Source of the DNA: Schmidtea nova
Taxonomy: Eukaryota
Assembly: GCA_044892505.1 (NCBI GenBank)
Contig: CM097882.1
Coordinates: 295,244,001 to 295,308,000 of the forward strand
Direction: 5' to 3'
DNA: 64,000 bases
Shown: positions 1 through 64,000 of the stretch, piece after piece
Layout: the number at the start of each line of letters is the position of its first letter
How positions within the stretch are numbered: position 1 is the first letter of the stretch
Notes under the pieces: model-generated
The model's input: only the letters and a program-made list of their open reading frames with translations
Databases searched by the model: none
Told to the model about the DNA's origin: nothing
Made by a program: the position numbers and the translations under genes

Positions 1-28820: not shown

Positions 28821-29815
28821 ACCGATCCAAAAATCACAGACTAGAGACGTTTTACATTTCACTTACAATCAAGACTAAACTTTGATTTAAGTAACATTTC
28901 ATTTAACGAAGCGAGAATTTTTTGAAAAAACAGAATTCAAGTACGGAACGTAATTTTGATTGTTATTTTTTATGTACCCATGATTTTTATTTAATTAAAA
29001 GTTTATATGTAAAAGTTATTTTATTTTTTCATGGATTATTTTTAATGCATATAGCTATACTTCCTATGCTGCTCACGCGGCGAGGGAGTCCGAGTCGTCG
29101 TCGTGGGGCCTCAGGGTCTCACATGGCGGTTCAACCTTTTTATTATTTAATTTAGATGTGAAGTTTTATCTAGAAAATTTGATTGAATTTTTAGTCTAAT
29201 ACAGACCATTTGCAAATTATTTAATTTTGGGTTGCACAACGGACGAAGGTCGAGGGCCAAATATGTAGATTGCGGAGGGCGGATGGATAAGGAGGGACAC
29301 ACCATGGTAGGGCATGCTCAGTCTTTAAATTTTTGGTAAATTGAATCGAAAGGGAACCTCCCGCATGGAAAACAGTGAGCAACAACTAAAATAAATTTGA
29401 ATAATTTCGTTGGAATGAGAAAATCCAACGTAGTCCAAAGTCCGAATTCATTCGGAATCAGCATTTCGCCTACAAAATTTTAATATCGATAAATTCCGAT
29501 CGCGATGGAATGCGTCGGAAAATCCAAATTAAATTAGTTACTAAAAATAGGCCGATCGTCGTATATGACGCGGTTTCCCAAGTTATTCTCCGATCGCTGT
29601 ATATAGCGCGGAAATCTTGAGTAAATTTGATAATTCCTGAATGCTGTATATAGCACAGGACTAATTATGAACTCTTTATTCCGACCGTGGTAGATCACGG
29701 CGGAGAGAAATAAAATTAATCTTATTTTTTAACTGTTGTGATTATATGCAACATAATTAAATTATCAACGAATTTCCCCCTTAACTCATATTTATATCCA
29801 ATAAATGTAATATAG

Positions 29816-30295
29816 ATGTCGACAGCTGAACTTACAAATCAATTAACGCAACTACGGAATATGGAGCAAGGGAATCTGCGGAATGAAAATCTCTCGCAGC
29901 TCAAGGAACTACCAGCATCGATATTGCGAACCCTCAACTGCCAAATGTATCAGTGGCGACAGGGGTTTGGCCGAAAATGCCCGTTCTCGATATGGACAGG
30001 AGGGCACGACCAAATACTCTATCGAGGAGGACCGAACTGGCCGATTTCTCAAAGGCCGTACTCAAACAAATTTGGCCGACTTGTCGTACTGATCAAGGAC
30101 ACCGATGGACAGACAAGCCGTGTAATTTATTGGGGGCATATCCCTCGTCGAGAGCTGTGCCAATTGGGTCTGCACGAATTCCTGCCGCGAAAACCCTTCG
30201 GCAAGGAATGCCAGAAAGGACAACCTGCGTTTTCCTGGGCTCGTCTCCGACAGAAACCGATTAACAGCGAATTACATAGCCTGTTTCGGAGATAA
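29816..30295 (+). CDS. LTR-encoded ORF A, 159 aa, unknown function
   Basis: Intact ORF in GC-richer sequence; homologue at 62925..63346(-) shares LK.LPAS.LRTL..QM..WR..F...CPFSIW and RVIYWG.IP. Confidence 0.8.
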   Translation: MSTAELTNQLTQLRNMEQGNLRNENLSQLKELPASILRTLNCQMYQWRQGFGRKCPFSIWTGGHDQILYRGGPNWPISQRPYSNKFGRLVVLIKDTDGQTSRVIYWGHIPRRELCQLGLHEFLPRKPFGKECQKGQPAFSWARLRQKPINSELHSLFRR

Positions 30296-30479
30296 GAACT
30301 GATTGTCAAATCTTTCAAATTGTGATTAAATATTAATATTCAGCAGTGTTTTGTTATGTTGTTTTGAGTTTTGGTATTGTGTTTTTTAATAATTCATATT
30401 CGTAACCAAATAACCCTATGATCCGTTTCATTTTTCACATCATTTAATCATAGAGTAAATATCCTAAATACATTATAGA

Positions 30480-31076
30480 ATGAACCCAGATTTGATGCAG
30501 AAAGAATTGGAAAAGATGTGGCGGATTCGGAGAGCCCAGGACAAGGAATTGGGTCTCCTCAAGGCACAATTGATCAAAGCAGAGGCACAGATTGCATATT
30601 TGCGCAAAAGCTGGTTTGCTCCGGCCCGAATGAAGGAGCAAATCAGTAAAACCGAGCGCGCCCAACAGACTGCAGCCGATTACCAAATGGAATGGGAGGC
30701 TACAAAGATAGAACTCCGAAAATGCCTCCATTCCGTAACTGCCTCATACATCGAGAAGGAACTCAGAGAGCAAATCCGTCCGATTACGTACCAAGCTTGG
30801 ACGGCAGAAAAGAAGACAGTAAACTCCATTGGAACGGATGTCCCCGATTTAATTGAAAGTCGGAATGAGACAGCTCCTCCAGCCAATTCAACCACTTCAT
30901 CGGCGACTGCGCACCAGAAACGCAAGCGCATTGGGCAGAAACGGCGGAGACAGAGAAAATTATTTGCCCAGCAATTACAAATCCAAGTCGATGGTCTACA
31001 TCAGATGACTGAGGAAGCATTATTGACGGAGATTTTTCCTCCGGCGGGAGTTTTTACCGAACTCATTAAAAATTAA
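30480..31076 (+). CDS. LTR-encoded ORF B, 198 aa, coiled coil plus basic NLS-like tail
   Basis: Intact ORF with KRKRIGQKRRRQRK; homologue at 62168..62704(-). Confidence 0.8.
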   Translation: MNPDLMQKELEKMWRIRRAQDKELGLLKAQLIKAEAQIAYLRKSWFAPARMKEQISKTERAQQTAADYQMEWEATKIELRKCLHSVTASYIEKELREQIRPITYQAWTAEKKTVNSIGTDVPDLIESRNETAPPANSTTSSATAHQKRKRIGQKRRRQRKLFAQQLQIQVDGLHQMTEEALLTEIFPPAGVFTELIKN

Positions 31077-31550
31077 ATAAATTGTTGCATTGGCTTAAGA
31101 ATCTCATCGTTCATTTAAATTGATTTAATTAACTTTACCAATGATTAAATAAAGATAGAACAAAAGTATAAATTCAGTTTACAAAATATCGAATAGAGAT
31201 AATTAAATAATTAAGCGAGCATTCGTTGAAATACTTCTCGCAGACTGAGTAATGATAAAAATAAATTTTCTGAAAGATTAACACGGAATACCTAAGGGGA
31301 TGATTAAAGCGTAAGTCCTTCTAACGGCAGCAATGGACCCGTAAACATAAATGGGGAGTAGTACTAGCGATAGTGCTCACCTGCCCATCATTGTTTAACC
31401 ACCCTGCGCATCACCAACTTGATTATATAGGGAAATAATCAAGGGCGCTTGAGTGAAAAATTGCAATTTTATGCATGATCATGGATGAGGGATCCCTAGT
31501 CATTGTTAGAGCATTTTTCATCTAACCCCTCCATGAACCCAGCATAAATT

Positions 31551-31568
31551 TGGGGGCTCAGCCGGGAT
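31551..31568 (+). promoter_or_regulatory. Primer-binding site, tRNA-Pro type
   Basis: TGGGGGCTCAGCCGGGAT versus the canonical Pro PBS TGGGGGCTCGTCCGGGAT (16/18), 6 nt after the 5' LTR. Confidence 0.85.
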
Positions 31569-31876
31569 CAACTTCGTTTTATCGGAAAAAGGTGAATGTA
31601 AAATCTGCAGAGAGGTTTAAAATGCTCGTGTCAATTAATCTAATAAAAAACAGAAAGGTTATAATTAAATTTAAATTATTGTATAAAAATTAAAATAACA
31701 ACACGGTAGTGAACAAAAGTGAATTTAAAAGATTAAAATGCATGCATGGATAATTTGTCGGGACGACAATTTTCGGAAACACGGGGAGAGTTAAATATTA
31801 AAAGATACAAAACGAAACATATTACTACCTTAAAACGATAAAAATAATAGAGTTAAAACGATTATTTATTCAGTAA

Positions 31877-32338
31877 ATGGAGGAAAAACTGAAAGAAATC
31901 GAAGAATTTCTCAACACAGAAAGCGAAACATTAGGAACGATTGGCAAGAAAATAAACCGATTTAGAGAAATTGAATTTCAGGAACCCACAACACAGACTG
32001 AGGAAACAGATGAATTAATAAAGATAACAGAAAGAACAAGAAAAATCGACATAGAGACCCGCTACAAATGGTACAGAGCACGATTAGAAAATGCAGAACT
32101 AAACATTAGGTGCAGGCAAATAGAACAACGATTAACCTCAACTTATAATCGATGGAGGGCGCAGGGGGTAGAAGCAGCGAAAAAATACCGACAGTGCTAT
32201 ATATGTGAGGATAGCGAGATACAAATTATGTTTTTACCTTGTGGACATTTTCGTTTTTGTAAAATATGTGCCAGCAAGTGCGACCTATGTCCTATGTGCA
32301 ACCTGATGATAGACGATAAAATTATTGTATATTTATAA
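31877..32338 (+). CDS. Coiled-coil protein with C-terminal IAP-type C3HC4 RING (putative E3 ligase), 153 aa
   Basis: CYICEDSEIQIMFLPCGHFRFCKICASKCDLCPMC..I..KIIVYL-stop, the terminal RING layout of IAP/MDM2-like ligases; no BIR. Confidence 0.9.
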   Translation: MEEKLKEIEEFLNTESETLGTIGKKINRFREIEFQEPTTQTEETDELIKITERTRKIDIETRYKWYRARLENAELNIRCRQIEQRLTSTYNRWRAQGVEAAKKYRQCYICEDSEIQIMFLPCGHFRFCKICASKCDLCPMCNLMIDDKIIVYL

Positions 32339-32817
32339 TAAATAAAATTTGAATGGAATTTTATTGATTTATTGATAAGGAAATCATGGGTACAATTGTC
32401 ATATATAAATAATTTTTGAGCTACTGCAAAGTAGTCCGATAAGAATCCATTGGGAGGTACCGATTGATCAACTTATTCAAGGTGTATAGAAAGGGGCCCA
32501 TCGCAAATGTTGGAAAGTTTTTGTGATGTGATTGATCACCACATCCTGCATTAATGGACCAACGCGATCTTTTTGTATATTTTGGTTGGGGAGAGAGATA
32601 GGGAAATCTTGATGGAGTAAAGCGCGCATAAGAAAAATAAATAAAAAGTTGAAGCAGACTGATCAGGAATTAGTTATGATAGAATAGAGAGAAATGACAT
32701 TTTTGAAAGAATAAAAGGTGCATAGTCAGCTCGCATAGAGGTAGTTATAACTCAGCTGAGAAATTTTAATCGCTAGCGAAGTAGGGAATTGTGATTAACC
32801 GGTTAAGTAAAGTTTAT

Positions 32818-33080
32818 GAGATTTGTCCCTTGAAACAAAGGGTTAGGAGATTTGTCCCTTGAAACAAAGGGTTAGGAGATTTGTCCCTTGAAACAAAGGG
32901 TTAGGAGATTTGTCCCTTGAAACAAAGGGTTAGGAGATTTGTCCCTTGAAACAAAGGGTTATGAGATTTGTCCCTTGAAACAAAGGGTTATGAGATTTGT
33001 CCCTTGAAACAAAGGGTTATGAGATTTGTCCCTTGAAACAAAGGGTTATTAGCGGTTTGTCCCTTGAAAAAAAGGGTTGA
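32818..33080 (+). repeat. Tandem array of a 29-bp unit (8 near-perfect plus 1 degenerate)
   Basis: GAGATTTGTCCCTTGAAACAAAGGGTTA(G/T) starting at 32818, 32847 ... 33021. Confidence 0.95.
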
Positions 33081-33120
33081 GGCCAATGAGCCTTATTGAA
33101 TGACCTAGCTAGGCGTTATG

Positions 33121-33438
33121 GAGAGATTAAACTGAGGCCAATAGAGCCATTTGAGAGATTAAATTGAGGCCAATAGAGCCATTTGAGAGATTAAATTGAG
33201 GCCAAGAGAGCCATTTGAGAGATTAAATTGAGGCCAATAGAGCCATTTGAGAGATTAAATTGAGGCCAAGAGAGCCATTTGAGAGATTAAATTGAGGCCA
33301 ATAGAGCCATTTGAGAGATTAAATTGAGGCCAAGAGAGCCATTTGAGAGATTAAATTGAGGCCAATAGAGCCATTTGAGAGATTAAATTGAGGCCAATAG
33401 AGCCATGGGAGATATAAAATTGAGGCCAGAAGAGCCAT
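33121..33438 (+). repeat. Tandem array of a 32-bp unit (9 copies plus degenerate ends)
   Basis: GAGAGATTAAATTGAGGCCAA(T/G)AGAGCCATTT starting at 33121, 33153 ... 33377. Confidence 0.95.
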
Positions 33439-34051
33439 AGTGAATTATAGAGATATCCGGATAAATAGTAACAGGGGGAATATAGACCCATAGTATAATC
33501 GTCGACGAGATTTAGAGTAGTGCGCACCAGTAGTTAAGAGAATGCGAGTAAAGCTGATTATGCAACCTTAAGTAAAGCATGCAAGGAGAATAGTAAAAAT
33601 TTGGGCTGACCGGAGCAACCGGCAGAATGAGAAAAAACGATTGCTAGCAGGGAATAATGAGTAGAGATGATAAAATAATGATAAACGAGTCAGAAAGACT
33701 CAGGGAATTAGAGCGCTCGAGCGACCAATAAATTGGGAAACTGTGGGAAAAGTAACTGATTTGATAAAACATAGATAATTATTACGACGTAAATAGATAA
33801 TTGTGACCAGTCTATAGATAATTTAAATAGACTAAAAATAAAGGGGAATCTGGGAATTGGGAAATAATGAAAACCCAGTAATAAGTAATCCCGAAAGAAA
33901 GGGAATAAAAGCGCGACGATAACAATAATGTATCGTTGAGGACCTTTGTATTTTAGATATACAAATCAATCAAATCAATCAATCAAGCAAGAAGAATCAG
34001 AAAAACGATAAGAGATAGAACAGGAAAATTGAGTATACAAAAGTAATCCCC

Positions 34052-34867
34052 TTGAGAAAAGGAGCAAAGAGTGTCGTAGTAAAGCCAACGGAAAAGAAAG
34101 TCGGTAGCAACAGTAATAAAAAAGACAAAACTAGTACTACAACAAAATCAACAAAAAAGCAGAAAGCCGGCAAAGATAACCCACAAGGGAGTAAATCGAG
34201 GAAAATAATAAGAGATAAATCGATTACCGAAAACGATAAATTGTCAATAGTAAGCAACAGCTCAAGTAACAAAGAAAACCAAGCCGAACCCAAGGAGAAC
34301 CAACCAAGTGAAATAGAAAGCGACGAAACTAACAACTATAATATCGAAGAAATAGAACACGAGATAGAACAAGAAGGAGAAATCGACGAAACTAACAACG
34401 ACAATATTGAAGAAGTAGAAAACGAGGTAGAACAAGAGATAGAAATCAACGCGAGTGATAACGAAAGTATAATATCAGATAACGAAGGAATAAGAGAAAC
34501 AGAAAGCGATTCAAGCTCGAGTAAAACGGAAGACGAACATAACAACGAACTAGAAACAAGAGGAAACGAAAGTAAAATAACTCAAGACAGCGGAATTGAA
34601 ATGGGTGAACCAAGAGAAGAAATAAAGGATAAATTTTCAGGAGAACCGTTTAACGGAGATGCAAGTAAATTAGAAACCTTTTTAAAAGAATTTGGCATAT
34701 TCGTGGAAGTATGCAAATGGAAAGCTGAAACAACAGTAAGCAGAATTCAGTTATATTTGAAAGATAGTGCATTGGACCTATATTTGGAAGCGAAAAATGG
34801 TACCAATCCACCTACAAGCTGGACAGCGATAAAGGATTTTTTTCCAACAAACATTTGGAATAAATAA
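34052..34867 (+). CDS. gag: Gag N-terminal part (basic/acidic low-complexity region plus start of capsid), frameshifted into the next ORF
   Basis: EPFNGDASKLETFL..YLKDSALDLY..SWTAIKDFF. Removing one T from the T7 run at 34837-34843 gives DFFQQTFGINKVLSEAFIEFSMRKQ..NES...YA..L..LA, a continuous retrotransposon gag domain. First in-frame ATG is 34601. Confidence 0.85.
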   Translation: MRKGAKSVVVKPTEKKVGSNSNKKDKTSTTTKSTKKQKAGKDNPQGSKSRKIIRDKSITENDKLSIVSNSSSNKENQAEPKENQPSEIESDETNNYNIEEIEHEIEQEGEIDETNNDNIEEVENEVEQEIEINASDNESIISDNEGIRETESDSSSSKTEDEHNNELETRGNESKITQDSGIEMGEPREEIKDKFSGEPFNGDASKLETFLKEFGIFVEVCKWKAETTVSRIQLYLKDSALDLYLEAKNGTNPPTSWTAIKDFFPTNIWNK

Positions 34868-34868
34868 A

Positions 34869-37800
34869 GTGCTGAGCGAGGCATTCATAGAATTCTCAAT
34901 GAGGAAACAAAAGATGAATGAATCTAATGCGGTATACGCGAGCGAACTGAAAAAATTAGCAAAATCGGTATTCAAGGATGGAGGTCCAATAAACGAGGAG
35001 TTAATGGCAGCTATCTTCATAGGAGGATTAAGAAGACCCGACATAAGAGCACAAGTGGGATGTCAAGGATGCAAGACCATAGATCAAGCGTTAGAAACAG
35101 CTAACCGATTTGAATTACACATGATAGGAAGTGAGGGCAGAATTTATTTAGCCATGGACACAGCGCAAACCGAACCAGAGGTAAATCTCAACAATCACAT
35201 TCCAAATTCGCAACAATTAAACCGACCACCCCCTCAACGAAGGAATGAAGGAAATAAGGTGCAGAACTTTGAAAGCCAAAACAATTACAACCCTCAAAGA
35301 CAAACAAAACAATGTAAAACATGTGGAAAGTTAGGACACTGGCAGCAAGAATGCTATCAAAATTTGAATTGCGGAAAATGTGGAGTTAAAGGACACTCGG
35401 AAAGCAGATGTTCTACAATAATCTGTTTTAATTGCGGACGACCTGGTCACTATTCAAGAAATTGCGGACAAAAAAGTAATCAACGAGGAAACTGGCAGAG
35501 TAATGGGAACCGACCAAATTACGGAAATCAAGCAAATACTGTAAACCGACCAGATTATGGGAACCAACAAGTCAATAATAACAATAATCAGAACAAAACC
35601 ACCCCCAAAGAAATACATTTAATGCAAGAAGTCCAAAGATTGACGGAACTTATAAACAATACGACGAGAGGAAATCCGCAAACCAATCAACAGCAAATTA
35701 GCATGATGAGAAAAATAGAAAGCGAAAACGAACGATTGAATCGAGAAAGTCAAGCACGACACGCTCAGGAATGGGCAAGAATACAAAGAGAGGATGAACA
35801 AAAACAGCAAGAAAGAGAACGACAACCTCTAAGAATTAACATGCTAAGAGCAACAAACCAAACAGACACTCGCGAGAAAGAAACCACACTGGAAATGAAT
35901 TCGATAGACCCGAATCCAGCCGACAACGAAAGTCGAAAAGAAATAGTACAAAAAGATGAAGAAGTAGAAAAAGAAGCAGAAAAGGGAGAGGAAACCGAGA
36001 TAAACCAGGAAGAGAGAAGAAAAATTTGGAAAAAAGGAATGATGGTAATCATGCCCAACGACCATATGTTTCGATTCCAATATAACGCAAAAGAAAAGGT
36101 GGAAATACTGTTCAATAAAGTAAACCAGATGATTCCAGGAGTGACAAAACTGCCCAGAGAAGCGTTCTTACAAATAGGAGATGCACCATCAGTAAAATTA
36201 AAATTAACAGATACATGGGAAAACGTGGGAGTAACAGAGACAAAAAGAAATGTGATGAGAATTAAAGAAATAGAACCAGAAGAAATTCCACCACCAATAC
36301 GTCACGAAACCCGAATCCGGCGAATATTTGAAGGAAAAATGATAAGAAGACGTTTAAAAGAGATAGACGAGTTGGGAAAGAAAATGGGAAAAGTCGAAGT
36401 AATAGAGGACAAGAGTGAACCAACACCAGAAATTGACAAAAACGAACAAGAACCAACGGAGAATATACAAGGAGAAACGAACCAAACAGCACATATTAAT
36501 ATGTTAAGAAATACCACCAGAGAGTTTTCCGATGAAGAAGAAGATAGTGACATCAGTAGCCTAGCAGGAGACATATTAAATGAATCCGAAGACGAAAATA
36601 AAGAGAGAGAAGTAATAAAGACCTCAGAACCTACACAGATAAAAGTAGATGAAATCCAGAAATTACTAGATAACTCGCTAGAAGTAATATATAACGAAGA
36701 GTTCATGGACAAGAAACAATATCGGAAATTCATGAAAGCATTATTACAAATGAACTACAAAGAATGGTTACAAGACCGGGAAGTAGACATGTTGAATCGA
36801 TACGTAGGGAAATTAATAGAGGAACCACTCCTCAATTACACCATCTCAATAATAATAAATACGTCTACACCAAGAATCTGGATCAAAACTCCATTTACAG
36901 ATGATATCTACAGATGGGTAGAGGACAGACTAGGGAGCTCATATAAAAACAAATTCATCTATTCGCAGAATAGACTCGTAAAGAAAAAAACGCACTTAGT
37001 GGAAACAGGTATATGGCCAGGAGAAATAACTCTGTTATCAATATGTGATGAAAAAGAAGAAGAGAACCTACAAGAAGTTGCAAGGGAAGCAAACGCGTGC
37101 TTCGAACGGAGAATAAAACCACGGTTAGAATACGAGAAAGAACGAGTCTTACGAAAAAATCTAAATTCCCTGATAGAACAAATCATACCACAAGTCAAAA
37201 AACATAGAAAAGAGTTAATGAGAAGCGAATACGAGAAATTAAAACGATGTATTGAGTGCATACGTGACACAAGTCACACGAGATGGTCACAAATCTCACA
37301 CGATAAATTAATCGCAAAAATGGGAAAAACAATGTTCAGACAAGGGAAAATAACAGATCTAAAAATTTCGGTAGAATTACCTAATGAGGACACCAAAGAA
37401 ATTGAGGTGGTAGCGGATTGCACCATTAGGGAATTAATAAATGTCATCAACGAGACACTAGTGCAGAGAGAACCAGAAGACGAATGGGAAGACGACATAA
37501 TCATACAATACAACGAACATGTATTATGGGATCACGATGAGAGACGATTATATAAAATCGGTATATGGGATAATCACCAAACAATCCACGTTAGCAGAAT
37601 GGGCGATACACCAAGGGAAACTGCTAAAGATGAGAAAAGAGAACGGGAACGACGGAAAGAAGTTGTGCGTAAATTACAACAAATAGTAGAAATTTATCGA
37701 AATTGGCGAATTGGGCCAGAGTGGGAAAATGTACTAGAAGAACTCAATCTCAACAGACGAATACGAACACCCGTAGAAAAACAATGGAACGAGAAAGGAA

Positions 37801-40800
37801 AATGTTGGGAACCAAAAGAAGGGGAATATGAAGAAGAATATAAAAGAGGAATTGAAGATGACTGCGAACCAGAGATGGGAAGGGTTTGCATGGTGACAAG
37901 GAAAGCTACGCCAATAGACCTAGATGGACCAGAAACCGCGGCTATGTGGCTAGAAAGGGAAAAGCAAAAAACGGAAGAATTTGTCGAAATATTAAAAACT
38001 AATGCGCACGGTAAGAGAAAATTAATAAAGGGTCTCGCAGATTTTTTCGTGGTAAATGGGGAAGATATAACATGCTTGCGTAAAGTAGCAAAAGCAATCG
38101 CGGAATATAAAAGAGTTAACGAGTGGTGTCCGGAACAACTAGACCACGTAATTAGGAAATGGAGAAATCAAGAATTCTCGCAGGAAATTCCACAGAAAGT
38201 ACATTTAAGAATAATATACCCAAACAAGGATAAGGAAGAGTTGTGGGTAGGAATAGCAGAAAAAATTCGAGATATTAAAAAGAAATTGAGATACGAACCA
38301 CCATTCCATTTACAACACCAAGGACGATCATTAGATAACAGTTTGGAAATCGGAATAACACCAGCACAATTAGACCTCATGAATACCTTGACAGTAGAAG
38401 CAATAGCGGGTCAACCATTGAAACGTAAAGAAGAAAACCATAAACCACACGGAAGTATAAGTACGCCGAGCCCGATGAAATCAGCACTAACACCAGGGAC
38501 AAGTTCGAGACGATCTGAGACAACACCCAGAGGAAATAGAGAAAGGACTCCACCACAACCATATGACGTGGACGAAATATTTACAGACAGCGACGATATG
38601 ATAGAAGAATTAACCGAATTAACAAAGGAAAAAGACGACAATATTTTCGAAAGAATACAAGAATTACCTACGACAATACAAGTAACCAACACCGGAGAAA
38701 CAGAAGTCGAACAGGAAATAATAGTAGAAGAAGTCAACGATTTAACAGAAGATGAAACCAGAGGAGCGTATGCCGAAAATGTACAATTAACCCAGGAAAT
38801 GGAAAGATGGTTAGAAGAAAGAGCTAACGAACCAAGAGATGTCACGGAAGAAACAGGACGGGCAACAAGGTTTGTGGAAACAGGTACAGGAATGGATAAA
38901 CGACCTAGAGGTAGACCCAAGACAGACCCAGCAACAGTAGTTATCAGAAATAAGGATGAAAAGAGACAAGATCAATGGGAATTATGTTTAAAGAAATTAA
39001 ACAAAATCGCAGAGATGAAAGAAAAAGAGACAACACCAATATGTCAAGGGGAGGAATGGATATCGAAAACAATAATGGAACTATTGGCAATAATTGATCC
39101 GGAATTAAGAAAATACTGGCGTATAACGGAGATAAGCGAAAAGGCGAAGTCACTACACAACGCAATCGCACCCATCTTACCGGAATTCATAAAAGAGAAG
39201 ACGAAATCAAATCACTTAGACTGGCAAGGAACCACTATGTTAATAAAGAAACTGACAGAAGGAGCGGAAACAGATAACAAATACGTAATAGCTATTGCAT
39301 ACACGATCTACAATCTGTTGACACTGAGTAGAGGTCGACCAAAACCCACTGCATTAGAGAGACATATAAAAAATACCGCAAAAATTATAGCGAGAGAAAT
39401 AGAACCATACGTCATTAACAAAGGAGGATGGGAAACATTTATAAAAACTAACCAGAAGAAAACACAAGCCAAGAATATGAAAAAGAAATTCGAAAAAATA
39501 TTGGAAGAGTTAGGAAAAGAACAAGCAGGAACAGGAAACGCAAAGTCATCAATGAATCTGAGTGCTATAATAATGATGATGTTGATTTGGATGATTAGCA
39601 CCGATAGCGCAACAGCATTCGAAGTGTTTGATTGCGACCAAATGAAGTTAGGAGAAAAGTATTCATTGAGAGGTACGGAGCAATGCAAAGATGCGACTCC
39701 AGTAGAGTTGCAAAAGATTAAAAAGGAACAATGGTACCACGTGTATCAAGAAGCAGAACTCATAAAGACAATGGTGAATGAATGTAAAGTGCAGAAGACG
39801 AGATTCGCATTCTACTGCGGGAGAGGACATTATTCAGCAATTGTCATGCCAGGAACGGAAAGAGAACCAATCGTGTTACAAGGAGAAGACTGCGAAGCAC
39901 TGTTTAAACATGGAGAAGTAACAACAAGAGATAAAATCAAGATAAGAGGAAAGCCAGGAATGATGATGCAACAAACCTACTATGTAGCAGGACGGATTAC
40001 GGGAGGAGAAGGATATTGTCAAGGAGAAACCTACCCGATATTCGGAGTACCCGCAACCAACCTAGTAGTAATGGATACGTATATAGTCGAATTAAAAAGC
40101 TATGAAGCATTCTTCGAACCAACAACGGGAGAAATGAAAACGTTATCCATGTGTAAAATCGACAGGAGCATGTGTCAAACGGGAATGTCAACATTAGTAT
40201 ACAAACCAAAGGTGAATGAATGTCAACTACAACTGCTACAAGGAGCAAAGTTCGACGAAATTCAAGGAAAAACGTTTCAGGAAGAAGACGATGACGACAA
40301 AGCTAGAGCAAAGCATCTCAAGGAAGCTTTGGAGAATAAAAGACAATTGAAACCGGATCATAGAGAAAAACGGATAGAGATGAGAGCCACACCAACAGTA
40401 TTGATAACCACAAATCAGGATGTGGGAATGAGGTTCATAAAAGGAAAAGCAACCCTCAAGTGTAGTACAACGGTATACGAAACAAATTACCCAGGAATAT
40501 ATGTGTCAAAACAAGAAGTGCCAAACGCGAAACCCAAAATCGACACAATGGATATCAAACTACACCTATATGTGAATAATAAAATGGATTTCCTATTCCA
40601 TAGAGGACAAGCCTCATTACAAAAAGTGTATTACGATCTGATCAATAATGATTGTATACTAAATCGAGAAATACTGAAGACAAAATTGGCCGTAGCAATT
40701 ACGAATCCCGATAGCGCGATGCCATTATTACCACTGAGAGAAGGACATTTCGGAAGAGTGGTTGGAGAAGCAATGTATGTATACATCTGCGAAAAGACAC

Positions 40801-43800
40801 ACGCATCGCTAGCAGCAACAACACAGTTGAAACCTGGAACCTGTACAAATGAGTTAGAAATCGATTACAAAGGAAAAGTACGATACGTTCAACCAGTGAC
40901 GAGAATCATCAATCCACCAGGGTTTGAACCAAATCCATTCAACTGTAGTAATGCGTATGGACCGCTTTATCAGAAACCAGATGGTAAATGGGTTATGTTC
41001 CCAGGAAGATCCGAAGTGATAGCACCAAGAGAATTCGAGCTAATGCAGTTGTCAAAGGATAGGCAATTCAGCGACGTGGATGTCTCAAACAACGGAATAT
41101 ATAGTCCAAAGGATTTAGAAGCAGCAAGGCAGAATATATTATTTCCAGCGAGAAGAGAAGCATTACTGTCAAATATCGTAACGATAACGGGAGGAACGAA
41201 TTATCGAGAAGGACCGAATTATGAACTGTTGTTGTCACCAGCACATTTCAAGAAAGCCACAGAAAATATGATGAAAGCAATGTGGGGAAGATTTTTGATA
41301 TTCGGACAAATGATGGCTGGAATACTGGGGGTTATATTAATCATCCAAATCGTCAGAGTAATAATAACACAAATGTTAGCATGTTTTGACATCTACAAGA
41401 GAGAAAAGAAAGTGAATTGGAAAATGGTAGTAGGATTTTTACCATTCCTTGCGAAAACGATGGTGTTACACGGTCACTCAAAAGATATCCACCGAATAAA
41501 AAGACTCCTGAAGATATTAGCAAAAATGAAGGGAACAGATGAAGAAGTAGGACGCAAATTTAAAAAGATAATGAACGACGAACAAGCAAGACAACAGCTC
41601 AAGAGAGAAAGAAAAGGTTTATGGGAGAGGATGAAAGGATATAAAACCCAAAATGATTCGAGTGACGACGATGATGACGATGACGACTATAAGGGAGGAC
41701 AAGTGTATAAGAACCAAGCACCACAATACATCGAAAAGAATCCAGCCGACGCATGGAAATGTTACGCGCCTCCACCAACAATGTATCAAGAACCACTACA
41801 AGGAGGAAAAAATAGCACGATGCAAATGATGCCAATGACAAATGTATACCCCATGATACCAGAAGATTATAAAATGAGAAGATGTAGAAGCGTAGATCCA
41901 CAAGGAGATACACACACGATCGCAGTAATGTCATCAAACACAGGTTCAGTGTTAACCACGACAATAGAGATTAACGGAAGAGAAATCGAAGCAATGATCG
42001 ACACGGGAGCAAACATTTCCGCCATCGACATCAAATGGATACCACAAGAGCAAAGACGGGAAATAGAAAGGACAAACGTCCATGTAATTGCATGTAGCAA
42101 AGAAGTTGTAGAAGTAGCAGGAAGATGGTGGGTAAAAATACGCCACTTAAACACGGAAATCGATACATACGTAGCAGTTATACCAGCGTTAAGCGTACCT
42201 TGCATCATCGGAACAGATTTGATGCCAGCATTATTTAAAGAAATTGTAATCGATCTCGGAACAATGAGACTAAAAGATCGCACAGGACAAATATGCGCAA
42301 TAGAAGCTAAAGTGACAAGTTCAAAGCAAATGATAATACCCGCAAGAAAGGAGAAAATATGTTACGTAAAAATAGATCCGACAATCCAAGGGGATATGAT
42401 TTTCGAACCAAGTAAGAGATTCGAGAAAAGAAAAGCGTTGCCAATGGCAAGAGGACTAGTCAACATAAATGACGATGGAGAAATCCCAATAAACGTAGTA
42501 AACTTCGATGAAGAGGACAAAATAATATACGAAAACGAAAGATTAGGTAAATTAACCCCAATGATGGATATCGAACTGCCCATAGAAGGAGCAGAGAAAG
42601 ATAAAGAACCAACCTGGAATATAGATAGTGAATTATTAAATGAGGATCAAAGGAAGCAGTTAGAAAAACTCCTGATAGAGTATAAGGATATATTTGCAGC
42701 ATCCGATTTGGATCTAGGAACATGTGATGTCACACTACATACAATACCATTAACAGATGAAACACCAATTGCATTAAGGCCGTACAAATTAGCGGAAGCA
42801 CAGAAGGCAGTAGCAGAAGCAGAAGTGAAGAAAATGTTGGATGCAGAAGTAATCGAACCAAGTTGTTCACCCTGGCAATTTCCAGTGGTAATGGTGAAGA
42901 AGAAAGACGGAACACAGAGATTCTGTATAGATTACCGAAGATTGAATACAGTGACAAAACGAGATACTTACCCATTACCAGACATCAACGAGATGCTACT
43001 AACATTACAAGGAGCAGCATATTTTACGTCGTTAGATCTGAAAAGCGGATATTGGCAAATAAAAATGAAGGAAGAAGATAAAGAGAAAACTGCCTTTACC
43101 ATCGGTAGAGACCTATATCAATTTCGAAAGATGCCATTTGGATTAACGAACGCACCAGCATCATTTCAGAGATGCATGAATTTCGTCACCCATGGAATAA
43201 AGCAGTGCATGGTCTACATCGACGATTTATTAATTTATTCTAGTACATTCGAACAACACATACAAGACATTCGAGATGTATTCGTTAGACTTAGACAATG
43301 GAAGTTAAAACTCAAGCCATCCAAGTGTGACTGGGCAAAAGAAAAGGTTACATTTTTAGGACATATAGTGTCAGCAAAAGGAAAAGAACCGGATCCTAGA
43401 AACATCGACAAGGTAAAAGAATGTCCAGTACCAAAAACAATAACCCAAATACAAGAATTTCTCGGATTATGTGGATATTATAGGAAGTTTATAAAAGATT
43501 ACGCCGGAATCGCAAAGCCTATACAGGAACTGGTAAAGAAAGATGTATCATTCATATGGGGAGATGGACAACAAACAGCCTTTGAAACGTTGAGAGATAA
43601 ATTGATAACCGCACCCATATTGGTACACCCAGACTTTAAGAAGCCATTCCTACTTGCAACAGATGCAAGCGGATATGCAGCAGGAGCAGTATTAGGACAA
43701 TACGATGACGAAGGAAAAGAACGTGTAATCGGATATTATAGCCGGACATTCAAAAAGCATGAGAAAAATTATTCAGTGACAGAACGGGAAGCATTAGCGA

Positions 43801-44189
43801 TTATACTAGCAATAAAACATTTTAAATATTTATTATTGGGTCACATCATCTGCATAACAACAGATCACCAACCGCTTGTATGGTTAGGACAGCACAAGGA
43901 AACATCTAGTAGACTAATGCGATGGGCAATGCAGTTACAGGAGTACTCACCGGACATAAAATTTAAATCAGGACGAGCAAATGCGAATGCAGACTGTATG
44001 TCAAGACTGACATTTCCGGAATTAACCGATCCTGATGTACAACGAATTTGTGTATTAATAGCAGAAGATTTAGATTTTAGCGAGCTTAAGAAAGATCAAC
44101 AAGAAGACAAAGAATTAGGACAAATCATAGAGTTCCTAACATCTCGAAACATGGAGGTATTCAAAGAGAATAAGGAATTAAATAAATAA
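34869..44189 (+). CDS. Polyprotein: capsid C-half, 3 zinc knuckles, Ubl x4, Bcl-2-like, Env-like glycoprotein, protease, RT, RNase H
   Basis: 3,106-aa open frame; domain motifs are listed as separate features. Confidence 0.95.
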   Translation: MLSEAFIEFSMRKQKMNESNAVYASELKKLAKSVFKDGGPINEELMAAIFIGGLRRPDIRAQVGCQGCKTIDQALETANRFELHMIGSEGRIYLAMDTAQTEPEVNLNNHIPNSQQLNRPPPQRRNEGNKVQNFESQNNYNPQRQTKQCKTCGKLGHWQQECYQNLNCGKCGVKGHSESRCSTIICFNCGRPGHYSRNCGQKSNQRGNWQSNGNRPNYGNQANTVNRPDYGNQQVNNNNNQNKTTPKEIHLMQEVQRLTELINNTTRGNPQTNQQQISMMRKIESENERLNRESQARHAQEWARIQREDEQKQQERERQPLRINMLRATNQTDTREKETTLEMNSIDPNPADNESRKEIVQKDEEVEKEAEKGEETEINQEERRKIWKKGMMVIMPNDHMFRFQYNAKEKVEILFNKVNQMIPGVTKLPREAFLQIGDAPSVKLKLTDTWENVGVTETKRNVMRIKEIEPEEIPPPIRHETRIRRIFEGKMIRRRLKEIDELGKKMGKVEVIEDKSEPTPEIDKNEQEPTENIQGETNQTAHINMLRNTTREFSDEEEDSDISSLAGDILNESEDENKEREVIKTSEPTQIKVDEIQKLLDNSLEVIYNEEFMDKKQYRKFMKALLQMNYKEWLQDREVDMLNRYVGKLIEEPLLNYTISIIINTSTPRIWIKTPFTDDIYRWVEDRLGSSYKNKFIYSQNRLVKKKTHLVETGIWPGEITLLSICDEKEEENLQEVAREANACFERRIKPRLEYEKERVLRKNLNSLIEQIIPQVKKHRKELMRSEYEKLKRCIECIRDTSHTRWSQISHDKLIAKMGKTMFRQGKITDLKISVELPNEDTKEIEVVADCTIRELINVINETLVQREPEDEWEDDIIIQYNEHVLWDHDERRLYKIGIWDNHQTIHVSRMGDTPRETAKDEKRERERRKEVVRKLQQIVEIYRNWRIGPEWENVLEELNLNRRIRTPVEKQWNEKGKCWEPKEGEYEEEYKRGIEDDCEPEMGRVCMVTRKATPIDLDGPETAAMWLEREKQKTEEFVEILKTNAHGKRKLIKGLADFFVVNGEDITCLRKVAKAIAEYKRVNEWCPEQLDHVIRKWRNQEFSQEIPQKVHLRIIYPNKDKEELWVGIAEKIRDIKKKLRYEPPFHLQHQGRSLDNSLEIGITPAQLDLMNTLTVEAIAGQPLKRKEENHKPHGSISTPSPMKSALTPGTSSRRSETTPRGNRERTPPQPYDVDEIFTDSDDMIEELTELTKEKDDNIFERIQELPTTIQVTNTGETEVEQEIIVEEVNDLTEDETRGAYAENVQLTQEMERWLEERANEPRDVTEETGRATRFVETGTGMDKRPRGRPKTDPATVVIRNKDEKRQDQWELCLKKLNKIAEMKEKETTPICQGEEWISKTIMELLAIIDPELRKYWRITEISEKAKSLHNAIAPILPEFIKEKTKSNHLDWQGTTMLIKKLTEGAETDNKYVIAIAYTIYNLLTLSRGRPKPTALERHIKNTAKIIAREIEPYVINKGGWETFIKTNQKKTQAKNMKKKFEKILEELGKEQAGTGNAKSSMNLSAIIMMMLIWMISTDSATAFEVFDCDQMKLGEKYSLRGTEQCKDATPVELQKIKKEQWYHVYQEAELIKTMVNECKVQKTRFAFYCGRGHYSAIVMPGTEREPIVLQGEDCEALFKHGEVTTRDKIKIRGKPGMMMQQTYYVAGRITGGEGYCQGETYPIFGVPATNLVVMDTYIVELKSYEAFFEPTTGEMKTLSMCKIDRSMCQTGMSTLVYKPKVNECQLQLLQGAKFDEIQGKTFQEEDDDDKARAKHLKEALENKRQLKPDHREKRIEMRATPTVLITTNQDVGMRFIKGKATLKCSTTVYETNYPGIYVSKQEVPNAKPKIDTMDIKLHLYVNNKMDFLFHRGQASLQKVYYDLINNDCILNREILKTKLAVAITNPDSAMPLLPLREGHFGRVVGEAMYVYICEKTHASLAATTQLKPGTCTNELEIDYKGKVRYVQPVTRIINPPGFEPNPFNCSNAYGPLYQKPDGKWVMFPGRSEVIAPREFELMQLSKDRQFSDVDVSNNGIYSPKDLEAARQNILFPARREALLSNIVTITGGTNYREGPNYELLLSPAHFKKATENMMKAMWGRFLIFGQMMAGILGVILIIQIVRVIITQMLACFDIYKREKKVNWKMVVGFLPFLAKTMVLHGHSKDIHRIKRLLKILAKMKGTDEEVGRKFKKIMNDEQARQQLKRERKGLWERMKGYKTQNDSSDDDDDDDDYKGGQVYKNQAPQYIEKNPADAWKCYAPPPTMYQEPLQGGKNSTMQMMPMTNVYPMIPEDYKMRRCRSVDPQGDTHTIAVMSSNTGSVLTTTIEINGREIEAMIDTGANISAIDIKWIPQEQRREIERTNVHVIACSKEVVEVAGRWWVKIRHLNTEIDTYVAVIPALSVPCIIGTDLMPALFKEIVIDLGTMRLKDRTGQICAIEAKVTSSKQMIIPARKEKICYVKIDPTIQGDMIFEPSKRFEKRKALPMARGLVNINDDGEIPINVVNFDEEDKIIYENERLGKLTPMMDIELPIEGAEKDKEPTWNIDSELLNEDQRKQLEKLLIEYKDIFAASDLDLGTCDVTLHTIPLTDETPIALRPYKLAEAQKAVAEAEVKKMLDAEVIEPSCSPWQFPVVMVKKKDGTQRFCIDYRRLNTVTKRDTYPLPDINEMLLTLQGAAYFTSLDLKSGYWQIKMKEEDKEKTAFTIGRDLYQFRKMPFGLTNAPASFQRCMNFVTHGIKQCMVYIDDLLIYSSTFEQHIQDIRDVFVRLRQWKLKLKPSKCDWAKEKVTFLGHIVSAKGKEPDPRNIDKVKECPVPKTITQIQEFLGLCGYYRKFIKDYAGIAKPIQELVKKDVSFIWGDGQQTAFETLRDKLITAPILVHPDFKKPFLLATDASGYAAGAVLGQYDDEGKERVIGYYSRTFKKHEKNYSVTEREALAIILAIKHFKYLLLGHIICITTDHQPLVWLGQHKETSSRLMRWAMQLQEYSPDIKFKSGRANANADCMSRLTFPELTDPDVQRICVLIAEDLDFSELKKDQQEDKELGQIIEFLTSRNMEVFKENKELNK
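35313..35465 (+). other. Nucleocapsid: three CX2CX4HX4C zinc knuckles
   Basis: CKTCGKLGHWQQEC, CGKCGVKGHSESRC, CFNCGRPGHYSRNC. Confidence 0.97.
36036..38399 (+). other. Region with four divergent ubiquitin-like (beta-grasp) domains (~36036-36266, 36837-37046, 37359-37595, 38199-38399)
   Basis: By-eye alignment to ubiquitin, best for LKISVELPNEDTKEIEVVADCTIRELINVI..IIIQYNEHVLWD..RRLYKIGIWDNHQTIHV. Confidence 0.6.
39057..39446 (+). other. Bcl-2-like domain
   Basis: BH2-like EPYVINKGGWETF and BH1-like KLTEGAETDNKYVIAIAY in an all-helical ~130-aa segment. Confidence 0.75.
39552..41468 (+). other. Env-like glycoprotein: signal peptide, Cys-rich ectodomain and TM; chuvirus-G / gB-like class III fusogen type
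   Basis: MNLSAIIMMMLIWMISTDSATA|FEVFDC..YSL..EQC..VYQ..CKV..FYCG; YVNNKMDF..LQKVYYDL..DCIL.R..L...LA..NP..A..L..GHFGRVVGEAMYVYIC; CTNEL..Y.G..RYVQPVTRII..C; TM FLIFGQMMAGILGVILIIQIV (41292-41387). Confidence 0.85.
41964..42270 (+). other. Aspartic protease (retropepsin)
   Basis: IEINGREIEAMIDTGANISAI (DTG at 42000) and CIIGTDLM. Confidence 0.95.
42720..44010 (+). other. pol: Reverse transcriptase plus RNase H (Ty3/Gypsy type)
   Basis: SPWQFPVVMVKKKDGTQRFCIDYRRLN, LDLKSGYWQI, MPFGLTNAPASFQR, YIDD (43215); TDASGYAAGAVL, YSVTEREALA, TDHQPL, NANADCMSR. Confidence 0.98.
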
Positions 44190-44215
44190 TTAAATAAGGA
44201 ATAAATAAAGGATGG

Positions 44216-47200
44216 TTGTTAATACAAGACGGAGAAAAGAGATTGATGTGTTTACCGGAAAACAGAAGGAAAGAGATAATGATCCAGTACCATGATGGGA
44301 AATTAGGAGGCCATATGTCCGAGAAGAAGACAATAAATCGTATGAGACAAAAATATTATTGGCGAACAATGGAAGAAGATATAAAAGAATGGATTAAAAA
44401 TTGTCTAACTTGCGCAACCAGAAAGGATAGTGGGAAGAAATGGAAGAACCCGCTACAACCAATGCCGATACCAGCAGAACCAATGACAACTATAGCAATG
44501 GACGTAATAGGACCATTACCGGAAAGTCTAAACGGAAATATTTGTATATTAGTGATAACAGATTATCTGACAAAATTCCCGGAAGCATTTGCCATGCAAG
44601 ACCAAAAAGCAAAAACTGTAGCAAAAATTTTAGTGGAAGAAATATGTTGCAGATACGGAACCCCAAAACAAATACTCACAGACCAAGGAACTAATTTTAT
44701 GAGCGAGCTATTGAACGAGGTAACAAACTATTTCAGAATAGCAAAATTGAGAACTTCACCATATCACCCGCAAACGAATGGACAAACGGAGCGATTCAAT
44801 GGTACATTGATTAGAATGTTATCAAATTACGTCAGCAGACATCAAACTGATTGGGACGAATACATAAAATTATGTTTAATGGCATACCGAATGTCGATAC
44901 ATGCAGCAACAAAACTAAGCCCATTTCAACTTATGTATGGAAGAGAATGCAACATGCCCATAGATTTAGAGTATCAGCCACCATTATCGCAATATATGGA
45001 AGACGACGACTACATAACCAAATTCAAAGAAAGAATGCAGGAAATATGGAAAACGGCAGAACTCAACATTAAATTTTATCAGGAAAGTTATAAGGACTTA
45101 CACGATCAGAAGAAAAATGTTAAAGCGAACGATCTAAAACCAGGAGATTGGGTGATAATAGAAACTCCCGAAATAATACCAGGAACAGTTAAGAAACTCC
45201 AAAGACCTGGAAGAGGACCTTATGAAATTATATACAAAAAGGACAATAATGTCAAAGTTAAGCTAATAAATCGACCCTTAATACGACCCATATATGTAAA
45301 CACCTGCAGATGTAAAAAGGTGCCTAAAACGATAACTACAACACCAGAAAATCGAATAATAACTAGATCACAAACAGCCAGGATAAATATGCTCAGAGCT
45401 AATGTAACTGAAGACGACAAAGCAGAAATAAGGCAAAAAGAAATCAGAAACAAAGAGATCATATTGAAGGCGAGAGAAATAATGGGAAGATGGCATGTTA
45501 GAGACGAAGCAGGCATATCAAGGGATATTAGACATATGATTAGCCGTTACGCACAAGGATTACCAACCGAACCAATTATTTCTGAATTATTGGAAAAAAT
45601 CCCTGAAATACTCTTATTGAAAGATGTAGGAGGACAACCAGCCTTACATAATGCGATAGAGTGTAAAAACATTGAAAGAGCAAAAGAATTCCTAAAAATC
45701 GCAAAAGAAACAAACCAAAACTTGGACGTAGGGAATCGGGAACAAGAAACTCCATTAATGACAGCCGCAATCCACCAAGCAGATAAAGAAATGATAGACC
45801 TATTGATAAAAGCCCATTTCAGTTGGACAGAACGAGATAGAGAGGACAAAACAGTGCTAAATCACGTAATATGGAGTTCTCACCAACCAATGCTGAAATA
45901 CATAATAGCTAACTCCACTTGGGAGATAGACGAACTAGTTAAAGGAGACATTATCAAAGAGGCAATCAAAATTGGTAAATGCAACACGATCCGTAAGTTA
46001 GTCAAATGGAAACGACCAGAAGATGATACATGGGTCTTAGACATAAACGAAGTATACAGCGAAGGACAAAACGCGTTGTTAAGATATCTTCTGAAATTTA
46101 CTTGTGATCAGAAGACATTACTAACCTTATTAGACAGAGGAAACATAAACATCACAAAGAATGAAGAAGAATACAAATTCGATAAAGAGAAGGAAGCCTT
46201 ATTCAACAAGATTAGGAAATGGTGTGCGAAACCACTTGACAAACTAATAACATACAAAGACATAAACAATTTTAACGAGAAATACCAGACAATAGTAAGT
46301 GAGTACGAGGAATTAGTAAAAATCTTAAACCATCCCGAAAAATGCAAACAGGTTTTGGAGAAAAAAGAAAGAGAAAGTAACAAGAAACTCACACCACTCT
46401 TTAAAGCAGAAGCACCATACCAAGCTAGACTAGATGCGATACAAGAAAAAGCAAAAGAATTGTTACCAGAATTCGAGAATAGTAAACATGCACTGGAAAT
46501 ACTCGGTGCATTAGTTGAAAAAGTACACGCATACGCAAAAGGAACTTACAACGGAAACGACATAGTAATAATAAAAAAGGAGATGCCAGTAACATTTTTA
46601 CTACCAAAGGACGGAATAATGCCCATACATAGAGCTCTACGAAATGGCAAAGATAGAAAAGTAATGGAAATTGCAAGAGTAATGCAAAATTGCGGAAGCA
46701 ATATGAATATGATAGACGAGAAAGGAGATACACTTATGGTATTTGCAGCAAGGGCCAAAACGAAAACAAAGGTATTAGAGGAACTATACAAAGCAGGTGC
46801 AGGACTTACAGGAAAGACAGATAAAGATAATTCGATATTGGATGTAGCATTATTAACACACAATTGGGAAATGGTCAATTTCATTAAAACCGTCCCAAAT
46901 CAGGAAGAAATAGATCACCTAACTGATACGGTCAAGAAACCCAGTGTACTAGCAATGATGAACAACGTCGAACTAACAGAATCAATACTTACGTGGATAA
47001 ATCCTAATACTAACGAACCAGCATTCAGGATTAATAAATTTACAGAACATAACCAAAACTGGTGTATAAGAAGTGCCTTAATAACGTATAAATGGCCAGA
47101 GATATTGAAGATGTTTATGGAAAGAAAGGATCTAAGAATCACAAACAGCCCGAAAGAAGAAAAATACACAGGCAAATGGAAAGAATTGATGAAGACATAC

Positions 47201-48805
47201 GTCAACAATTGGATCAAGGCCAAAAAGGAAATCTTAGAATATAAATCCGCTAACAAAGCAATACCGGAGCAAGTAGAAACACAAGAATTTGAGGCAAGTA
47301 ATCTAACGACATTGGCATATGCAAAATTGATAGAAGAAATCAATGTCGAGGACGACATTTTCGACGAGCCAGGGGGAGATGACAATACAGATAGTGACGA
47401 CGGTAACAACTCAGAAAATCCAAGCGATCACGAACCACCCGATAAAGAGGAAAACGAGAGAAAAGACAAGAAACGAGACAAGGAAGGAAAGAAAGGTGAA
47501 GACGAAAAACAAAGAGATGAAGAGAGAGAACAAGGAACAAACGACCAAGGAGATAAAAATGACACCCAAAGAACAGGTTATAAATCAACCATAAAACCAT
47601 TCTTCAAACCAGAATTACTATTACTAACAATGATTATAACGTTAATTAATCCAAGTCAGGGAATGACATGTGAAGAAAGGGCAATAATACAAATAAAAAA
47701 CGCAAAAGGAATCGAACGAGTATGTTGGTCGAAAAAGGACAAAATCACGGAACAAAATAGCCCGATGGATTGCAGAATCTCAAAACACGAGCAAGAGATC
47801 ATAGAGATCAATGACTTAGATCTAGATACCTGGTACAAAATATGCACCGTTAGAAAACAAAAACATCCAAGATCACACAACACAATCGCATGTGCAAAAT
47901 ACCAAACACCTAAAGCAGCCATGACAATACAACAGTCACCCAAAGGAGATTACATCATCGGAAAATGTGGAAGAACAGAGACACAGAGAACAGAAAATAA
48001 AAAACCCCAGGCAATAGATAAGCAAACAACACCAACCCTACGAATTACAATAGAAAGGCCCGAAACAAGAATTGCCACAAACGAAACCGAAAGAGTGTCT
48101 TACCAAATGGAAGTATTATGCTTAGCACTCATACTAATAATAATAAAACGATTAGAGGAAGGAATAGAAATTGAAACTATGACAATAACAGAAGTGGAAG
48201 ATACACAGAACACTAACATAAAATGTTGGGCGAGGAATAACGAGGAAATCGGCGTAAATGAAATAAGGAAAAGTCGAAAACCCACAACAAACAAAGTAAT
48301 TAAAGTATCCGAAGTAAGAGCAGACAAGACGTACAAACTATGCCTATTAGAAAAAGAGACAAACAAGAAAGGTACCACAAAATGTAAAACATTCCAACCT
48401 GGAGAAGTAATAAAGTTCAGAAGGAGAACGAGGAAGAGAAATAAACAAATCAAACAGAAAATAAACATAACATTAGAAATAAAAGAGATAGAACCAAATG
48501 TGAAAGGAGTATGCTGGAGGAAGTACGAAAAAGAAACAAATGAAAGAAAGACACCACAATGTCGAACAAGCACAGGAGCAACGACGATACAAATAAAAGG
48601 TTTAGAAAGTAAACAAACTTATGAAATATGTCTCGTAAAGAAAAATGATCAGATAACGATAAACGACCTAGAATGCGGAATATACACCACTTCATCCGGA
48701 ACAAGAACTAAAACGATAACACGAAAAAATAAAAGAAGACAACGAAACAAAGGGAAACCGAAGTACACCACTACCTTTAAAAAAAAAACAATAAACAACC
48801 GATAA
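44216..48805 (+). CDS. Polyprotein continuation: integrase, ankyrin repeats, acidic linker, internal signal, FN3-like repeats
   Basis: HDGKLGGH..CLTC zinc-binding domain; MDVIGP, TDQGTNF, NGQTERFN (DDE); GPY; ankyrin clusters 45629-45910 and 46610-46891; signal-like LLLLTMIITLINPSQG (47615-47662). Confidence 0.93.
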   Translation: MLIQDGEKRLMCLPENRRKEIMIQYHDGKLGGHMSEKKTINRMRQKYYWRTMEEDIKEWIKNCLTCATRKDSGKKWKNPLQPMPIPAEPMTTIAMDVIGPLPESLNGNICILVITDYLTKFPEAFAMQDQKAKTVAKILVEEICCRYGTPKQILTDQGTNFMSELLNEVTNYFRIAKLRTSPYHPQTNGQTERFNGTLIRMLSNYVSRHQTDWDEYIKLCLMAYRMSIHAATKLSPFQLMYGRECNMPIDLEYQPPLSQYMEDDDYITKFKERMQEIWKTAELNIKFYQESYKDLHDQKKNVKANDLKPGDWVIIETPEIIPGTVKKLQRPGRGPYEIIYKKDNNVKVKLINRPLIRPIYVNTCRCKKVPKTITTTPENRIITRSQTARINMLRANVTEDDKAEIRQKEIRNKEIILKAREIMGRWHVRDEAGISRDIRHMISRYAQGLPTEPIISELLEKIPEILLLKDVGGQPALHNAIECKNIERAKEFLKIAKETNQNLDVGNREQETPLMTAAIHQADKEMIDLLIKAHFSWTERDREDKTVLNHVIWSSHQPMLKYIIANSTWEIDELVKGDIIKEAIKIGKCNTIRKLVKWKRPEDDTWVLDINEVYSEGQNALLRYLLKFTCDQKTLLTLLDRGNINITKNEEEYKFDKEKEALFNKIRKWCAKPLDKLITYKDINNFNEKYQTIVSEYEELVKILNHPEKCKQVLEKKERESNKKLTPLFKAEAPYQARLDAIQEKAKELLPEFENSKHALEILGALVEKVHAYAKGTYNGNDIVIIKKEMPVTFLLPKDGIMPIHRALRNGKDRKVMEIARVMQNCGSNMNMIDEKGDTLMVFAARAKTKTKVLEELYKAGAGLTGKTDKDNSILDVALLTHNWEMVNFIKTVPNQEEIDHLTDTVKKPSVLAMMNNVELTESILTWINPNTNEPAFRINKFTEHNQNWCIRSALITYKWPEILKMFMERKDLRITNSPKEEKYTGKWKELMKTYVNNWIKAKKEILEYKSANKAIPEQVETQEFEASNLTTLAYAKLIEEINVEDDIFDEPGGDDNTDSDDGNNSENPSDHEPPDKEENERKDKKRDKEGKKGEDEKQRDEEREQGTNDQGDKNDTQRTGYKSTIKPFFKPELLLLTMIITLINPSQGMTCEERAIIQIKNAKGIERVCWSKKDKITEQNSPMDCRISKHEQEIIEINDLDLDTWYKICTVRKQKHPRSHNTIACAKYQTPKAAMTIQQSPKGDYIIGKCGRTETQRTENKKPQAIDKQTTPTLRITIERPETRIATNETERVSYQMEVLCLALILIIIKRLEEGIEIETMTITEVEDTQNTNIKCWARNNEEIGVNEIRKSRKPTTNKVIKVSEVRADKTYKLCLLEKETNKKGTTKCKTFQPGEVIKFRRRTRKRNKQIKQKINITLEIKEIEPNVKGVCWRKYEKETNERKTPQCRTSTGATTIQIKGLESKQTYEICLVKKNDQITINDLECGIYTTSSGTRTKTITRKNKRRQRNKGKPKYTTTFKKKTINNR

Positions 48806-51069
48806 GCCAAGAAGTTACGACAAAACCCGAGAAAAAGACATCAGCAACTCTAACATTATGGAAAATAGAGAATAAAACATTAGAAATATGTTGGATAATA
48901 GTTCAGAAACATATAAGAAGACAATCAAGAGAGTGCAGAAAAACAAATAAAGAAATCAAGATCGAAAAACTACAATTTAATAGCGAGTATGAAGTATGTA
49001 CAATAGAAAAAACGGACGCACTAGGAAACCAACAAGAAAGATGCGAAACCTACTATACACCAGCGAACGCAACATCAAAAGGAATAACAAGGAAACTCGA
49101 ATTCAGGGAACTAAGCCAAACGAATGAACAAATGGACACAGAAAAAACAATAACCGACCCTCAAGCAAAATGGACACCCGAAGAAGTTATCAAGGAAGTC
49201 AAAAGAAAGCAAGAGGAACGGGAACAATTAATGAGAAAACTAAAGGGACAATACGGAATAATGTTCAACCAAAGCGAATCTATGCAAACAGACGAGAATA
49301 AAGAAATTAAAGAACTAATTGGCTTAGGAATACTAACAGCAACCATACCAGTAATAATCGCGTTATCAGCTATATGGCTACGCAAGATAAGCCCAAGAAA
49401 ATCAACAACCCAATGGCTAAATATAGATAATACAAGCCATGGAGTAGAAATACTAGAAGAAAAAGCACGAGAAGAACCAAATAAGAAAGAAGCGAAAAGC
49501 GGAAAACTAGGAATAAACAACAAAGACAAGGAAATAAAAGAGATTAAAGGCGAAGAGAAAAAATATGAAAGGCGAACCAGAAGCCTACCGCAGAGTTCAA
49601 AATGGTTGGGTCTAACAATAATATTGACATTAATCAATAGGGAAGAAGCAATAAACCCACAGACAGGGATAAAAGTAATAAATGTCCAGGAAGTCGAGAA
49701 AATATGTTGGTATAGAGAAGAGGAACCAATTGGAGAAAATAACCCACTAAAATGCATAATCAGAAAATCCGACCAGGATATCGTACGAATAGAAGAAATG
49801 GATGGAGGAACCATGCATCGGATATGCATAATAGAAAAGGAAAAGAAGTCGGGGCTACCTAAGACAGTCGTATGCCAGAAATATGAAACGCCTAGACTTG
49901 AATGGTATAGAGTAAAACCAACAAAGAAAGAAATCAAAAACACAATAGATCAACCAGCAACTCAGATAAAAAACATAACGGATAAACCAAGAGAAGGGGA
50001 GAGAAGCATAAATAACACGAGAAAAGGAGCATCACCCCAACAAGATGTCGTATGCATAGCGTTAATAATAGCAATGTCCAAACGTATCAACAAAGGAATA
50101 ACAATAGAACAAATGGCCATGACAATAAGGAGAAAAGGCCGGAGTAGCAACAAAATATGCTGGGGATGGTACAACGAACAAAAAGAATACCAAGTTCAGA
50201 CAAGCGACGAATCACGAACAAACAAGGAAACCGAAATACAAGAAATACAAATGGACGGAGAAGGAAGTATATGTATATGGGAGAAAGGAATCCAAGAAGA
50301 TCAACCCGGAATAGAAAAGTGCAAGACATTCCAAAAAGGAGAAATTCTGAAATTCGATGAAGAAGAATTAACCAAAACAGAAAGAACTCTGACATTAACA
50401 GGACTCGATCAGACAGTTAAAGGAATATGTTGGACAAAGCATAACCCAGAAGGGGAAGAAGACAATTTAACCCACTGTAGAGAAATAAAGAATAAAGAAA
50501 AAGTCGAATTAAAGAAAATGGAAGTAAATAGGACATACGCGATATGTACCTTCACCAGAAAAGGTTCAGAAAAACCAGAATGCGGATTATATCAGATCTC
50601 AGAGAAACTACAACAACAGATCGAACCAGGAAACGTGGAAAACCGAACAAAAGAAAATAACGTCAAAAAACTACTAAATCGCCATTGGTCTACACAAGAA
50701 GTAATGAACAAAGTTAAGAGTCAAGTACAGAAGGAGAAGAAGCCAGAGGCTCAAACCCAAAATGAGATTAAAGCGAATCAGAATAAAATCAAAGCAACAA
50801 ACCGTGGAAAAACAGTAATAGGATTAATCAGTATAGGAATATTAATAGCATATGGGATAATGACGACAAGCATGATAATATATTGGAGATACAGAAAGAG
50901 AAACAAAGCGACAGCCATACAATGGCCAGATATTAAAATTATGAAGCAAAGAATAGAAATACCAGAAGAGATACAGCAAGAATTCCAAAGAAGAACGAAA
51001 GGTAAAGAATTCTGGAAACAAATAGAAGATGAAGAAAGATACGAGGAAAAGACGATAATGATGGTATAG
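48781..51069 (+). CDS. Polyprotein tail: FN3-like repeats and TM segments; -1 frame relative to the previous ORF
   Basis: The frame is open from 48781, 117 codons before the track's ATG at 49132, and that part encodes another repeat (TLEICW..KLQFNSEYEVCT). The junction is an A10 run at 48779-48788. TMs at 49315-49380 and 50815-50886. Confidence 0.85.
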   Translation, partial: KKNNKQPISQEVTTKPEKKTSATLTLWKIENKTLEICWIIVQKHIRRQSRECRKTNKEIKIEKLQFNSEYEVCTIEKTDALGNQQERCETYYTPANATSKGITRKLEFRELSQTNEQMDTEKTITDPQAKWTPEEVIKEVKRKQEEREQLMRKLKGQYGIMFNQSESMQTDENKEIKELIGLGILTATIPVIIALSAIWLRKISPRKSTTQWLNIDNTSHGVEILEEKAREEPNKKEAKSGKLGINNKDKEIKEIKGEEKKYERRTRSLPQSSKWLGLTIILTLINREEAINPQTGIKVINVQEVEKICWYREEEPIGENNPLKCIIRKSDQDIVRIEEMDGGTMHRICIIEKEKKSGLPKTVVCQKYETPRLEWYRVKPTKKEIKNTIDQPATQIKNITDKPREGERSINNTRKGASPQQDVVCIALIIAMSKRINKGITIEQMAMTIRRKGRSSNKICWGWYNEQKEYQVQTSDESRTNKETEIQEIQMDGEGSICIWEKGIQEDQPGIEKCKTFQKGEILKFDEEELTKTERTLTLTGLDQTVKGICWTKHNPEGEEDNLTHCREIKNKEKVELKKMEVNRTYAICTFTRKGSEKPECGLYQISEKLQQQIEPGNVENRTKENNVKKLLNRHWSTQEVMNKVKSQVQKEKKPEAQTQNEIKANQNKIKATNRGKTVIGLISIGILIAYGIMTTSMIIYWRYRKRNKATAIQWPDIKIMKQRIEIPEEIQQEFQRRTKGKEFWKQIEDEERYEEKTIMMV

Positions 51070-51194
51070 GGGCGGATTATGACTGTAAATAATAGTGTAA
51101 ATAACAAAGCATTACCGTAATAGTATGGATATCGATATTATAAAAATTGTAAAAAGATAGAAAAACAAAGTAAATGATGTATATAATTTAGAAA

Positions 51195-51551
51195 ATGACC
51201 GAACAGGACGAAACAACTGAAATAACTATGGCTATGAGATGGAAAGCACAATGTGATTTATTAGTACGAACAGTCAACTCATTACAGAACCAATTAGCGG
51301 AAAGACAAATGTTATTATCAGAAAGTTATAACAACTGTTTCGAACAATTACACAGAATAGAGGAACAACAAAGAGCGATAACTGAACTCACCAGAGAAAA
51401 TCAAACGATAAGCAACACCAATCAAAGACAAGCAATAGAAATAAACCATTTAACACGAGGAGAAAGAGAAGGATCCGAAGAAGGATGGATGAGTTGGGTA
51501 ATAAATAGATTAAACAACGAAGCGGAACCAGATTCAACGAATGAGCCATAG
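51195..51551 (+). CDS. Accessory coiled-coil protein, 118 aa
   Basis: Intact ORF with heptad-like LQNQLAERQ..LTRENQ pattern and the element's A-rich codon usage. Confidence 0.75.
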   Translation: MTEQDETTEITMAMRWKAQCDLLVRTVNSLQNQLAERQMLLSESYNNCFEQLHRIEEQQRAITELTRENQTISNTNQRQAIEINHLTRGEREGSEEGWMSWVINRLNNEAEPDSTNEP

Positions 51552-51645
51552 ATAAATAAAGCGGAAAACTGTAAATATGTAAAAAATAAAAACAAGAAAA
51601 ATCCAAAAATAAATGACAAGTCGAATGTATATATTATTGTAGAAA

Positions 51646-53022
51646 ATGGACAGAGAAGAACGAATAATCGAAATTTTGAGACTAGAAAACAGAAAATGGA
51701 GCAAGAGGCTCACCTGCGGGAAATGTAGTAATTTACTACGAGAACCCAGACAAACGATATGTGGATGTAGAATATGTACAAAATGTATACAAGAATTAGA
51801 GGTAACAGGAATAACAACATGCCCAGAATGTAAAGAAGGAAGAATAGTGTTGAACGAAACTAGAACGGACAAAGCAACTCAAAGAGAAATTATGAGCACC
51901 ACAACGGAGTGCGTAAATACACCTTGTGTATGGCAAGGACAGATAAGCAATCTAGAGAACCATATGGAGAAATGCGAGGAAAAGAAAGCCGAATGCGAGA
52001 AATGCCAACAGACAATAACTCTAAAGAAGAGAGAACAACACAAGGAAGAATGTAAAGAAGAAGAAATCGCATGCGAGTATTGTGAAACTCGAGAAACGAG
52101 GAGAAAAATCGAAGAGGAACACTTAAATATAACAGAGGAGAAAGTATGCAGACAATATGTAAGTAAATGTCCAAACAATTGCGAAATAACAGAAGAAGTA
52201 AAATTACATGAACATTGGAAAGTATGTACCGAAAGACCAAGAGAATGTCCATATAACAAACAGGGATGCAAAGAAAAGCGGACGCGGCAATCAATGAAAC
52301 AACACCTAGAAGAAGCAGCACTAACGCATGTAGAAATGACAAACGAAACAACAAAAGAAACGGAACAGACACTCCAGAAATTAGAAAAAGAAGTAGAATC
52401 ACATAAGATAATGATAAGTTTACTACTAGAAACAAGAGAGCAGTTTGAACTAACTCGCGAAAGAATGGAAAAGAAAATAATAGCCATAGAAGAATTAGGA
52501 AAAGGAATGAAAATACAATATAATCAATTAATACGAGAAATTGACGAAAGAAGGGACTTACCAATCGCACCTTACCTATGGAAAGTAACAGATTTCAGAG
52601 ACAAACTAGCAGAAGCCAGAAATATGACGAAAACAGCAGTAATAAGCCCACCATTTTATTTATGGAAAAACGGGGTTAAAATAAGATTGAAAGTATACCC
52701 AAATGGAGACGGAAGAGGACAAGGAACACAAGTGTCAATATTCTTCTCACTATGTAAAGGAGAATACGATGACCTAATAGAATGGCCCTTGAAAGTAGGA
52801 GTCATTATCAGAATCAAAAGTATGGGAAAACCAGTAGAAAAGTTCTTTGAAACAGACAAACATTCGAGTACGAGCGAAAAACCAACAACAGAATGCGGAC
52901 TAGCAGCAGGAGAACCAATGTTTATAAGGAAGGAAAACCTATGGGAGCGACTATATGCAGACACGCTATACATAGAGATGGAGAGGCATGAGAAAACAGA
53001 CAGAAAAGGATGGTTGGCGTAA
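51646..53022 (+). CDS. Full-length TRAF-like protein (RING, TRAF zinc fingers, coiled coil, MATH), 458 aa
   Basis: RING CGKCSNLLREPRQTICGCRICTKC..CPEC; CVNTPCVWQG..HMEKC; MATH YLWKV..SPPFY..RLKVYPNGDG.G.GTQVSIFF.L.KGEYD.LIEWP. Confidence 0.95.
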   Translation: MDREERIIEILRLENRKWSKRLTCGKCSNLLREPRQTICGCRICTKCIQELEVTGITTCPECKEGRIVLNETRTDKATQREIMSTTTECVNTPCVWQGQISNLENHMEKCEEKKAECEKCQQTITLKKREQHKEECKEEEIACEYCETRETRRKIEEEHLNITEEKVCRQYVSKCPNNCEITEEVKLHEHWKVCTERPRECPYNKQGCKEKRTRQSMKQHLEEAALTHVEMTNETTKETEQTLQKLEKEVESHKIMISLLLETREQFELTRERMEKKIIAIEELGKGMKIQYNQLIREIDERRDLPIAPYLWKVTDFRDKLAEARNMTKTAVISPPFYLWKNGVKIRLKVYPNGDGRGQGTQVSIFFSLCKGEYDDLIEWPLKVGVIIRIKSMGKPVEKFFETDKHSSTSEKPTTECGLAAGEPMFIRKENLWERLYADTLYIEMERHEKTDRKGWLA

Positions 53023-53134
53023 TGAAGGAAGTAACCATGTAAATAAAATGTATAGAAACAATATGAATTAACAAATAATCAAAAACAATAAAAATAAAAA
53101 ATGATTAAATATTCTTTTATCTGTAATTATAGAA

Positions 53135-54196
53135 ATGGGAAATATAGAAGTAACCTTACAAGAAGTAACAGTACATCAAGACGAAATGATCAGAAATCAC
53201 ATGGAGCGGATTGGGATATGGATTCATGCCTATTATCGAAAACAGGAGGAATTGGAAAGACAAACCCAAGCACTAAGAGAAGCCGAGAAAACGAATCAAA
53301 GAAGTCGAGAAAAAATAGAAGAAGTCTACAAACTGCTAAGGCAACAAAATGAATACTACAAAGAGATGATGAAAGAGCGACGAGAGGATAGAGATAGACA
53401 ACAGATAAAAACCGACCATAAGATTCAGTCAATCACAGAACAAGCAAGATATTGGAAGAAAGAGGCAAAAGACTCTTACAAGGAAGCAAGGGAGATAATA
53501 GAACGAACAGCGTACAGCGATGATTGGAAACTGTTTAAAGAGATCGATGAATTAAAAGAGGAATTAGGGCAAAAGATCAGTCAAGAAGCGTCAAATAAAG
53601 TATGGAGTAAGAAAAGACAACAATTTATCAGAGAACAAGCCAAGAAAATAAAAGAATTAACTTATCAAGTACAAAGAATGGGAGAAGATTTAGCCAATCA
53701 AGAACAATTAAAAGGTATGCTGACCGGAATGTGGAATCACAAGGAAGAAAACATGAAAAGAGACATAAATGGATATCAAGGAGTGATCACCCAGAAGAAA
53801 ATAGAATTAAAAAGAACTAAAGAAAGAATGGAAGAAACGAGGCAGAGTTATGAAGAGAACATAACAAATTTGACAAAAGAAAACGAAGAACTGAGAAAGA
53901 AGTTGGCAGAAAAACCAACACCAATAAAAGAAACAAGTATCACAGCAGCAGTGACCGAAATGATGGAGAAGGAAGAGAGAGAGAAAAAATTGGCAGAACT
54001 AGAAAAACAAATTGAAACCCTAACAGAACAGGCGAACTATCTGGAATACTTATTAGATGAAGAGATCCAGATATCCCACACATACCGAGAAGAAGTCGAA
54101 ATGTGGAGGAGCACGGTAATATGGATGCCACTCCCCATAAATCAGGTGGAACCTCAAGACGAAGGTTTTTACGAACCCAACGAAACCCTTGTATAA
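53135..54196 (+). CDS. Accessory long coiled-coil protein, 353 aa
   Basis: Intact E/K/R/Q-rich helical ORF with no catalytic motif visible. Confidence 0.8.
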   Translation: MGNIEVTLQEVTVHQDEMIRNHMERIGIWIHAYYRKQEELERQTQALREAEKTNQRSREKIEEVYKLLRQQNEYYKEMMKERREDRDRQQIKTDHKIQSITEQARYWKKEAKDSYKEAREIIERTAYSDDWKLFKEIDELKEELGQKISQEASNKVWSKKRQQFIREQAKKIKELTYQVQRMGEDLANQEQLKGMLTGMWNHKEENMKRDINGYQGVITQKKIELKRTKERMEETRQSYEENITNLTKENEELRKKLAEKPTPIKETSITAAVTEMMEKEEREKKLAELEKQIETLTEQANYLEYLLDEEIQISHTYREEVEMWRSTVIWMPLPINQVEPQDEGFYEPNETLV

Positions 54197-54271
54197 ATGT
54201 GCGAAAACCAAGTGTAAATAAATTATGTAAAATAAAAAGTGTCAAGCTGTATTGACCGATGTATAAAAGAA

Positions 54272-54841
54272 ATGAGAAAGCTCGCAATAGCAACACTCCT
54301 ATGGTTAACAACCATTACCCTACAGAGAGAAGATCTACAACTAACCGAAACCCAATTACGAGTTCTACCCGACAAAACCTATCAGAAAGTAGACAGCCTA
54401 ATCGAAGAAGTAATTAAAGAAATCAACGAATTCCGACAGAAATTCCCCCACAATCAAGATCGTCAAATCCAACAAATCTTCGATAATCAACAACTGAAAC
54501 TAGAAGAAACCCGAAAAATCCTGAAAGAAGGTAGAGAACCCATAAAAAGCCTATCCCAAGCTGAAATAGAATATCAAGAGAAATGGATCATAGCAATCAT
54601 CATAATCCTAGCAGTCAGCACAACTATCATCGCAATCACAATCCTAATTGCCTCATATAGAATAAAAATCCTAAAACAAAAGCAGAAAATCTACAACCAA
54701 ACCTCCAGACGAGATAACCGAGCTCAAAGACGAATAAGGAGCCATCTCAACCACATTCAAACCCACTACGAGCTACAAATGATCAACGAGAGGACCCGAA
54801 CTCAACCCCAAGCGAGCCAGACGATCGAACAAATTGTATAA
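54272..54841 (+). CDS. Accessory type I membrane protein (signal, short helical ectodomain, TM, basic tail)
   Basis: ATG 54272 MRKLAIATLLWLTTITL; TM WIIAIIIILAVSTTIIAITILIAS followed by YRIKILKQK. The track start 54239 is a GTG. Confidence 0.75.
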   Translation: MRKLAIATLLWLTTITLQREDLQLTETQLRVLPDKTYQKVDSLIEEVIKEINEFRQKFPHNQDRQIQQIFDNQQLKLEETRKILKEGREPIKSLSQAEIEYQEKWIIAIIIILAVSTTIIAITILIASYRIKILKQKQKIYNQTSRRDNRAQRRIRSHLNHIQTHYELQMINERTRTQPQASQTIEQIV

Positions 54842-55009
54842 ACATTATGATAACTTATCGAACTATTGTGACAAATCATTACATTTTGACTATTTAGTGA
54901 CAAACTTTATGATATGTATAAATTCGATCACCTTATGTGATTTTTTCTTTGCATGTATAACGTTATAAAACTTTTTATGGATGATGAATATAAGTATTTA
55001 TGTATAATT

Positions 55010-55044
55010 AATTGCGGGACGCAATTTTAGGGGTCCCCGGGTGA
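55010..55044 (+). promoter_or_regulatory. Hairpin plus atypical polypurine-tract region before the 3' LTR
   Basis: AATTGCG-GGA-CGCAATT stem-loop (55010-55026) then TTAGGGGTCCCCGGGTGA abutting TG at 55045. Confidence 0.5.
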
Positions 55045-56423
55045 TGTTGGGCCCGCCAAATCACCTAAAAACACAATAAAACGAACAAAAGCATGAAACA
55101 ATAAAGAAATAATAAAAATAAAAATAGCAAGAAAAACAAATTAAAAATAACAATAAAACGACAAATAATAATTGATAAATTTTCAGTAAAAGGAAATTTT
55201 GAAATAAACCGGTAAACAACCGCAAAGGGGGGCCTGAAATAAGAAAAAATAGAATTAAATAAAATAATAGTACAAATAATTAATTAATTACTTGGAAAAT
55301 CAGGACCACCCAGCGAGAAACCGGAAAAGGAAACAAAATAATGTTTAGGTTAGATTAAAATAATAAAAATACTTTGATGGACGGCCTGATCCTGATTGGT
55401 CAATCCAACCAGACGGATCAGTATAAATACCGATCCAAAAATCACAGACTAGAGACGTTTTACATTTCACTTACAATCAAGACTAAACTTTGATTTAAGT
55501 AACATTTCATTTAACGAAGCGAGAATTTTTTGAAAAAACAGAATTCAAGTACGGAACGTAATTTTGATTGTTATTTTTTATGTACCCATGATTTTTATTT
55601 AATTAAAAGTTTATATGTAAAAGTTATTTTATTTTTTCATGGATTATTTTTAATGCATATAGCTATACTTCCTATGCTGCTCACGCGGCGAGGGAGTCCG
55701 AGTCGTCGTCGTGGGGCCTCAGGGTCTCACATGGCGGTTCAACCTTTTTATTATTTAATTTAGATGTGAAGTTTTATCTAGAAAATTTGATTGAATTTTT
55801 AGTCTAATACAGACCATTTGCAAATTATTTAATTTTGGGTTGCACAACGGACGAAGGTCGAGGGCCAAATATGTAGATTGCGGAGGGCGGATGGATAAGG
55901 AGGGACACACCATGGTAGGGCATGCTCAGTCTTTAAATTTTTGGTAAATTGAATCGAAAGGGAACCTCCCGCATGGAAAACAGTGAGCAACAACTAAAAT
56001 AAATTTGAATAATTTCGTTGGAATGAGAAAATCCAACGTAGTCCAAAGTCCGAATTCATTCGGAATCAGCATTTCGCCTACAAAATTTTAATATCGATAA
56101 ATTCCGATCGCGATGGAATGCGTCGGAAAATCCAAATTAAATTAGTTACTAAAAATAGGCCGATCGTCGTATATGACGCGGTTTCCCAAGTTATTCTCCG
56201 ATCGCTGTATATAGCGCGGAAATCTTGAGTAAATTTGATAATTCCTGAATGCTGTATATAGCACAGGACTAATTATGAACTCTTTATTCCGACCGTGGTA
56301 GATCACGGCGGAGAGAAATAAAATTAATCTTATTTTTTAACTGTTGTGATTATATGCAACATAATTAAATTATCAACGAATTTCCCCCTTAACTCATATT
56401 TATATCCAATAAATGTAATATAG

Positions 56424-56903
56424 ATGTCGACAGCTGAACTTACAAATCAATTAACGCAACTACGGAATATGGAGCAAGGGAATCTGCGGAATGAAAATCT
56501 CTCGCAGCTCAAGGAACTACCAGCATCGATATTGCGAACCCTCAACTGCCAAATGTATCAGTGGCGACAGGGGTTTGGCCGAAAATGCCCGTTCTCGATA
56601 TGGACAGGAGGGCACGACCAAATACTCTATCGAGGAGGACCGAACTGGCCGATTTCTCAAAGGCCGTACTCAAACAAATTTGGCCGACTTGTCGTACTGA
56701 TCAAGGACACCGATGGACAGACAAGCCGTGTAATTTATTGGGGGCATATCCCTCGTCGAGAGCTGTGCCAATTGGGTCTGCACGAATTCCTGCCGCGAAA
56801 ACCCTTCGGCAAGGAATGCCAGAAAGGACAACCTGCGTTTTCCTGGGCTCGTCTCCGACAGAAACCGATTAACAGCGAATTACATAGCCTGTTTCGGAGA
56901 TAA
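56424..56903 (+). CDS. LTR ORF A, 3' LTR copy
   Basis: Translation identical to 29816..30295. Confidence 0.8.
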   Translation: MSTAELTNQLTQLRNMEQGNLRNENLSQLKELPASILRTLNCQMYQWRQGFGRKCPFSIWTGGHDQILYRGGPNWPISQRPYSNKFGRLVVLIKDTDGQTSRVIYWGHIPRRELCQLGLHEFLPRKPFGKECQKGQPAFSWARLRQKPINSELHSLFRR

Positions 56904-57087
56904 GAACTGATTGTCAAATCTTTCAAATTGTGATTAAATATTAATATTCAGCAGTGTTTTGTTATGTTGTTTTGAGTTTTGGTATTGTGTTTTTTAATAA
57001 TTCATATTCGTAACCAAATAACCCTATGATCCGTTTCATTTTTCACATCATTTAATCATAGAGTAAATATCCTAAATACATTATAGA

Positions 57088-57684
57088 ATGAACCCAGATT
57101 TGATGCAGAAAGAATTGGAAAAGATGTGGCGGATTCGGAGAGCCCAGGACAAGGAATTGGGTCTCCTCAAGGCACAATTGATCAAAGCAGAGGCACAGAT
57201 TGCATATTTGCGCAAAAGCTGGTTTGCTCCGGCCCGAATGAAGGAGCAAATCAGTAAAACCGAGCGCGCCCAACAGACTGCAGCCGATTACCAAATGGAA
57301 TGGGAGGCTACAAAGATAGAACTCCGAAAATGCCTCCATTCCGTAACTGCCTCATACATCGAGAAGGAACTCAGAGAGCAAATCCGTCCGATTACGTACC
57401 AAGCTTGGACGGCAGAAAAGAAGACAGTAAACTCCATTGGAACGGATGTCCCCGATTTAATTGAAAGTCGGAATGAGACAGCTCCTCCAGCCAATTCAAC
57501 CACTTCATCGGCGACTGCGCACCAGAAACGCAAGCGCATTGGGCAGAAACGGCGGAGACAGAGAAAATTATTTGCCCAGCAATTACAAATCCAAGTCGAT
57601 GGTCTACATCAGATGACTGAGGAAGCATTATTGACGGAGATTTTTCCTCCGGCGGGAGTTTTTACCGAACTCATTAAAAATTAA
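57088..57684 (+). CDS. LTR ORF B, 3' LTR copy
   Basis: Translation identical to 30480..31076. Confidence 0.8.
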   Translation: MNPDLMQKELEKMWRIRRAQDKELGLLKAQLIKAEAQIAYLRKSWFAPARMKEQISKTERAQQTAADYQMEWEATKIELRKCLHSVTASYIEKELREQIRPITYQAWTAEKKTVNSIGTDVPDLIESRNETAPPANSTTSSATAHQKRKRIGQKRRRQRKLFAQQLQIQVDGLHQMTEEALLTEIFPPAGVFTELIKN

Positions 57685-58152
57685 ATAAATTGTTGCATTG
57701 GCTTAAGAATCTCATCGTTCATTTAAATTGATTTAATTAACTTTACCAATGATTAAATAAAGATAGAACAAAAGTATAAATTCAGTTTACAAAATATCGA
57801 ATAGAGATAATTAAATAATTAAGCGAGCATTCGTTGAAATACTTCTCGCAGACTGAGTAATGATAAAAATAAATTTTCTGAAAGATTAACACGGAATACC
57901 TAAGGGGATGATTAAAGCGTAAGTCCTTCTAACGGCAGCAATGGACCCGTAAACATAAATGGGGAGTAGTACTAGCGATAGTGCTCACCTGCCCATCATT
58001 GTTTAACCACCCTGCGCATCACCAACTTGATTATATAGGGAAATAATCAAGGGCGCTTGAGTGAAAAATTGCAATTTTATGCATGATCATGGATGAGGGA
58101 TCCCTAGTCATTGTTAGAGCATTTTTCATCTAACCCCTCCATGAACCCAGCA

Positions 58153-58260
58153 CATAAAATGATTTGAACGTGAGTATTCAGTGGCTAGAAGATGGTCAAA
58201 ATATTTTGGACACAGATATCAGTTTCGACAGAATTGGAGCAGTTAAATGAAAATGGCAAA
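58153..58260 (+). pseudogene. Probable continuation of the interrupted hAT transposase
   Basis: Reading across the TSD gives KA*NDLNVSIQWLEDGQNILDT, loosely like hAT KAL.DL..LLDT; no right TIR found. Confidence 0.4.
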
Positions 58261-59354
58261 GAAAGTGTAATAGTGTTAGAAGATGGGCGTAGAATAAAGG
58301 TTTTAAAATTAAAATATTATACAGTAGAAAATGGAAGGTACAGGATAAATATACACGTGGATCAGATGGCAATGACAATTCAATAATCAATGGAGAATAT
58401 CAACTTCAACGACATTATGATTTTAGTGATTTAATATGATGATATTTTACTGTTGATCTCATTTGACTTTTGTTTTATGATGATGAAAATTATGTGATTA
58501 AGCTGTGACTATCTGGCAATTTTTATTTTTATGGAATAATTTTATTTTGTTTCTGTTAATAAAATATTGTTGAAAATTAATTTTTGTAATGACAATTTAT
58601 CAGCATGACAATTTATAATTTGACAATTTATCATTTGTGATATTGCGAACATTTATTGACATTCTTATGGTGATGGACAAAATTTTATATAATTTTGAAA
58701 AAATATTTTGTGTTGAATTATTTTATGTAAATTAATTTTTTAACTATTTGGAAAATGGATTATATTTTCATTTATATTTTAATATTTTAATTCAATAAAT
58801 AATAATGATAATAAAATAAATAAATAATACAGATTGTTTAAATAAATTAAAAATAAATAAATTACTGTTTGTTTAAATAAATTATATTTATGACCTACAA
58901 GGTCAGAAAAATGAAATAATATCTCAAGGTTAAAAAATAATTTTGAAAACAATTTCAATCAACTCAATAGGCAAAATAACAATCATTATTGACAGATTAA
59001 GTGCCTTAAAATTTAGTATATAAACTGACTGATTTTTCAGTTAAATCACCCATAAAATCTTTGCGTAAGAAGAATTTCATAGTTGTTATCGACTATTGAA
59101 ATAATAATTTCGAGTATACAAGATATCGAGCTCAGAAGTCATTCACACATACACACGCATACATATATATACTTACACATTAAAGGAACGACATTGTAAA
59201 TCTTTAATAATTTTTTGAGGTAATTTGTAATTGTTATATTTGAATAAAATCTTTTAACCAGTGTTATCTTATTTATTTATATAAGATACCAAGTTGAGAT
59301 TCGAGGAACCTCAACAATAAGATATATGAATATATAAACAAGCACCAAGTAGGT

Positions 59355-59910
59355 TATTGTATCACTTGAAAAGAATTATCATCCGTAATTTATTTTTCAG
59401 AAACATTTCAAGCAATATTTATTTGGAAAAACTTTTAAATTGAGAACAGAACATAAAGCAATAACGTTTATGTCGAAGACCAAGACGCGACTCACACCTC
59501 AATGTCAAACATGGATCTACCAATTAAGTGGCCTAAATATTAAAATGGAATGTCGTTAAGAAATGGCGCATTATAATGCAGGCGCATTGTTCAGAACTGA
59601 TTGTTGGACGTGCATACAATGTCAGATGATACACGAGGAACCAATGACAGAAAATTGAAAACAAAGATTCTAGCGCTCATAGGTCAGAAAGATGGAAGAC
59701 TAGGGCAAAAAGATTCTAAAGAAAGAGAAAAGAAAAAAAAGAGATATACTAAGGGAGAAAGAAACGAAATTTATAGAAAGTAAAGGGATTATTCATTCGG
59801 GTAAAATATAGATTCCAGACGAAAGAAAACCGGAATTCATTTTGTACACCCACAAAATCTTTTTTCATGCTGGACTAAATAAAGTTCAAGAATATATTTC
59901 TATAAAACAT
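59355..59910 (+). pseudogene. Decayed gypsy pol fragment (RNase H to integrase N-terminus)
   Basis: YCIT*KEL..VIYF; QYLFGKTFKLRTEHKAI..QCQTWIYQL..HYNAGALFR..CWTCIQC; FHAGLNK. Boundaries approximate. Confidence 0.7.
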
Positions 59911-60715
59911 GACTAGTTATGTAGTCCTCCGTAGTCCACGTGTTAATAAGGTAAACTTGTTTGAAATGAAAAGTGCTTTTCAAGGTTAGCACAAAAATAT
60001 AATAATAATGAATTTATTCAAAAACCTTGCAAGTGAAAAAAAGCATAAACAATTAAAATAAAAATTTTTAAAAAGTATAAAAATAATTTCCGAACTTAAA
60101 CTAATATTTGAAAAATTTTCAACAAATCACAAATTTCACGTAAAAATTTTGAATTTTTCCATTAGCAGTGAATTTTGTCTTTCCTTTGATGGCGTAAACC
60201 TTTATCTCAAGCTGAGATATTTAATTTAAATATATAATTTAACAAAAAATTGAATTAAAAATTGAAAAATTAAATATTTAAAGCAATTTTTTCAATTTTG
60301 ATTTTTATTTTGAATATAAATTAATGAGAAATAGATTAAACAAATTTCAATCATTATTATTTCATTGCGGAAAGATATTTGTTACAGAAAAGTTGTATAA
60401 AAATATAAATCTCATTTAACTTGTTAATTTTCTTTATTTCCGAAGATAATTTAAAATAATGCAGCTGGATGTCTTTTAATTATCATTGAAAATAATATAA
60501 CCGTGATCAAAAGTGAATAAAGAAAAGCAGATTTAAGATTTTACTTATAAAATTTAATTAAAATTTTCATTATTAATTACTCAGTTGATTATTATTTATT
60601 TAAATTGACTAAATGTCAGTTAAAGCATAATTCTAGAATATGTACGATATTTTAATTTTAGCTATAATATATTTATCATTATCATCTTTGTTTCACCTTT
60701 GACCTCTTTTTATAC

Positions 60716-60877
60716 CAATAATTCCCATAATGGATGACTATAGATCAATTCTTTTTAATAAGTTAACAATATTTCGGCACAGCCTTTATAAATTGTGTAT
60801 TGATAAAGGCTGTGCCGAAATATTGTGTATTTGTTTAAAAAAATTGACTTATAGTCTTACCATTATGGGAATTATTG
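60716..60877. repeat. Palindromic element / long hairpin (MITE-like)
   Basis: Perfect 24-bp stem 60766-60789 / 60803-60826 with a 13-nt loop, plus outer arms CAATAATTCCCATAATGG / CCATTATGGGAATTATTG. Confidence 0.85.
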
Positions 60878-61445
60878 ATGATATATTTAGTCAATAGTTT
60901 TAAATTTTTACTTTGGTTTATTTGTTTTATTATTTAATAACAATTGATTAACTTTTAGACGTAGTTGATGATCTTTTTTGAACATGTATCAGCTATTTCA
61001 ATTTTTACATGATATTGTAAAATGTTGATTATTAAAACTGTAGAATATATGTTTAAAGTTTCGTTACAAATTATTATGTATAAATAAAGTATATTGAAAT
61101 TTATTTAAATTGTTTTACTTTTATATTCAATTACAAATAGTCGTAGACATGTGATAATTTCTGCAAAATATTACCCGTCAACAATTTGAAACCAGACAAA
61201 GTTTTAGGTGTTTAGTCAATCGATCTAATGTCTAATAAAGTAAGAGAAACCAGTAGTATAATAATTTTGATAAACAATATATTAAATAAATATAGTTCGG
61301 TAAAACTCTGTTTATTAAAAACTTTATTTTAATTAAGATACTTAAATAAAAATAAAGTTTATATAAACAGAATAAGATATCTTTAAATATATTAGTGTTC
61401 TAATAATCACAGTTTGTTTATATAATAAATATATTTTGAAATTTA

Positions 61446-61740
61446 AATGGACGAAATTAAACCCATAACTGGTGACTAAGCGAAAAATATTAAAGTCGTT
61501 AGAGGACAACAAGAAAAATTCATCGTCTAATCACTACAGAAGAAAGCTTAGGATTTACTTAATTTCAACGTTCGGAAATACGATGGAAGAAACAATAAAG
61601 AAATGTCAAATTGGATGAGAGATATCAATTAATGGATCCGAATAAATAATTTGTGTATTATTAGTGTTTTCGATTTGCTATTTTACCGATGGATAGTGTT
61701 TAATGGCATAATTTAAAAACCGGATCAGTAACAAAAAAAG
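61446..61740 (+). pseudogene. Possible decayed gag capsid fragment
   Basis: VRKYDGRNNKEMSNWMRDIN*WIRINNL..FDLL resembles a retrotransposon capsid start; many stops. Confidence 0.3.
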
Positions 61741-62167
61741 CTGTTGGTTTTTGGTGTGGAAAACGTAGGGGATGGAATGTGCCCTACACCTCAACATAAA
61801 TATTTGTCTATTCCACTCGTACACCCATGGTCGTTGCCCAGGTAGCCATGTTGAAACTGTACGATGGCGAGGGGCTAGCGGACAGGTGAGCCCTTTTGCG
61901 AAAACTACTATCCGCTACCCCCTCTTCATCGGGTTCTAGCAGCCATTAGAAGGTCTTACACTTTCGCCTTTTTATATATTCATGTTAACGGCTTTTCATT
62001 TTCCTAATAAGCACCCCACAAAAAGGAAGTTTTCTTAGTTATTTCGTTAATTAAAATCTTTTATTTTATGTCCTTAACACTAGATTCAAAACAACACGGA
62101 GAGACAATACATCTATTACATATTCAAATCCGCTGTCTGTGCTTAGCGGGAGAACCTCTGTCAGAAA

Positions 62168-62704
62168 CTACAATTTGGTGAAGTCATCCAATCGGTCGAT
62201 TTGAGAATTTAAGTGCTGGGAGAATAACTTCTTTTGGCGACGCCTTTTTAAATTCAGACTTTTACGCTTGTTCGCCTTGACAGTCTTCATTGGAGTCTCC
62301 TTTGGCTTAGTGTGCGTATTGGGTGCGAACTCGACCAGTTCGTTCATATCCGTTCCTACCGAGCACGACGCCTTCTGTTAATTTGACCAATGTTGCATCG
62401 TGATTGGGCAGATTCATGCCCTCAATTCGGTTTCGACGAAAGACTTTGTCACCAAATAAAGGTATTTGCGCAACTCGATTTTTGTGGCGTCGAGCTTCGT
62501 CTCAGTCGCGGCTTGCTGGGTGCCTTCAGTGCGTCTGATCTGCTCTTTTATGTGCACGGGCGAGAATCACGTTTGGTTCAAGTATTGATTCTGGATTTCA
62601 AGTCTGGTCGCTTGAGCCTTCCAGTGCTCAATGTCCTGTTCCAGGCTCTTCCGAATCCAACGAGCCTTGTCAATTTCTGTTTGTGTTTTCAGACGTTCGG
62701 TCAT
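62168..62704 (-). pseudogene. LTR ORF B homologue with 3 in-frame stops
   Basis: Manual translation: MTERLKTQ..*FSPVHIKEQIRRTE..ATKIELRKYL..ELRA*ICPIT..SVGTD..KRRRQKKLFSQHL. Confidence 0.85.
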
Positions 62705-62924
62705 GCTGAAGTAAATAAGAATGTATTTCACTAATTGTATCATATAGTTTCAGTCGCAGAGTTGTCAACTAAATAAAATTGGACCCGAAAATGGTCTTAA
62801 TTCAATTTACATTATACATTTAATTCTAACAATCAAAGTTAAGCAACAACATTTTATTAAGGGTGACCATCATATTTTCAATCAAAACACAATAAATCGT
62901 CACGTAAGAACACTTGGCGAATAT

Positions 62925-63346
62925 TCAGGCTCTTGAAGAGGGGCCTTTCCTGTAATCCCGAGATCGAAAGCTGGTTAATCTGTCGCTCCTGAGAGATCTG
63001 AAGAGGTCGAATCACGTAACCAGTGTCAACTCGATTTCCTTGAATTCTGACTGGGATATATCCCCAGTATATTACACGTTGCTGTCTGCGGCTTGTTTTT
63101 TTATATTAGCCAGACACTGCTCCCACGGTATAGAACCTCATCATAGGGCTTTTTCCATATCGAGAAGGGGCATACCAATCGAAATTCGCGACGCCACTTG
63201 CGCATTTGAATATCCAGAGTGCGCAGAAGTGAAGCCGGCAGGTCTTTGAGCGTCCTCATTAGCTTCCGCTGTTGCACGTTGTACTTCTCTTTAGCCGCAA
63301 TCTGCCTAGTGAATTCATATTCTTTGGTTTCCTGTGAACTTTCCAT
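62925..63346 (-). pseudogene. LTR ORF A homologue, frameshifted
   Basis: Track ORF 63101..63346 (LKDLPASLLRTLDIQMRKWRREFRLVCPFSIW) continues in another frame with QQRVIYWGYIP to a stop at 62925. Confidence 0.85.
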
Positions 63347-64000
63347 CTATTAAAAGTATTTATTGGATTTAGTGTGACGTATCCCCGCAATTCAAAGTTG
63401 GCCTGTCTTGGACATCAGAGAAAAATTCCCTACGACGCTCTTGCCCTCTCTTCACTGTCGCCACAGAAAAAAAGGCTTTTCTCCTTATCCGCCTCAGATA
63501 ACATCAGGTATCAACTCCTTCATCAAAATTGGAAATGATCTCTTGTACTAATCACAAATATTTTTAGCCTCCTTTGCTCGGAAAAATGGTCAACTCTCAC
63601 GGTATCTATTAAATTAATTGGCGTAACCTCGAGCCTTCACGCCTCGTACCATCGAGTACACCGCACCTTCAGCATCATCGACAAAATATTCTCCGAATCT
63701 CCTATTTGAACCTCCTATGTGCAACGCACCTTCCCAATTCATTCAAAAATTCATTTTTTATAGCAATTATAATATTAAATTAGTAATTTATCTCTCAAAA
63801 ACGCACTCATCATCTCGTAGAGCTAAGAAGCCCCGCGTAGACGGACGACACCCTCACAGCGTGAGCTACATAAGACGCATCTATTTAAATAATATACTCA
63901 TGGGATTAATAAAATAAATCGAAACATGAAAATTATGTAATAACTCAAATTATAAAAATCATGTAATTAAAATAAATCGAGCATAAGAATAATTCAAACG

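Follow-up and report, generated by a model that had tools for sequence, protein, structure and literature searches.

The window is a 64,000-nucleotide stretch of Schmidtea nova DNA (GCA_044892505.1 CM097882.1:295244001-295308000); coordinates are counted from its first base and refer to the plus strand unless indicated. It contains a 29,716 bp planarian retrotransposon, which was assigned by its size (~30 kb), domain order and domain content to the Burro-like Ty3/gypsy elements, a known flatworm type. The 5' LTR (28437..31544; 3,108 bp) has TG...CA ends and is identical to the 3' LTR (55045..58152), and a CATA target-site duplication (28433-28436 and 58153-58156) flanks the element. These dimensions fit the Burro type, which measures ~30 kb and has long LTRs with as much as 25 kb between them. 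A primer-binding-site-like sequence lies at 31551..31568 and may be of tRNA-Pro type. The polyprotein (34601..51069), which is in pieces in the window copy, comprises gag CCHC, fusion-glycoprotein env, protease (PR), reverse transcriptase (RT), RNase H (RH), integrase (IN), ankyrin and C-terminal modules. The env, a mononegavirus-type fusion protein (PF24664 at 1827-2167), lies between zf-CCHC and RVP in a single ORF with integrase after it, and the PR-RT-RH-IN order is that of the Burro type. Ankyrin, MATH/TRAF and RING domains all gave Pfam matches. At least 115 copies are present in the genome. An Rfam search of 28400-35000 returned no match.

According to the cited portion of PMC6431247, the Burro/GYPSM1 giant Ty3/gypsy elements of Dugesiidae planarians are likewise ~30 kb long, carry an in-frame fusion-protein env between gag and protease, and contain ankyrin, RING and MATH/TRAF domains, tandem repeats and accessory ORFs. 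Pfam matching gave no BIR or BCL2-like motif in the window family; a BIR+RING gene is present in a sister family, B. Section 7 of PMC6431247 is silent on accessory ORF expression and mentions no LTR ORFs.

Seven accessory ORFs accompany the polyprotein. LTR ORF1 (29816..30295, 159 aa) and LTR ORF2 (30480..31076, 198 aa) are both without a Pfam match; an ATTAAA followed by a GT-rich tract was noticed 3' of ORF1. Downstream of the LTR is a RING-finger ORF (31877..32338, 153 aa, PF13920). The 3' gene array comprises a coiled-coil-like ORF (51195..51551, 118 aa), a TRAF-like ORF (51646..53022, 458 aa, zf-TRAF and MATH), a coiled-coil ORF (53135..54196, 353 aa) and a last ORF (54272..54841, 189 aa) with a predicted hydrophobic N-terminus and transmembrane-like stretch. 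Protein searches returned distant TRAFs alone for the TRAF-like ORF and no relative for the 353-aa ORF. Family B homologues exist for the 118-aa and 353-aa ORFs. The ankyrin and 49132-like parts form a single ORF in family B, whose 3' array retains seven leader-acceptor-type cassettes although RT and the integrase core have been lost. Spacers of 125, 94, 112 and 75 nt between the downstream ORFs, as given in the initial annotation, were confirmed; overall, spacers measure 75-272 nt and the co-oriented genes lie within 300 nt of one another. A diverged LTR of a sister subfamily (61780..64000, minus strand) extends beyond the window end and carries homologues of the ORF1 acceptor (63346) and of the ORF2 acceptor (62704).

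Splice-acceptor-like YAGs had been proposed to lie directly before the accessory start codons, and all seven ATG contexts, together with both contexts in the diverged LTR, were found as described. Acceptors 1 (TAG adjoining the ATG, 29793..29815), 2 (TAG, 30456..30478), 3 (CAG, 31851..31873), 5 (TAG, 51169..51191), 6 (TAG, 51620..51642) and 7 (TAG, 53110..53132) are 0, 1, 3, 3, 3 and 2 nt from the ATG, respectively; the weak acceptor 8 (54247..54269) is an AAG at 2 nt. Close copies have TTTAG at acceptor 5 (20/20), TGTAG at acceptor 6 (20/20), TATAG at acceptor 7 (30/30) and AAAG at acceptor 8 (29/30, one unmatched). Acceptor 3 is TAG in 5/16 matched copies, and in its family B homologue a YAG adjoins the ATG in 4/4 copies. 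At acceptor 2, 12 diverged LTR loci have CAG in nine, AAG in two and a spliced form in one.

A YAG stands 0-3 nt before 6/7 accessory ATGs, compared with 67/580 of the element's remaining ATGs (P=1.5e-5). Enrichment relative to local shuffles gave P=1e-6. With the first ATG after each stop as control (YAG in 41/293), P was 4.6e-5, or 1.8e-3 when all 11 long-ORF starts were counted. The chance rate of a YAG within 3 nt, which the initial annotation had suggested computing, is 7-14% of background ATGs. None of the seven sites has another AG in the 21 nt upstream, an AG-free zone of 20 nt or more being reached by ~20% of 815 YAGs, and T content at -23..-4 is 7-12 against a mean of 3.9. Copies inside one family are not independent. 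Family B (four copies, ~30% protein identity to the window family) has a YAG within 3 nt of 6/9 starts and within 6 nt of 8/9, against 33/373 of its other ATGs; its TRAF start was set at an internal ATG partly by its acceptor, and the count excluding this start is 5/8. The acceptor signals at accessory ATGs are non-random and conserved.

A predicted LTR promoter (28785..28821) consists of CCAAT/ATTGG boxes and a TATA box (TATAAATA at 28814). The TATA context is identical in the 15 family copies listed and present in 22/29 diverged LTR loci. The predicted leader exon (28843..28949), its start placed ~30 nt past the TATA box, contains no ATG; 16 diverged leaders are AUG-poor, with six ATGs against 23.3 expected. 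A single conserved donor, GTAATT (28950..28955), follows this short AUG-free leader. It reads GTAA(T/A) in 15/15 family copies listed, and a donor-like GTA is present in 16/22 diverged LTRs having the TATA box. The candidate donor of the initial annotation, AGC|GTAAGT at 31311 (GTAAGT, 31311..31316), is seen in the window copy within a motif that is conserved close to the end of the LTR, but 11/16 family copies read ATAAGT and so have no GT, and family B also has none; it was rejected. A further acceptor, predicted for gag-pol mRNA (TTTGTATTTTAG, 33935..33956), precedes ~640 nt without an ATG (0 against 4.2 expected, P=0.003), a tract that is ATG-free in 13/13 copies with both ends matched. 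Donor 28950, acceptor 33956 and the stop-anchored TGTAAATA motif described below are all absent from the initial annotation.

Exact GT..AG removals are preserved in three genomic copies, one for each of three acceptors. The first, L208/L246, is a complete sister-subfamily solo LTR with a TAGG duplication; its leader agrees with L213 as far as the GT, and the sequence continues with the base immediately 3' of the CAG of L215, the ORF2 acceptor. In another sister-subfamily LTR (L232/L245) the leader ends as in L208/L246 and the sequence continues with the base immediately 3' of the ORF1-acceptor TAG in the diverged LTR at 61780..64000. In these sister-subfamily LTRs the homologous leader is spliced exactly to the acceptor of ORF2 in one case and of ORF1 in the other, one homologous donor being joined to at least two acceptors. 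The third is a two-LTR copy ~96% identical to the window (L258), in which 47576 is joined to 51192 with GT..AG ends. This cis join at acceptor 51191, in a member of the window family, uses an internal donor GTTATA (47577..47582) that is present in 5/7 loci covering the site; a single join in one copy gives no rate.

Among 80 loci, two other distinct deletions >150 nt were found, both without GT..AG ends. Leader-side pattern searches of the window family gave no matches in one case and seven in another, none of them spliced. A search at acceptor 53132 gave two matches, neither element-derived. At array acceptors 51191 and 51642, 62 matches were obtained, of which 30 were retrieved with flanks and 32 judged from matched letters; no join was seen at 51642. 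Two of the 32 are family copies with CAG replacing TAG. The contig joints listed (15/57 and 15/23, in contigs of unrecorded kind) included none of leader type or with GT..AG ends.

The motif TGTAAATA occurs at 51084..51091, 51570..51577, 53038..53045 and 54213..54220, respectively 14, 18, 15 and 16 nt past a stop codon. TGTA(A/T)ATA was found 14-18 nt after the stop in 10/11 spacers (6/7 in family B alone) and at 0/7 other stops listed, using a test window of 12-19 nt picked post hoc. It keeps a constant spacing from the stop codon but not from the acceptor. The motif matches the Pumilio/PUF element. Four of the ten motifs extend as TGTAAATAAA, which contains AATAAA. The AATAAA-like signals previously noted in the four spacers are within chance expectation (8 observed, 5.1 expected; P=0.11), with none in the 125-nt spacer, and AATAAA is not enriched in family B spacers (10 against 13.0 expected).

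Trans-splicing, which the initial annotation had attributed to flatworms in general, is active in this host. The genome contains 1,136 exact matches to a Schmidtea-type spliced leader (SL) motif, against 0 for the control, and 30/30 SL loci examined consist of SL plus mRNA-like sequence. SL-ATG genomic junctions (n=124; 24/24 SL+N0-1+AAATG matches and the first 100 of 222 SL+N0-1+ATG matches, judged by eye) included none from the element, a weak negative because the same few host mRNAs recur among the matches. ATG offsets are in the SL AUG frame at 7/15 sites, showing no bias; host SL retrocopies were too decayed for frame analysis. We rejected an SL AUG as the Gag start, since in 13/13 matched copies the reading frame that begins at acceptor 33956 stays closed until ~60 nt downstream.

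The reading that we favour, at a probability of roughly 70%, is a single LTR promoter with cis-splicing of the short AUG-free leader to alternative acceptors before start codons. The leader, ending at donor 28950, would be joined to one of eight alternative acceptors, each just upstream of a start codon, so that one protein would be read per mRNA. It would reach 31873, 33956, 51191, 51642, 53132 and 54269 over introns of 3 to 25 kb. The mRNAs spliced past the primer-binding site would lose that site and hence leave no DNA copy. As gag-pol follows three ORFs on genomic RNA, its product would be translated from a spliced message. More tentatively, TGTA(A/T)ATA after each internal stop is a candidate protein-binding site acting at translation termination, which might for example shield long-3'-tail mRNAs from nonsense-mediated decay. 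Set against this reading, the leader joins come from sister subfamilies, not the window family. In the 3' array the sole join is that of one copy, whose donor (GTTATA) is internal and departs from consensus, and splicing over 22-25 kb of intron would need to bypass several acceptors. For the earlier proposal of monocistronic mRNAs from one transcript, the evidence supports its acceptors, three of which are seen in spliced genomic copies, and favours its cis route, with donor 28950 replacing 31311. Its operon-like reading is the weaker of the two routes, with no SL-element junction in 124, no AATAAA enrichment and no SL frame bias.

Granted cis-splicing, there is somewhat less than an even chance that the accessory ORFs are alternative last exons, each leader-spliced mRNA being polyadenylated in the next spacer and TGTAAATA forming part of the 3'-end signal; this is conditional on cis-splicing because the difference from the favoured reading concerns the 3' end only. 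The AATAAA within some motifs, the ATTAAA and GT-rich tract after LTR ORF1, and a planarian median 3'UTR of ~176 nt (cited part of PMC5068929) are consistent with such mRNAs, but AATAAA overall is at chance level, the same part of that source reports UGUA to be absent upstream of planarian poly(A) signals, and a constant distance from the stop codon would be unexpected for a nuclear signal. Because the host trans-splices, an SL route to the 3' array is conceivable, though we consider it unlikely. Here the LTR ORFs would be cis-spliced, and the array would be cut by polyadenylation in each spacer with the 42-nt host SL trans-spliced to each downstream ORF. The 3' array would be a true operon in a retrotransposon, its cistrons freed by the host SL, and TGTAAATA a new intercistronic or termination-coupled signal, a proposal that we hold equally doubtful. 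The 1,136 SL matches, the AATAAA inside TGTAAATAAA at 4/10 stop-anchored motifs and the failure to find a leader-to-array join agree with it, as do the 75-272 nt spacers, which fall within the 300-nt operon criterion in the cited part of PMC12582326. Against this, 0/124 SL-ATG junctions derive from the element (among matches that repeat few host mRNAs), AATAAA shows no enrichment, offsets are in the SL AUG frame at 7/15 sites (at 31873 an SL AUG would hit TAA immediately), the TGTA distance is fixed to the stop and not to the acceptor, and 51191 is used in cis, whereas the same part of PMC12582326 describes cis-splicing as rare at operon-resolving acceptors.

An internal promoter for each accessory ORF, or ribosome reinitiation, would make the 3'-array YAGs incidental. 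Internal promoters are known for env in Oikopleura Tor3b/4b (cited part of PMC4402516), and TGTATATA by two ATGs is TATA-box-like; both copies are just 17-20 nt upstream of the ATG, however, and the retention of YAG, T-richness and AG-free zones in two families and the use of one array acceptor make this explanation very improbable. Chance in AT-rich DNA may be considered for so few sites, when 7-14% of background ATGs have a YAG within 3 nt, but it is almost negligible given P values of 1e-5 to 2e-3 by every control, the repetition of the pattern in family B and the three exact GT..AG copies, which contradict it.

Complex retroviruses (HIV-1, foamy viruses) splice one 5' major donor to many acceptors. 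The window element is similar in its short leader, single major donor and acceptors directly before accessory start codons, and differs in being Ty3/gypsy, in having a predicted acceptor for gag-pol itself, and in its separate gene cassettes with ~100-nt spacers. Unlike in complex retroviruses, two acceptors lie within the LTR, so that DNA copies are made of spliced LTRs. The spliced env mRNA of Oikopleura Tor3a (cited part of PMC4402516) is likewise a cis-spliced, LTR-driven subgenomic mRNA of an invertebrate LTR element, with one spliced gene compared with eight predicted acceptors here. Flatworm and nematode SL operons (PMC12582326; planarian SL, PMC10899757; both in the parts cited) share co-oriented genes <300 nt apart, an acceptor before each ATG and a host SL; the window element differs in its cis joins, in having no SL junction among those found and in its lack of AATAAA enrichment.

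Splicing of Burro elements and SL use by LTR elements are undescribed in the literature titles and abstract openings covered, and primary Burro transcript data may already address them. Support of planarian stem cells has been reported for one Burro element (Lee et al. 2026, as cited in PMC13465017), and smedwi-2 RNAi increases the level of Burro1 RNA (cited part of PMC8532177). The mode of accessory gene expression matters, since regulators of apoptosis and ubiquitin are among the genes of Burro elements and one such element reportedly supports stem cells. A leader-plus-acceptor cassette, if true, would explain the gain and loss of whole genes by the element. A spliced gag-pol mRNA lacking the primer-binding site would uncouple translation from packaging, favouring mobilisation of defective copies. 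The exact junction coordinates render the cis-versus-SL question tractable. For the post-stop motif, the Rous sarcoma virus RNA stability element and PTBP1 (cited parts of PMC4764554 and PMC5580461) offer an analogy, in that a protein-binding element just past an internal stop guards long-3'-tail retroviral RNA from nonsense-mediated decay. The window element differs in having an 8-nt PUF-like motif, of candidate function, at a fixed 14-18 nt past each internal stop, which may be a sharp lead on stop-coupled mRNA control.

The element was read, with a probability of roughly 0.7, as using one LTR promoter and one AUG-free leader that would be joined to eight alternative acceptors (ends at 29815, 30478, 31873, 33956, 51191, 51642, 53132 and 54269), giving one translated ORF per mRNA. 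It spanned 28437-58152 (29,716 bp), with identical LTRs of 3,108 bp and a CATA duplication. By Pfam, one ORF carried zf-CCHC, Monjiviricetes-type fusion glycoprotein, protease, RT and RNase H domains, and the next carried integrase and ankyrin repeats; RING and TRAF ORFs started at 31877 and 51646. This domain layout agreed with the Burro architecture described in PMC6431247, and the element is judged on architecture to be a Burro-like member. At least 115 close copies were present in the host genome set. The polyprotein was broken into pieces, yet the LTRs were identical throughout, a combination that suggests recent insertion through mobilisation in trans. The insertion target was a decayed ORF pair at 27558-28460, presumably akin to a hAT-type transposase; its first ORF had no Pfam match.

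The initial annotation had described YAG trinucleotides just ahead of the accessory ATGs. Its ATG contexts and spacer lengths all agreed with the sequence, and the proximity exceeded chance: a YAG lay within 3 nt of 6/7 accessory ATGs vs 67/580 other ATGs (P=1.5e-5). With first ATGs after a stop as control (41/293), P was 4.6e-5, or 1.8e-3 when all 11 long-ORF starts were counted. All seven accessory sites had an AG-free zone of at least 21 nt, found at approximately 20% of 815 YAGs, and 7-12 T residues in -23..-4 (against a mean of 3.9). Across 12 diverged LTR loci (37-50% protein identity), the ORF2 acceptor was CAG in nine and AAG in two, and had been spliced away in one. The AATAAA-like spacer signals also described there were at chance (8 vs 5.1 expected), as was AATAAA in the spacers of family B, a related element family (10 vs 13.0 expected).

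A TATA box was located at 28814, with CCAAT boxes ahead and GTAATT downstream at 28950; GTAA was retained at this donor in all 15 family copies shown. TATA was recognisable in 22 of 29 diverged LTR loci, with a donor-like GTA 125-155 nt beyond in 16 of these 22, and the leaders contained 6 ATGs vs 23.3 expected. The donor previously proposed at 31311 was ruled out, GT being missing in most family copies (ATAAGT in 11/16) and in family B. An additional acceptor-like site ended at 33956 and was followed by approximately 640 nt lacking ATG up to gag (4.2 expected, P=0.003; ATG-free in 13/13 matched copies). Within this interval, a frame of approximately 580 nt (34019-34600) ahead of the first gag ATG was open in 13/13 matched copies; it may encode an N-terminal extension begun at a non-AUG codon, or simply be a purine-rich 5'UTR.

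Spliced copies were preserved in DNA. One locus (L208/L246), a complete solo LTR bearing a TAGG duplication, aligned to locus L213 through the last leader base ahead of GTAATC and continued from the first base beyond the CAG of locus L215, the ORF2 acceptor. Another (L232/L245) had the same leader end and continued from the first base beyond the ORF1 acceptor TAG in the window's diverged LTR, before being cut off beyond ORF1. One donor is joined to two acceptors in these sister-subfamily LTRs. For the element's own family, one leader-side pattern search returned 0 matches and another returned 7, all unspliced. An exon-side search returned 62 matches vs 11 in the control, and 30 of these loci were read. 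One of them, L258, joined window position 47576 to 51192; the removed segment (3,615 nt) started with GT and ended with AG. The two LTRs of this copy shared 99.9% identity across 1,530 nt; its primer-site side was intact, and it was approximately 96% identical to the window. Two other distinct deletions longer than 150 nt were found in 80 loci, neither with GT..AG ends; by our rough, uncomputed estimate, the odds of a chance deletion like that in L258 are about 1 in 1,000. L258 shows that a 3'-array acceptor can be used in cis, albeit from a donor that is internal and non-consensus, and the DNA copies document the use of three acceptors. The spliced-copy search at acceptor 53132 found nothing. 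Leader joins to acceptors past 31551 would drop the primer-binding site and hence would not be expected to appear in DNA. Leader-to-3'-array splicing is a predicted step, as are the transcription start and 3' ends of the element mRNAs.

It is possible that a spliced-leader (SL) route serves the 3' array. The Schmidtea SL motif of the PMC10899757 supplement, represented by the SL 3' end, had 1,136 exact matches vs 0 for the control, so the host is a trans-splicing planarian. The matches were mostly retrocopies of SL-headed mRNAs (30/30 loci read), a natural library of SL junctions. No element exon followed SL+N0-1+AAATG in 24/24 matches or SL+N0-1+ATG in the first 100 of 222; this negative is weak because the same few host genes recur among the matches. 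ATG offsets agreed with the SL AUG frame in 7/15 cases. Operon-resolving acceptors are reported in PMC12582326 to be rarely used in cis-splicing, and the single cis join in L258 does not favour an SL operon. Of the two routes initially suggested, multi-acceptor cis-splicing is the better supported, through the three joined acceptors and with a donor other than 31311, and an SL-element junction was absent from the 124 SL-ATG junctions read.

The SL loci (L087-L116, L147-L170) comprised a conserved upstream segment, the SL and mRNA-like sequence in 30/30 read. The segment was approximately 100 nt in 8/8 loci read further, usually preceded by an (ATT)n or (AAT)n tract. The arrangement resembles an extensive family of SL-mRNA retrocopies that share an upstream adaptor, many of them amplified. 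One retrocopy (L149:1518-3034) contained a NUDIX/DUF4743 gene, a T-rich spacer and a second frame that we take to resemble a proteasome alpha subunit; it is possibly a host operon transcript.

The preferred scheme of one leader and alternative acceptors works similarly to that of complex retroviruses, as generally understood. It is more extensive than the scheme of Oikopleura Tor3a, in which one gene, env, is spliced (PMC4402516). A literature search, with the primary Burro papers outside its reach, returned nothing describing such a scheme.

The spacers also contained TGTA(A/C/T)ATA, which the initial annotation had missed and which we take to match a PUF element. It occurred seven times in four spacers (0.37 expected) and 0 times in the coding parts counted; family B had 7 vs 0.70 expected. 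TGTA started 14-18 nt past the stop in 10/11 spacers of 75-272 nt (family B alone, 6/7) and past 0/7 other stops shown. For this distance, P was 6e-10 by shuffling and 2e-6 by uniform placement, the tested distance range having been picked after the data were seen. According to PMC5068929, planarian poly(A) signals lack an upstream UGUA. The fixed distance points to a role at termination; our likeliest guess is that the motif may protect from NMD, as described for the RSV element in PMC4764554. The competing reading is a role in polyadenylation, since AATAAA was contained in 4/10 TGTA motifs.

Family B (L171-L186, four places) comprised at least 150 copies, with approximately 21-22 kb between LTR starts and near-identical LTRs. 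It retained RING, TRAF and a BIR+RING IAP gene along with five more accessory ORFs; gag, RT and integrase core were searched for without a match. In four copies read, the YAG distances from nine starts were 0, 6, 2, 1, 5, 1, 3, 3 and 17 nt, vs YAG within 3 nt at 33/373 other ATGs. The TRAF start was placed at an internal ATG by homology and acceptor, making 5/8 the safer count of starts with a YAG within 3 nt.

Between the RING ORF and gag, at 32751-33502, lay a pair of tandem-repeat arrays with units of 29 and 32 nt, and family B had tandem repeats at the corresponding place. The motif CCTTCTA.CGG.AGC...GGACCC near the LTR end (31311-31400; L051, L060, L171-L206) was common to families with otherwise non-aligning LTRs; an Rfam search gave no match, and a packaging or priming structure is possible. 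A MITE-like long inverted repeat (337 nt, 97%) was present at 19650-20834.

What the first reader, a model, noticed from the sequence alone, without database searches (positions are those of the whole stretch)
39552..41468. Class III (chuvirus-G / gB-like) envelope gene embedded in frame between Gag and protease
Seen: one uninterrupted frame runs from the zinc knuckles through a signal peptide, a ~560-aa Cys-rich ectodomain and a TM segment into the DTG protease, RT and RNase H. Established: env genes of retroviruses and errantiviruses lie downstream of pol as separate ORFs, and chuvirus-like glycoproteins have been captured by some LTR elements. Inference: a Gag-Env-Pro-Pol order forces co-translational membrane threading as in flavivirus polyproteins, gives equimolar Gag:Env:Pol, and tethers Pol to the Env cytoplasmic tail until cleavage. 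I know of no described retroelement with this order.
Basis: partly seen in the sequence, partly recalled or inferred. Interest (0 to 1): 0.95.

Follow-up and report, generated by a model that had tools for sequence, protein, structure and literature searches.

The report
Envelope gene inside giant retroelement polyprotein
A herpes-gB/chuvirus-type membrane-fusion (envelope) protein really is encoded in frame between Gag and the protease of a very young 29.7-kb LTR retroelement, but this layout has already been described for the giant 'Burro' retroelements of planarians and for other invertebrate endogenous retroviruses, so it is a good specimen of a known curiosity rather than a discovery.

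Summary
A 3,106-codon open frame runs from three CCHC zinc knuckles through about 1,360 residues with no significant family match. It then passes through a signal-peptide-like segment (39552-39617), a 556-residue ectodomain with 14 cysteines and one membrane anchor, and ends in DTG protease, RT and RNase H.

The ectodomain is a class III fusogen:
- Pfam PF24664, E = 2.8e-71.
- AlphaFold2 model, pLDDT 86.
- Foldseek: the 50 PDB matches listed are all herpesvirus gB (E about 1e-14); the best viral-library matches are chu-like glycoproteins (E = 1e-38 to 1e-30).

It is not a copy-specific insertion. Ten long polyproteins from metagenomes, 35-39% identical in Env, all have the order Env-PR-RT-RH-IN in one ORF. 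All 22 relatives examined keep the internal signal peptide, and they share no conserved Met there.

The novelty claim fails. The host element is 29,716 bp with identical 3,108-bp LTRs, RING and TRAF/MATH ORFs, ankyrin repeats and AT-rich flanks. This matches the planarian 'Burro' giant gypsy-like elements, for which in-frame env between gag and pol was reported in 2019 (PMC6431247). The GAG-ENV-POL order is also published for Nematoda, Bryozoa and Platyhelminthes (PMC13524379).

Translation as a polyprotein with signal-peptidase release is plausible but untested.

The parts
28437..58152 (+). Whole LTR retroelement, 29,716 bp with a 23,500-bp internal region. It is flanked by a 4-bp target-site duplication, CATA, at 28433-28436 and 58153-58156.
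28437..31544 (+). 5' LTR, 3,108 bp, with TG...CA ends. It contains ORFs of 159 and 198 aa.
   Evidence: identical to the 3' LTR over its full length; the ORFs.
55045..58152 (+). 3' LTR, 3,108 bp, 100% identical to the 5' LTR.
31551..31568 (+). Primer-binding-site-like 18-mer beginning with TGG, 6 nt downstream of the 5' LTR.
   Evidence: read directly from the sequence. The tRNA was not identified; there is no tRNA gene in the window.
31877..32338 (+). Accessory ORF of 153 aa with a C-terminal RING finger (zf-C3HC4_3), in the leader upstream of gag.
   Evidence: PF13920, E = 3.5e-11.
32814..33438 (.). Two tandem-repeat arrays in the leader: 29 bp x 9.1 copies and 32 bp x 9.9 copies.
34052..48805 (+). 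The gag-X-env-pro-pol coding region, about 4,900 codons in all. It is given as one part because it is interrupted: one frame change in gag and one in pol, with no stop inside a recognised domain.
35313..35465 (+). Three CCHC zinc knuckles (Gag nucleocapsid).
   Evidence: PF00098.
35466..39551 (+). Region 'X': about 1,360 highly charged residues between the knuckles and Env, with no significant family match. Its last ~180 residues give only sub-significant Bcl-xL matches.
   Evidence: no Pfam hit. AF2 single-sequence pLDDT 42, all-helical C-terminal part; 8 of 10 hits are Bcl-xL, E about 1.3.
39552..39617 (+). Internal signal-peptide-like segment of 22 aa: basic n-region, hydrophobic core, and A-x-A before the predicted cleavage point.
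   Evidence: the same architecture in all 22 relatives.
39618..41285 (+). Env ectodomain, 556 aa with 14 Cys: a class III fusion glycoprotein of the gB/chuvirus-G type.
   Evidence: PF24664, E = 2.8e-71; all 13 near-invariant Cys retained; pLDDT 86.4. Foldseek; profile search against PDB sequences.
41286..41396 (+). Membrane anchor, modelled as a single long hydrophobic helix, with a K/R-rich stretch on its C-terminal side.
41397..41960 (+). Env cytoplasmic tail and linker to the protease, including an acidic run.
   Evidence: no family match.
41961..42230 (+). Retropepsin (DTG protease).
   Evidence: PF00077, E = 2.5e-7.
42894..43370 (+). Reverse transcriptase (YIDD).
   Evidence: PF00078, E = 2.2e-37.
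43557..43946 (+). RNase H of the Ty3/gypsy type.
   Evidence: PF17917 and PF17919.
44255..44824 (+). Integrase (H2C2 zinc-binding domain plus DDE core).
   Evidence: PF17921, E = 1.7e-20; PF00665, E = 3.9e-10.
45644..45913 (+). Ankyrin repeats in the long extension downstream of the integrase.
   Evidence: PF12796, E about 1e-13.
49132..51069 (+). Accessory ORF of 645 aa. Two hydrophobic segments flank 475 aa that carry 12 patterned Cys and 7 N-glycosylation sequons. This looks like a second membrane glycoprotein, at the canonical env position.
   Evidence: no Pfam hit..
51646..53022 (+). Accessory ORF of 458 aa, TRAF-like (TRAF zinc finger plus MATH domain).
   Evidence: PF22486, E = 2.9e-20; PF02176, E = 2.3e-7.
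53135..54841 (+). Two further accessory ORFs. One of 353 aa gave a single weak Filament hit; I read it as coiled-coil-like. One of 200 aa has a strong hydrophobic segment.

Best explanation
Window 39552-41468 encodes a class III viral fusion glycoprotein of the herpesvirus-gB / chuvirus-G type. It is a fixed, in-frame module of the gag-pro-pol polyprotein of a giant Ty3/gypsy-type endogenous retrovirus.

The element spans 28437-58152 and is 29.7 kb long, with identical 3.1-kb LTRs. It matches the published description of the 'Burro' elements of dugesiid planarians.

Shown here:
- the glycoprotein's family and fold;
- its position and reading frame;
- conservation of that position in divergent relatives;
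- the anatomy of the element.

Inferred mechanism:
- The polyprotein is translated as one chain.
- Gag and region X stay in the cytosol.
- The internal signal peptide targets the ribosome to the ER, and signal peptidase cuts before the mature N-terminus.
- The ectodomain folds and forms disulfides in the lumen.
- The single anchor leaves the tail, protease, RT and RNase H (and, in intact relatives, integrase) on the cytosolic face, tethered until the retropepsin releases them.
- This would make Env and Pol in a 1:1 ratio and would place Pol at the membrane.

In this copy gag and pol each carry one frame change. These could be true mutations or assembly indels.
For: Sequence and frame.

Family and fold:
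- Pfam PF24664, 240.8 bits against a cutoff of 27.
- All 13 cysteines that are at least 90% conserved across the 70 aligned sequences (the window's Env plus 69 homologues) are present.
- AF2 model pLDDT 86.4, with a 48-residue central helix.
- The 50 PDB Foldseek matches listed (the best of 113 with E <= 0.001) are all herpesvirus gB, E = 3.5e-14 to 1.5e-11, aligned over about 640 columns.
- The best BFVD matches are chu-like, Tacheng tick virus 4, qin- and xinmo-like glycoproteins, E = 5e-38 to 1e-29, TM-score up to 0.60.
- In the profile search of PDB sequences, 38 of 39 hits are gB and fall on its central-helix region.

Family trait:
- Ten polyproteins of 2,099-4,057 aa all carry PF24664 together with a retropepsin domain, and nine of them also RT, RNase H and integrase; the shortest ends after the protease.
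- The order is always Env, then PR, RT, RH and IN, in one ORF.
- Further embedded relatives appear in the representative search.

Topology:
- A signal-like segment lies before Env and an anchor after it in most relatives.
- The n-h-c architecture is present in all 22 relatives, a small residue sits at -1 in 22 of the 23 sequences (relatives plus the window's copy), and there is no conserved Met.

Element anatomy: LTRs, target-site duplication, PBS-like site; RING ORF, TRAF/MATH ORF, ankyrin repeats, tandem repeats.

Published match:
- PMC6431247 describes Burro as over 30 kb, with three CCHC knuckles, RING, MATH_TRAF, ankyrin, BCL2-like and dUTPase-like motifs, tandem repeats, and env in frame between gag and pol.
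- The host genome is more than 70% A/T (PMC11410931). The window's flanks are 73-75% A/T.
Against: - Nothing here shows how the protein is expressed or processed. There are no RNA or protein data.
- The window's copy, unlike most relatives, has a Met at the start of the signal peptide, so separate initiation in this lineage is not excluded.
- No sequence comparison with GYPSM1 or Burro-1 to -4 was possible; membership rests on anatomy and on the literature.
- BIR and Smc motifs reported for Burro were not found.
- The BCL2-like, SUMO-like and dUTPase-like matches are sub-significant.
- TRAF/MATH lies in a separate ORF downstream of pol, whereas in Burro1 it is inside ORF1.
- The host species was not identified.
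- The two frame changes mean this copy, as assembled, would not make the full polyprotein.
Confidence: 0.75

Rival explanations
1. Env is expressed on its own from a spliced, trans-spliced or internally initiated subgenomic mRNA. Flatworms use spliced-leader trans-splicing. On this reading the in-frame continuity serves Pol expression or is tolerated, and Env is not released from a Gag-Env-Pol chain.
For: - The window's Env signal peptide begins with a Met.
- Canonical retroviruses and errantiviruses make Env from a subgenomic mRNA (established knowledge).
- In two relatives Gag is a separate ORF, so expression of the family's proteins is not strictly one chain.
Against: - No Met opens the signal peptide in most of the 22 relatives; a Met is seen at its start only in the window's copy and P0012.
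- The frame is open across both Env junctions in all ten long relatives despite only 35-39% identity. This would not be maintained if Env were an independent cistron.
Confidence: 0.2
2. The env module is an inactive relic or has been put to another use, for example as a membrane tether for Pol. The element would then spread only as an intracellular retrotransposon.
For: - The LTRs are identical, and the family is reported in thousands of copies (PMC6431247). This is compatible with purely intragenomic amplification.
- There is only one N-glycosylation sequon in the ectodomain.
- Fusion loops were not examined.
Against: - The ectodomain is fully open.
- It keeps all 13 near-invariant cysteines and other conserved residues.
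- It folds with high confidence into the complete gB-like architecture.
- The module is retained across relatives that are only 35-39% identical.
Confidence: 0.1
3. The segment is a copy-specific nested insertion of a viral glycoprotein gene, or an assembly chimera.
For: None found. This was the refutation named in the finding.
Against: - The position, order and frame are the same in ten or more divergent relatives from independent assemblies.
- GC content is uniform at 0.37-0.40 across 34-46 kb.
- No repeats or target-site duplications flank the segment.
Confidence: 0.01

Closest known systems
Burro / GYPSM1 giant gypsy-like LTR retroelements of planarians (Jurka 2007; Grohme et al. 2018; Arkhipova and Yushenova 2019, PMC6431247)
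   Same: - Size of about 30 kb, with a ~25-kb internal region.
- Gag with three CCHC knuckles.
- Env in frame between gag and PR, with hits to mononegavirus-type glycoproteins.
- PR-RT-RH-IN order.
- RING, MATH_TRAF and ankyrin motifs; tandem repeats.
- Polyprotein of about 4,900 codons in total (published ORF1: 4,873 aa).
- AT-rich host genome.
   Different: - TRAF/MATH is a separate ORF downstream of pol. In Burro1 it is inside ORF1; in Dugesia tigrina it is in an upstream ORF.
- BIR and Smc were not found.
- BCL2-like, SUMO-like and dUTPase-like matches are only sub-significant here.
- This copy has two frame changes.
- No direct sequence comparison was possible.
GAG-ENV-POL 'ancient errantiviruses' with HSV/gB-type ENV in Nematoda, Bryozoa and Platyhelminthes (Chary and Hayashi, PMC13524379), and the nematode ERVs of Sacco et al. 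2022 (J Gen Virol 103:001739)
   Same: - Ty3/gypsy pol.
- gB-type class III Env placed upstream of pol.
- Ectodomain flanked by a signal peptide and a transmembrane segment.
- Lineage-conserved cysteines.
   Different: - Those elements are of ordinary size and lack the accessory gene set.
- PMC13524379 treats gag, env and pol as ORFs and does not discuss a fused polyprotein.
- That the nematode elements have one continuous gag-env-pro-pol ORF is my recollection of Sacco et al., which I could not read.
Glycoproteins of Jingchuvirales and other Monjiviricetes (Pfam PF24664), and herpesvirus gB
   Same: - Same family by profile.
- Same fold by Foldseek.
- Type I topology and a central long helix.
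   Different: - Only 23-27% identity to standalone proteins of about 650 aa, and 9-13% to gB.
- Here the protein has no start or stop codon of its own.
Anakin and other BEL/Pao and gypsy elements of arthropods carrying a chuvirus-like glycoprotein (Dezordi et al. 2020, PMC7642597)
   Same: An LTR retroelement that captured a chuvirus-type class III glycoprotein.
   Different: - In those elements env is described as next to or downstream of pol. That it is a separate gene there is my inference; I did not read PMC7642597.
- Different retroelement family and host phylum.
Flavivirus and pestivirus polyprotein processing (a resemblance in how it works, not membership)
   Same: - A cytosolic capsid part is followed by an internal signal sequence.
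- A luminal glycoprotein is released by signal peptidase.
- Downstream enzymes lie on the cytosolic side and are cut by the virus's own protease.
   Different: - Unrelated proteins and replication strategy.
- Nothing here has been shown experimentally.

Membership tests
Class III viral fusion glycoproteins (gB / Monjiviricetes G; Pfam PF24664) | Significant match to the family profile | tested here: met
   PF24664, E = 2.8e-71, 240.8 bits against a cutoff of 27; 944 homologues at E <= 1e-3.
Class III viral fusion glycoproteins (gB / Monjiviricetes G; Pfam PF24664) | Elongated multi-domain beta-rich fold with a long central helix, matching solved class III structures | tested here: met
   pLDDT 86.4, helix at residues 337-384; the 50 PDB matches listed are all gB, E about 1e-14 to 1e-11; chu-like G, E down to 5e-38, TM-score up to 0.60.
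Class III viral fusion glycoproteins (gB / Monjiviricetes G; Pfam PF24664) | Type I topology: N-terminal signal sequence and a single C-terminal membrane anchor | tested here: met
   (hydropathy and cleavage-site pattern). No dedicated predictor was available.
Class III viral fusion glycoproteins (gB / Monjiviricetes G; Pfam PF24664) | Conserved disulfide-forming cysteines | tested here: met
   13 Cys columns conserved at 90% or more, all present in the window's protein.
Class III viral fusion glycoproteins (gB / Monjiviricetes G; Pfam PF24664) | Bipartite internal fusion loops at the tip of domain I; trimer formation; fusion activity | not tested
Activity cannot be assessed from sequence.
Ty3/gypsy (Metaviridae) LTR retroelements | PR-RT-RH-IN order, gypsy-type RNase H and H2C2 integrase | tested here: met
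   generic gypsy polyproteins are about 44% identical in RT-RH.
Ty3/gypsy (Metaviridae) LTR retroelements | LTRs with TG...CA ends, 4-6 bp target-site duplication, PBS next to the 5' LTR | tested here: met
   The polypurine tract is not obvious, and the primer tRNA was not identified.
Burro giant retroelements of planarians | Total length of about 30 kb, with an internal region up to 25 kb | tested here: met
   29,716 bp total, 23,500 bp internal. Criterion from PMC6431247.
Burro giant retroelements of planarians | Gag with three CCHC knuckles, and env in frame between gag and PR | tested here: met
   The Retrotrans_gag profile itself was not matched in this copy. Homology to relatives' gag was seen.
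Burro giant retroelements of planarians | Accessory motifs: RING, MATH_TRAF, ankyrin | tested here: met
Burro giant retroelements of planarians | Accessory motifs: BCL2-like upstream of env, SUMO-like, dUTPase-like between PR and RT | tested here: inconclusive
   Bcl-xL, E about 1.3. Ubiquitin_4 and SAP18, E = 0.05-0.13; dUTPase, E about 1.3. All lie at the reported positions, but none is significant.
Burro giant retroelements of planarians | Accessory motifs: BIR and Smc | tested here: not met
   No Pfam match at E <= 0.01-1 in any ORF scanned. These motifs vary between described Burro families.
Burro giant retroelements of planarians | Nucleotide or protein similarity to GYPSM1 / Burro-1 to -4; host in Dugesiidae | not testable with these tools
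   Repbase and planarian genomes are not among the collections. Flanks are 73-75% A/T, against more than 70% reported for S. mediterranea.
Nematode ERVs of Sacco et al. 2022 | Nematode host; monophyletic pol clade | not tested
   The paper is not held and no sequences were available.

The most novel reading that the evidence does not exclude
In this whole family, Env is never a gene of its own. This covers the planarian giant element and the 15-kb-class relatives seen only in metagenomes.

Env would be made only by signal-peptidase cleavage out of the Pol polyprotein, through a conserved internal signal peptide that has no start codon. Env and Pol would then be produced 1:1, and Pol would be delivered to the budding membrane as the cytoplasmic tail of Env.

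In the giant element the same hydrophobic segment might also serve as the tail anchor of a Bcl-2-like module that ends just before it. A second, unrelated membrane glycoprotein at the canonical env position (49132-51069) could supply receptor binding.

The papers I read do not discuss this processing scheme.
Probability: 0.35. Interest if true: 0.55.

Novelty: already known. Interest (0 to 1): 0.27.

Why it matters
The finding's central point is a class III envelope gene translated in frame between gag and pro-pol. This has been in the literature since 2019 for planarian Burro elements, and since 2022-2026 for nematodes, bryozoans and flatworms. Its value here is as a clean, very young specimen, not as a discovery.

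What remains open and worthwhile is the mechanism. No one has shown how a retroelement expresses a luminal glycoprotein from the middle of a cytosolic polyprotein.

- The internal signal peptide without a start codon is conserved in 22 divergent relatives.
- An uncharacterised family of such elements exists in metagenomes.

The accessory genes may also bear on how such elements deal with host apoptosis and innate signalling. These are the RING and TRAF-like ORFs, the ankyrin repeats, a possible Bcl-2-like module and a second glycoprotein-like ORF.

Tried and rejected
1. A single-sequence search of Env against PDB sequences gave only chance hits to PEX1. The profile built from 70 sequences was needed to reach gB.
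2. The word-based homologue search with the Env piece alone found only 2 proteins.
3. The third homologue search, with the RT-RH region, returned only generic, multi-copy gypsy gene models (Cordylochernes, plants). It said nothing about the host.
4. Cluster look-up of 10 relatives gave no organism names.
5. Exact look-ups of three window ORFs found nothing on record.
6. Rfam and tRNA scans of the window were empty, so there were no host markers and no primer tRNA.
7. The AF2 single-sequence model of the 361 residues upstream of Env was unusable (pLDDT 41.7). I ran no further search on it.
8. Pfam scans of region X, the PR-RT linker and my three by-eye ubiquitin-like candidates gave nothing significant.
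9. A furin-like REKR site in a low-confidence Env loop is absent from all 22 relatives, so I rejected it as a family feature.
10. A locus search with alignment A1 failed because it had no conserved stretch. A scan of metagenome contigs with Env found no relative.
11. An HMM built from the relatives' post-integrase membrane modules did not match any accessory ORF of the window.
12. One literature search was wasted on a term that also matches 'nerve'. Sacco et al. 2022 and Grohme et al. 2018 are not held.
13. I considered a copy-specific insertion and an assembly chimera and rejected both.

Full report
**1. The observation**

A 3,106-codon open frame contains the finding's interval. Reading along it:
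- three CX2CX4HX4C zinc knuckles at 35313-35465;
- about 1,360 residues of very charged sequence;
- a Met-led hydrophobic segment at 39552-39617;
- a 556-residue stretch with 14 cysteines, starting at 39618;
- one strong hydrophobic anchor at 41286-41396;
- a 188-residue tail;
- DTG protease, YIDD reverse transcriptase and RNase H.

Three things need adding:
- The knuckles and the signal peptide are far apart, separated by a region with no significant family match.
- The capsid-like N-terminal part of gag lies in a different frame.
- The integrase also lies in a different frame.

Single-ORF relatives match both gag pieces collinearly, and all ten long relatives have RNase H and integrase in one ORF. 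I therefore count one frame change in gag and one in pol, with no stop codon inside any recognised domain. I cannot tell whether these are mutations or assembly indels.

**2. What the segment is**

- Pfam assigns it to PF24664, Monjiviricetes_fusion (E = 2.8e-71, 240.8 bits against a cutoff of 27).
- An exhaustive HMMER search found 944 homologues. The closest, at 29-47% identity, are embedded in proteins of 1,300-3,243 aa. Then comes a large tier of standalone proteins of about 650 aa at 23-27% identity.
- I aligned 70 sequences: the window's Env plus 69 of these homologues. All 13 cysteine columns conserved at 90% or more are present in the window's protein.
- The AlphaFold2 model built on that alignment has mean pLDDT 86.4 and a 48-residue central helix.
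- Foldseek against the PDB returned 113 matches with E <= 0.001. The 50 listed are all herpesvirus gB (E = 3.5e-14 to 1.5e-11, about 640 aligned columns).
- Against predicted viral structures, the best matches are glycoproteins of chu-like viruses, Tacheng tick virus 4, and qin- and xinmo-related viruses (E = 5e-38 to 1e-29, TM-score up to 0.60). Nyavirus, rhabdo-like viruses and herpes gB follow.
- A profile search of PDB sequences gave 38 gB chains among 39 hits, all on the central-helix region, at a weak E of about 0.003.

The label 'chuvirus-G / gB-like class III' therefore holds.

**3. Is it a copy-specific insertion?**

No.
- I searched with the Env region while keeping the length window of the whole polyprotein. 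This returned ten proteins of 2,099-4,057 aa from ENA and JGI metagenome assemblies. One of them is deposited under a Flavobacteriaceae MAG. They are 35-39% identical in Env, and all carry PF24664 with a retropepsin domain. Nine also carry RT, RNase H and integrase; the shortest ends after the protease.
- BLAST with the window's domains places them in the same order in every one: (knuckles) - variable region - Env - one or two protease-like segments - RT - RNase H - integrase, all in one ORF. RT identity is 56-62%.
- Two of these were fetched with their contigs. In one, a 718-aa upstream ORF overlaps the polyprotein in another frame. In the other, a 680-aa Gag (Retrotrans_gag plus zinc knuckles) is separated from the polyprotein by a stop.
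- The invariant is therefore Env fused to Pro-Pol.

**4. The junctions**

- In all 22 relatives examined, the conserved mature N-terminus is preceded by a basic stretch, a hydrophobic core of 12-14 residues and a short polar stretch.
- The residue at -1 is small in 22 of the 23 sequences (the 22 relatives plus the window's copy).
- A Met opens this segment only in the window's copy and one relative.
- Hydropathy shows one anchor after the ectodomain in most relatives.
- In the window, K/R-rich sequence follows the anchor on its C-terminal side.
- By the -3/-1 rule and the positive-inside rule (established knowledge), Gag and X are cytosolic, the ectodomain is luminal, and the tail, PR and Pol are cytosolic.
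- An open frame across both junctions is kept at 35-39% identity without a conserved start codon. This argues that the chain is really translated through.
- This is inference from sequence. No expression data were available.

**5. The surrounding element**

- Two 3,108-bp LTRs are identical (28437-31544 and 55045-58152). They have TG...CA ends and a CATA target-site duplication. A TGG-initiated PBS-like 18-mer lies 6 nt after the 5' LTR.
- The element is 29,716 bp long.
- Besides gag-X-env-pro-pol it carries:
  - a RING-finger ORF in the leader;
  - two tandem-repeat arrays;
  - ankyrin repeats in a ~1,300-residue extension after the integrase;
  - a 645-aa ORF with the layout of a membrane glycoprotein;
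  - a TRAF-like ORF with a TRAF zinc finger and a MATH domain;
  - two more ORFs.
- The flanks are 25-27% GC and contain remnants that I read, from the translation alone, as hAT-like and mariner-like.

**6. Comparison with what is known**

- Arkhipova and Yushenova 2019 (PMC6431247) describe the Burro/GYPSM1 elements of Schmidtea mediterranea:
  - total length over 30 kb, with an internal region up to 25 kb;
  - a 4,873-aa ORF1 starting with Gag and three CCHC knuckles;
  - RING, MATH_TRAF_C, BIR, ankyrin, BCL2-like, SUMO-like and dUTPase-like motifs, plus tandem repeats;
  - in Dugesia tigrina, MATH_TRAF sits in an accessory ORF.
- The S. mediterranea genome is more than 70% A/T and rich in Burro elements of over 30 kb (PMC11410931).
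- The window's element matches this description in:
  - size;
  - number of knuckles;
  - total coding length (about 4,900 codons);
  - position of env;
  - RING, TRAF and ankyrin content;
  - tandem repeats;
  - host base composition.
- Sub-significant hits fall exactly where BCL2-like and dUTPase-like motifs are reported. For the 182 residues before the signal peptide, 8 of 10 hits are Bcl-xL, at E of about 1.3. For the PR-RT linker, the hits are dUTPase and dCTP deaminase, at E of about 1.3.
- BIR and Smc were not found.
- I could not compare sequences with Repbase, so the exact family and host species remain unconfirmed.
- Independently, Chary and Hayashi (PMC13524379) report the GAG-ENV-POL order with HSV/gB-type ENV in Nematoda, Bryozoa and Platyhelminthes. 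They cite Sacco et al. 2022 for nematode ERVs with 'flipped' env and pol.
- My recollection is that Sacco et al. describe a continuous gag-env-pro-pol ORF. I could not read that paper.

**7. Verdict**

The observation and the structural assignment are right. The mechanistic inference is reasonable and gains some support from the conserved internal signal peptide. The claim of novelty is wrong.

I rate the finding as already known. This copy may belong to a Burro subfamily whose arrangement of accessory genes differs from the two described examples.

Interest is low to moderate. The unexplored parts are the processing mechanism, the metagenomic relatives and the second glycoprotein-like ORF.

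- My first notebook entry copied ORF bounds as the ORF lister printed them, before I recognised that they bracket the two frame changes.

Noticed in passing
window 49132-51069 (+): This 645-aa ORF has no family match. Two hydrophobic segments (aa 59-84 and 559-584) flank 475 residues that carry 12 cysteines in a repeated pattern and 7 N-glycosylation sequons, followed by a basic tail. It looks like a second membrane glycoprotein, sitting where a canonical env would be.
   Followed up: partly
window 31877-32338 (+) and 51646-53022 (+): The element carries a RING-finger ORF upstream of gag and a TRAF-like ORF (TRAF zinc finger plus MATH) downstream of pol. Both are host-type signalling or ubiquitination modules.
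   Followed up: partly
window 39006-39551 (+) and 42231-42818 (+): The 182 residues just before the Env signal peptide gave sub-significant hits, 8 of 10 to Bcl-xL. The PR-RT linker gave sub-significant hits to dUTPase and dCTP deaminase. If the Bcl-2-like reading is right, the Env signal peptide would double as that module's tail anchor after cleavage.
   Followed up: partly
window 29816-30295 and 30480-31076 (+), repeated in the 3' LTR: The 3.1-kb LTRs contain ORFs of 159 and 198 aa. The 198-aa ORF has a run of basic residues near its C-terminus. Neither has a family match.
   Followed up: no
window 40359-40370 (+): An R-E-K-R furin-type motif lies in a low-confidence acidic/basic loop of Env. 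It is absent from all 22 relatives.
   Followed up: yes
proteins P0001-P0010 (metagenomic relatives): Most relatives have two or three retropepsin-like segments. Four of the ten have one after the integrase, and most have two strong hydrophobic segments after it. The window's element has only one recognised protease.
   Followed up: partly
L001 1-6000; L002 17000-24900: The metagenome contigs place bacterial-type genes next to the retroelement relatives: MacB/ABC transporter and TetR in L001; luciferase-like and Mnh genes in L002. L001 1-2000 is 66% GC. One relative is deposited as a Flavobacteriaceae MAG protein. The likely causes are chimeric assembly and mis-binning.
   Followed up: no
L001 7198-7320 and 22462-22584: An LTR-like direct repeat (89% identical over 123 nt), 15.3 kb apart, brackets the relative's genes. 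The metagenomic relatives are therefore about half the size of the window's element.
   Followed up: no
window 9696-9974 (-) and 22689-23039 (+): By eye, from the translation alone, these ORF remnants in the AT-rich flank look hAT-like and mariner-like. The surroundings appear rich in transposon remnants.
   Followed up: no
window 6282-7076, 7297-7471, 16433-16760, 18246-19009, 19509-19649: Runs of N, all outside the element. They were left as they are.
   Followed up: no

Follow-up and report, generated by a model that had tools for sequence, protein, structure and literature searches.

Here we asked whether the end of a giant retrotransposon polyprotein encodes a surface protein distinct from the element's own fusogen, and which function such a protein might perform. 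The locus lies in a stretch of 64,000 nucleotides from Schmidtea nova (the window), in which an earlier note, made from the letters alone, had described a tandemly duplicated surface-protein unit with seven Cys-containing FN3-like repeats. These units (A and B) close the polyprotein of a Burro-like Ty3/gypsy LTR element of 29.7 kb that spans positions 28437-58152 and carries Gag, a gB-type fusogen and Pol (Table 1). The kind of element is recognizable from the ~30 kb enclosed by long, identical LTRs with a target-site duplication, from the mononegavirus/gB-like env lying in frame between gag and PR-RT-RH-IN, with frame breaks in this copy near 34840 (Gag) and 44190 (RNase H/integrase), and from the cargo of ankyrin, TRAF/MATH and RING domains detected with Pfam. 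Because the LTRs are identical, we consider the family to have been recently active. The flanks of the element are AT-rich. Searching five stretches for BCL2-like, ubiquitin-like or dUTPase-like domains yielded Ubiquitin_4 in one stretch as the sole Pfam match (E = 0.13), and the BCL2-like stretch had no PDB match; a putative GGW motif and putative ubiquitin-like and dUTPase-like stretches were recognized by eye only.

Giant Ty3/gypsy elements of planarians (Burro1/GYPSM1 and Burro2-4) measure, in the available part of their description, ~30 kb with LTRs and contain tandem repeats ahead of gag, Gag, an env in frame between gag and pol, then PR-RT-RH-IN, and a cargo of ankyrin repeats, TRAF/MATH and RING (PMC6431247). 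The window's element shares with them the size, the LTRs, the place of env, the ankyrin, TRAF/MATH and RING domains and the repeats before gag. Unlike them, it has TRAF as a downstream ORF, no BIR domain found by Pfam in the element, and a polyprotein of ~5,600 aa, its three pieces counted together, against 4,873 and 5,140 aa (PMC6431247). The available part of that description names neither FN3 nor a second membrane protein, and 'fibronectin' occurs 0 times in its main text. GAG-ENV-POL errantiviruses with an env of the HSV gB type, reported from Platyhelminthes, Bryozoa and Nematoda (PMC13524379), have the same gene order and the same type of fusogen as our element, whose fusogen is by eye similar, though not identical, to the six Schmidtea mediterranea rows of that source, Smed_errantivirus_5 above all. 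In the available parts of this survey signal peptides and TMs are given for env only and a chromodomain follows the integrase; its main text contains neither 'fibronectin' nor 'immunoglobulin', and seven supplement files have 'fibronectin' 0 times.

Table 1. Features of the element in the window (positions of the whole stretch).
Feature	Position	Strand	Details and evidence
5' LTR	28437..31544	+	3108 bp, TG...CA; target-site duplication CATA before; 0 mismatches to 3' LTR
Accessory ORF, C3HC4 RING finger	31877..32338	+	zf-C3HC4_3 E 3.5e-11
Gag - gB-type/Monjiviricetes fusogen - protease - RT - RNase H	34019..44189	+	PF24664 E 2.8e-71; RVT_1 E 2.2e-37
Integrase, ankyrin repeats, acidic linker	44198..47614	+	in frame with unit A; Integrase_H2C2 E 1.7e-20; Ank_2 E 9.7e-13
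Unit A H1, probable internal signal peptide (putative role)	47615..47662	+	hydrophobicity scan
R1, FN3-like	47663..47914	+	4 repeat Cys and one A-specific Cys; alignment
Unit A H2, hydrophobic	48113..48145	+	one Cys; hydrophobicity scan
R2	48164..48403	+	3 Cys; alignment
R3	48458..48697	+	4 Cys; alignment; fn3 E 0.15
A10 run that breaks the frame of unit A	48779..48788	+	ORF list; the element's only run of at least 9 A or T
R4, unit A's extra repeat	48835..49065	+	4 Cys; alignment
Unit A stalk	49066..49314	+	WTPEEV; Cys-free
Unit A transmembrane helix, then basic residues	49315..49380	+	net -2 before, +4 after; hydrophobicity scan
Unit A cytosolic tail	49381..49602	+	QWLNI; continuous in frame with unit B
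Unit B H1, probable internal signal peptide or else strand A of R5	49603..49650	+	hydrophobicity scan, model
R5, FN3-like in model	49651..49896	+	4 Cys; Z 8.3, rmsd 2.7 over 87 residues to 1oww
Unit B H2, hydrophobic	50047..50079	+	one Cys; helix in low-confidence model; scan, model
R6	50098..50340	+	3 Cys; all-beta in model, pLDDT 30-51; alignment, model
R7, FN3-like strands B-G	50374..50604	+	4 Cys; pLDDT 81.5; Z 7.8, rmsd 2.5 over 71 residues
Unit B stalk	50605..50814	+	WSTQEV; Cys-free
Unit B transmembrane helix	50815..50886	+	net +3 before, +5 after; hydrophobicity scan
Unit B cytosolic tail, polyprotein end	50887..51069	+	QWPDI
Accessory TRAF-like ORF (RING, TRAF zinc finger, MATH)	51643..53022	+	MATH_2 E 3e-20; zf-TRAF E 2.3e-7
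Accessory small ORF, putative further single-pass membrane protein	54236..54841	+	N-terminal hydrophobic stretch and strong TM (54587); ORF list, hydrophobicity scan
3' LTR	55045..58152	+	CATA directly after

Comparison of the two units bore out their tandem duplication. In the first part of A, 107 of 363 residues are identical to those of B (29%; E = 2e-46), A's second part aligns with the end of B (25% identity; E = 3e-5), and no long DNA match joins the two; judged from their protein sequences, A and B are old duplicates, that is, paralogues. They share order and motifs, and the motif pairs previously named are all in place, namely TMIITLIN (47627) and TIILTLIN (49615), VLCLALI (48113) and VVCIALI (50047), WTPEEV (49171) and WSTQEV (50686), and QWLNI (49411) and QWPDI (50920), as are both TM segments. 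What did not stand is unit A as one reading frame. It is broken at the A10 run, one ORF (44198-48805) stopping after R3 and another (48781-51069) holding R4, A's anchor and the whole of B; no structure was found downstream of the run. Because of this break and the two upstream, full-length A plus B would not be made by plain translation of this copy.

The number of repeats agreed with the earlier note (four in A and three in B), and its Cys pattern agreed in part: Cys-Trp, the strand-F Cys and the strand-G Cys are invariant in all seven aligned repeats, whose pairwise identity is 14-36%, but the second Cys of the pattern is missing from R2 and R6. A simple Cys-spacing pattern gave seven matches in the units, 0 in the remaining polyprotein and 0 in each of 2000 shuffles; since it was derived from these same repeats, it shows order, not independent significance. 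The motif L..GT.Y.LCV, put forward as typical of LRR-Ig-FN3 proteins, does not occur literally in any of the seven repeats when the alignment is read by eye, and the specific link to such proteins was not supported, Fn3_ELFN reaching just E = 0.11-0.13 (~12.6 bits against a cut-off of 27). An LRR-Ig-FN3 surface protein (LRFN, ELFN, LRRN) was rejected as a candidate because neither unit has an LRR or Ig match in Pfam. Pfam gave no significant FN3 match either, the hints in three of the seven repeats (Fn3_ELFN in two and fn3 in one; E = 0.11-0.15, best 0.11) lying under the gathering scores; contactin-4 was a weak sequence match (E = 0.64), and word-seeded searches and a full HMMER search found no close relative of the repeats.

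The beta-sandwich fold claimed for the repeats held for R7 and R5, the two of seven with usable model confidence, while R6 came out all-beta at a pLDDT of 30-51. The R7 model has six strands and sDscam FNIII as its best VIA-align match, 49 of the 50 listed chains being FN3-bearing proteins as judged by their titles, and the R5 model matches fibronectin FN3 (1oww); the Z values obtained (7.8-8.4) are close to those that the tool calls common for beta-sandwiches. Foldseek returned no match at E ≤0.001 for the R7 model and many IgV/TCR rows. The six FN3 strands B-G are confident and strand A appears only at pLDDT <50. These predictions support R5 and R7 as FN3-like beta-sandwiches, sequence support being weak (E ~0.1). 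Both are alike in fold to cellular FN3 adhesion and receptor proteins (Dscam, contactin, fibronectin, ELFN/LRFN), with which five of the seven repeats also share a Tyr after the E-F loop, and they have an F-G Cys pair like that of LRR-FN3 proteins. Unlike these cellular proteins, the repeats lack a significant sequence match, LRR or Ig, carry a Cys-Trp in strand C and probably form a second disulfide, have a strand A that is absent or unresolved, and are encoded within a retroelement polyprotein.

Hydrophobicity scans, from which topology was read, and the distribution of Cys supported the type I anatomy expected of a surface-type membrane protein apart from the fusogen, the latter having its own internal signal (39564) and TM (41310) in the same kind of scan. 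Each unit has Cys-rich domains preceding one TM, and basic residues follow both TMs. Ectodomain Cys number 18 in A and 12 in B, both even; all 30 lie on the predicted outer side and 0 in the 333 residues of stalk, TM and tail; the two extra Cys of A flank R1, each in an A-specific insertion. H1 is an unbroken run of 11 residues, all hydrophobic or Thr; the signals of relatives are more hydrophobic, and in unit B the model placed H1 along the strand-A position (pLDDT 35-39). In either unit H1 could serve as a signal peptide or form strand A of the first repeat, model confidence there being low. Unit A H2 (KD 3.8 over 11 residues) is hydrophobic enough that it might halt transfer, and the predicted topology would then not hold.

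Examination of relatives with the Gag-fusogen-Pol order (eight polyproteins, P0021-P0027 and P0029, with RT 51-57% identical to that of the window) placed all of them and the window in one RT clade (support 96/97), across which the fusogen is 33-39% identical. After the integrase, a signal-like segment is present in seven of the eight and a second TM or anchor in five at a 19-residue threshold (six by a looser scan), against 0 of 10 long fusogen-less relatives with such segments, a weak control set in which eight are gene models from one pseudoscorpion. Each of these eight relatives has a single unit, against two in the window, with one or two domains from other sequence families and no ankyrins: an Ig domain in P0029 (Ig_3 E = 1.5e-5), small Cys-rich domains in P0023 and P0027, and beta-rich domains in P0021, P0024, P0025 and P0026, whose FN3-like E-F motif is a reading by eye, Pfam fn3 being absent from all four stretches. 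Their ectodomains are not detectably homologous to the repeats (hhalign probability <1%; no hmmsearch match). A second class of membrane protein at the polyprotein end, as had been proposed, is upheld by a post-integrase position common to related elements, and suggests that these carry a second surface protein beside the fusion protein.

Taking these results together, we tentatively favor, at somewhat less than an even chance, A and B being surface glycoproteins of type I that signal peptidase releases from the polyprotein and that are most likely the fusogen's attachment partners. Following topology rules, H1 would come after the cytosolic Pol and ankyrin parts and direct the chain into the ER, where signal peptidase would cut; the repeats would fold and form disulfides in the lumen, the TM would stop transfer, and H1 of unit B would repeat the step to give two separate proteins, as the fusogen would be released upstream via its own internal signal. 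Internal signals cut the polyproteins of bunyaviruses and alphaviruses. The weakest step comes last: A and B, made one-for-one with the gB-type fusogen, would travel to the plasma membrane and into budding particles and there serve a two-component entry system as its attachment or receptor-binding part, the stalk holding out the FN3 heads; having a second unit and an added repeat would widen or tune the binding range. Viral entry has two components in herpesviruses (gD/gH-gL with gB) and paramyxoviruses (attachment protein with F); herpesvirus gB needs separate receptor-binding glycoproteins, whereas other fusogens of class III (rhabdovirus G, baculovirus GP64) need no such partner for attachment. 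The likeness, a separate stalked surface protein beside a fusogen, is one of analogy only, with no homology shown, and nothing in BFVD matched at E ≤0.001.

The main rival, which we hold to be rather unlikely, keeps the same anatomy and leaves the proteins on the host cell, where they would alter host signalling or immunity as receptor mimics or decoys whose target would be a cytokine-like ligand or an adhesion receptor, their tails possibly wired to the element's TRAF-like and RING proteins. The TRAF-like ORF directly after unit B and the RING ORF speak for it, as do the host-modulating nature of the other cargo (RING, TRAF, ankyrin), the QW.[ND]I motif kept in both tails, which suggests a cytosolic partner, and the presence, among the structural matches, of FN3 domains such as cytokine and adhesion receptors typically have. 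Burro cargo is reported to consist of apoptosis and ubiquitin regulators in the available part of PMC6431247, and the Burro1 IAP-like region reportedly protects stem cells (cited second-hand in the available part of PMC13465017). However, relatives with no TRAF, RING-IAP or ankyrin in their Pfam lists fill the same position, which is therefore older than the host-modulation cargo of Burro and goes together with the fusogen. That the proteins are co-translated with the fusogen as one polyprotein, here and in seven of the eight relatives, would suit a superinfection block or fusogen chaperone acting in the producing cell through binding to the element's fusogen or to that fusogen's receptor, restraining the former or shielding the cell from re-entry; we judge this improbable, since a dedicated partner should be conserved with the fusogen and the ectodomains are not detectably related.

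Slightly more improbable still is that the units are not secretory as drawn, H1 being strand A of a cytosolic FN3 or H2 stopping transfer, with some repeats cytosolic and no more than a portion of each unit exposed outside. The six strands of R7 match FN3 from ~residue 14 on, so that strand A lies upstream; the larger model aligns unit B H1 with FN3 strand A, and this H1 has no clean small residue at -3. Yet the unbroken hydrophobic or Thr run of H1 does not resemble an edge strand, the model has low confidence in this region, the Cys counts are even and the tails Cys-free, and relatives have clear signal-like segments at this place. The three frame breaks and the lack of a close relative for the repeats could also point to a passenger or decaying cargo, a captured fragment of a host adhesion receptor without current function. 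This we consider very improbable, given that the LTRs are identical and the family recently active, and that A and B, having diverged to 29% protein identity, still keep long open frames, all repeat cysteines, both TMs and the short tail and stalk motifs, for which long purifying selection is needed.

Extending the attachment-partner reading, a whole clade of Gag-Env-Pol Ty3/gypsy elements might have a two-component envelope, with a conserved gB-type fusogen before Pol and an exchangeable receptor-binding membrane protein after the integrase, the head of which (FN3, Ig or Cys-rich) would have been acquired time and again from adhesion proteins of the host; in the element studied here this position would have grown into two paralogous multi-FN3 spikes, and the break at the A run could even serve as a regulated switch that yields either the anchored forms or a secreted one with three repeats. 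We regard this extension as unlikely. Envelope-bearing retrotransposons have been described with one envelope gene, and the available parts of the Burro and errantivirus descriptions leave ~1,150 polyprotein codons unannotated. If the decoy reading is true, the known anti-apoptotic cargo, which is intracellular, would be joined by an arm outside the cell. The presence of a second, variable surface protein at a fixed place in the polyprotein, if true, would change the view of how such elements choose their target cells, and would give a direct handle on the possible infectivity of planarian Burro elements and on the reason for their tissue-specific patterns.

The duplicated multi-FN3 second membrane protein that ends the Burro-like polyprotein is a real feature of this element, encoded as two tandem units, A and B, after the integrase and ankyrin repeats. 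The first part of A aligned with B at 29% identity over 363 residues (E 2e-46) and its second part with the end of B (E 3e-5), and the Cys-Trp pair together with two further cysteines was kept in all seven repeats (R1-R4 in A, R5-R7 in B), at repeat identities of 14-36%. The tandem duplication with seven cysteine repeats claimed in the earlier note is thus borne out, and all the motifs listed there occur in the units. Counterpart repeats are R1/R5, R2/R6 and R3/R7, R4 being extra in A. Because the best DNA match between the units, leaving out the overlap of the test pieces, covered only 89 bases at 69%, the duplication is old. Homologues of B were absent from 5319 candidates of near its length, and the alignment A3 found none among 5951 proteins of 645-2000 aa; BFVD gave no match at E 0.001, and in the PDB sequence search A3 returned no rows and the repeat profile three weak ones. 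The seven-repeat profile, run against 1.84 billion representatives, reached 19 proteins (E 2e-6 to 8e-4), none at 1e-10. The idea that the stalk motif WSTQEV of B opens a SAM domain was also rejected, the match to SAM_Ste50p (E 0.033) covering 20 residues only, in the stalk, with no SAM body after it.

Both units have a predicted single-pass anatomy, in the order hydrophobic segment H1, one repeat, a second hydrophobic segment H2, two or three further repeats, stalk, transmembrane helix (TM) and tail. An approximate hydrophobicity scan placed basic residues after both TMs and, since the basic flank of a TM is cytosolic under the positive-inside rule, the tails would be cytosolic and the repeats outside. 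The 30 cysteines (18 in A, 12 in B) all lie before the stalks, with none in the 333 residues that make up stalk, TM and tail, and the membrane-anchored anatomy proposed earlier agrees with this distribution and with the TM and basic tail of each unit. Cysteine counts are even only when that of H2 is included; R2 and R6, the repeats following H2, are the two in which the Cys-Trp cysteine has no partner, and the two extra cysteines of A flank R1 in A-specific insertions. We infer that H1 acts as an internal signal and that H2 enters the lumen, tied to R2 or R6. Two points weigh against this: H1 was only moderately hydrophobic in the approximate scan, and H2 of A could be a stop-transfer segment. 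The upstream fusogen has the same arrangement of signal, ectodomain and TM within the polyprotein.

In the case of the fold, the R7 model built with the seven-repeat alignment has six strands (pLDDT 81.5), and its top match among 48,161 PDB representatives was an sDscam FNIII domain (Z 7.8, rmsd 2.5, 71 residues), a value to be read with the warning of the structure-comparison tool that Z below 8 may be a mere common arrangement. Judged by title, 49 of the best 50 chains were FN3-bearing. Since the alignment to FN3 begins near residue 14, the six strands correspond to B-G. Foldseek returned nothing for R7 at E 0.001, collagen XX FN3 being at the top (E 0.026), followed by many T-cell-receptor Ig domains. 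The model of the whole B ectodomain is poorer (mean pLDDT 51.6); in it R5 and R7 again take up a fold, whereas R6, all-beta, and H2, a helix, have low confidence; R5 matched a fibronectin FN3 (Z 8.3, rmsd 2.7, 87 residues), with H1 of B at the strand-A position (pLDDT 35-39). Weak sequence matches pointed in the same direction: Fn3_ELFN in two of the seven repeats and fn3 in one (Pfam, E 0.11-0.15), and contactin-4 with the repeat profile (PDB sequence search, E 0.64). The models of R5 and R7 therefore uphold, as predicted structures, the FN3-like beta-sandwich suggested for the repeats, and membership of the units in the LRR-Ig-FN3 family, to which the earlier note had linked them, was rejected on Pfam results.

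Unit A keeps the motifs and order described for it but is split over two frames at an A10 run, which the earlier note missed. Two further breaks, within gag and at RNase H/integrase, fall at a T run and at a short AT-rich repeat, and these three polyprotein breaks stand alongside identical LTRs, the mark of a very recent insertion. Stable structure was found neither 3' of the A10 run (z -0.17 and 0.24) nor 3' of the three breaks as a set (z between -0.97 and 0.62). Since the LTRs are identical, the breaks are most simply read as homopolymer lesions or long-read errors, an explanation favoured at the A run by the lack of stable downstream structure and by the similar setting of the other breaks; programmed frameshifting or slippage at the A10 run is the less likely explanation.

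The element type is already known. Its layout matches that of planarian Burro elements in the available text of PMC6431247, namely a length of more than 30 kb, an env lying between gag and pol in the same frame, and ankyrin, TRAF and RING cargo, and its fusogen resembles, by eye, S. mediterranea rows in the accessible supplement of PMC13524379. Self-comparison of the window returned a direct repeat of 3,109 bases with 0 mismatches; a CATA target-site duplicate flanks the element on both sides, every long ORF inside it is on the + strand, and the flanks are AT-rich, which together with the likeness of the fusogen suggests a dugesiid planarian as host. The ORFs carried by the LTRs had no good Pfam match, and no tRNA gene was found in the window. 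Library searches gave no confirmation of the ubiquitin-like, BCL2-like and dUTPase-like stretches seen by eye, of which the BCL2-like one precedes the fusogen signal and the dUTPase-like one lies between protease and RT. Counting the small single-pass ORF near the 3' LTR, the element may code for four membrane proteins in all. Its insertion site seems to lie in a decayed transposase gene that we take to be hAT-like, with a frame that runs on across the target site; Pfam and PDB searches of this flanking gene gave no confirmation.

Coordinates of features of the element and its surroundings
Feature	Position	Strand	Basis
Five N gaps	within 6282-19649		
Left flank: 390-bp inverted repeat (98% identity) and dispersed short-repeat family	19650-20834; 21139-26738		
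hAT-like gene, presumed and decayed	27552-28436; 58153-58260		
LTRs with TG...CA ends	28437-31544; 55045-58152	+	self-comparison
LTR ORFs, 159 and 202 codons	29816-30295 and 30468-31076; 56424-56903 and 57076-57684		
Presumed tRNA-Pro primer-binding site, directly after 5' LTR	31545-31570		
RING ORF	from 31877	+	Pfam
Tandem array between RING ORF and gag, 29 bp x 9.1	32814-33078		
Tandem array between RING ORF and gag, 32 bp x 9.9	33121-33438		
Gag zinc knuckles, Monjiviricetes/gB-type fusogen (E 2.8e-71), protease, RT, RNase H	34833-44189	+	Pfam
Frame break in gag	near 34840		
Up to three ubiquitin-like stretches, BCL2-like with GGW motif, dUTPase-like	35980-39500; 42290-42620		by eye
Frame break, RNase H/integrase	near 44190		
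Integrase and ankyrin repeats	44198-48805	+	Pfam
Unit A	47615-49602		
A10 run	48779-48788		
Unit B	49603-51069		
TRAF-like ORF	from 51643	+	Pfam
Accessory ORF, long coiled-coil protein	53105-54196		
Accessory ORF, small single-pass membrane protein	54236-54841		

With the integrase-bearing ORF as query among proteins of 2688-5000 aa, 19 matches were obtained, eight of them in Gag-fusogen-Pol order, and these eight group with the window in a single RT clade (96/97), in which the window branch is long. A signal-like hydrophobic segment follows the integrase in seven of the eight, an arrangement inherited once rather than seven independent events since kin share traits, and an additional TM follows that segment in five (six under a looser scan); P0022 has neither after the integrase and P0029 no clear anchor. 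Among the other 11 relatives, P0034 has env in the post-integrase position and 10 have no hydrophobic segment there, a weak control because 8 of these sequences are gene models of a single species. As judged from sequence, a membrane-protein position after the integrase is common to the clade. The content between signal and anchor position varies. P0029 has an Ig domain there (E 1.5e-5), P0023 and P0027 each have a small Cys-rich domain, and P0021, P0024, P0025 and P0026 have beta-rich domains whose E-F motif looks FN3-like by eye; Pfam confirmed FN3 in none of these last four. Homology of the window repeats to these ectodomains was rejected at present sensitivity, no alignment being significant. 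Five of the eight relatives (P0021, P0022, P0025, P0026 and P0027) carry a second or third aspartyl-protease-like domain after the integrase, directly before the signal-like segment where one is present, whereas the window has ankyrins in its place. The cytosolic tails of P0023 and P0027 contain PPxY, a late-domain/Nedd4-type motif, and the P0021 stalk shows, by eye, a short WTPEEV-like motif about 40 residues before the TM.

We propose that signal peptidase would release A and B from the polyprotein as two type I glycoproteins, and that, on budding particles, these would act as the partners of the fusogen in attachment. Release taken alone is probable; attachment is the weakest step, and the statement as a whole is tentative, its chances falling a little short of even. 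The attachment reading is drawn from the combination of a conserved fusogen with a freely exchanged stalked head, which fits the expected receptor-binding partner, and the post-integrase position predates the Burro apoptosis cargo. The main rival, in which the units act as cell-surface decoy or signalling mimic, draws on the TRAF and RING cargo of the element and on an anti-apoptotic role reported for Burro1 (cited second-hand in the available text of PMC13465017), and we regard it as rather unlikely. It is improbable that the units are a fusogen chaperone or superinfection block. A different topology is quite improbable. That A and B are dead cargo is very improbable.

The literature searched showed no FN3 or Ig membrane protein after the integrase of an LTR element; an earlier mention is possible. 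The word fibronectin is absent from the accessible main text of PMC6431247, a review of Burro domains; fibronectin and immunoglobulin are both missing from the available main text of a 2026 survey of envelope-bearing elements (PMC13524379), fibronectin also from seven supplement files, and the accessible parts of PMC8532177, PMC11410931 and PMC13238120 gave nothing further on the domains. Across the wider clade, the position held by A and B is filled with other heads.

Follow-up and report, generated by a model that had tools for sequence, protein, structure and literature searches.

The TRAF gene and its carrier element

The window, by which we mean the whole 64-kb stretch of DNA analysed here, contains a Burro-type giant Gypsy LTR element of 29.7 kb with the domain order PR-RT-RH-IN, and a complete TRAF gene lies within it. 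The following features were recognised:

28433-28436 and 58153-58156: CATA target duplication, flanking both LTR ends
28437..31544, + strand: 5' LTR (TG..CA), containing ORFs 29816-30295 and 30480-31076
31551..31568, + strand: primer-binding-site-like stretch, recognised from the sequence
31877..32338, + strand: 153-aa ORF with a helical N-part and a C-terminal RING, no BIR (Pfam and inspection)
34019..44189, + strand: polyprotein with gag (CCHC), env-like mononegavirus fusion domain, protease, RT and RNase H
44198..51069, + strand: integrase, ankyrin repeats, repeated beta-rich domains and transmembrane tail
51195..51551, + strand: 118-aa coiled-coil-like accessory ORF (orf118)
51552..51645, + strand: 94-nt spacer before the TRAF ORF, with four TGTA, three AATAAA and a predicted 3' splice acceptor ..TTGTAG ending at 51642
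51646..53022, + strand: full-length TRAF ORF of 458 aa, ATG at 51646, TAA at 53022, no internal stop; RING C24-C62, five TRAF zinc fingers C89-H228, coiled coil about 231-302, MATH about 308-449
53135..54196, + strand: 353-aa coiled-coil accessory ORF, dN/dS 0.08
54272..54841, + strand: 189-aa accessory ORF with N-terminal and internal hydrophobic stretches, a predicted membrane protein (by eye)
55045..58152, + strand: 3' LTR, identical to the 5' LTR

The two LTRs match at 100% over 3109 bp and the element ends in TG..CA (28437, 58152). The TRAF ORF stands between them as the second of four short ORFs 3' of the polyprotein, which bears out the proposal of an earlier note on this DNA that the gene is carried by a retroelement. 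Pfam places a Monjiviricetes_fusion domain (E 2.8e-71) in frame between the gag CCHC and the protease, and neither Pfam nor an Atlas search assigned the 353-aa coiled-coil ORF to a family. The primer-binding-site-like stretch is presumably of the tRNA-Pro type; no tRNA gene was found within the 64-kb window. By eye, we take the RING of the 153-aa ORF to be IAP-like. The polyprotein frame of the window copy is broken at about 34867, 44189 and 48805, and the two of these breaks that were checked are open in 17/19 and 32/35 other copies. Because of the three breaks, this copy of the element is probably not autonomous, but its TRAF is intact.

Several further traits of the element were observed. 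The LTR ORFs (159 and 198 aa; 29816-31076 and 56424-57684) have homologues in other genomic LTR fragments and belong to no Pfam family. Two tandem arrays with 29-nt and 32-nt units occupy 32751-33502, between the RING ORF and gag. An (R/H)INMLR-like motif recurs with variants in the polyprotein (34899-48805), possibly as protease cleavage sites (by eye), and repeated Cys-Trp-containing domains at 47700-51069 precede the transmembrane tail, their family-C homologue giving a weak fn3 match (E 0.005). Upstream of the 5' LTR, at 19650-20834 and 27558-28160, lie an inverted-repeat element with arms of about 390 bp (98%) and a transposase-like ORF fragment (by eye).

The TRAF ORF matches MATH_2 (E 2.9e-20), TRAF-mep_MATH (E 1.4e-18) and zf-TRAF (E 2.3e-7) above the Pfam cut-offs, whereas its RING is a weak match (zf-C3HC4_4, E 0.012) below its own cut-off. 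We nevertheless call the RING, since the ORF matches PDB sequences of TRAF6, TRAF5 and TRAF2 RING-zinc-finger constructs (E 8e-13 to 7e-9) and since all 28 Cys/His zinc ligands, 8 in the RING and 20 in the fingers, are present. The fourth RING ligand is Cys instead of the usual His, as in triclad TRAFs. The AlphaFold2 model has a mean pLDDT of 93.5 and a pTM of 0.51, so that the relative placing of the domains is not fixed; the coiled coil (TRAF-N) is predicted as a single helix (225-302, mostly pLDDT >90) preceding MATH. The best Foldseek matches of the model are domains of TRAF3, TRAF5, TRAF1 and TRAF2 (E 3.5e-17 to 4e-16). The protein thus has the features of TRAF-family membership, namely the C-terminal MATH/TRAF-C beta-sandwich, the coiled coil, and the N-terminal RING and zinc fingers, and Pfam, PDB matches, ligands and fold model agree with the intact full-length TRAF described before. 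The R/K-x-Y-x-x-G-D-G stretch of MATH is kept; judging from residue roles, we take the second half of this domain to carry part of the receptor-peptide groove.

The A-rich codon style, which was said to be shared with the element, is confirmed. The frequency of A at four-fold sites is 0.72 in the TRAF ORF, 0.60-0.61 in the gag-pol and integrase frames and 0.52-0.61 in the element's other frames, as against 0.30-0.39 in all eight host TRAF frames measured. The gene is also intronless, in that it lies in a single frame. However, this state is not evidence of capture, because host TRAFs outside elements likewise sit in single frames of 368-486 aa.

Burro (GYPSM1) elements are giant Gypsy LTR elements of dugesiid planarians (PMC6431247), and our assignment rests on a match to the available parts of that published description: a length of about 30 kb, long LTRs, a huge polyprotein, an in-frame env-like fusion domain, ankyrin repeats, a RING and MATH cargo. 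A MATH_TRAF_C cargo in Burro is already published, with MATH in an upstream accessory ORF of the D. tigrina element and within the polyprotein of Burro1, and a BIR domain is described for Burro1-4 (PMC6431247). Pfam found no BIR in any of the 12 element ORFs scanned, and we therefore speak of a Burro-type element without filing it as Burro1-4. For the same reason, a cIAP-TRAF pairing has no basis in the element family, and the link to cIAP ligases drawn in the earlier note is left without direct support. By eye, and on our understanding of where TRAF2 binds cIAP, that stretch is not recognisable in the element TRAF. Pfam also gave no match to a BCL2-like motif in the element ORFs. The element described here differs from Burro in that its cargo is a whole TRAF, in a separate ORF downstream of pol and in five lineages, whereas the published account, as far as its available text goes, names MATH only, without a selection test or an origin (PMC6431247). 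What appears to be new is the full-length, selected TRAF; the kind of element and its MATH cargo had been published (PMC6431247), and this is not a new kind of system. We found no published description of such a TRAF, though the original Burro and B-IAP papers with their supplements may show one.

Copies, selection and descent

Exact 25-mers were counted 251 times for family A and 110 times for family B (control 25-mers, 0), giving at least 361 copies of the element TRAF by this measure. The best 40 of 602 candidate places, the window's own copy included, are full-length and 97-98% identical, and 36 of them retain an intact TRAF frame. As these 40 had been chosen by likeness, we took a second sample of 20 at even steps among the first 100 listed of the 251: all 20 lie in element sequence, 13 have one full TRAF frame and 7 are broken or partial. 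All 30 top copies fetched with 10-kb flanks reach LTR sequence.

Five element lineages carry a whole TRAF in the same slot. These proteins are 43-77% identical to that of the window and each retains 28/28 zinc ligands. RT identity to the window (99, 97, 95 and 92%) ranks the lineages as TRAF identity does (77, 70, 52 and 43%), and the gene order orf118 - TRAF - coiled-coil ORF is maintained in lineages A1, A3, B and D. In a sixth family (C), MATH occurs alone, within the gag-pol polyprotein (2 copies examined). This suggests that the cargo evolved from one capture, which was kept whole in some lineages and reduced to MATH inside the polyprotein in another. At L169 and L096, a more distant TRAF-bearing element (34-38% identical to the window protein) and another cassette of short accessory ORFs suggest that there are more lineages than the five analysed.

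At every depth, dN/dS across copies is 0.13-0.18, in agreement with the proposed retention of the gene by selection. Pairwise dN/dS among the best 40 copies is 0.14, with 0.11-0.25 in each of the four domains and 0.116 in the RING. The even-step sample of 20 gives 0.128, with an uncorrected pN/pS of 0.20 (95% 0.17-0.24), and pN/pS is 0.176 in lineages A3 (9 copies) and D (8 copies). Variants found in at least two of the best 40 copies are synonymous in 59 cases and non-synonymous in 32, for a ratio of sites of about 1:4. Constraint on TRAF is far weaker than on RT (dN/dS 0.003). Between families A and B, the synonymous sites of TRAF are saturated (pS 0.74), as are those of RT (pS 0.86). By contrast, the env-like domain (window 40377-41399 compared with locus L097) is 99% identical between the two families and unsaturated at synonymous sites (pS 0.33); in view of this difference from RT, env was likely exchanged between families A and B.

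Host TRAFs of the genome are 24-31% identical to the window protein over the full length, and among those compared none exceeds about 31-34% identity to the element TRAF. One of them shares 70% identity with D. japonica TRAF2-like A, which points to a dugesiid planarian as the host. The element TRAF is therefore neither nearly identical to any host TRAF compared nor absent from other copies. It is extremely improbable that the element picked up a host TRAF recently and that the gene is now a functionless passenger: the 7 broken or partial copies among the 20 evenly picked ones and the 4 stops among singleton variants of the best 40 would fit such passive transduction, but broken copies are what decay after insertion is expected to leave, and the low identity to host genes, the element-type codon bias, the dN/dS values and the presence in five lineages all speak against it. 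The hundreds of copies, the distance from host TRAFs and the lasting constraint instead bear out the old capture that had been suggested.

The element TRAF shares its Cys-for-His RING and a finger-3 insert with all five triclad-type TRAFs that were compared; neither of the two aligned vertebrate TRAFs has these features. A first homologue search with the TRAF ORF had returned only six distant matches. In a MATH tree of 68 rows (LG+G), the element TRAFs group with the polyprotein-embedded MATH and two unnamed proteins (94.2/97), and in a mixture-model tree of 32 chosen rows the same group receives 94/93, the clade not being starred. Its sister is the host TRAF-2A/TRAF-4 group (95/99 under LG+G, 84/77 under the mixture model). 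A quick full-length tree also places the element TRAFs in a triclad group (SH-aLRT 91), with the sister left unresolved. The phylogeny with host TRAFs that had been called for thus puts the element genes near those of triclads; the element rows in these trees have an odd composition. The best genome matches of the nearest unnamed relative (P0141) are mostly element TRAFs (31-37%), one host TRAF scoring level, and a metagenome scan for its genomic context gave no match. Taken together, the trees, the Cys-for-His RING with the finger-3 insert and the parallel ranking of RT and TRAF make a single old capture from a triclad TRAF likely, the donor clade not being fixed.

Triclad TRAFs (D. japonica TRAF2-like A, Dendrocoelum TRAF-4, Smed-TRAF-2A/B) resemble the element TRAF in their five zinc fingers, Cys-for-His RING and finger-3 insert, in the single-frame coding of the genome's homologues and in their neighbouring clade in the MATH trees. 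The element TRAF differs from them in its identity of about 30%, its A-rich codons, its diverged groove-side MATH half and its hundreds of dispersed copies. Vertebrate TRAF2/3/5 share its domain order and fold; nevertheless, it is not the orthologue of any single one of them, and its RING is without the His ligand.

An expansion of TRAFs in planarians has been reported without an explanation (Swapna et al., PMC6109357; PMC8807557), and the available text of Ziman et al. has no passage containing 'transpos' or 'retro'. The earlier note supposed that a mobile TRAF could inflate host family counts. By hand count, the best 150 MATH matches of the genome comprise 73 host-type and 77 dispersed and element-type matches; flanks were checked for 8 of these 77, and the window's own TRAF family lies below the score range of this list (67.9 bits). 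The host has TRAF arrays of its own on C2 (405-455 Mb); outside Burro sequence, TRAFs of 368-486 aa also occur in a single frame. We read 10-kb flanks at 13 host single-frame or array loci and saw LTR or Gypsy fragments close to a few of them. The C2 region (L011-L017, L021-L040) is a large tandem host TRAF cluster with many last exons of 160-210 aa, some of its genes being single-frame. In the mixture-model MATH tree, the tandem host TRAFs form a separate clade (100/99), so that element copies do not explain the expansion. An AU test rejects a derivation of the tandem TRAFs from the element (p 0.0066, for a group chosen after tree inspection). Element copies can therefore inflate genome TRAF counts but reduce to a few families; the expansion in the host is genuine, and TRAF counts need splitting into element-borne and host genes.

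Possible roles of the element TRAF

The gene is a selected accessory TRAF of a Burro-type element, likely an old capture that is likely expressed from its own spliced RNA. On balance, we lean slightly towards a role as a retargeted adaptor, which would tilt host signalling towards survival. The predicted protein would trimerise, as inferred by analogy, and engage host TRAF signalling, biasing it so that a cell transcribing the element stays alive. The pro-survival effect is likewise inferred by analogy, from host TRAF knock-downs and the element-borne IAP: RNAi or knock-down of planarian TRAFs leads to more cell death (PMC7586133; PMC8807557), failure of piRNA control is accompanied by Burro1 expression (PMC8532177), and the IAP of Burro1 reportedly protects stem cells (PMC13465017). 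The B-IAP of Burro1 (Lee et al. 2026) is, like the element TRAF, a captured cell-death regulator in a Burro element; however, it belongs to the BIR+RING family and its function was reportedly shown (PMC13465017), whereas that of the TRAF is deduced. According to a recent report, an IAP carried by Burro supports regeneration (PMC13465017); the element TRAF would be a second candidate host-manipulating gene in Burro-type elements, testable by RNAi.

The retargeting is suggested by the pattern of conservation. For the second half of MATH, similarity is 0.43 between element lineages but 0.63 between host-type triclad TRAFs, whereas the RING, the fingers and the coiled coil are more alike among the element lineages, which argues for changed binding targets. 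The host receptor specificity is probably not kept. This would fit a decoy as well, which would join host TRAF trimers or partners and block the antiviral or dsRNA response to the RNA and particles of the element, without promoting survival directly. We regard such an immune decoy as unlikely, if worth serious attention. Apart from the diverged groove-side half beside better conserved RING, fingers and coiled coil, it agrees with the best MATH scores being against TRAF3 and TRAF5, with the viral fusion-protein domain in the element, and with the response of planarian TRAF3, TRAF6 and RIG-I to pathogen stimuli (PMC7958881). A pure decoy, however, would have no need for 28 zinc ligands and an intact RING at dN/dS 0.11-0.12. 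The two explanations overlap.

The conserved neighbourhood raises another, rather less probable explanation, in which the TRAF is a private adaptor or ubiquitin ligase for the element's own neighbouring membrane and coiled-coil proteins, in a receptor-adaptor module or in particle assembly and release. The gene order kept in the four lineages, the purifying selection on all neighbours of TRAF (dN/dS 0.08-0.31) and the resemblance of two of them to single-pass membrane proteins are in its favour. Against it, no conserved TRAF-binding motif was seen by eye in the tails in families A, B and C, and family C retains MATH alone, inside the polyprotein. When the 5' RING protein of the element was modelled with three coiled coil-MATH chains of the TRAF, the complex scored 0.03, which speaks neither for nor against an interaction.

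Spacers, predicted splice signals and expression

The ..TTGTAG that precedes the TRAF ATG in the window is found in all five lineages, and YAG occurs 0-3 nt before the ATG at 6/7 accessory ATGs as compared with 67/582 other ATGs (P 1.5e-5). The four spacers (75-128 nt) contain 15 TGTA against 2.1 in shuffles, none of 10,000 shuffles reaching 15, and the family B spacers contain 14 against 1.8. Given this motif conservation, splicing of the TRAF RNA at the predicted acceptor is likely. One genomic copy (L132) has a GT..AG join, with no mismatch, exactly into the predicted acceptor of orf118 (51191|51192). Against splicing, this is 1 of 19 scored junctions, and at TRAF starts replaced upstream sequence was found in 0/130 cases. 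Three of the four sequencing runs for this stretch look like DNA libraries and carry no information on splicing. Trans-spliced operons of another flatworm typically have spacers of about 100 nt (PMC8629364), and trans-splicing of the element's accessory RNAs is a guess.

A wider view would have Burro-type elements carry an operon-like cassette of host-derived survival and immunity genes. In it, the short TGTA-rich spacers (73-128 nt), each with a terminal splice acceptor just before the next ATG, would give a complete TRAF ligase-adaptor and each of its neighbours a spliced mRNA of its own, possibly with a trans-spliced leader; the TRAF would rewire stem-cell signalling, and its copies would form a real share of the TRAF expansion. 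As a whole, we consider this view doubtful.

Many A3 and D copies are without RT, RNase H and integrase: the protease is followed by ankyrin repeats and the TRAF is still intact (L154, L159, L161, L166, L168, L172 and L174-L177). The recurrent RT-integrase deletions were considered as spliced copies and rejected as such, since 18/19 scored junctions are without GT..AG and most lie in short repeats; 3 of the 19 are in tandem repeats or badly aligned, and the family D junctions are not resolved. The A3 deletion removes about 3.02 kb and is found repeatedly at a single site within short repeats.
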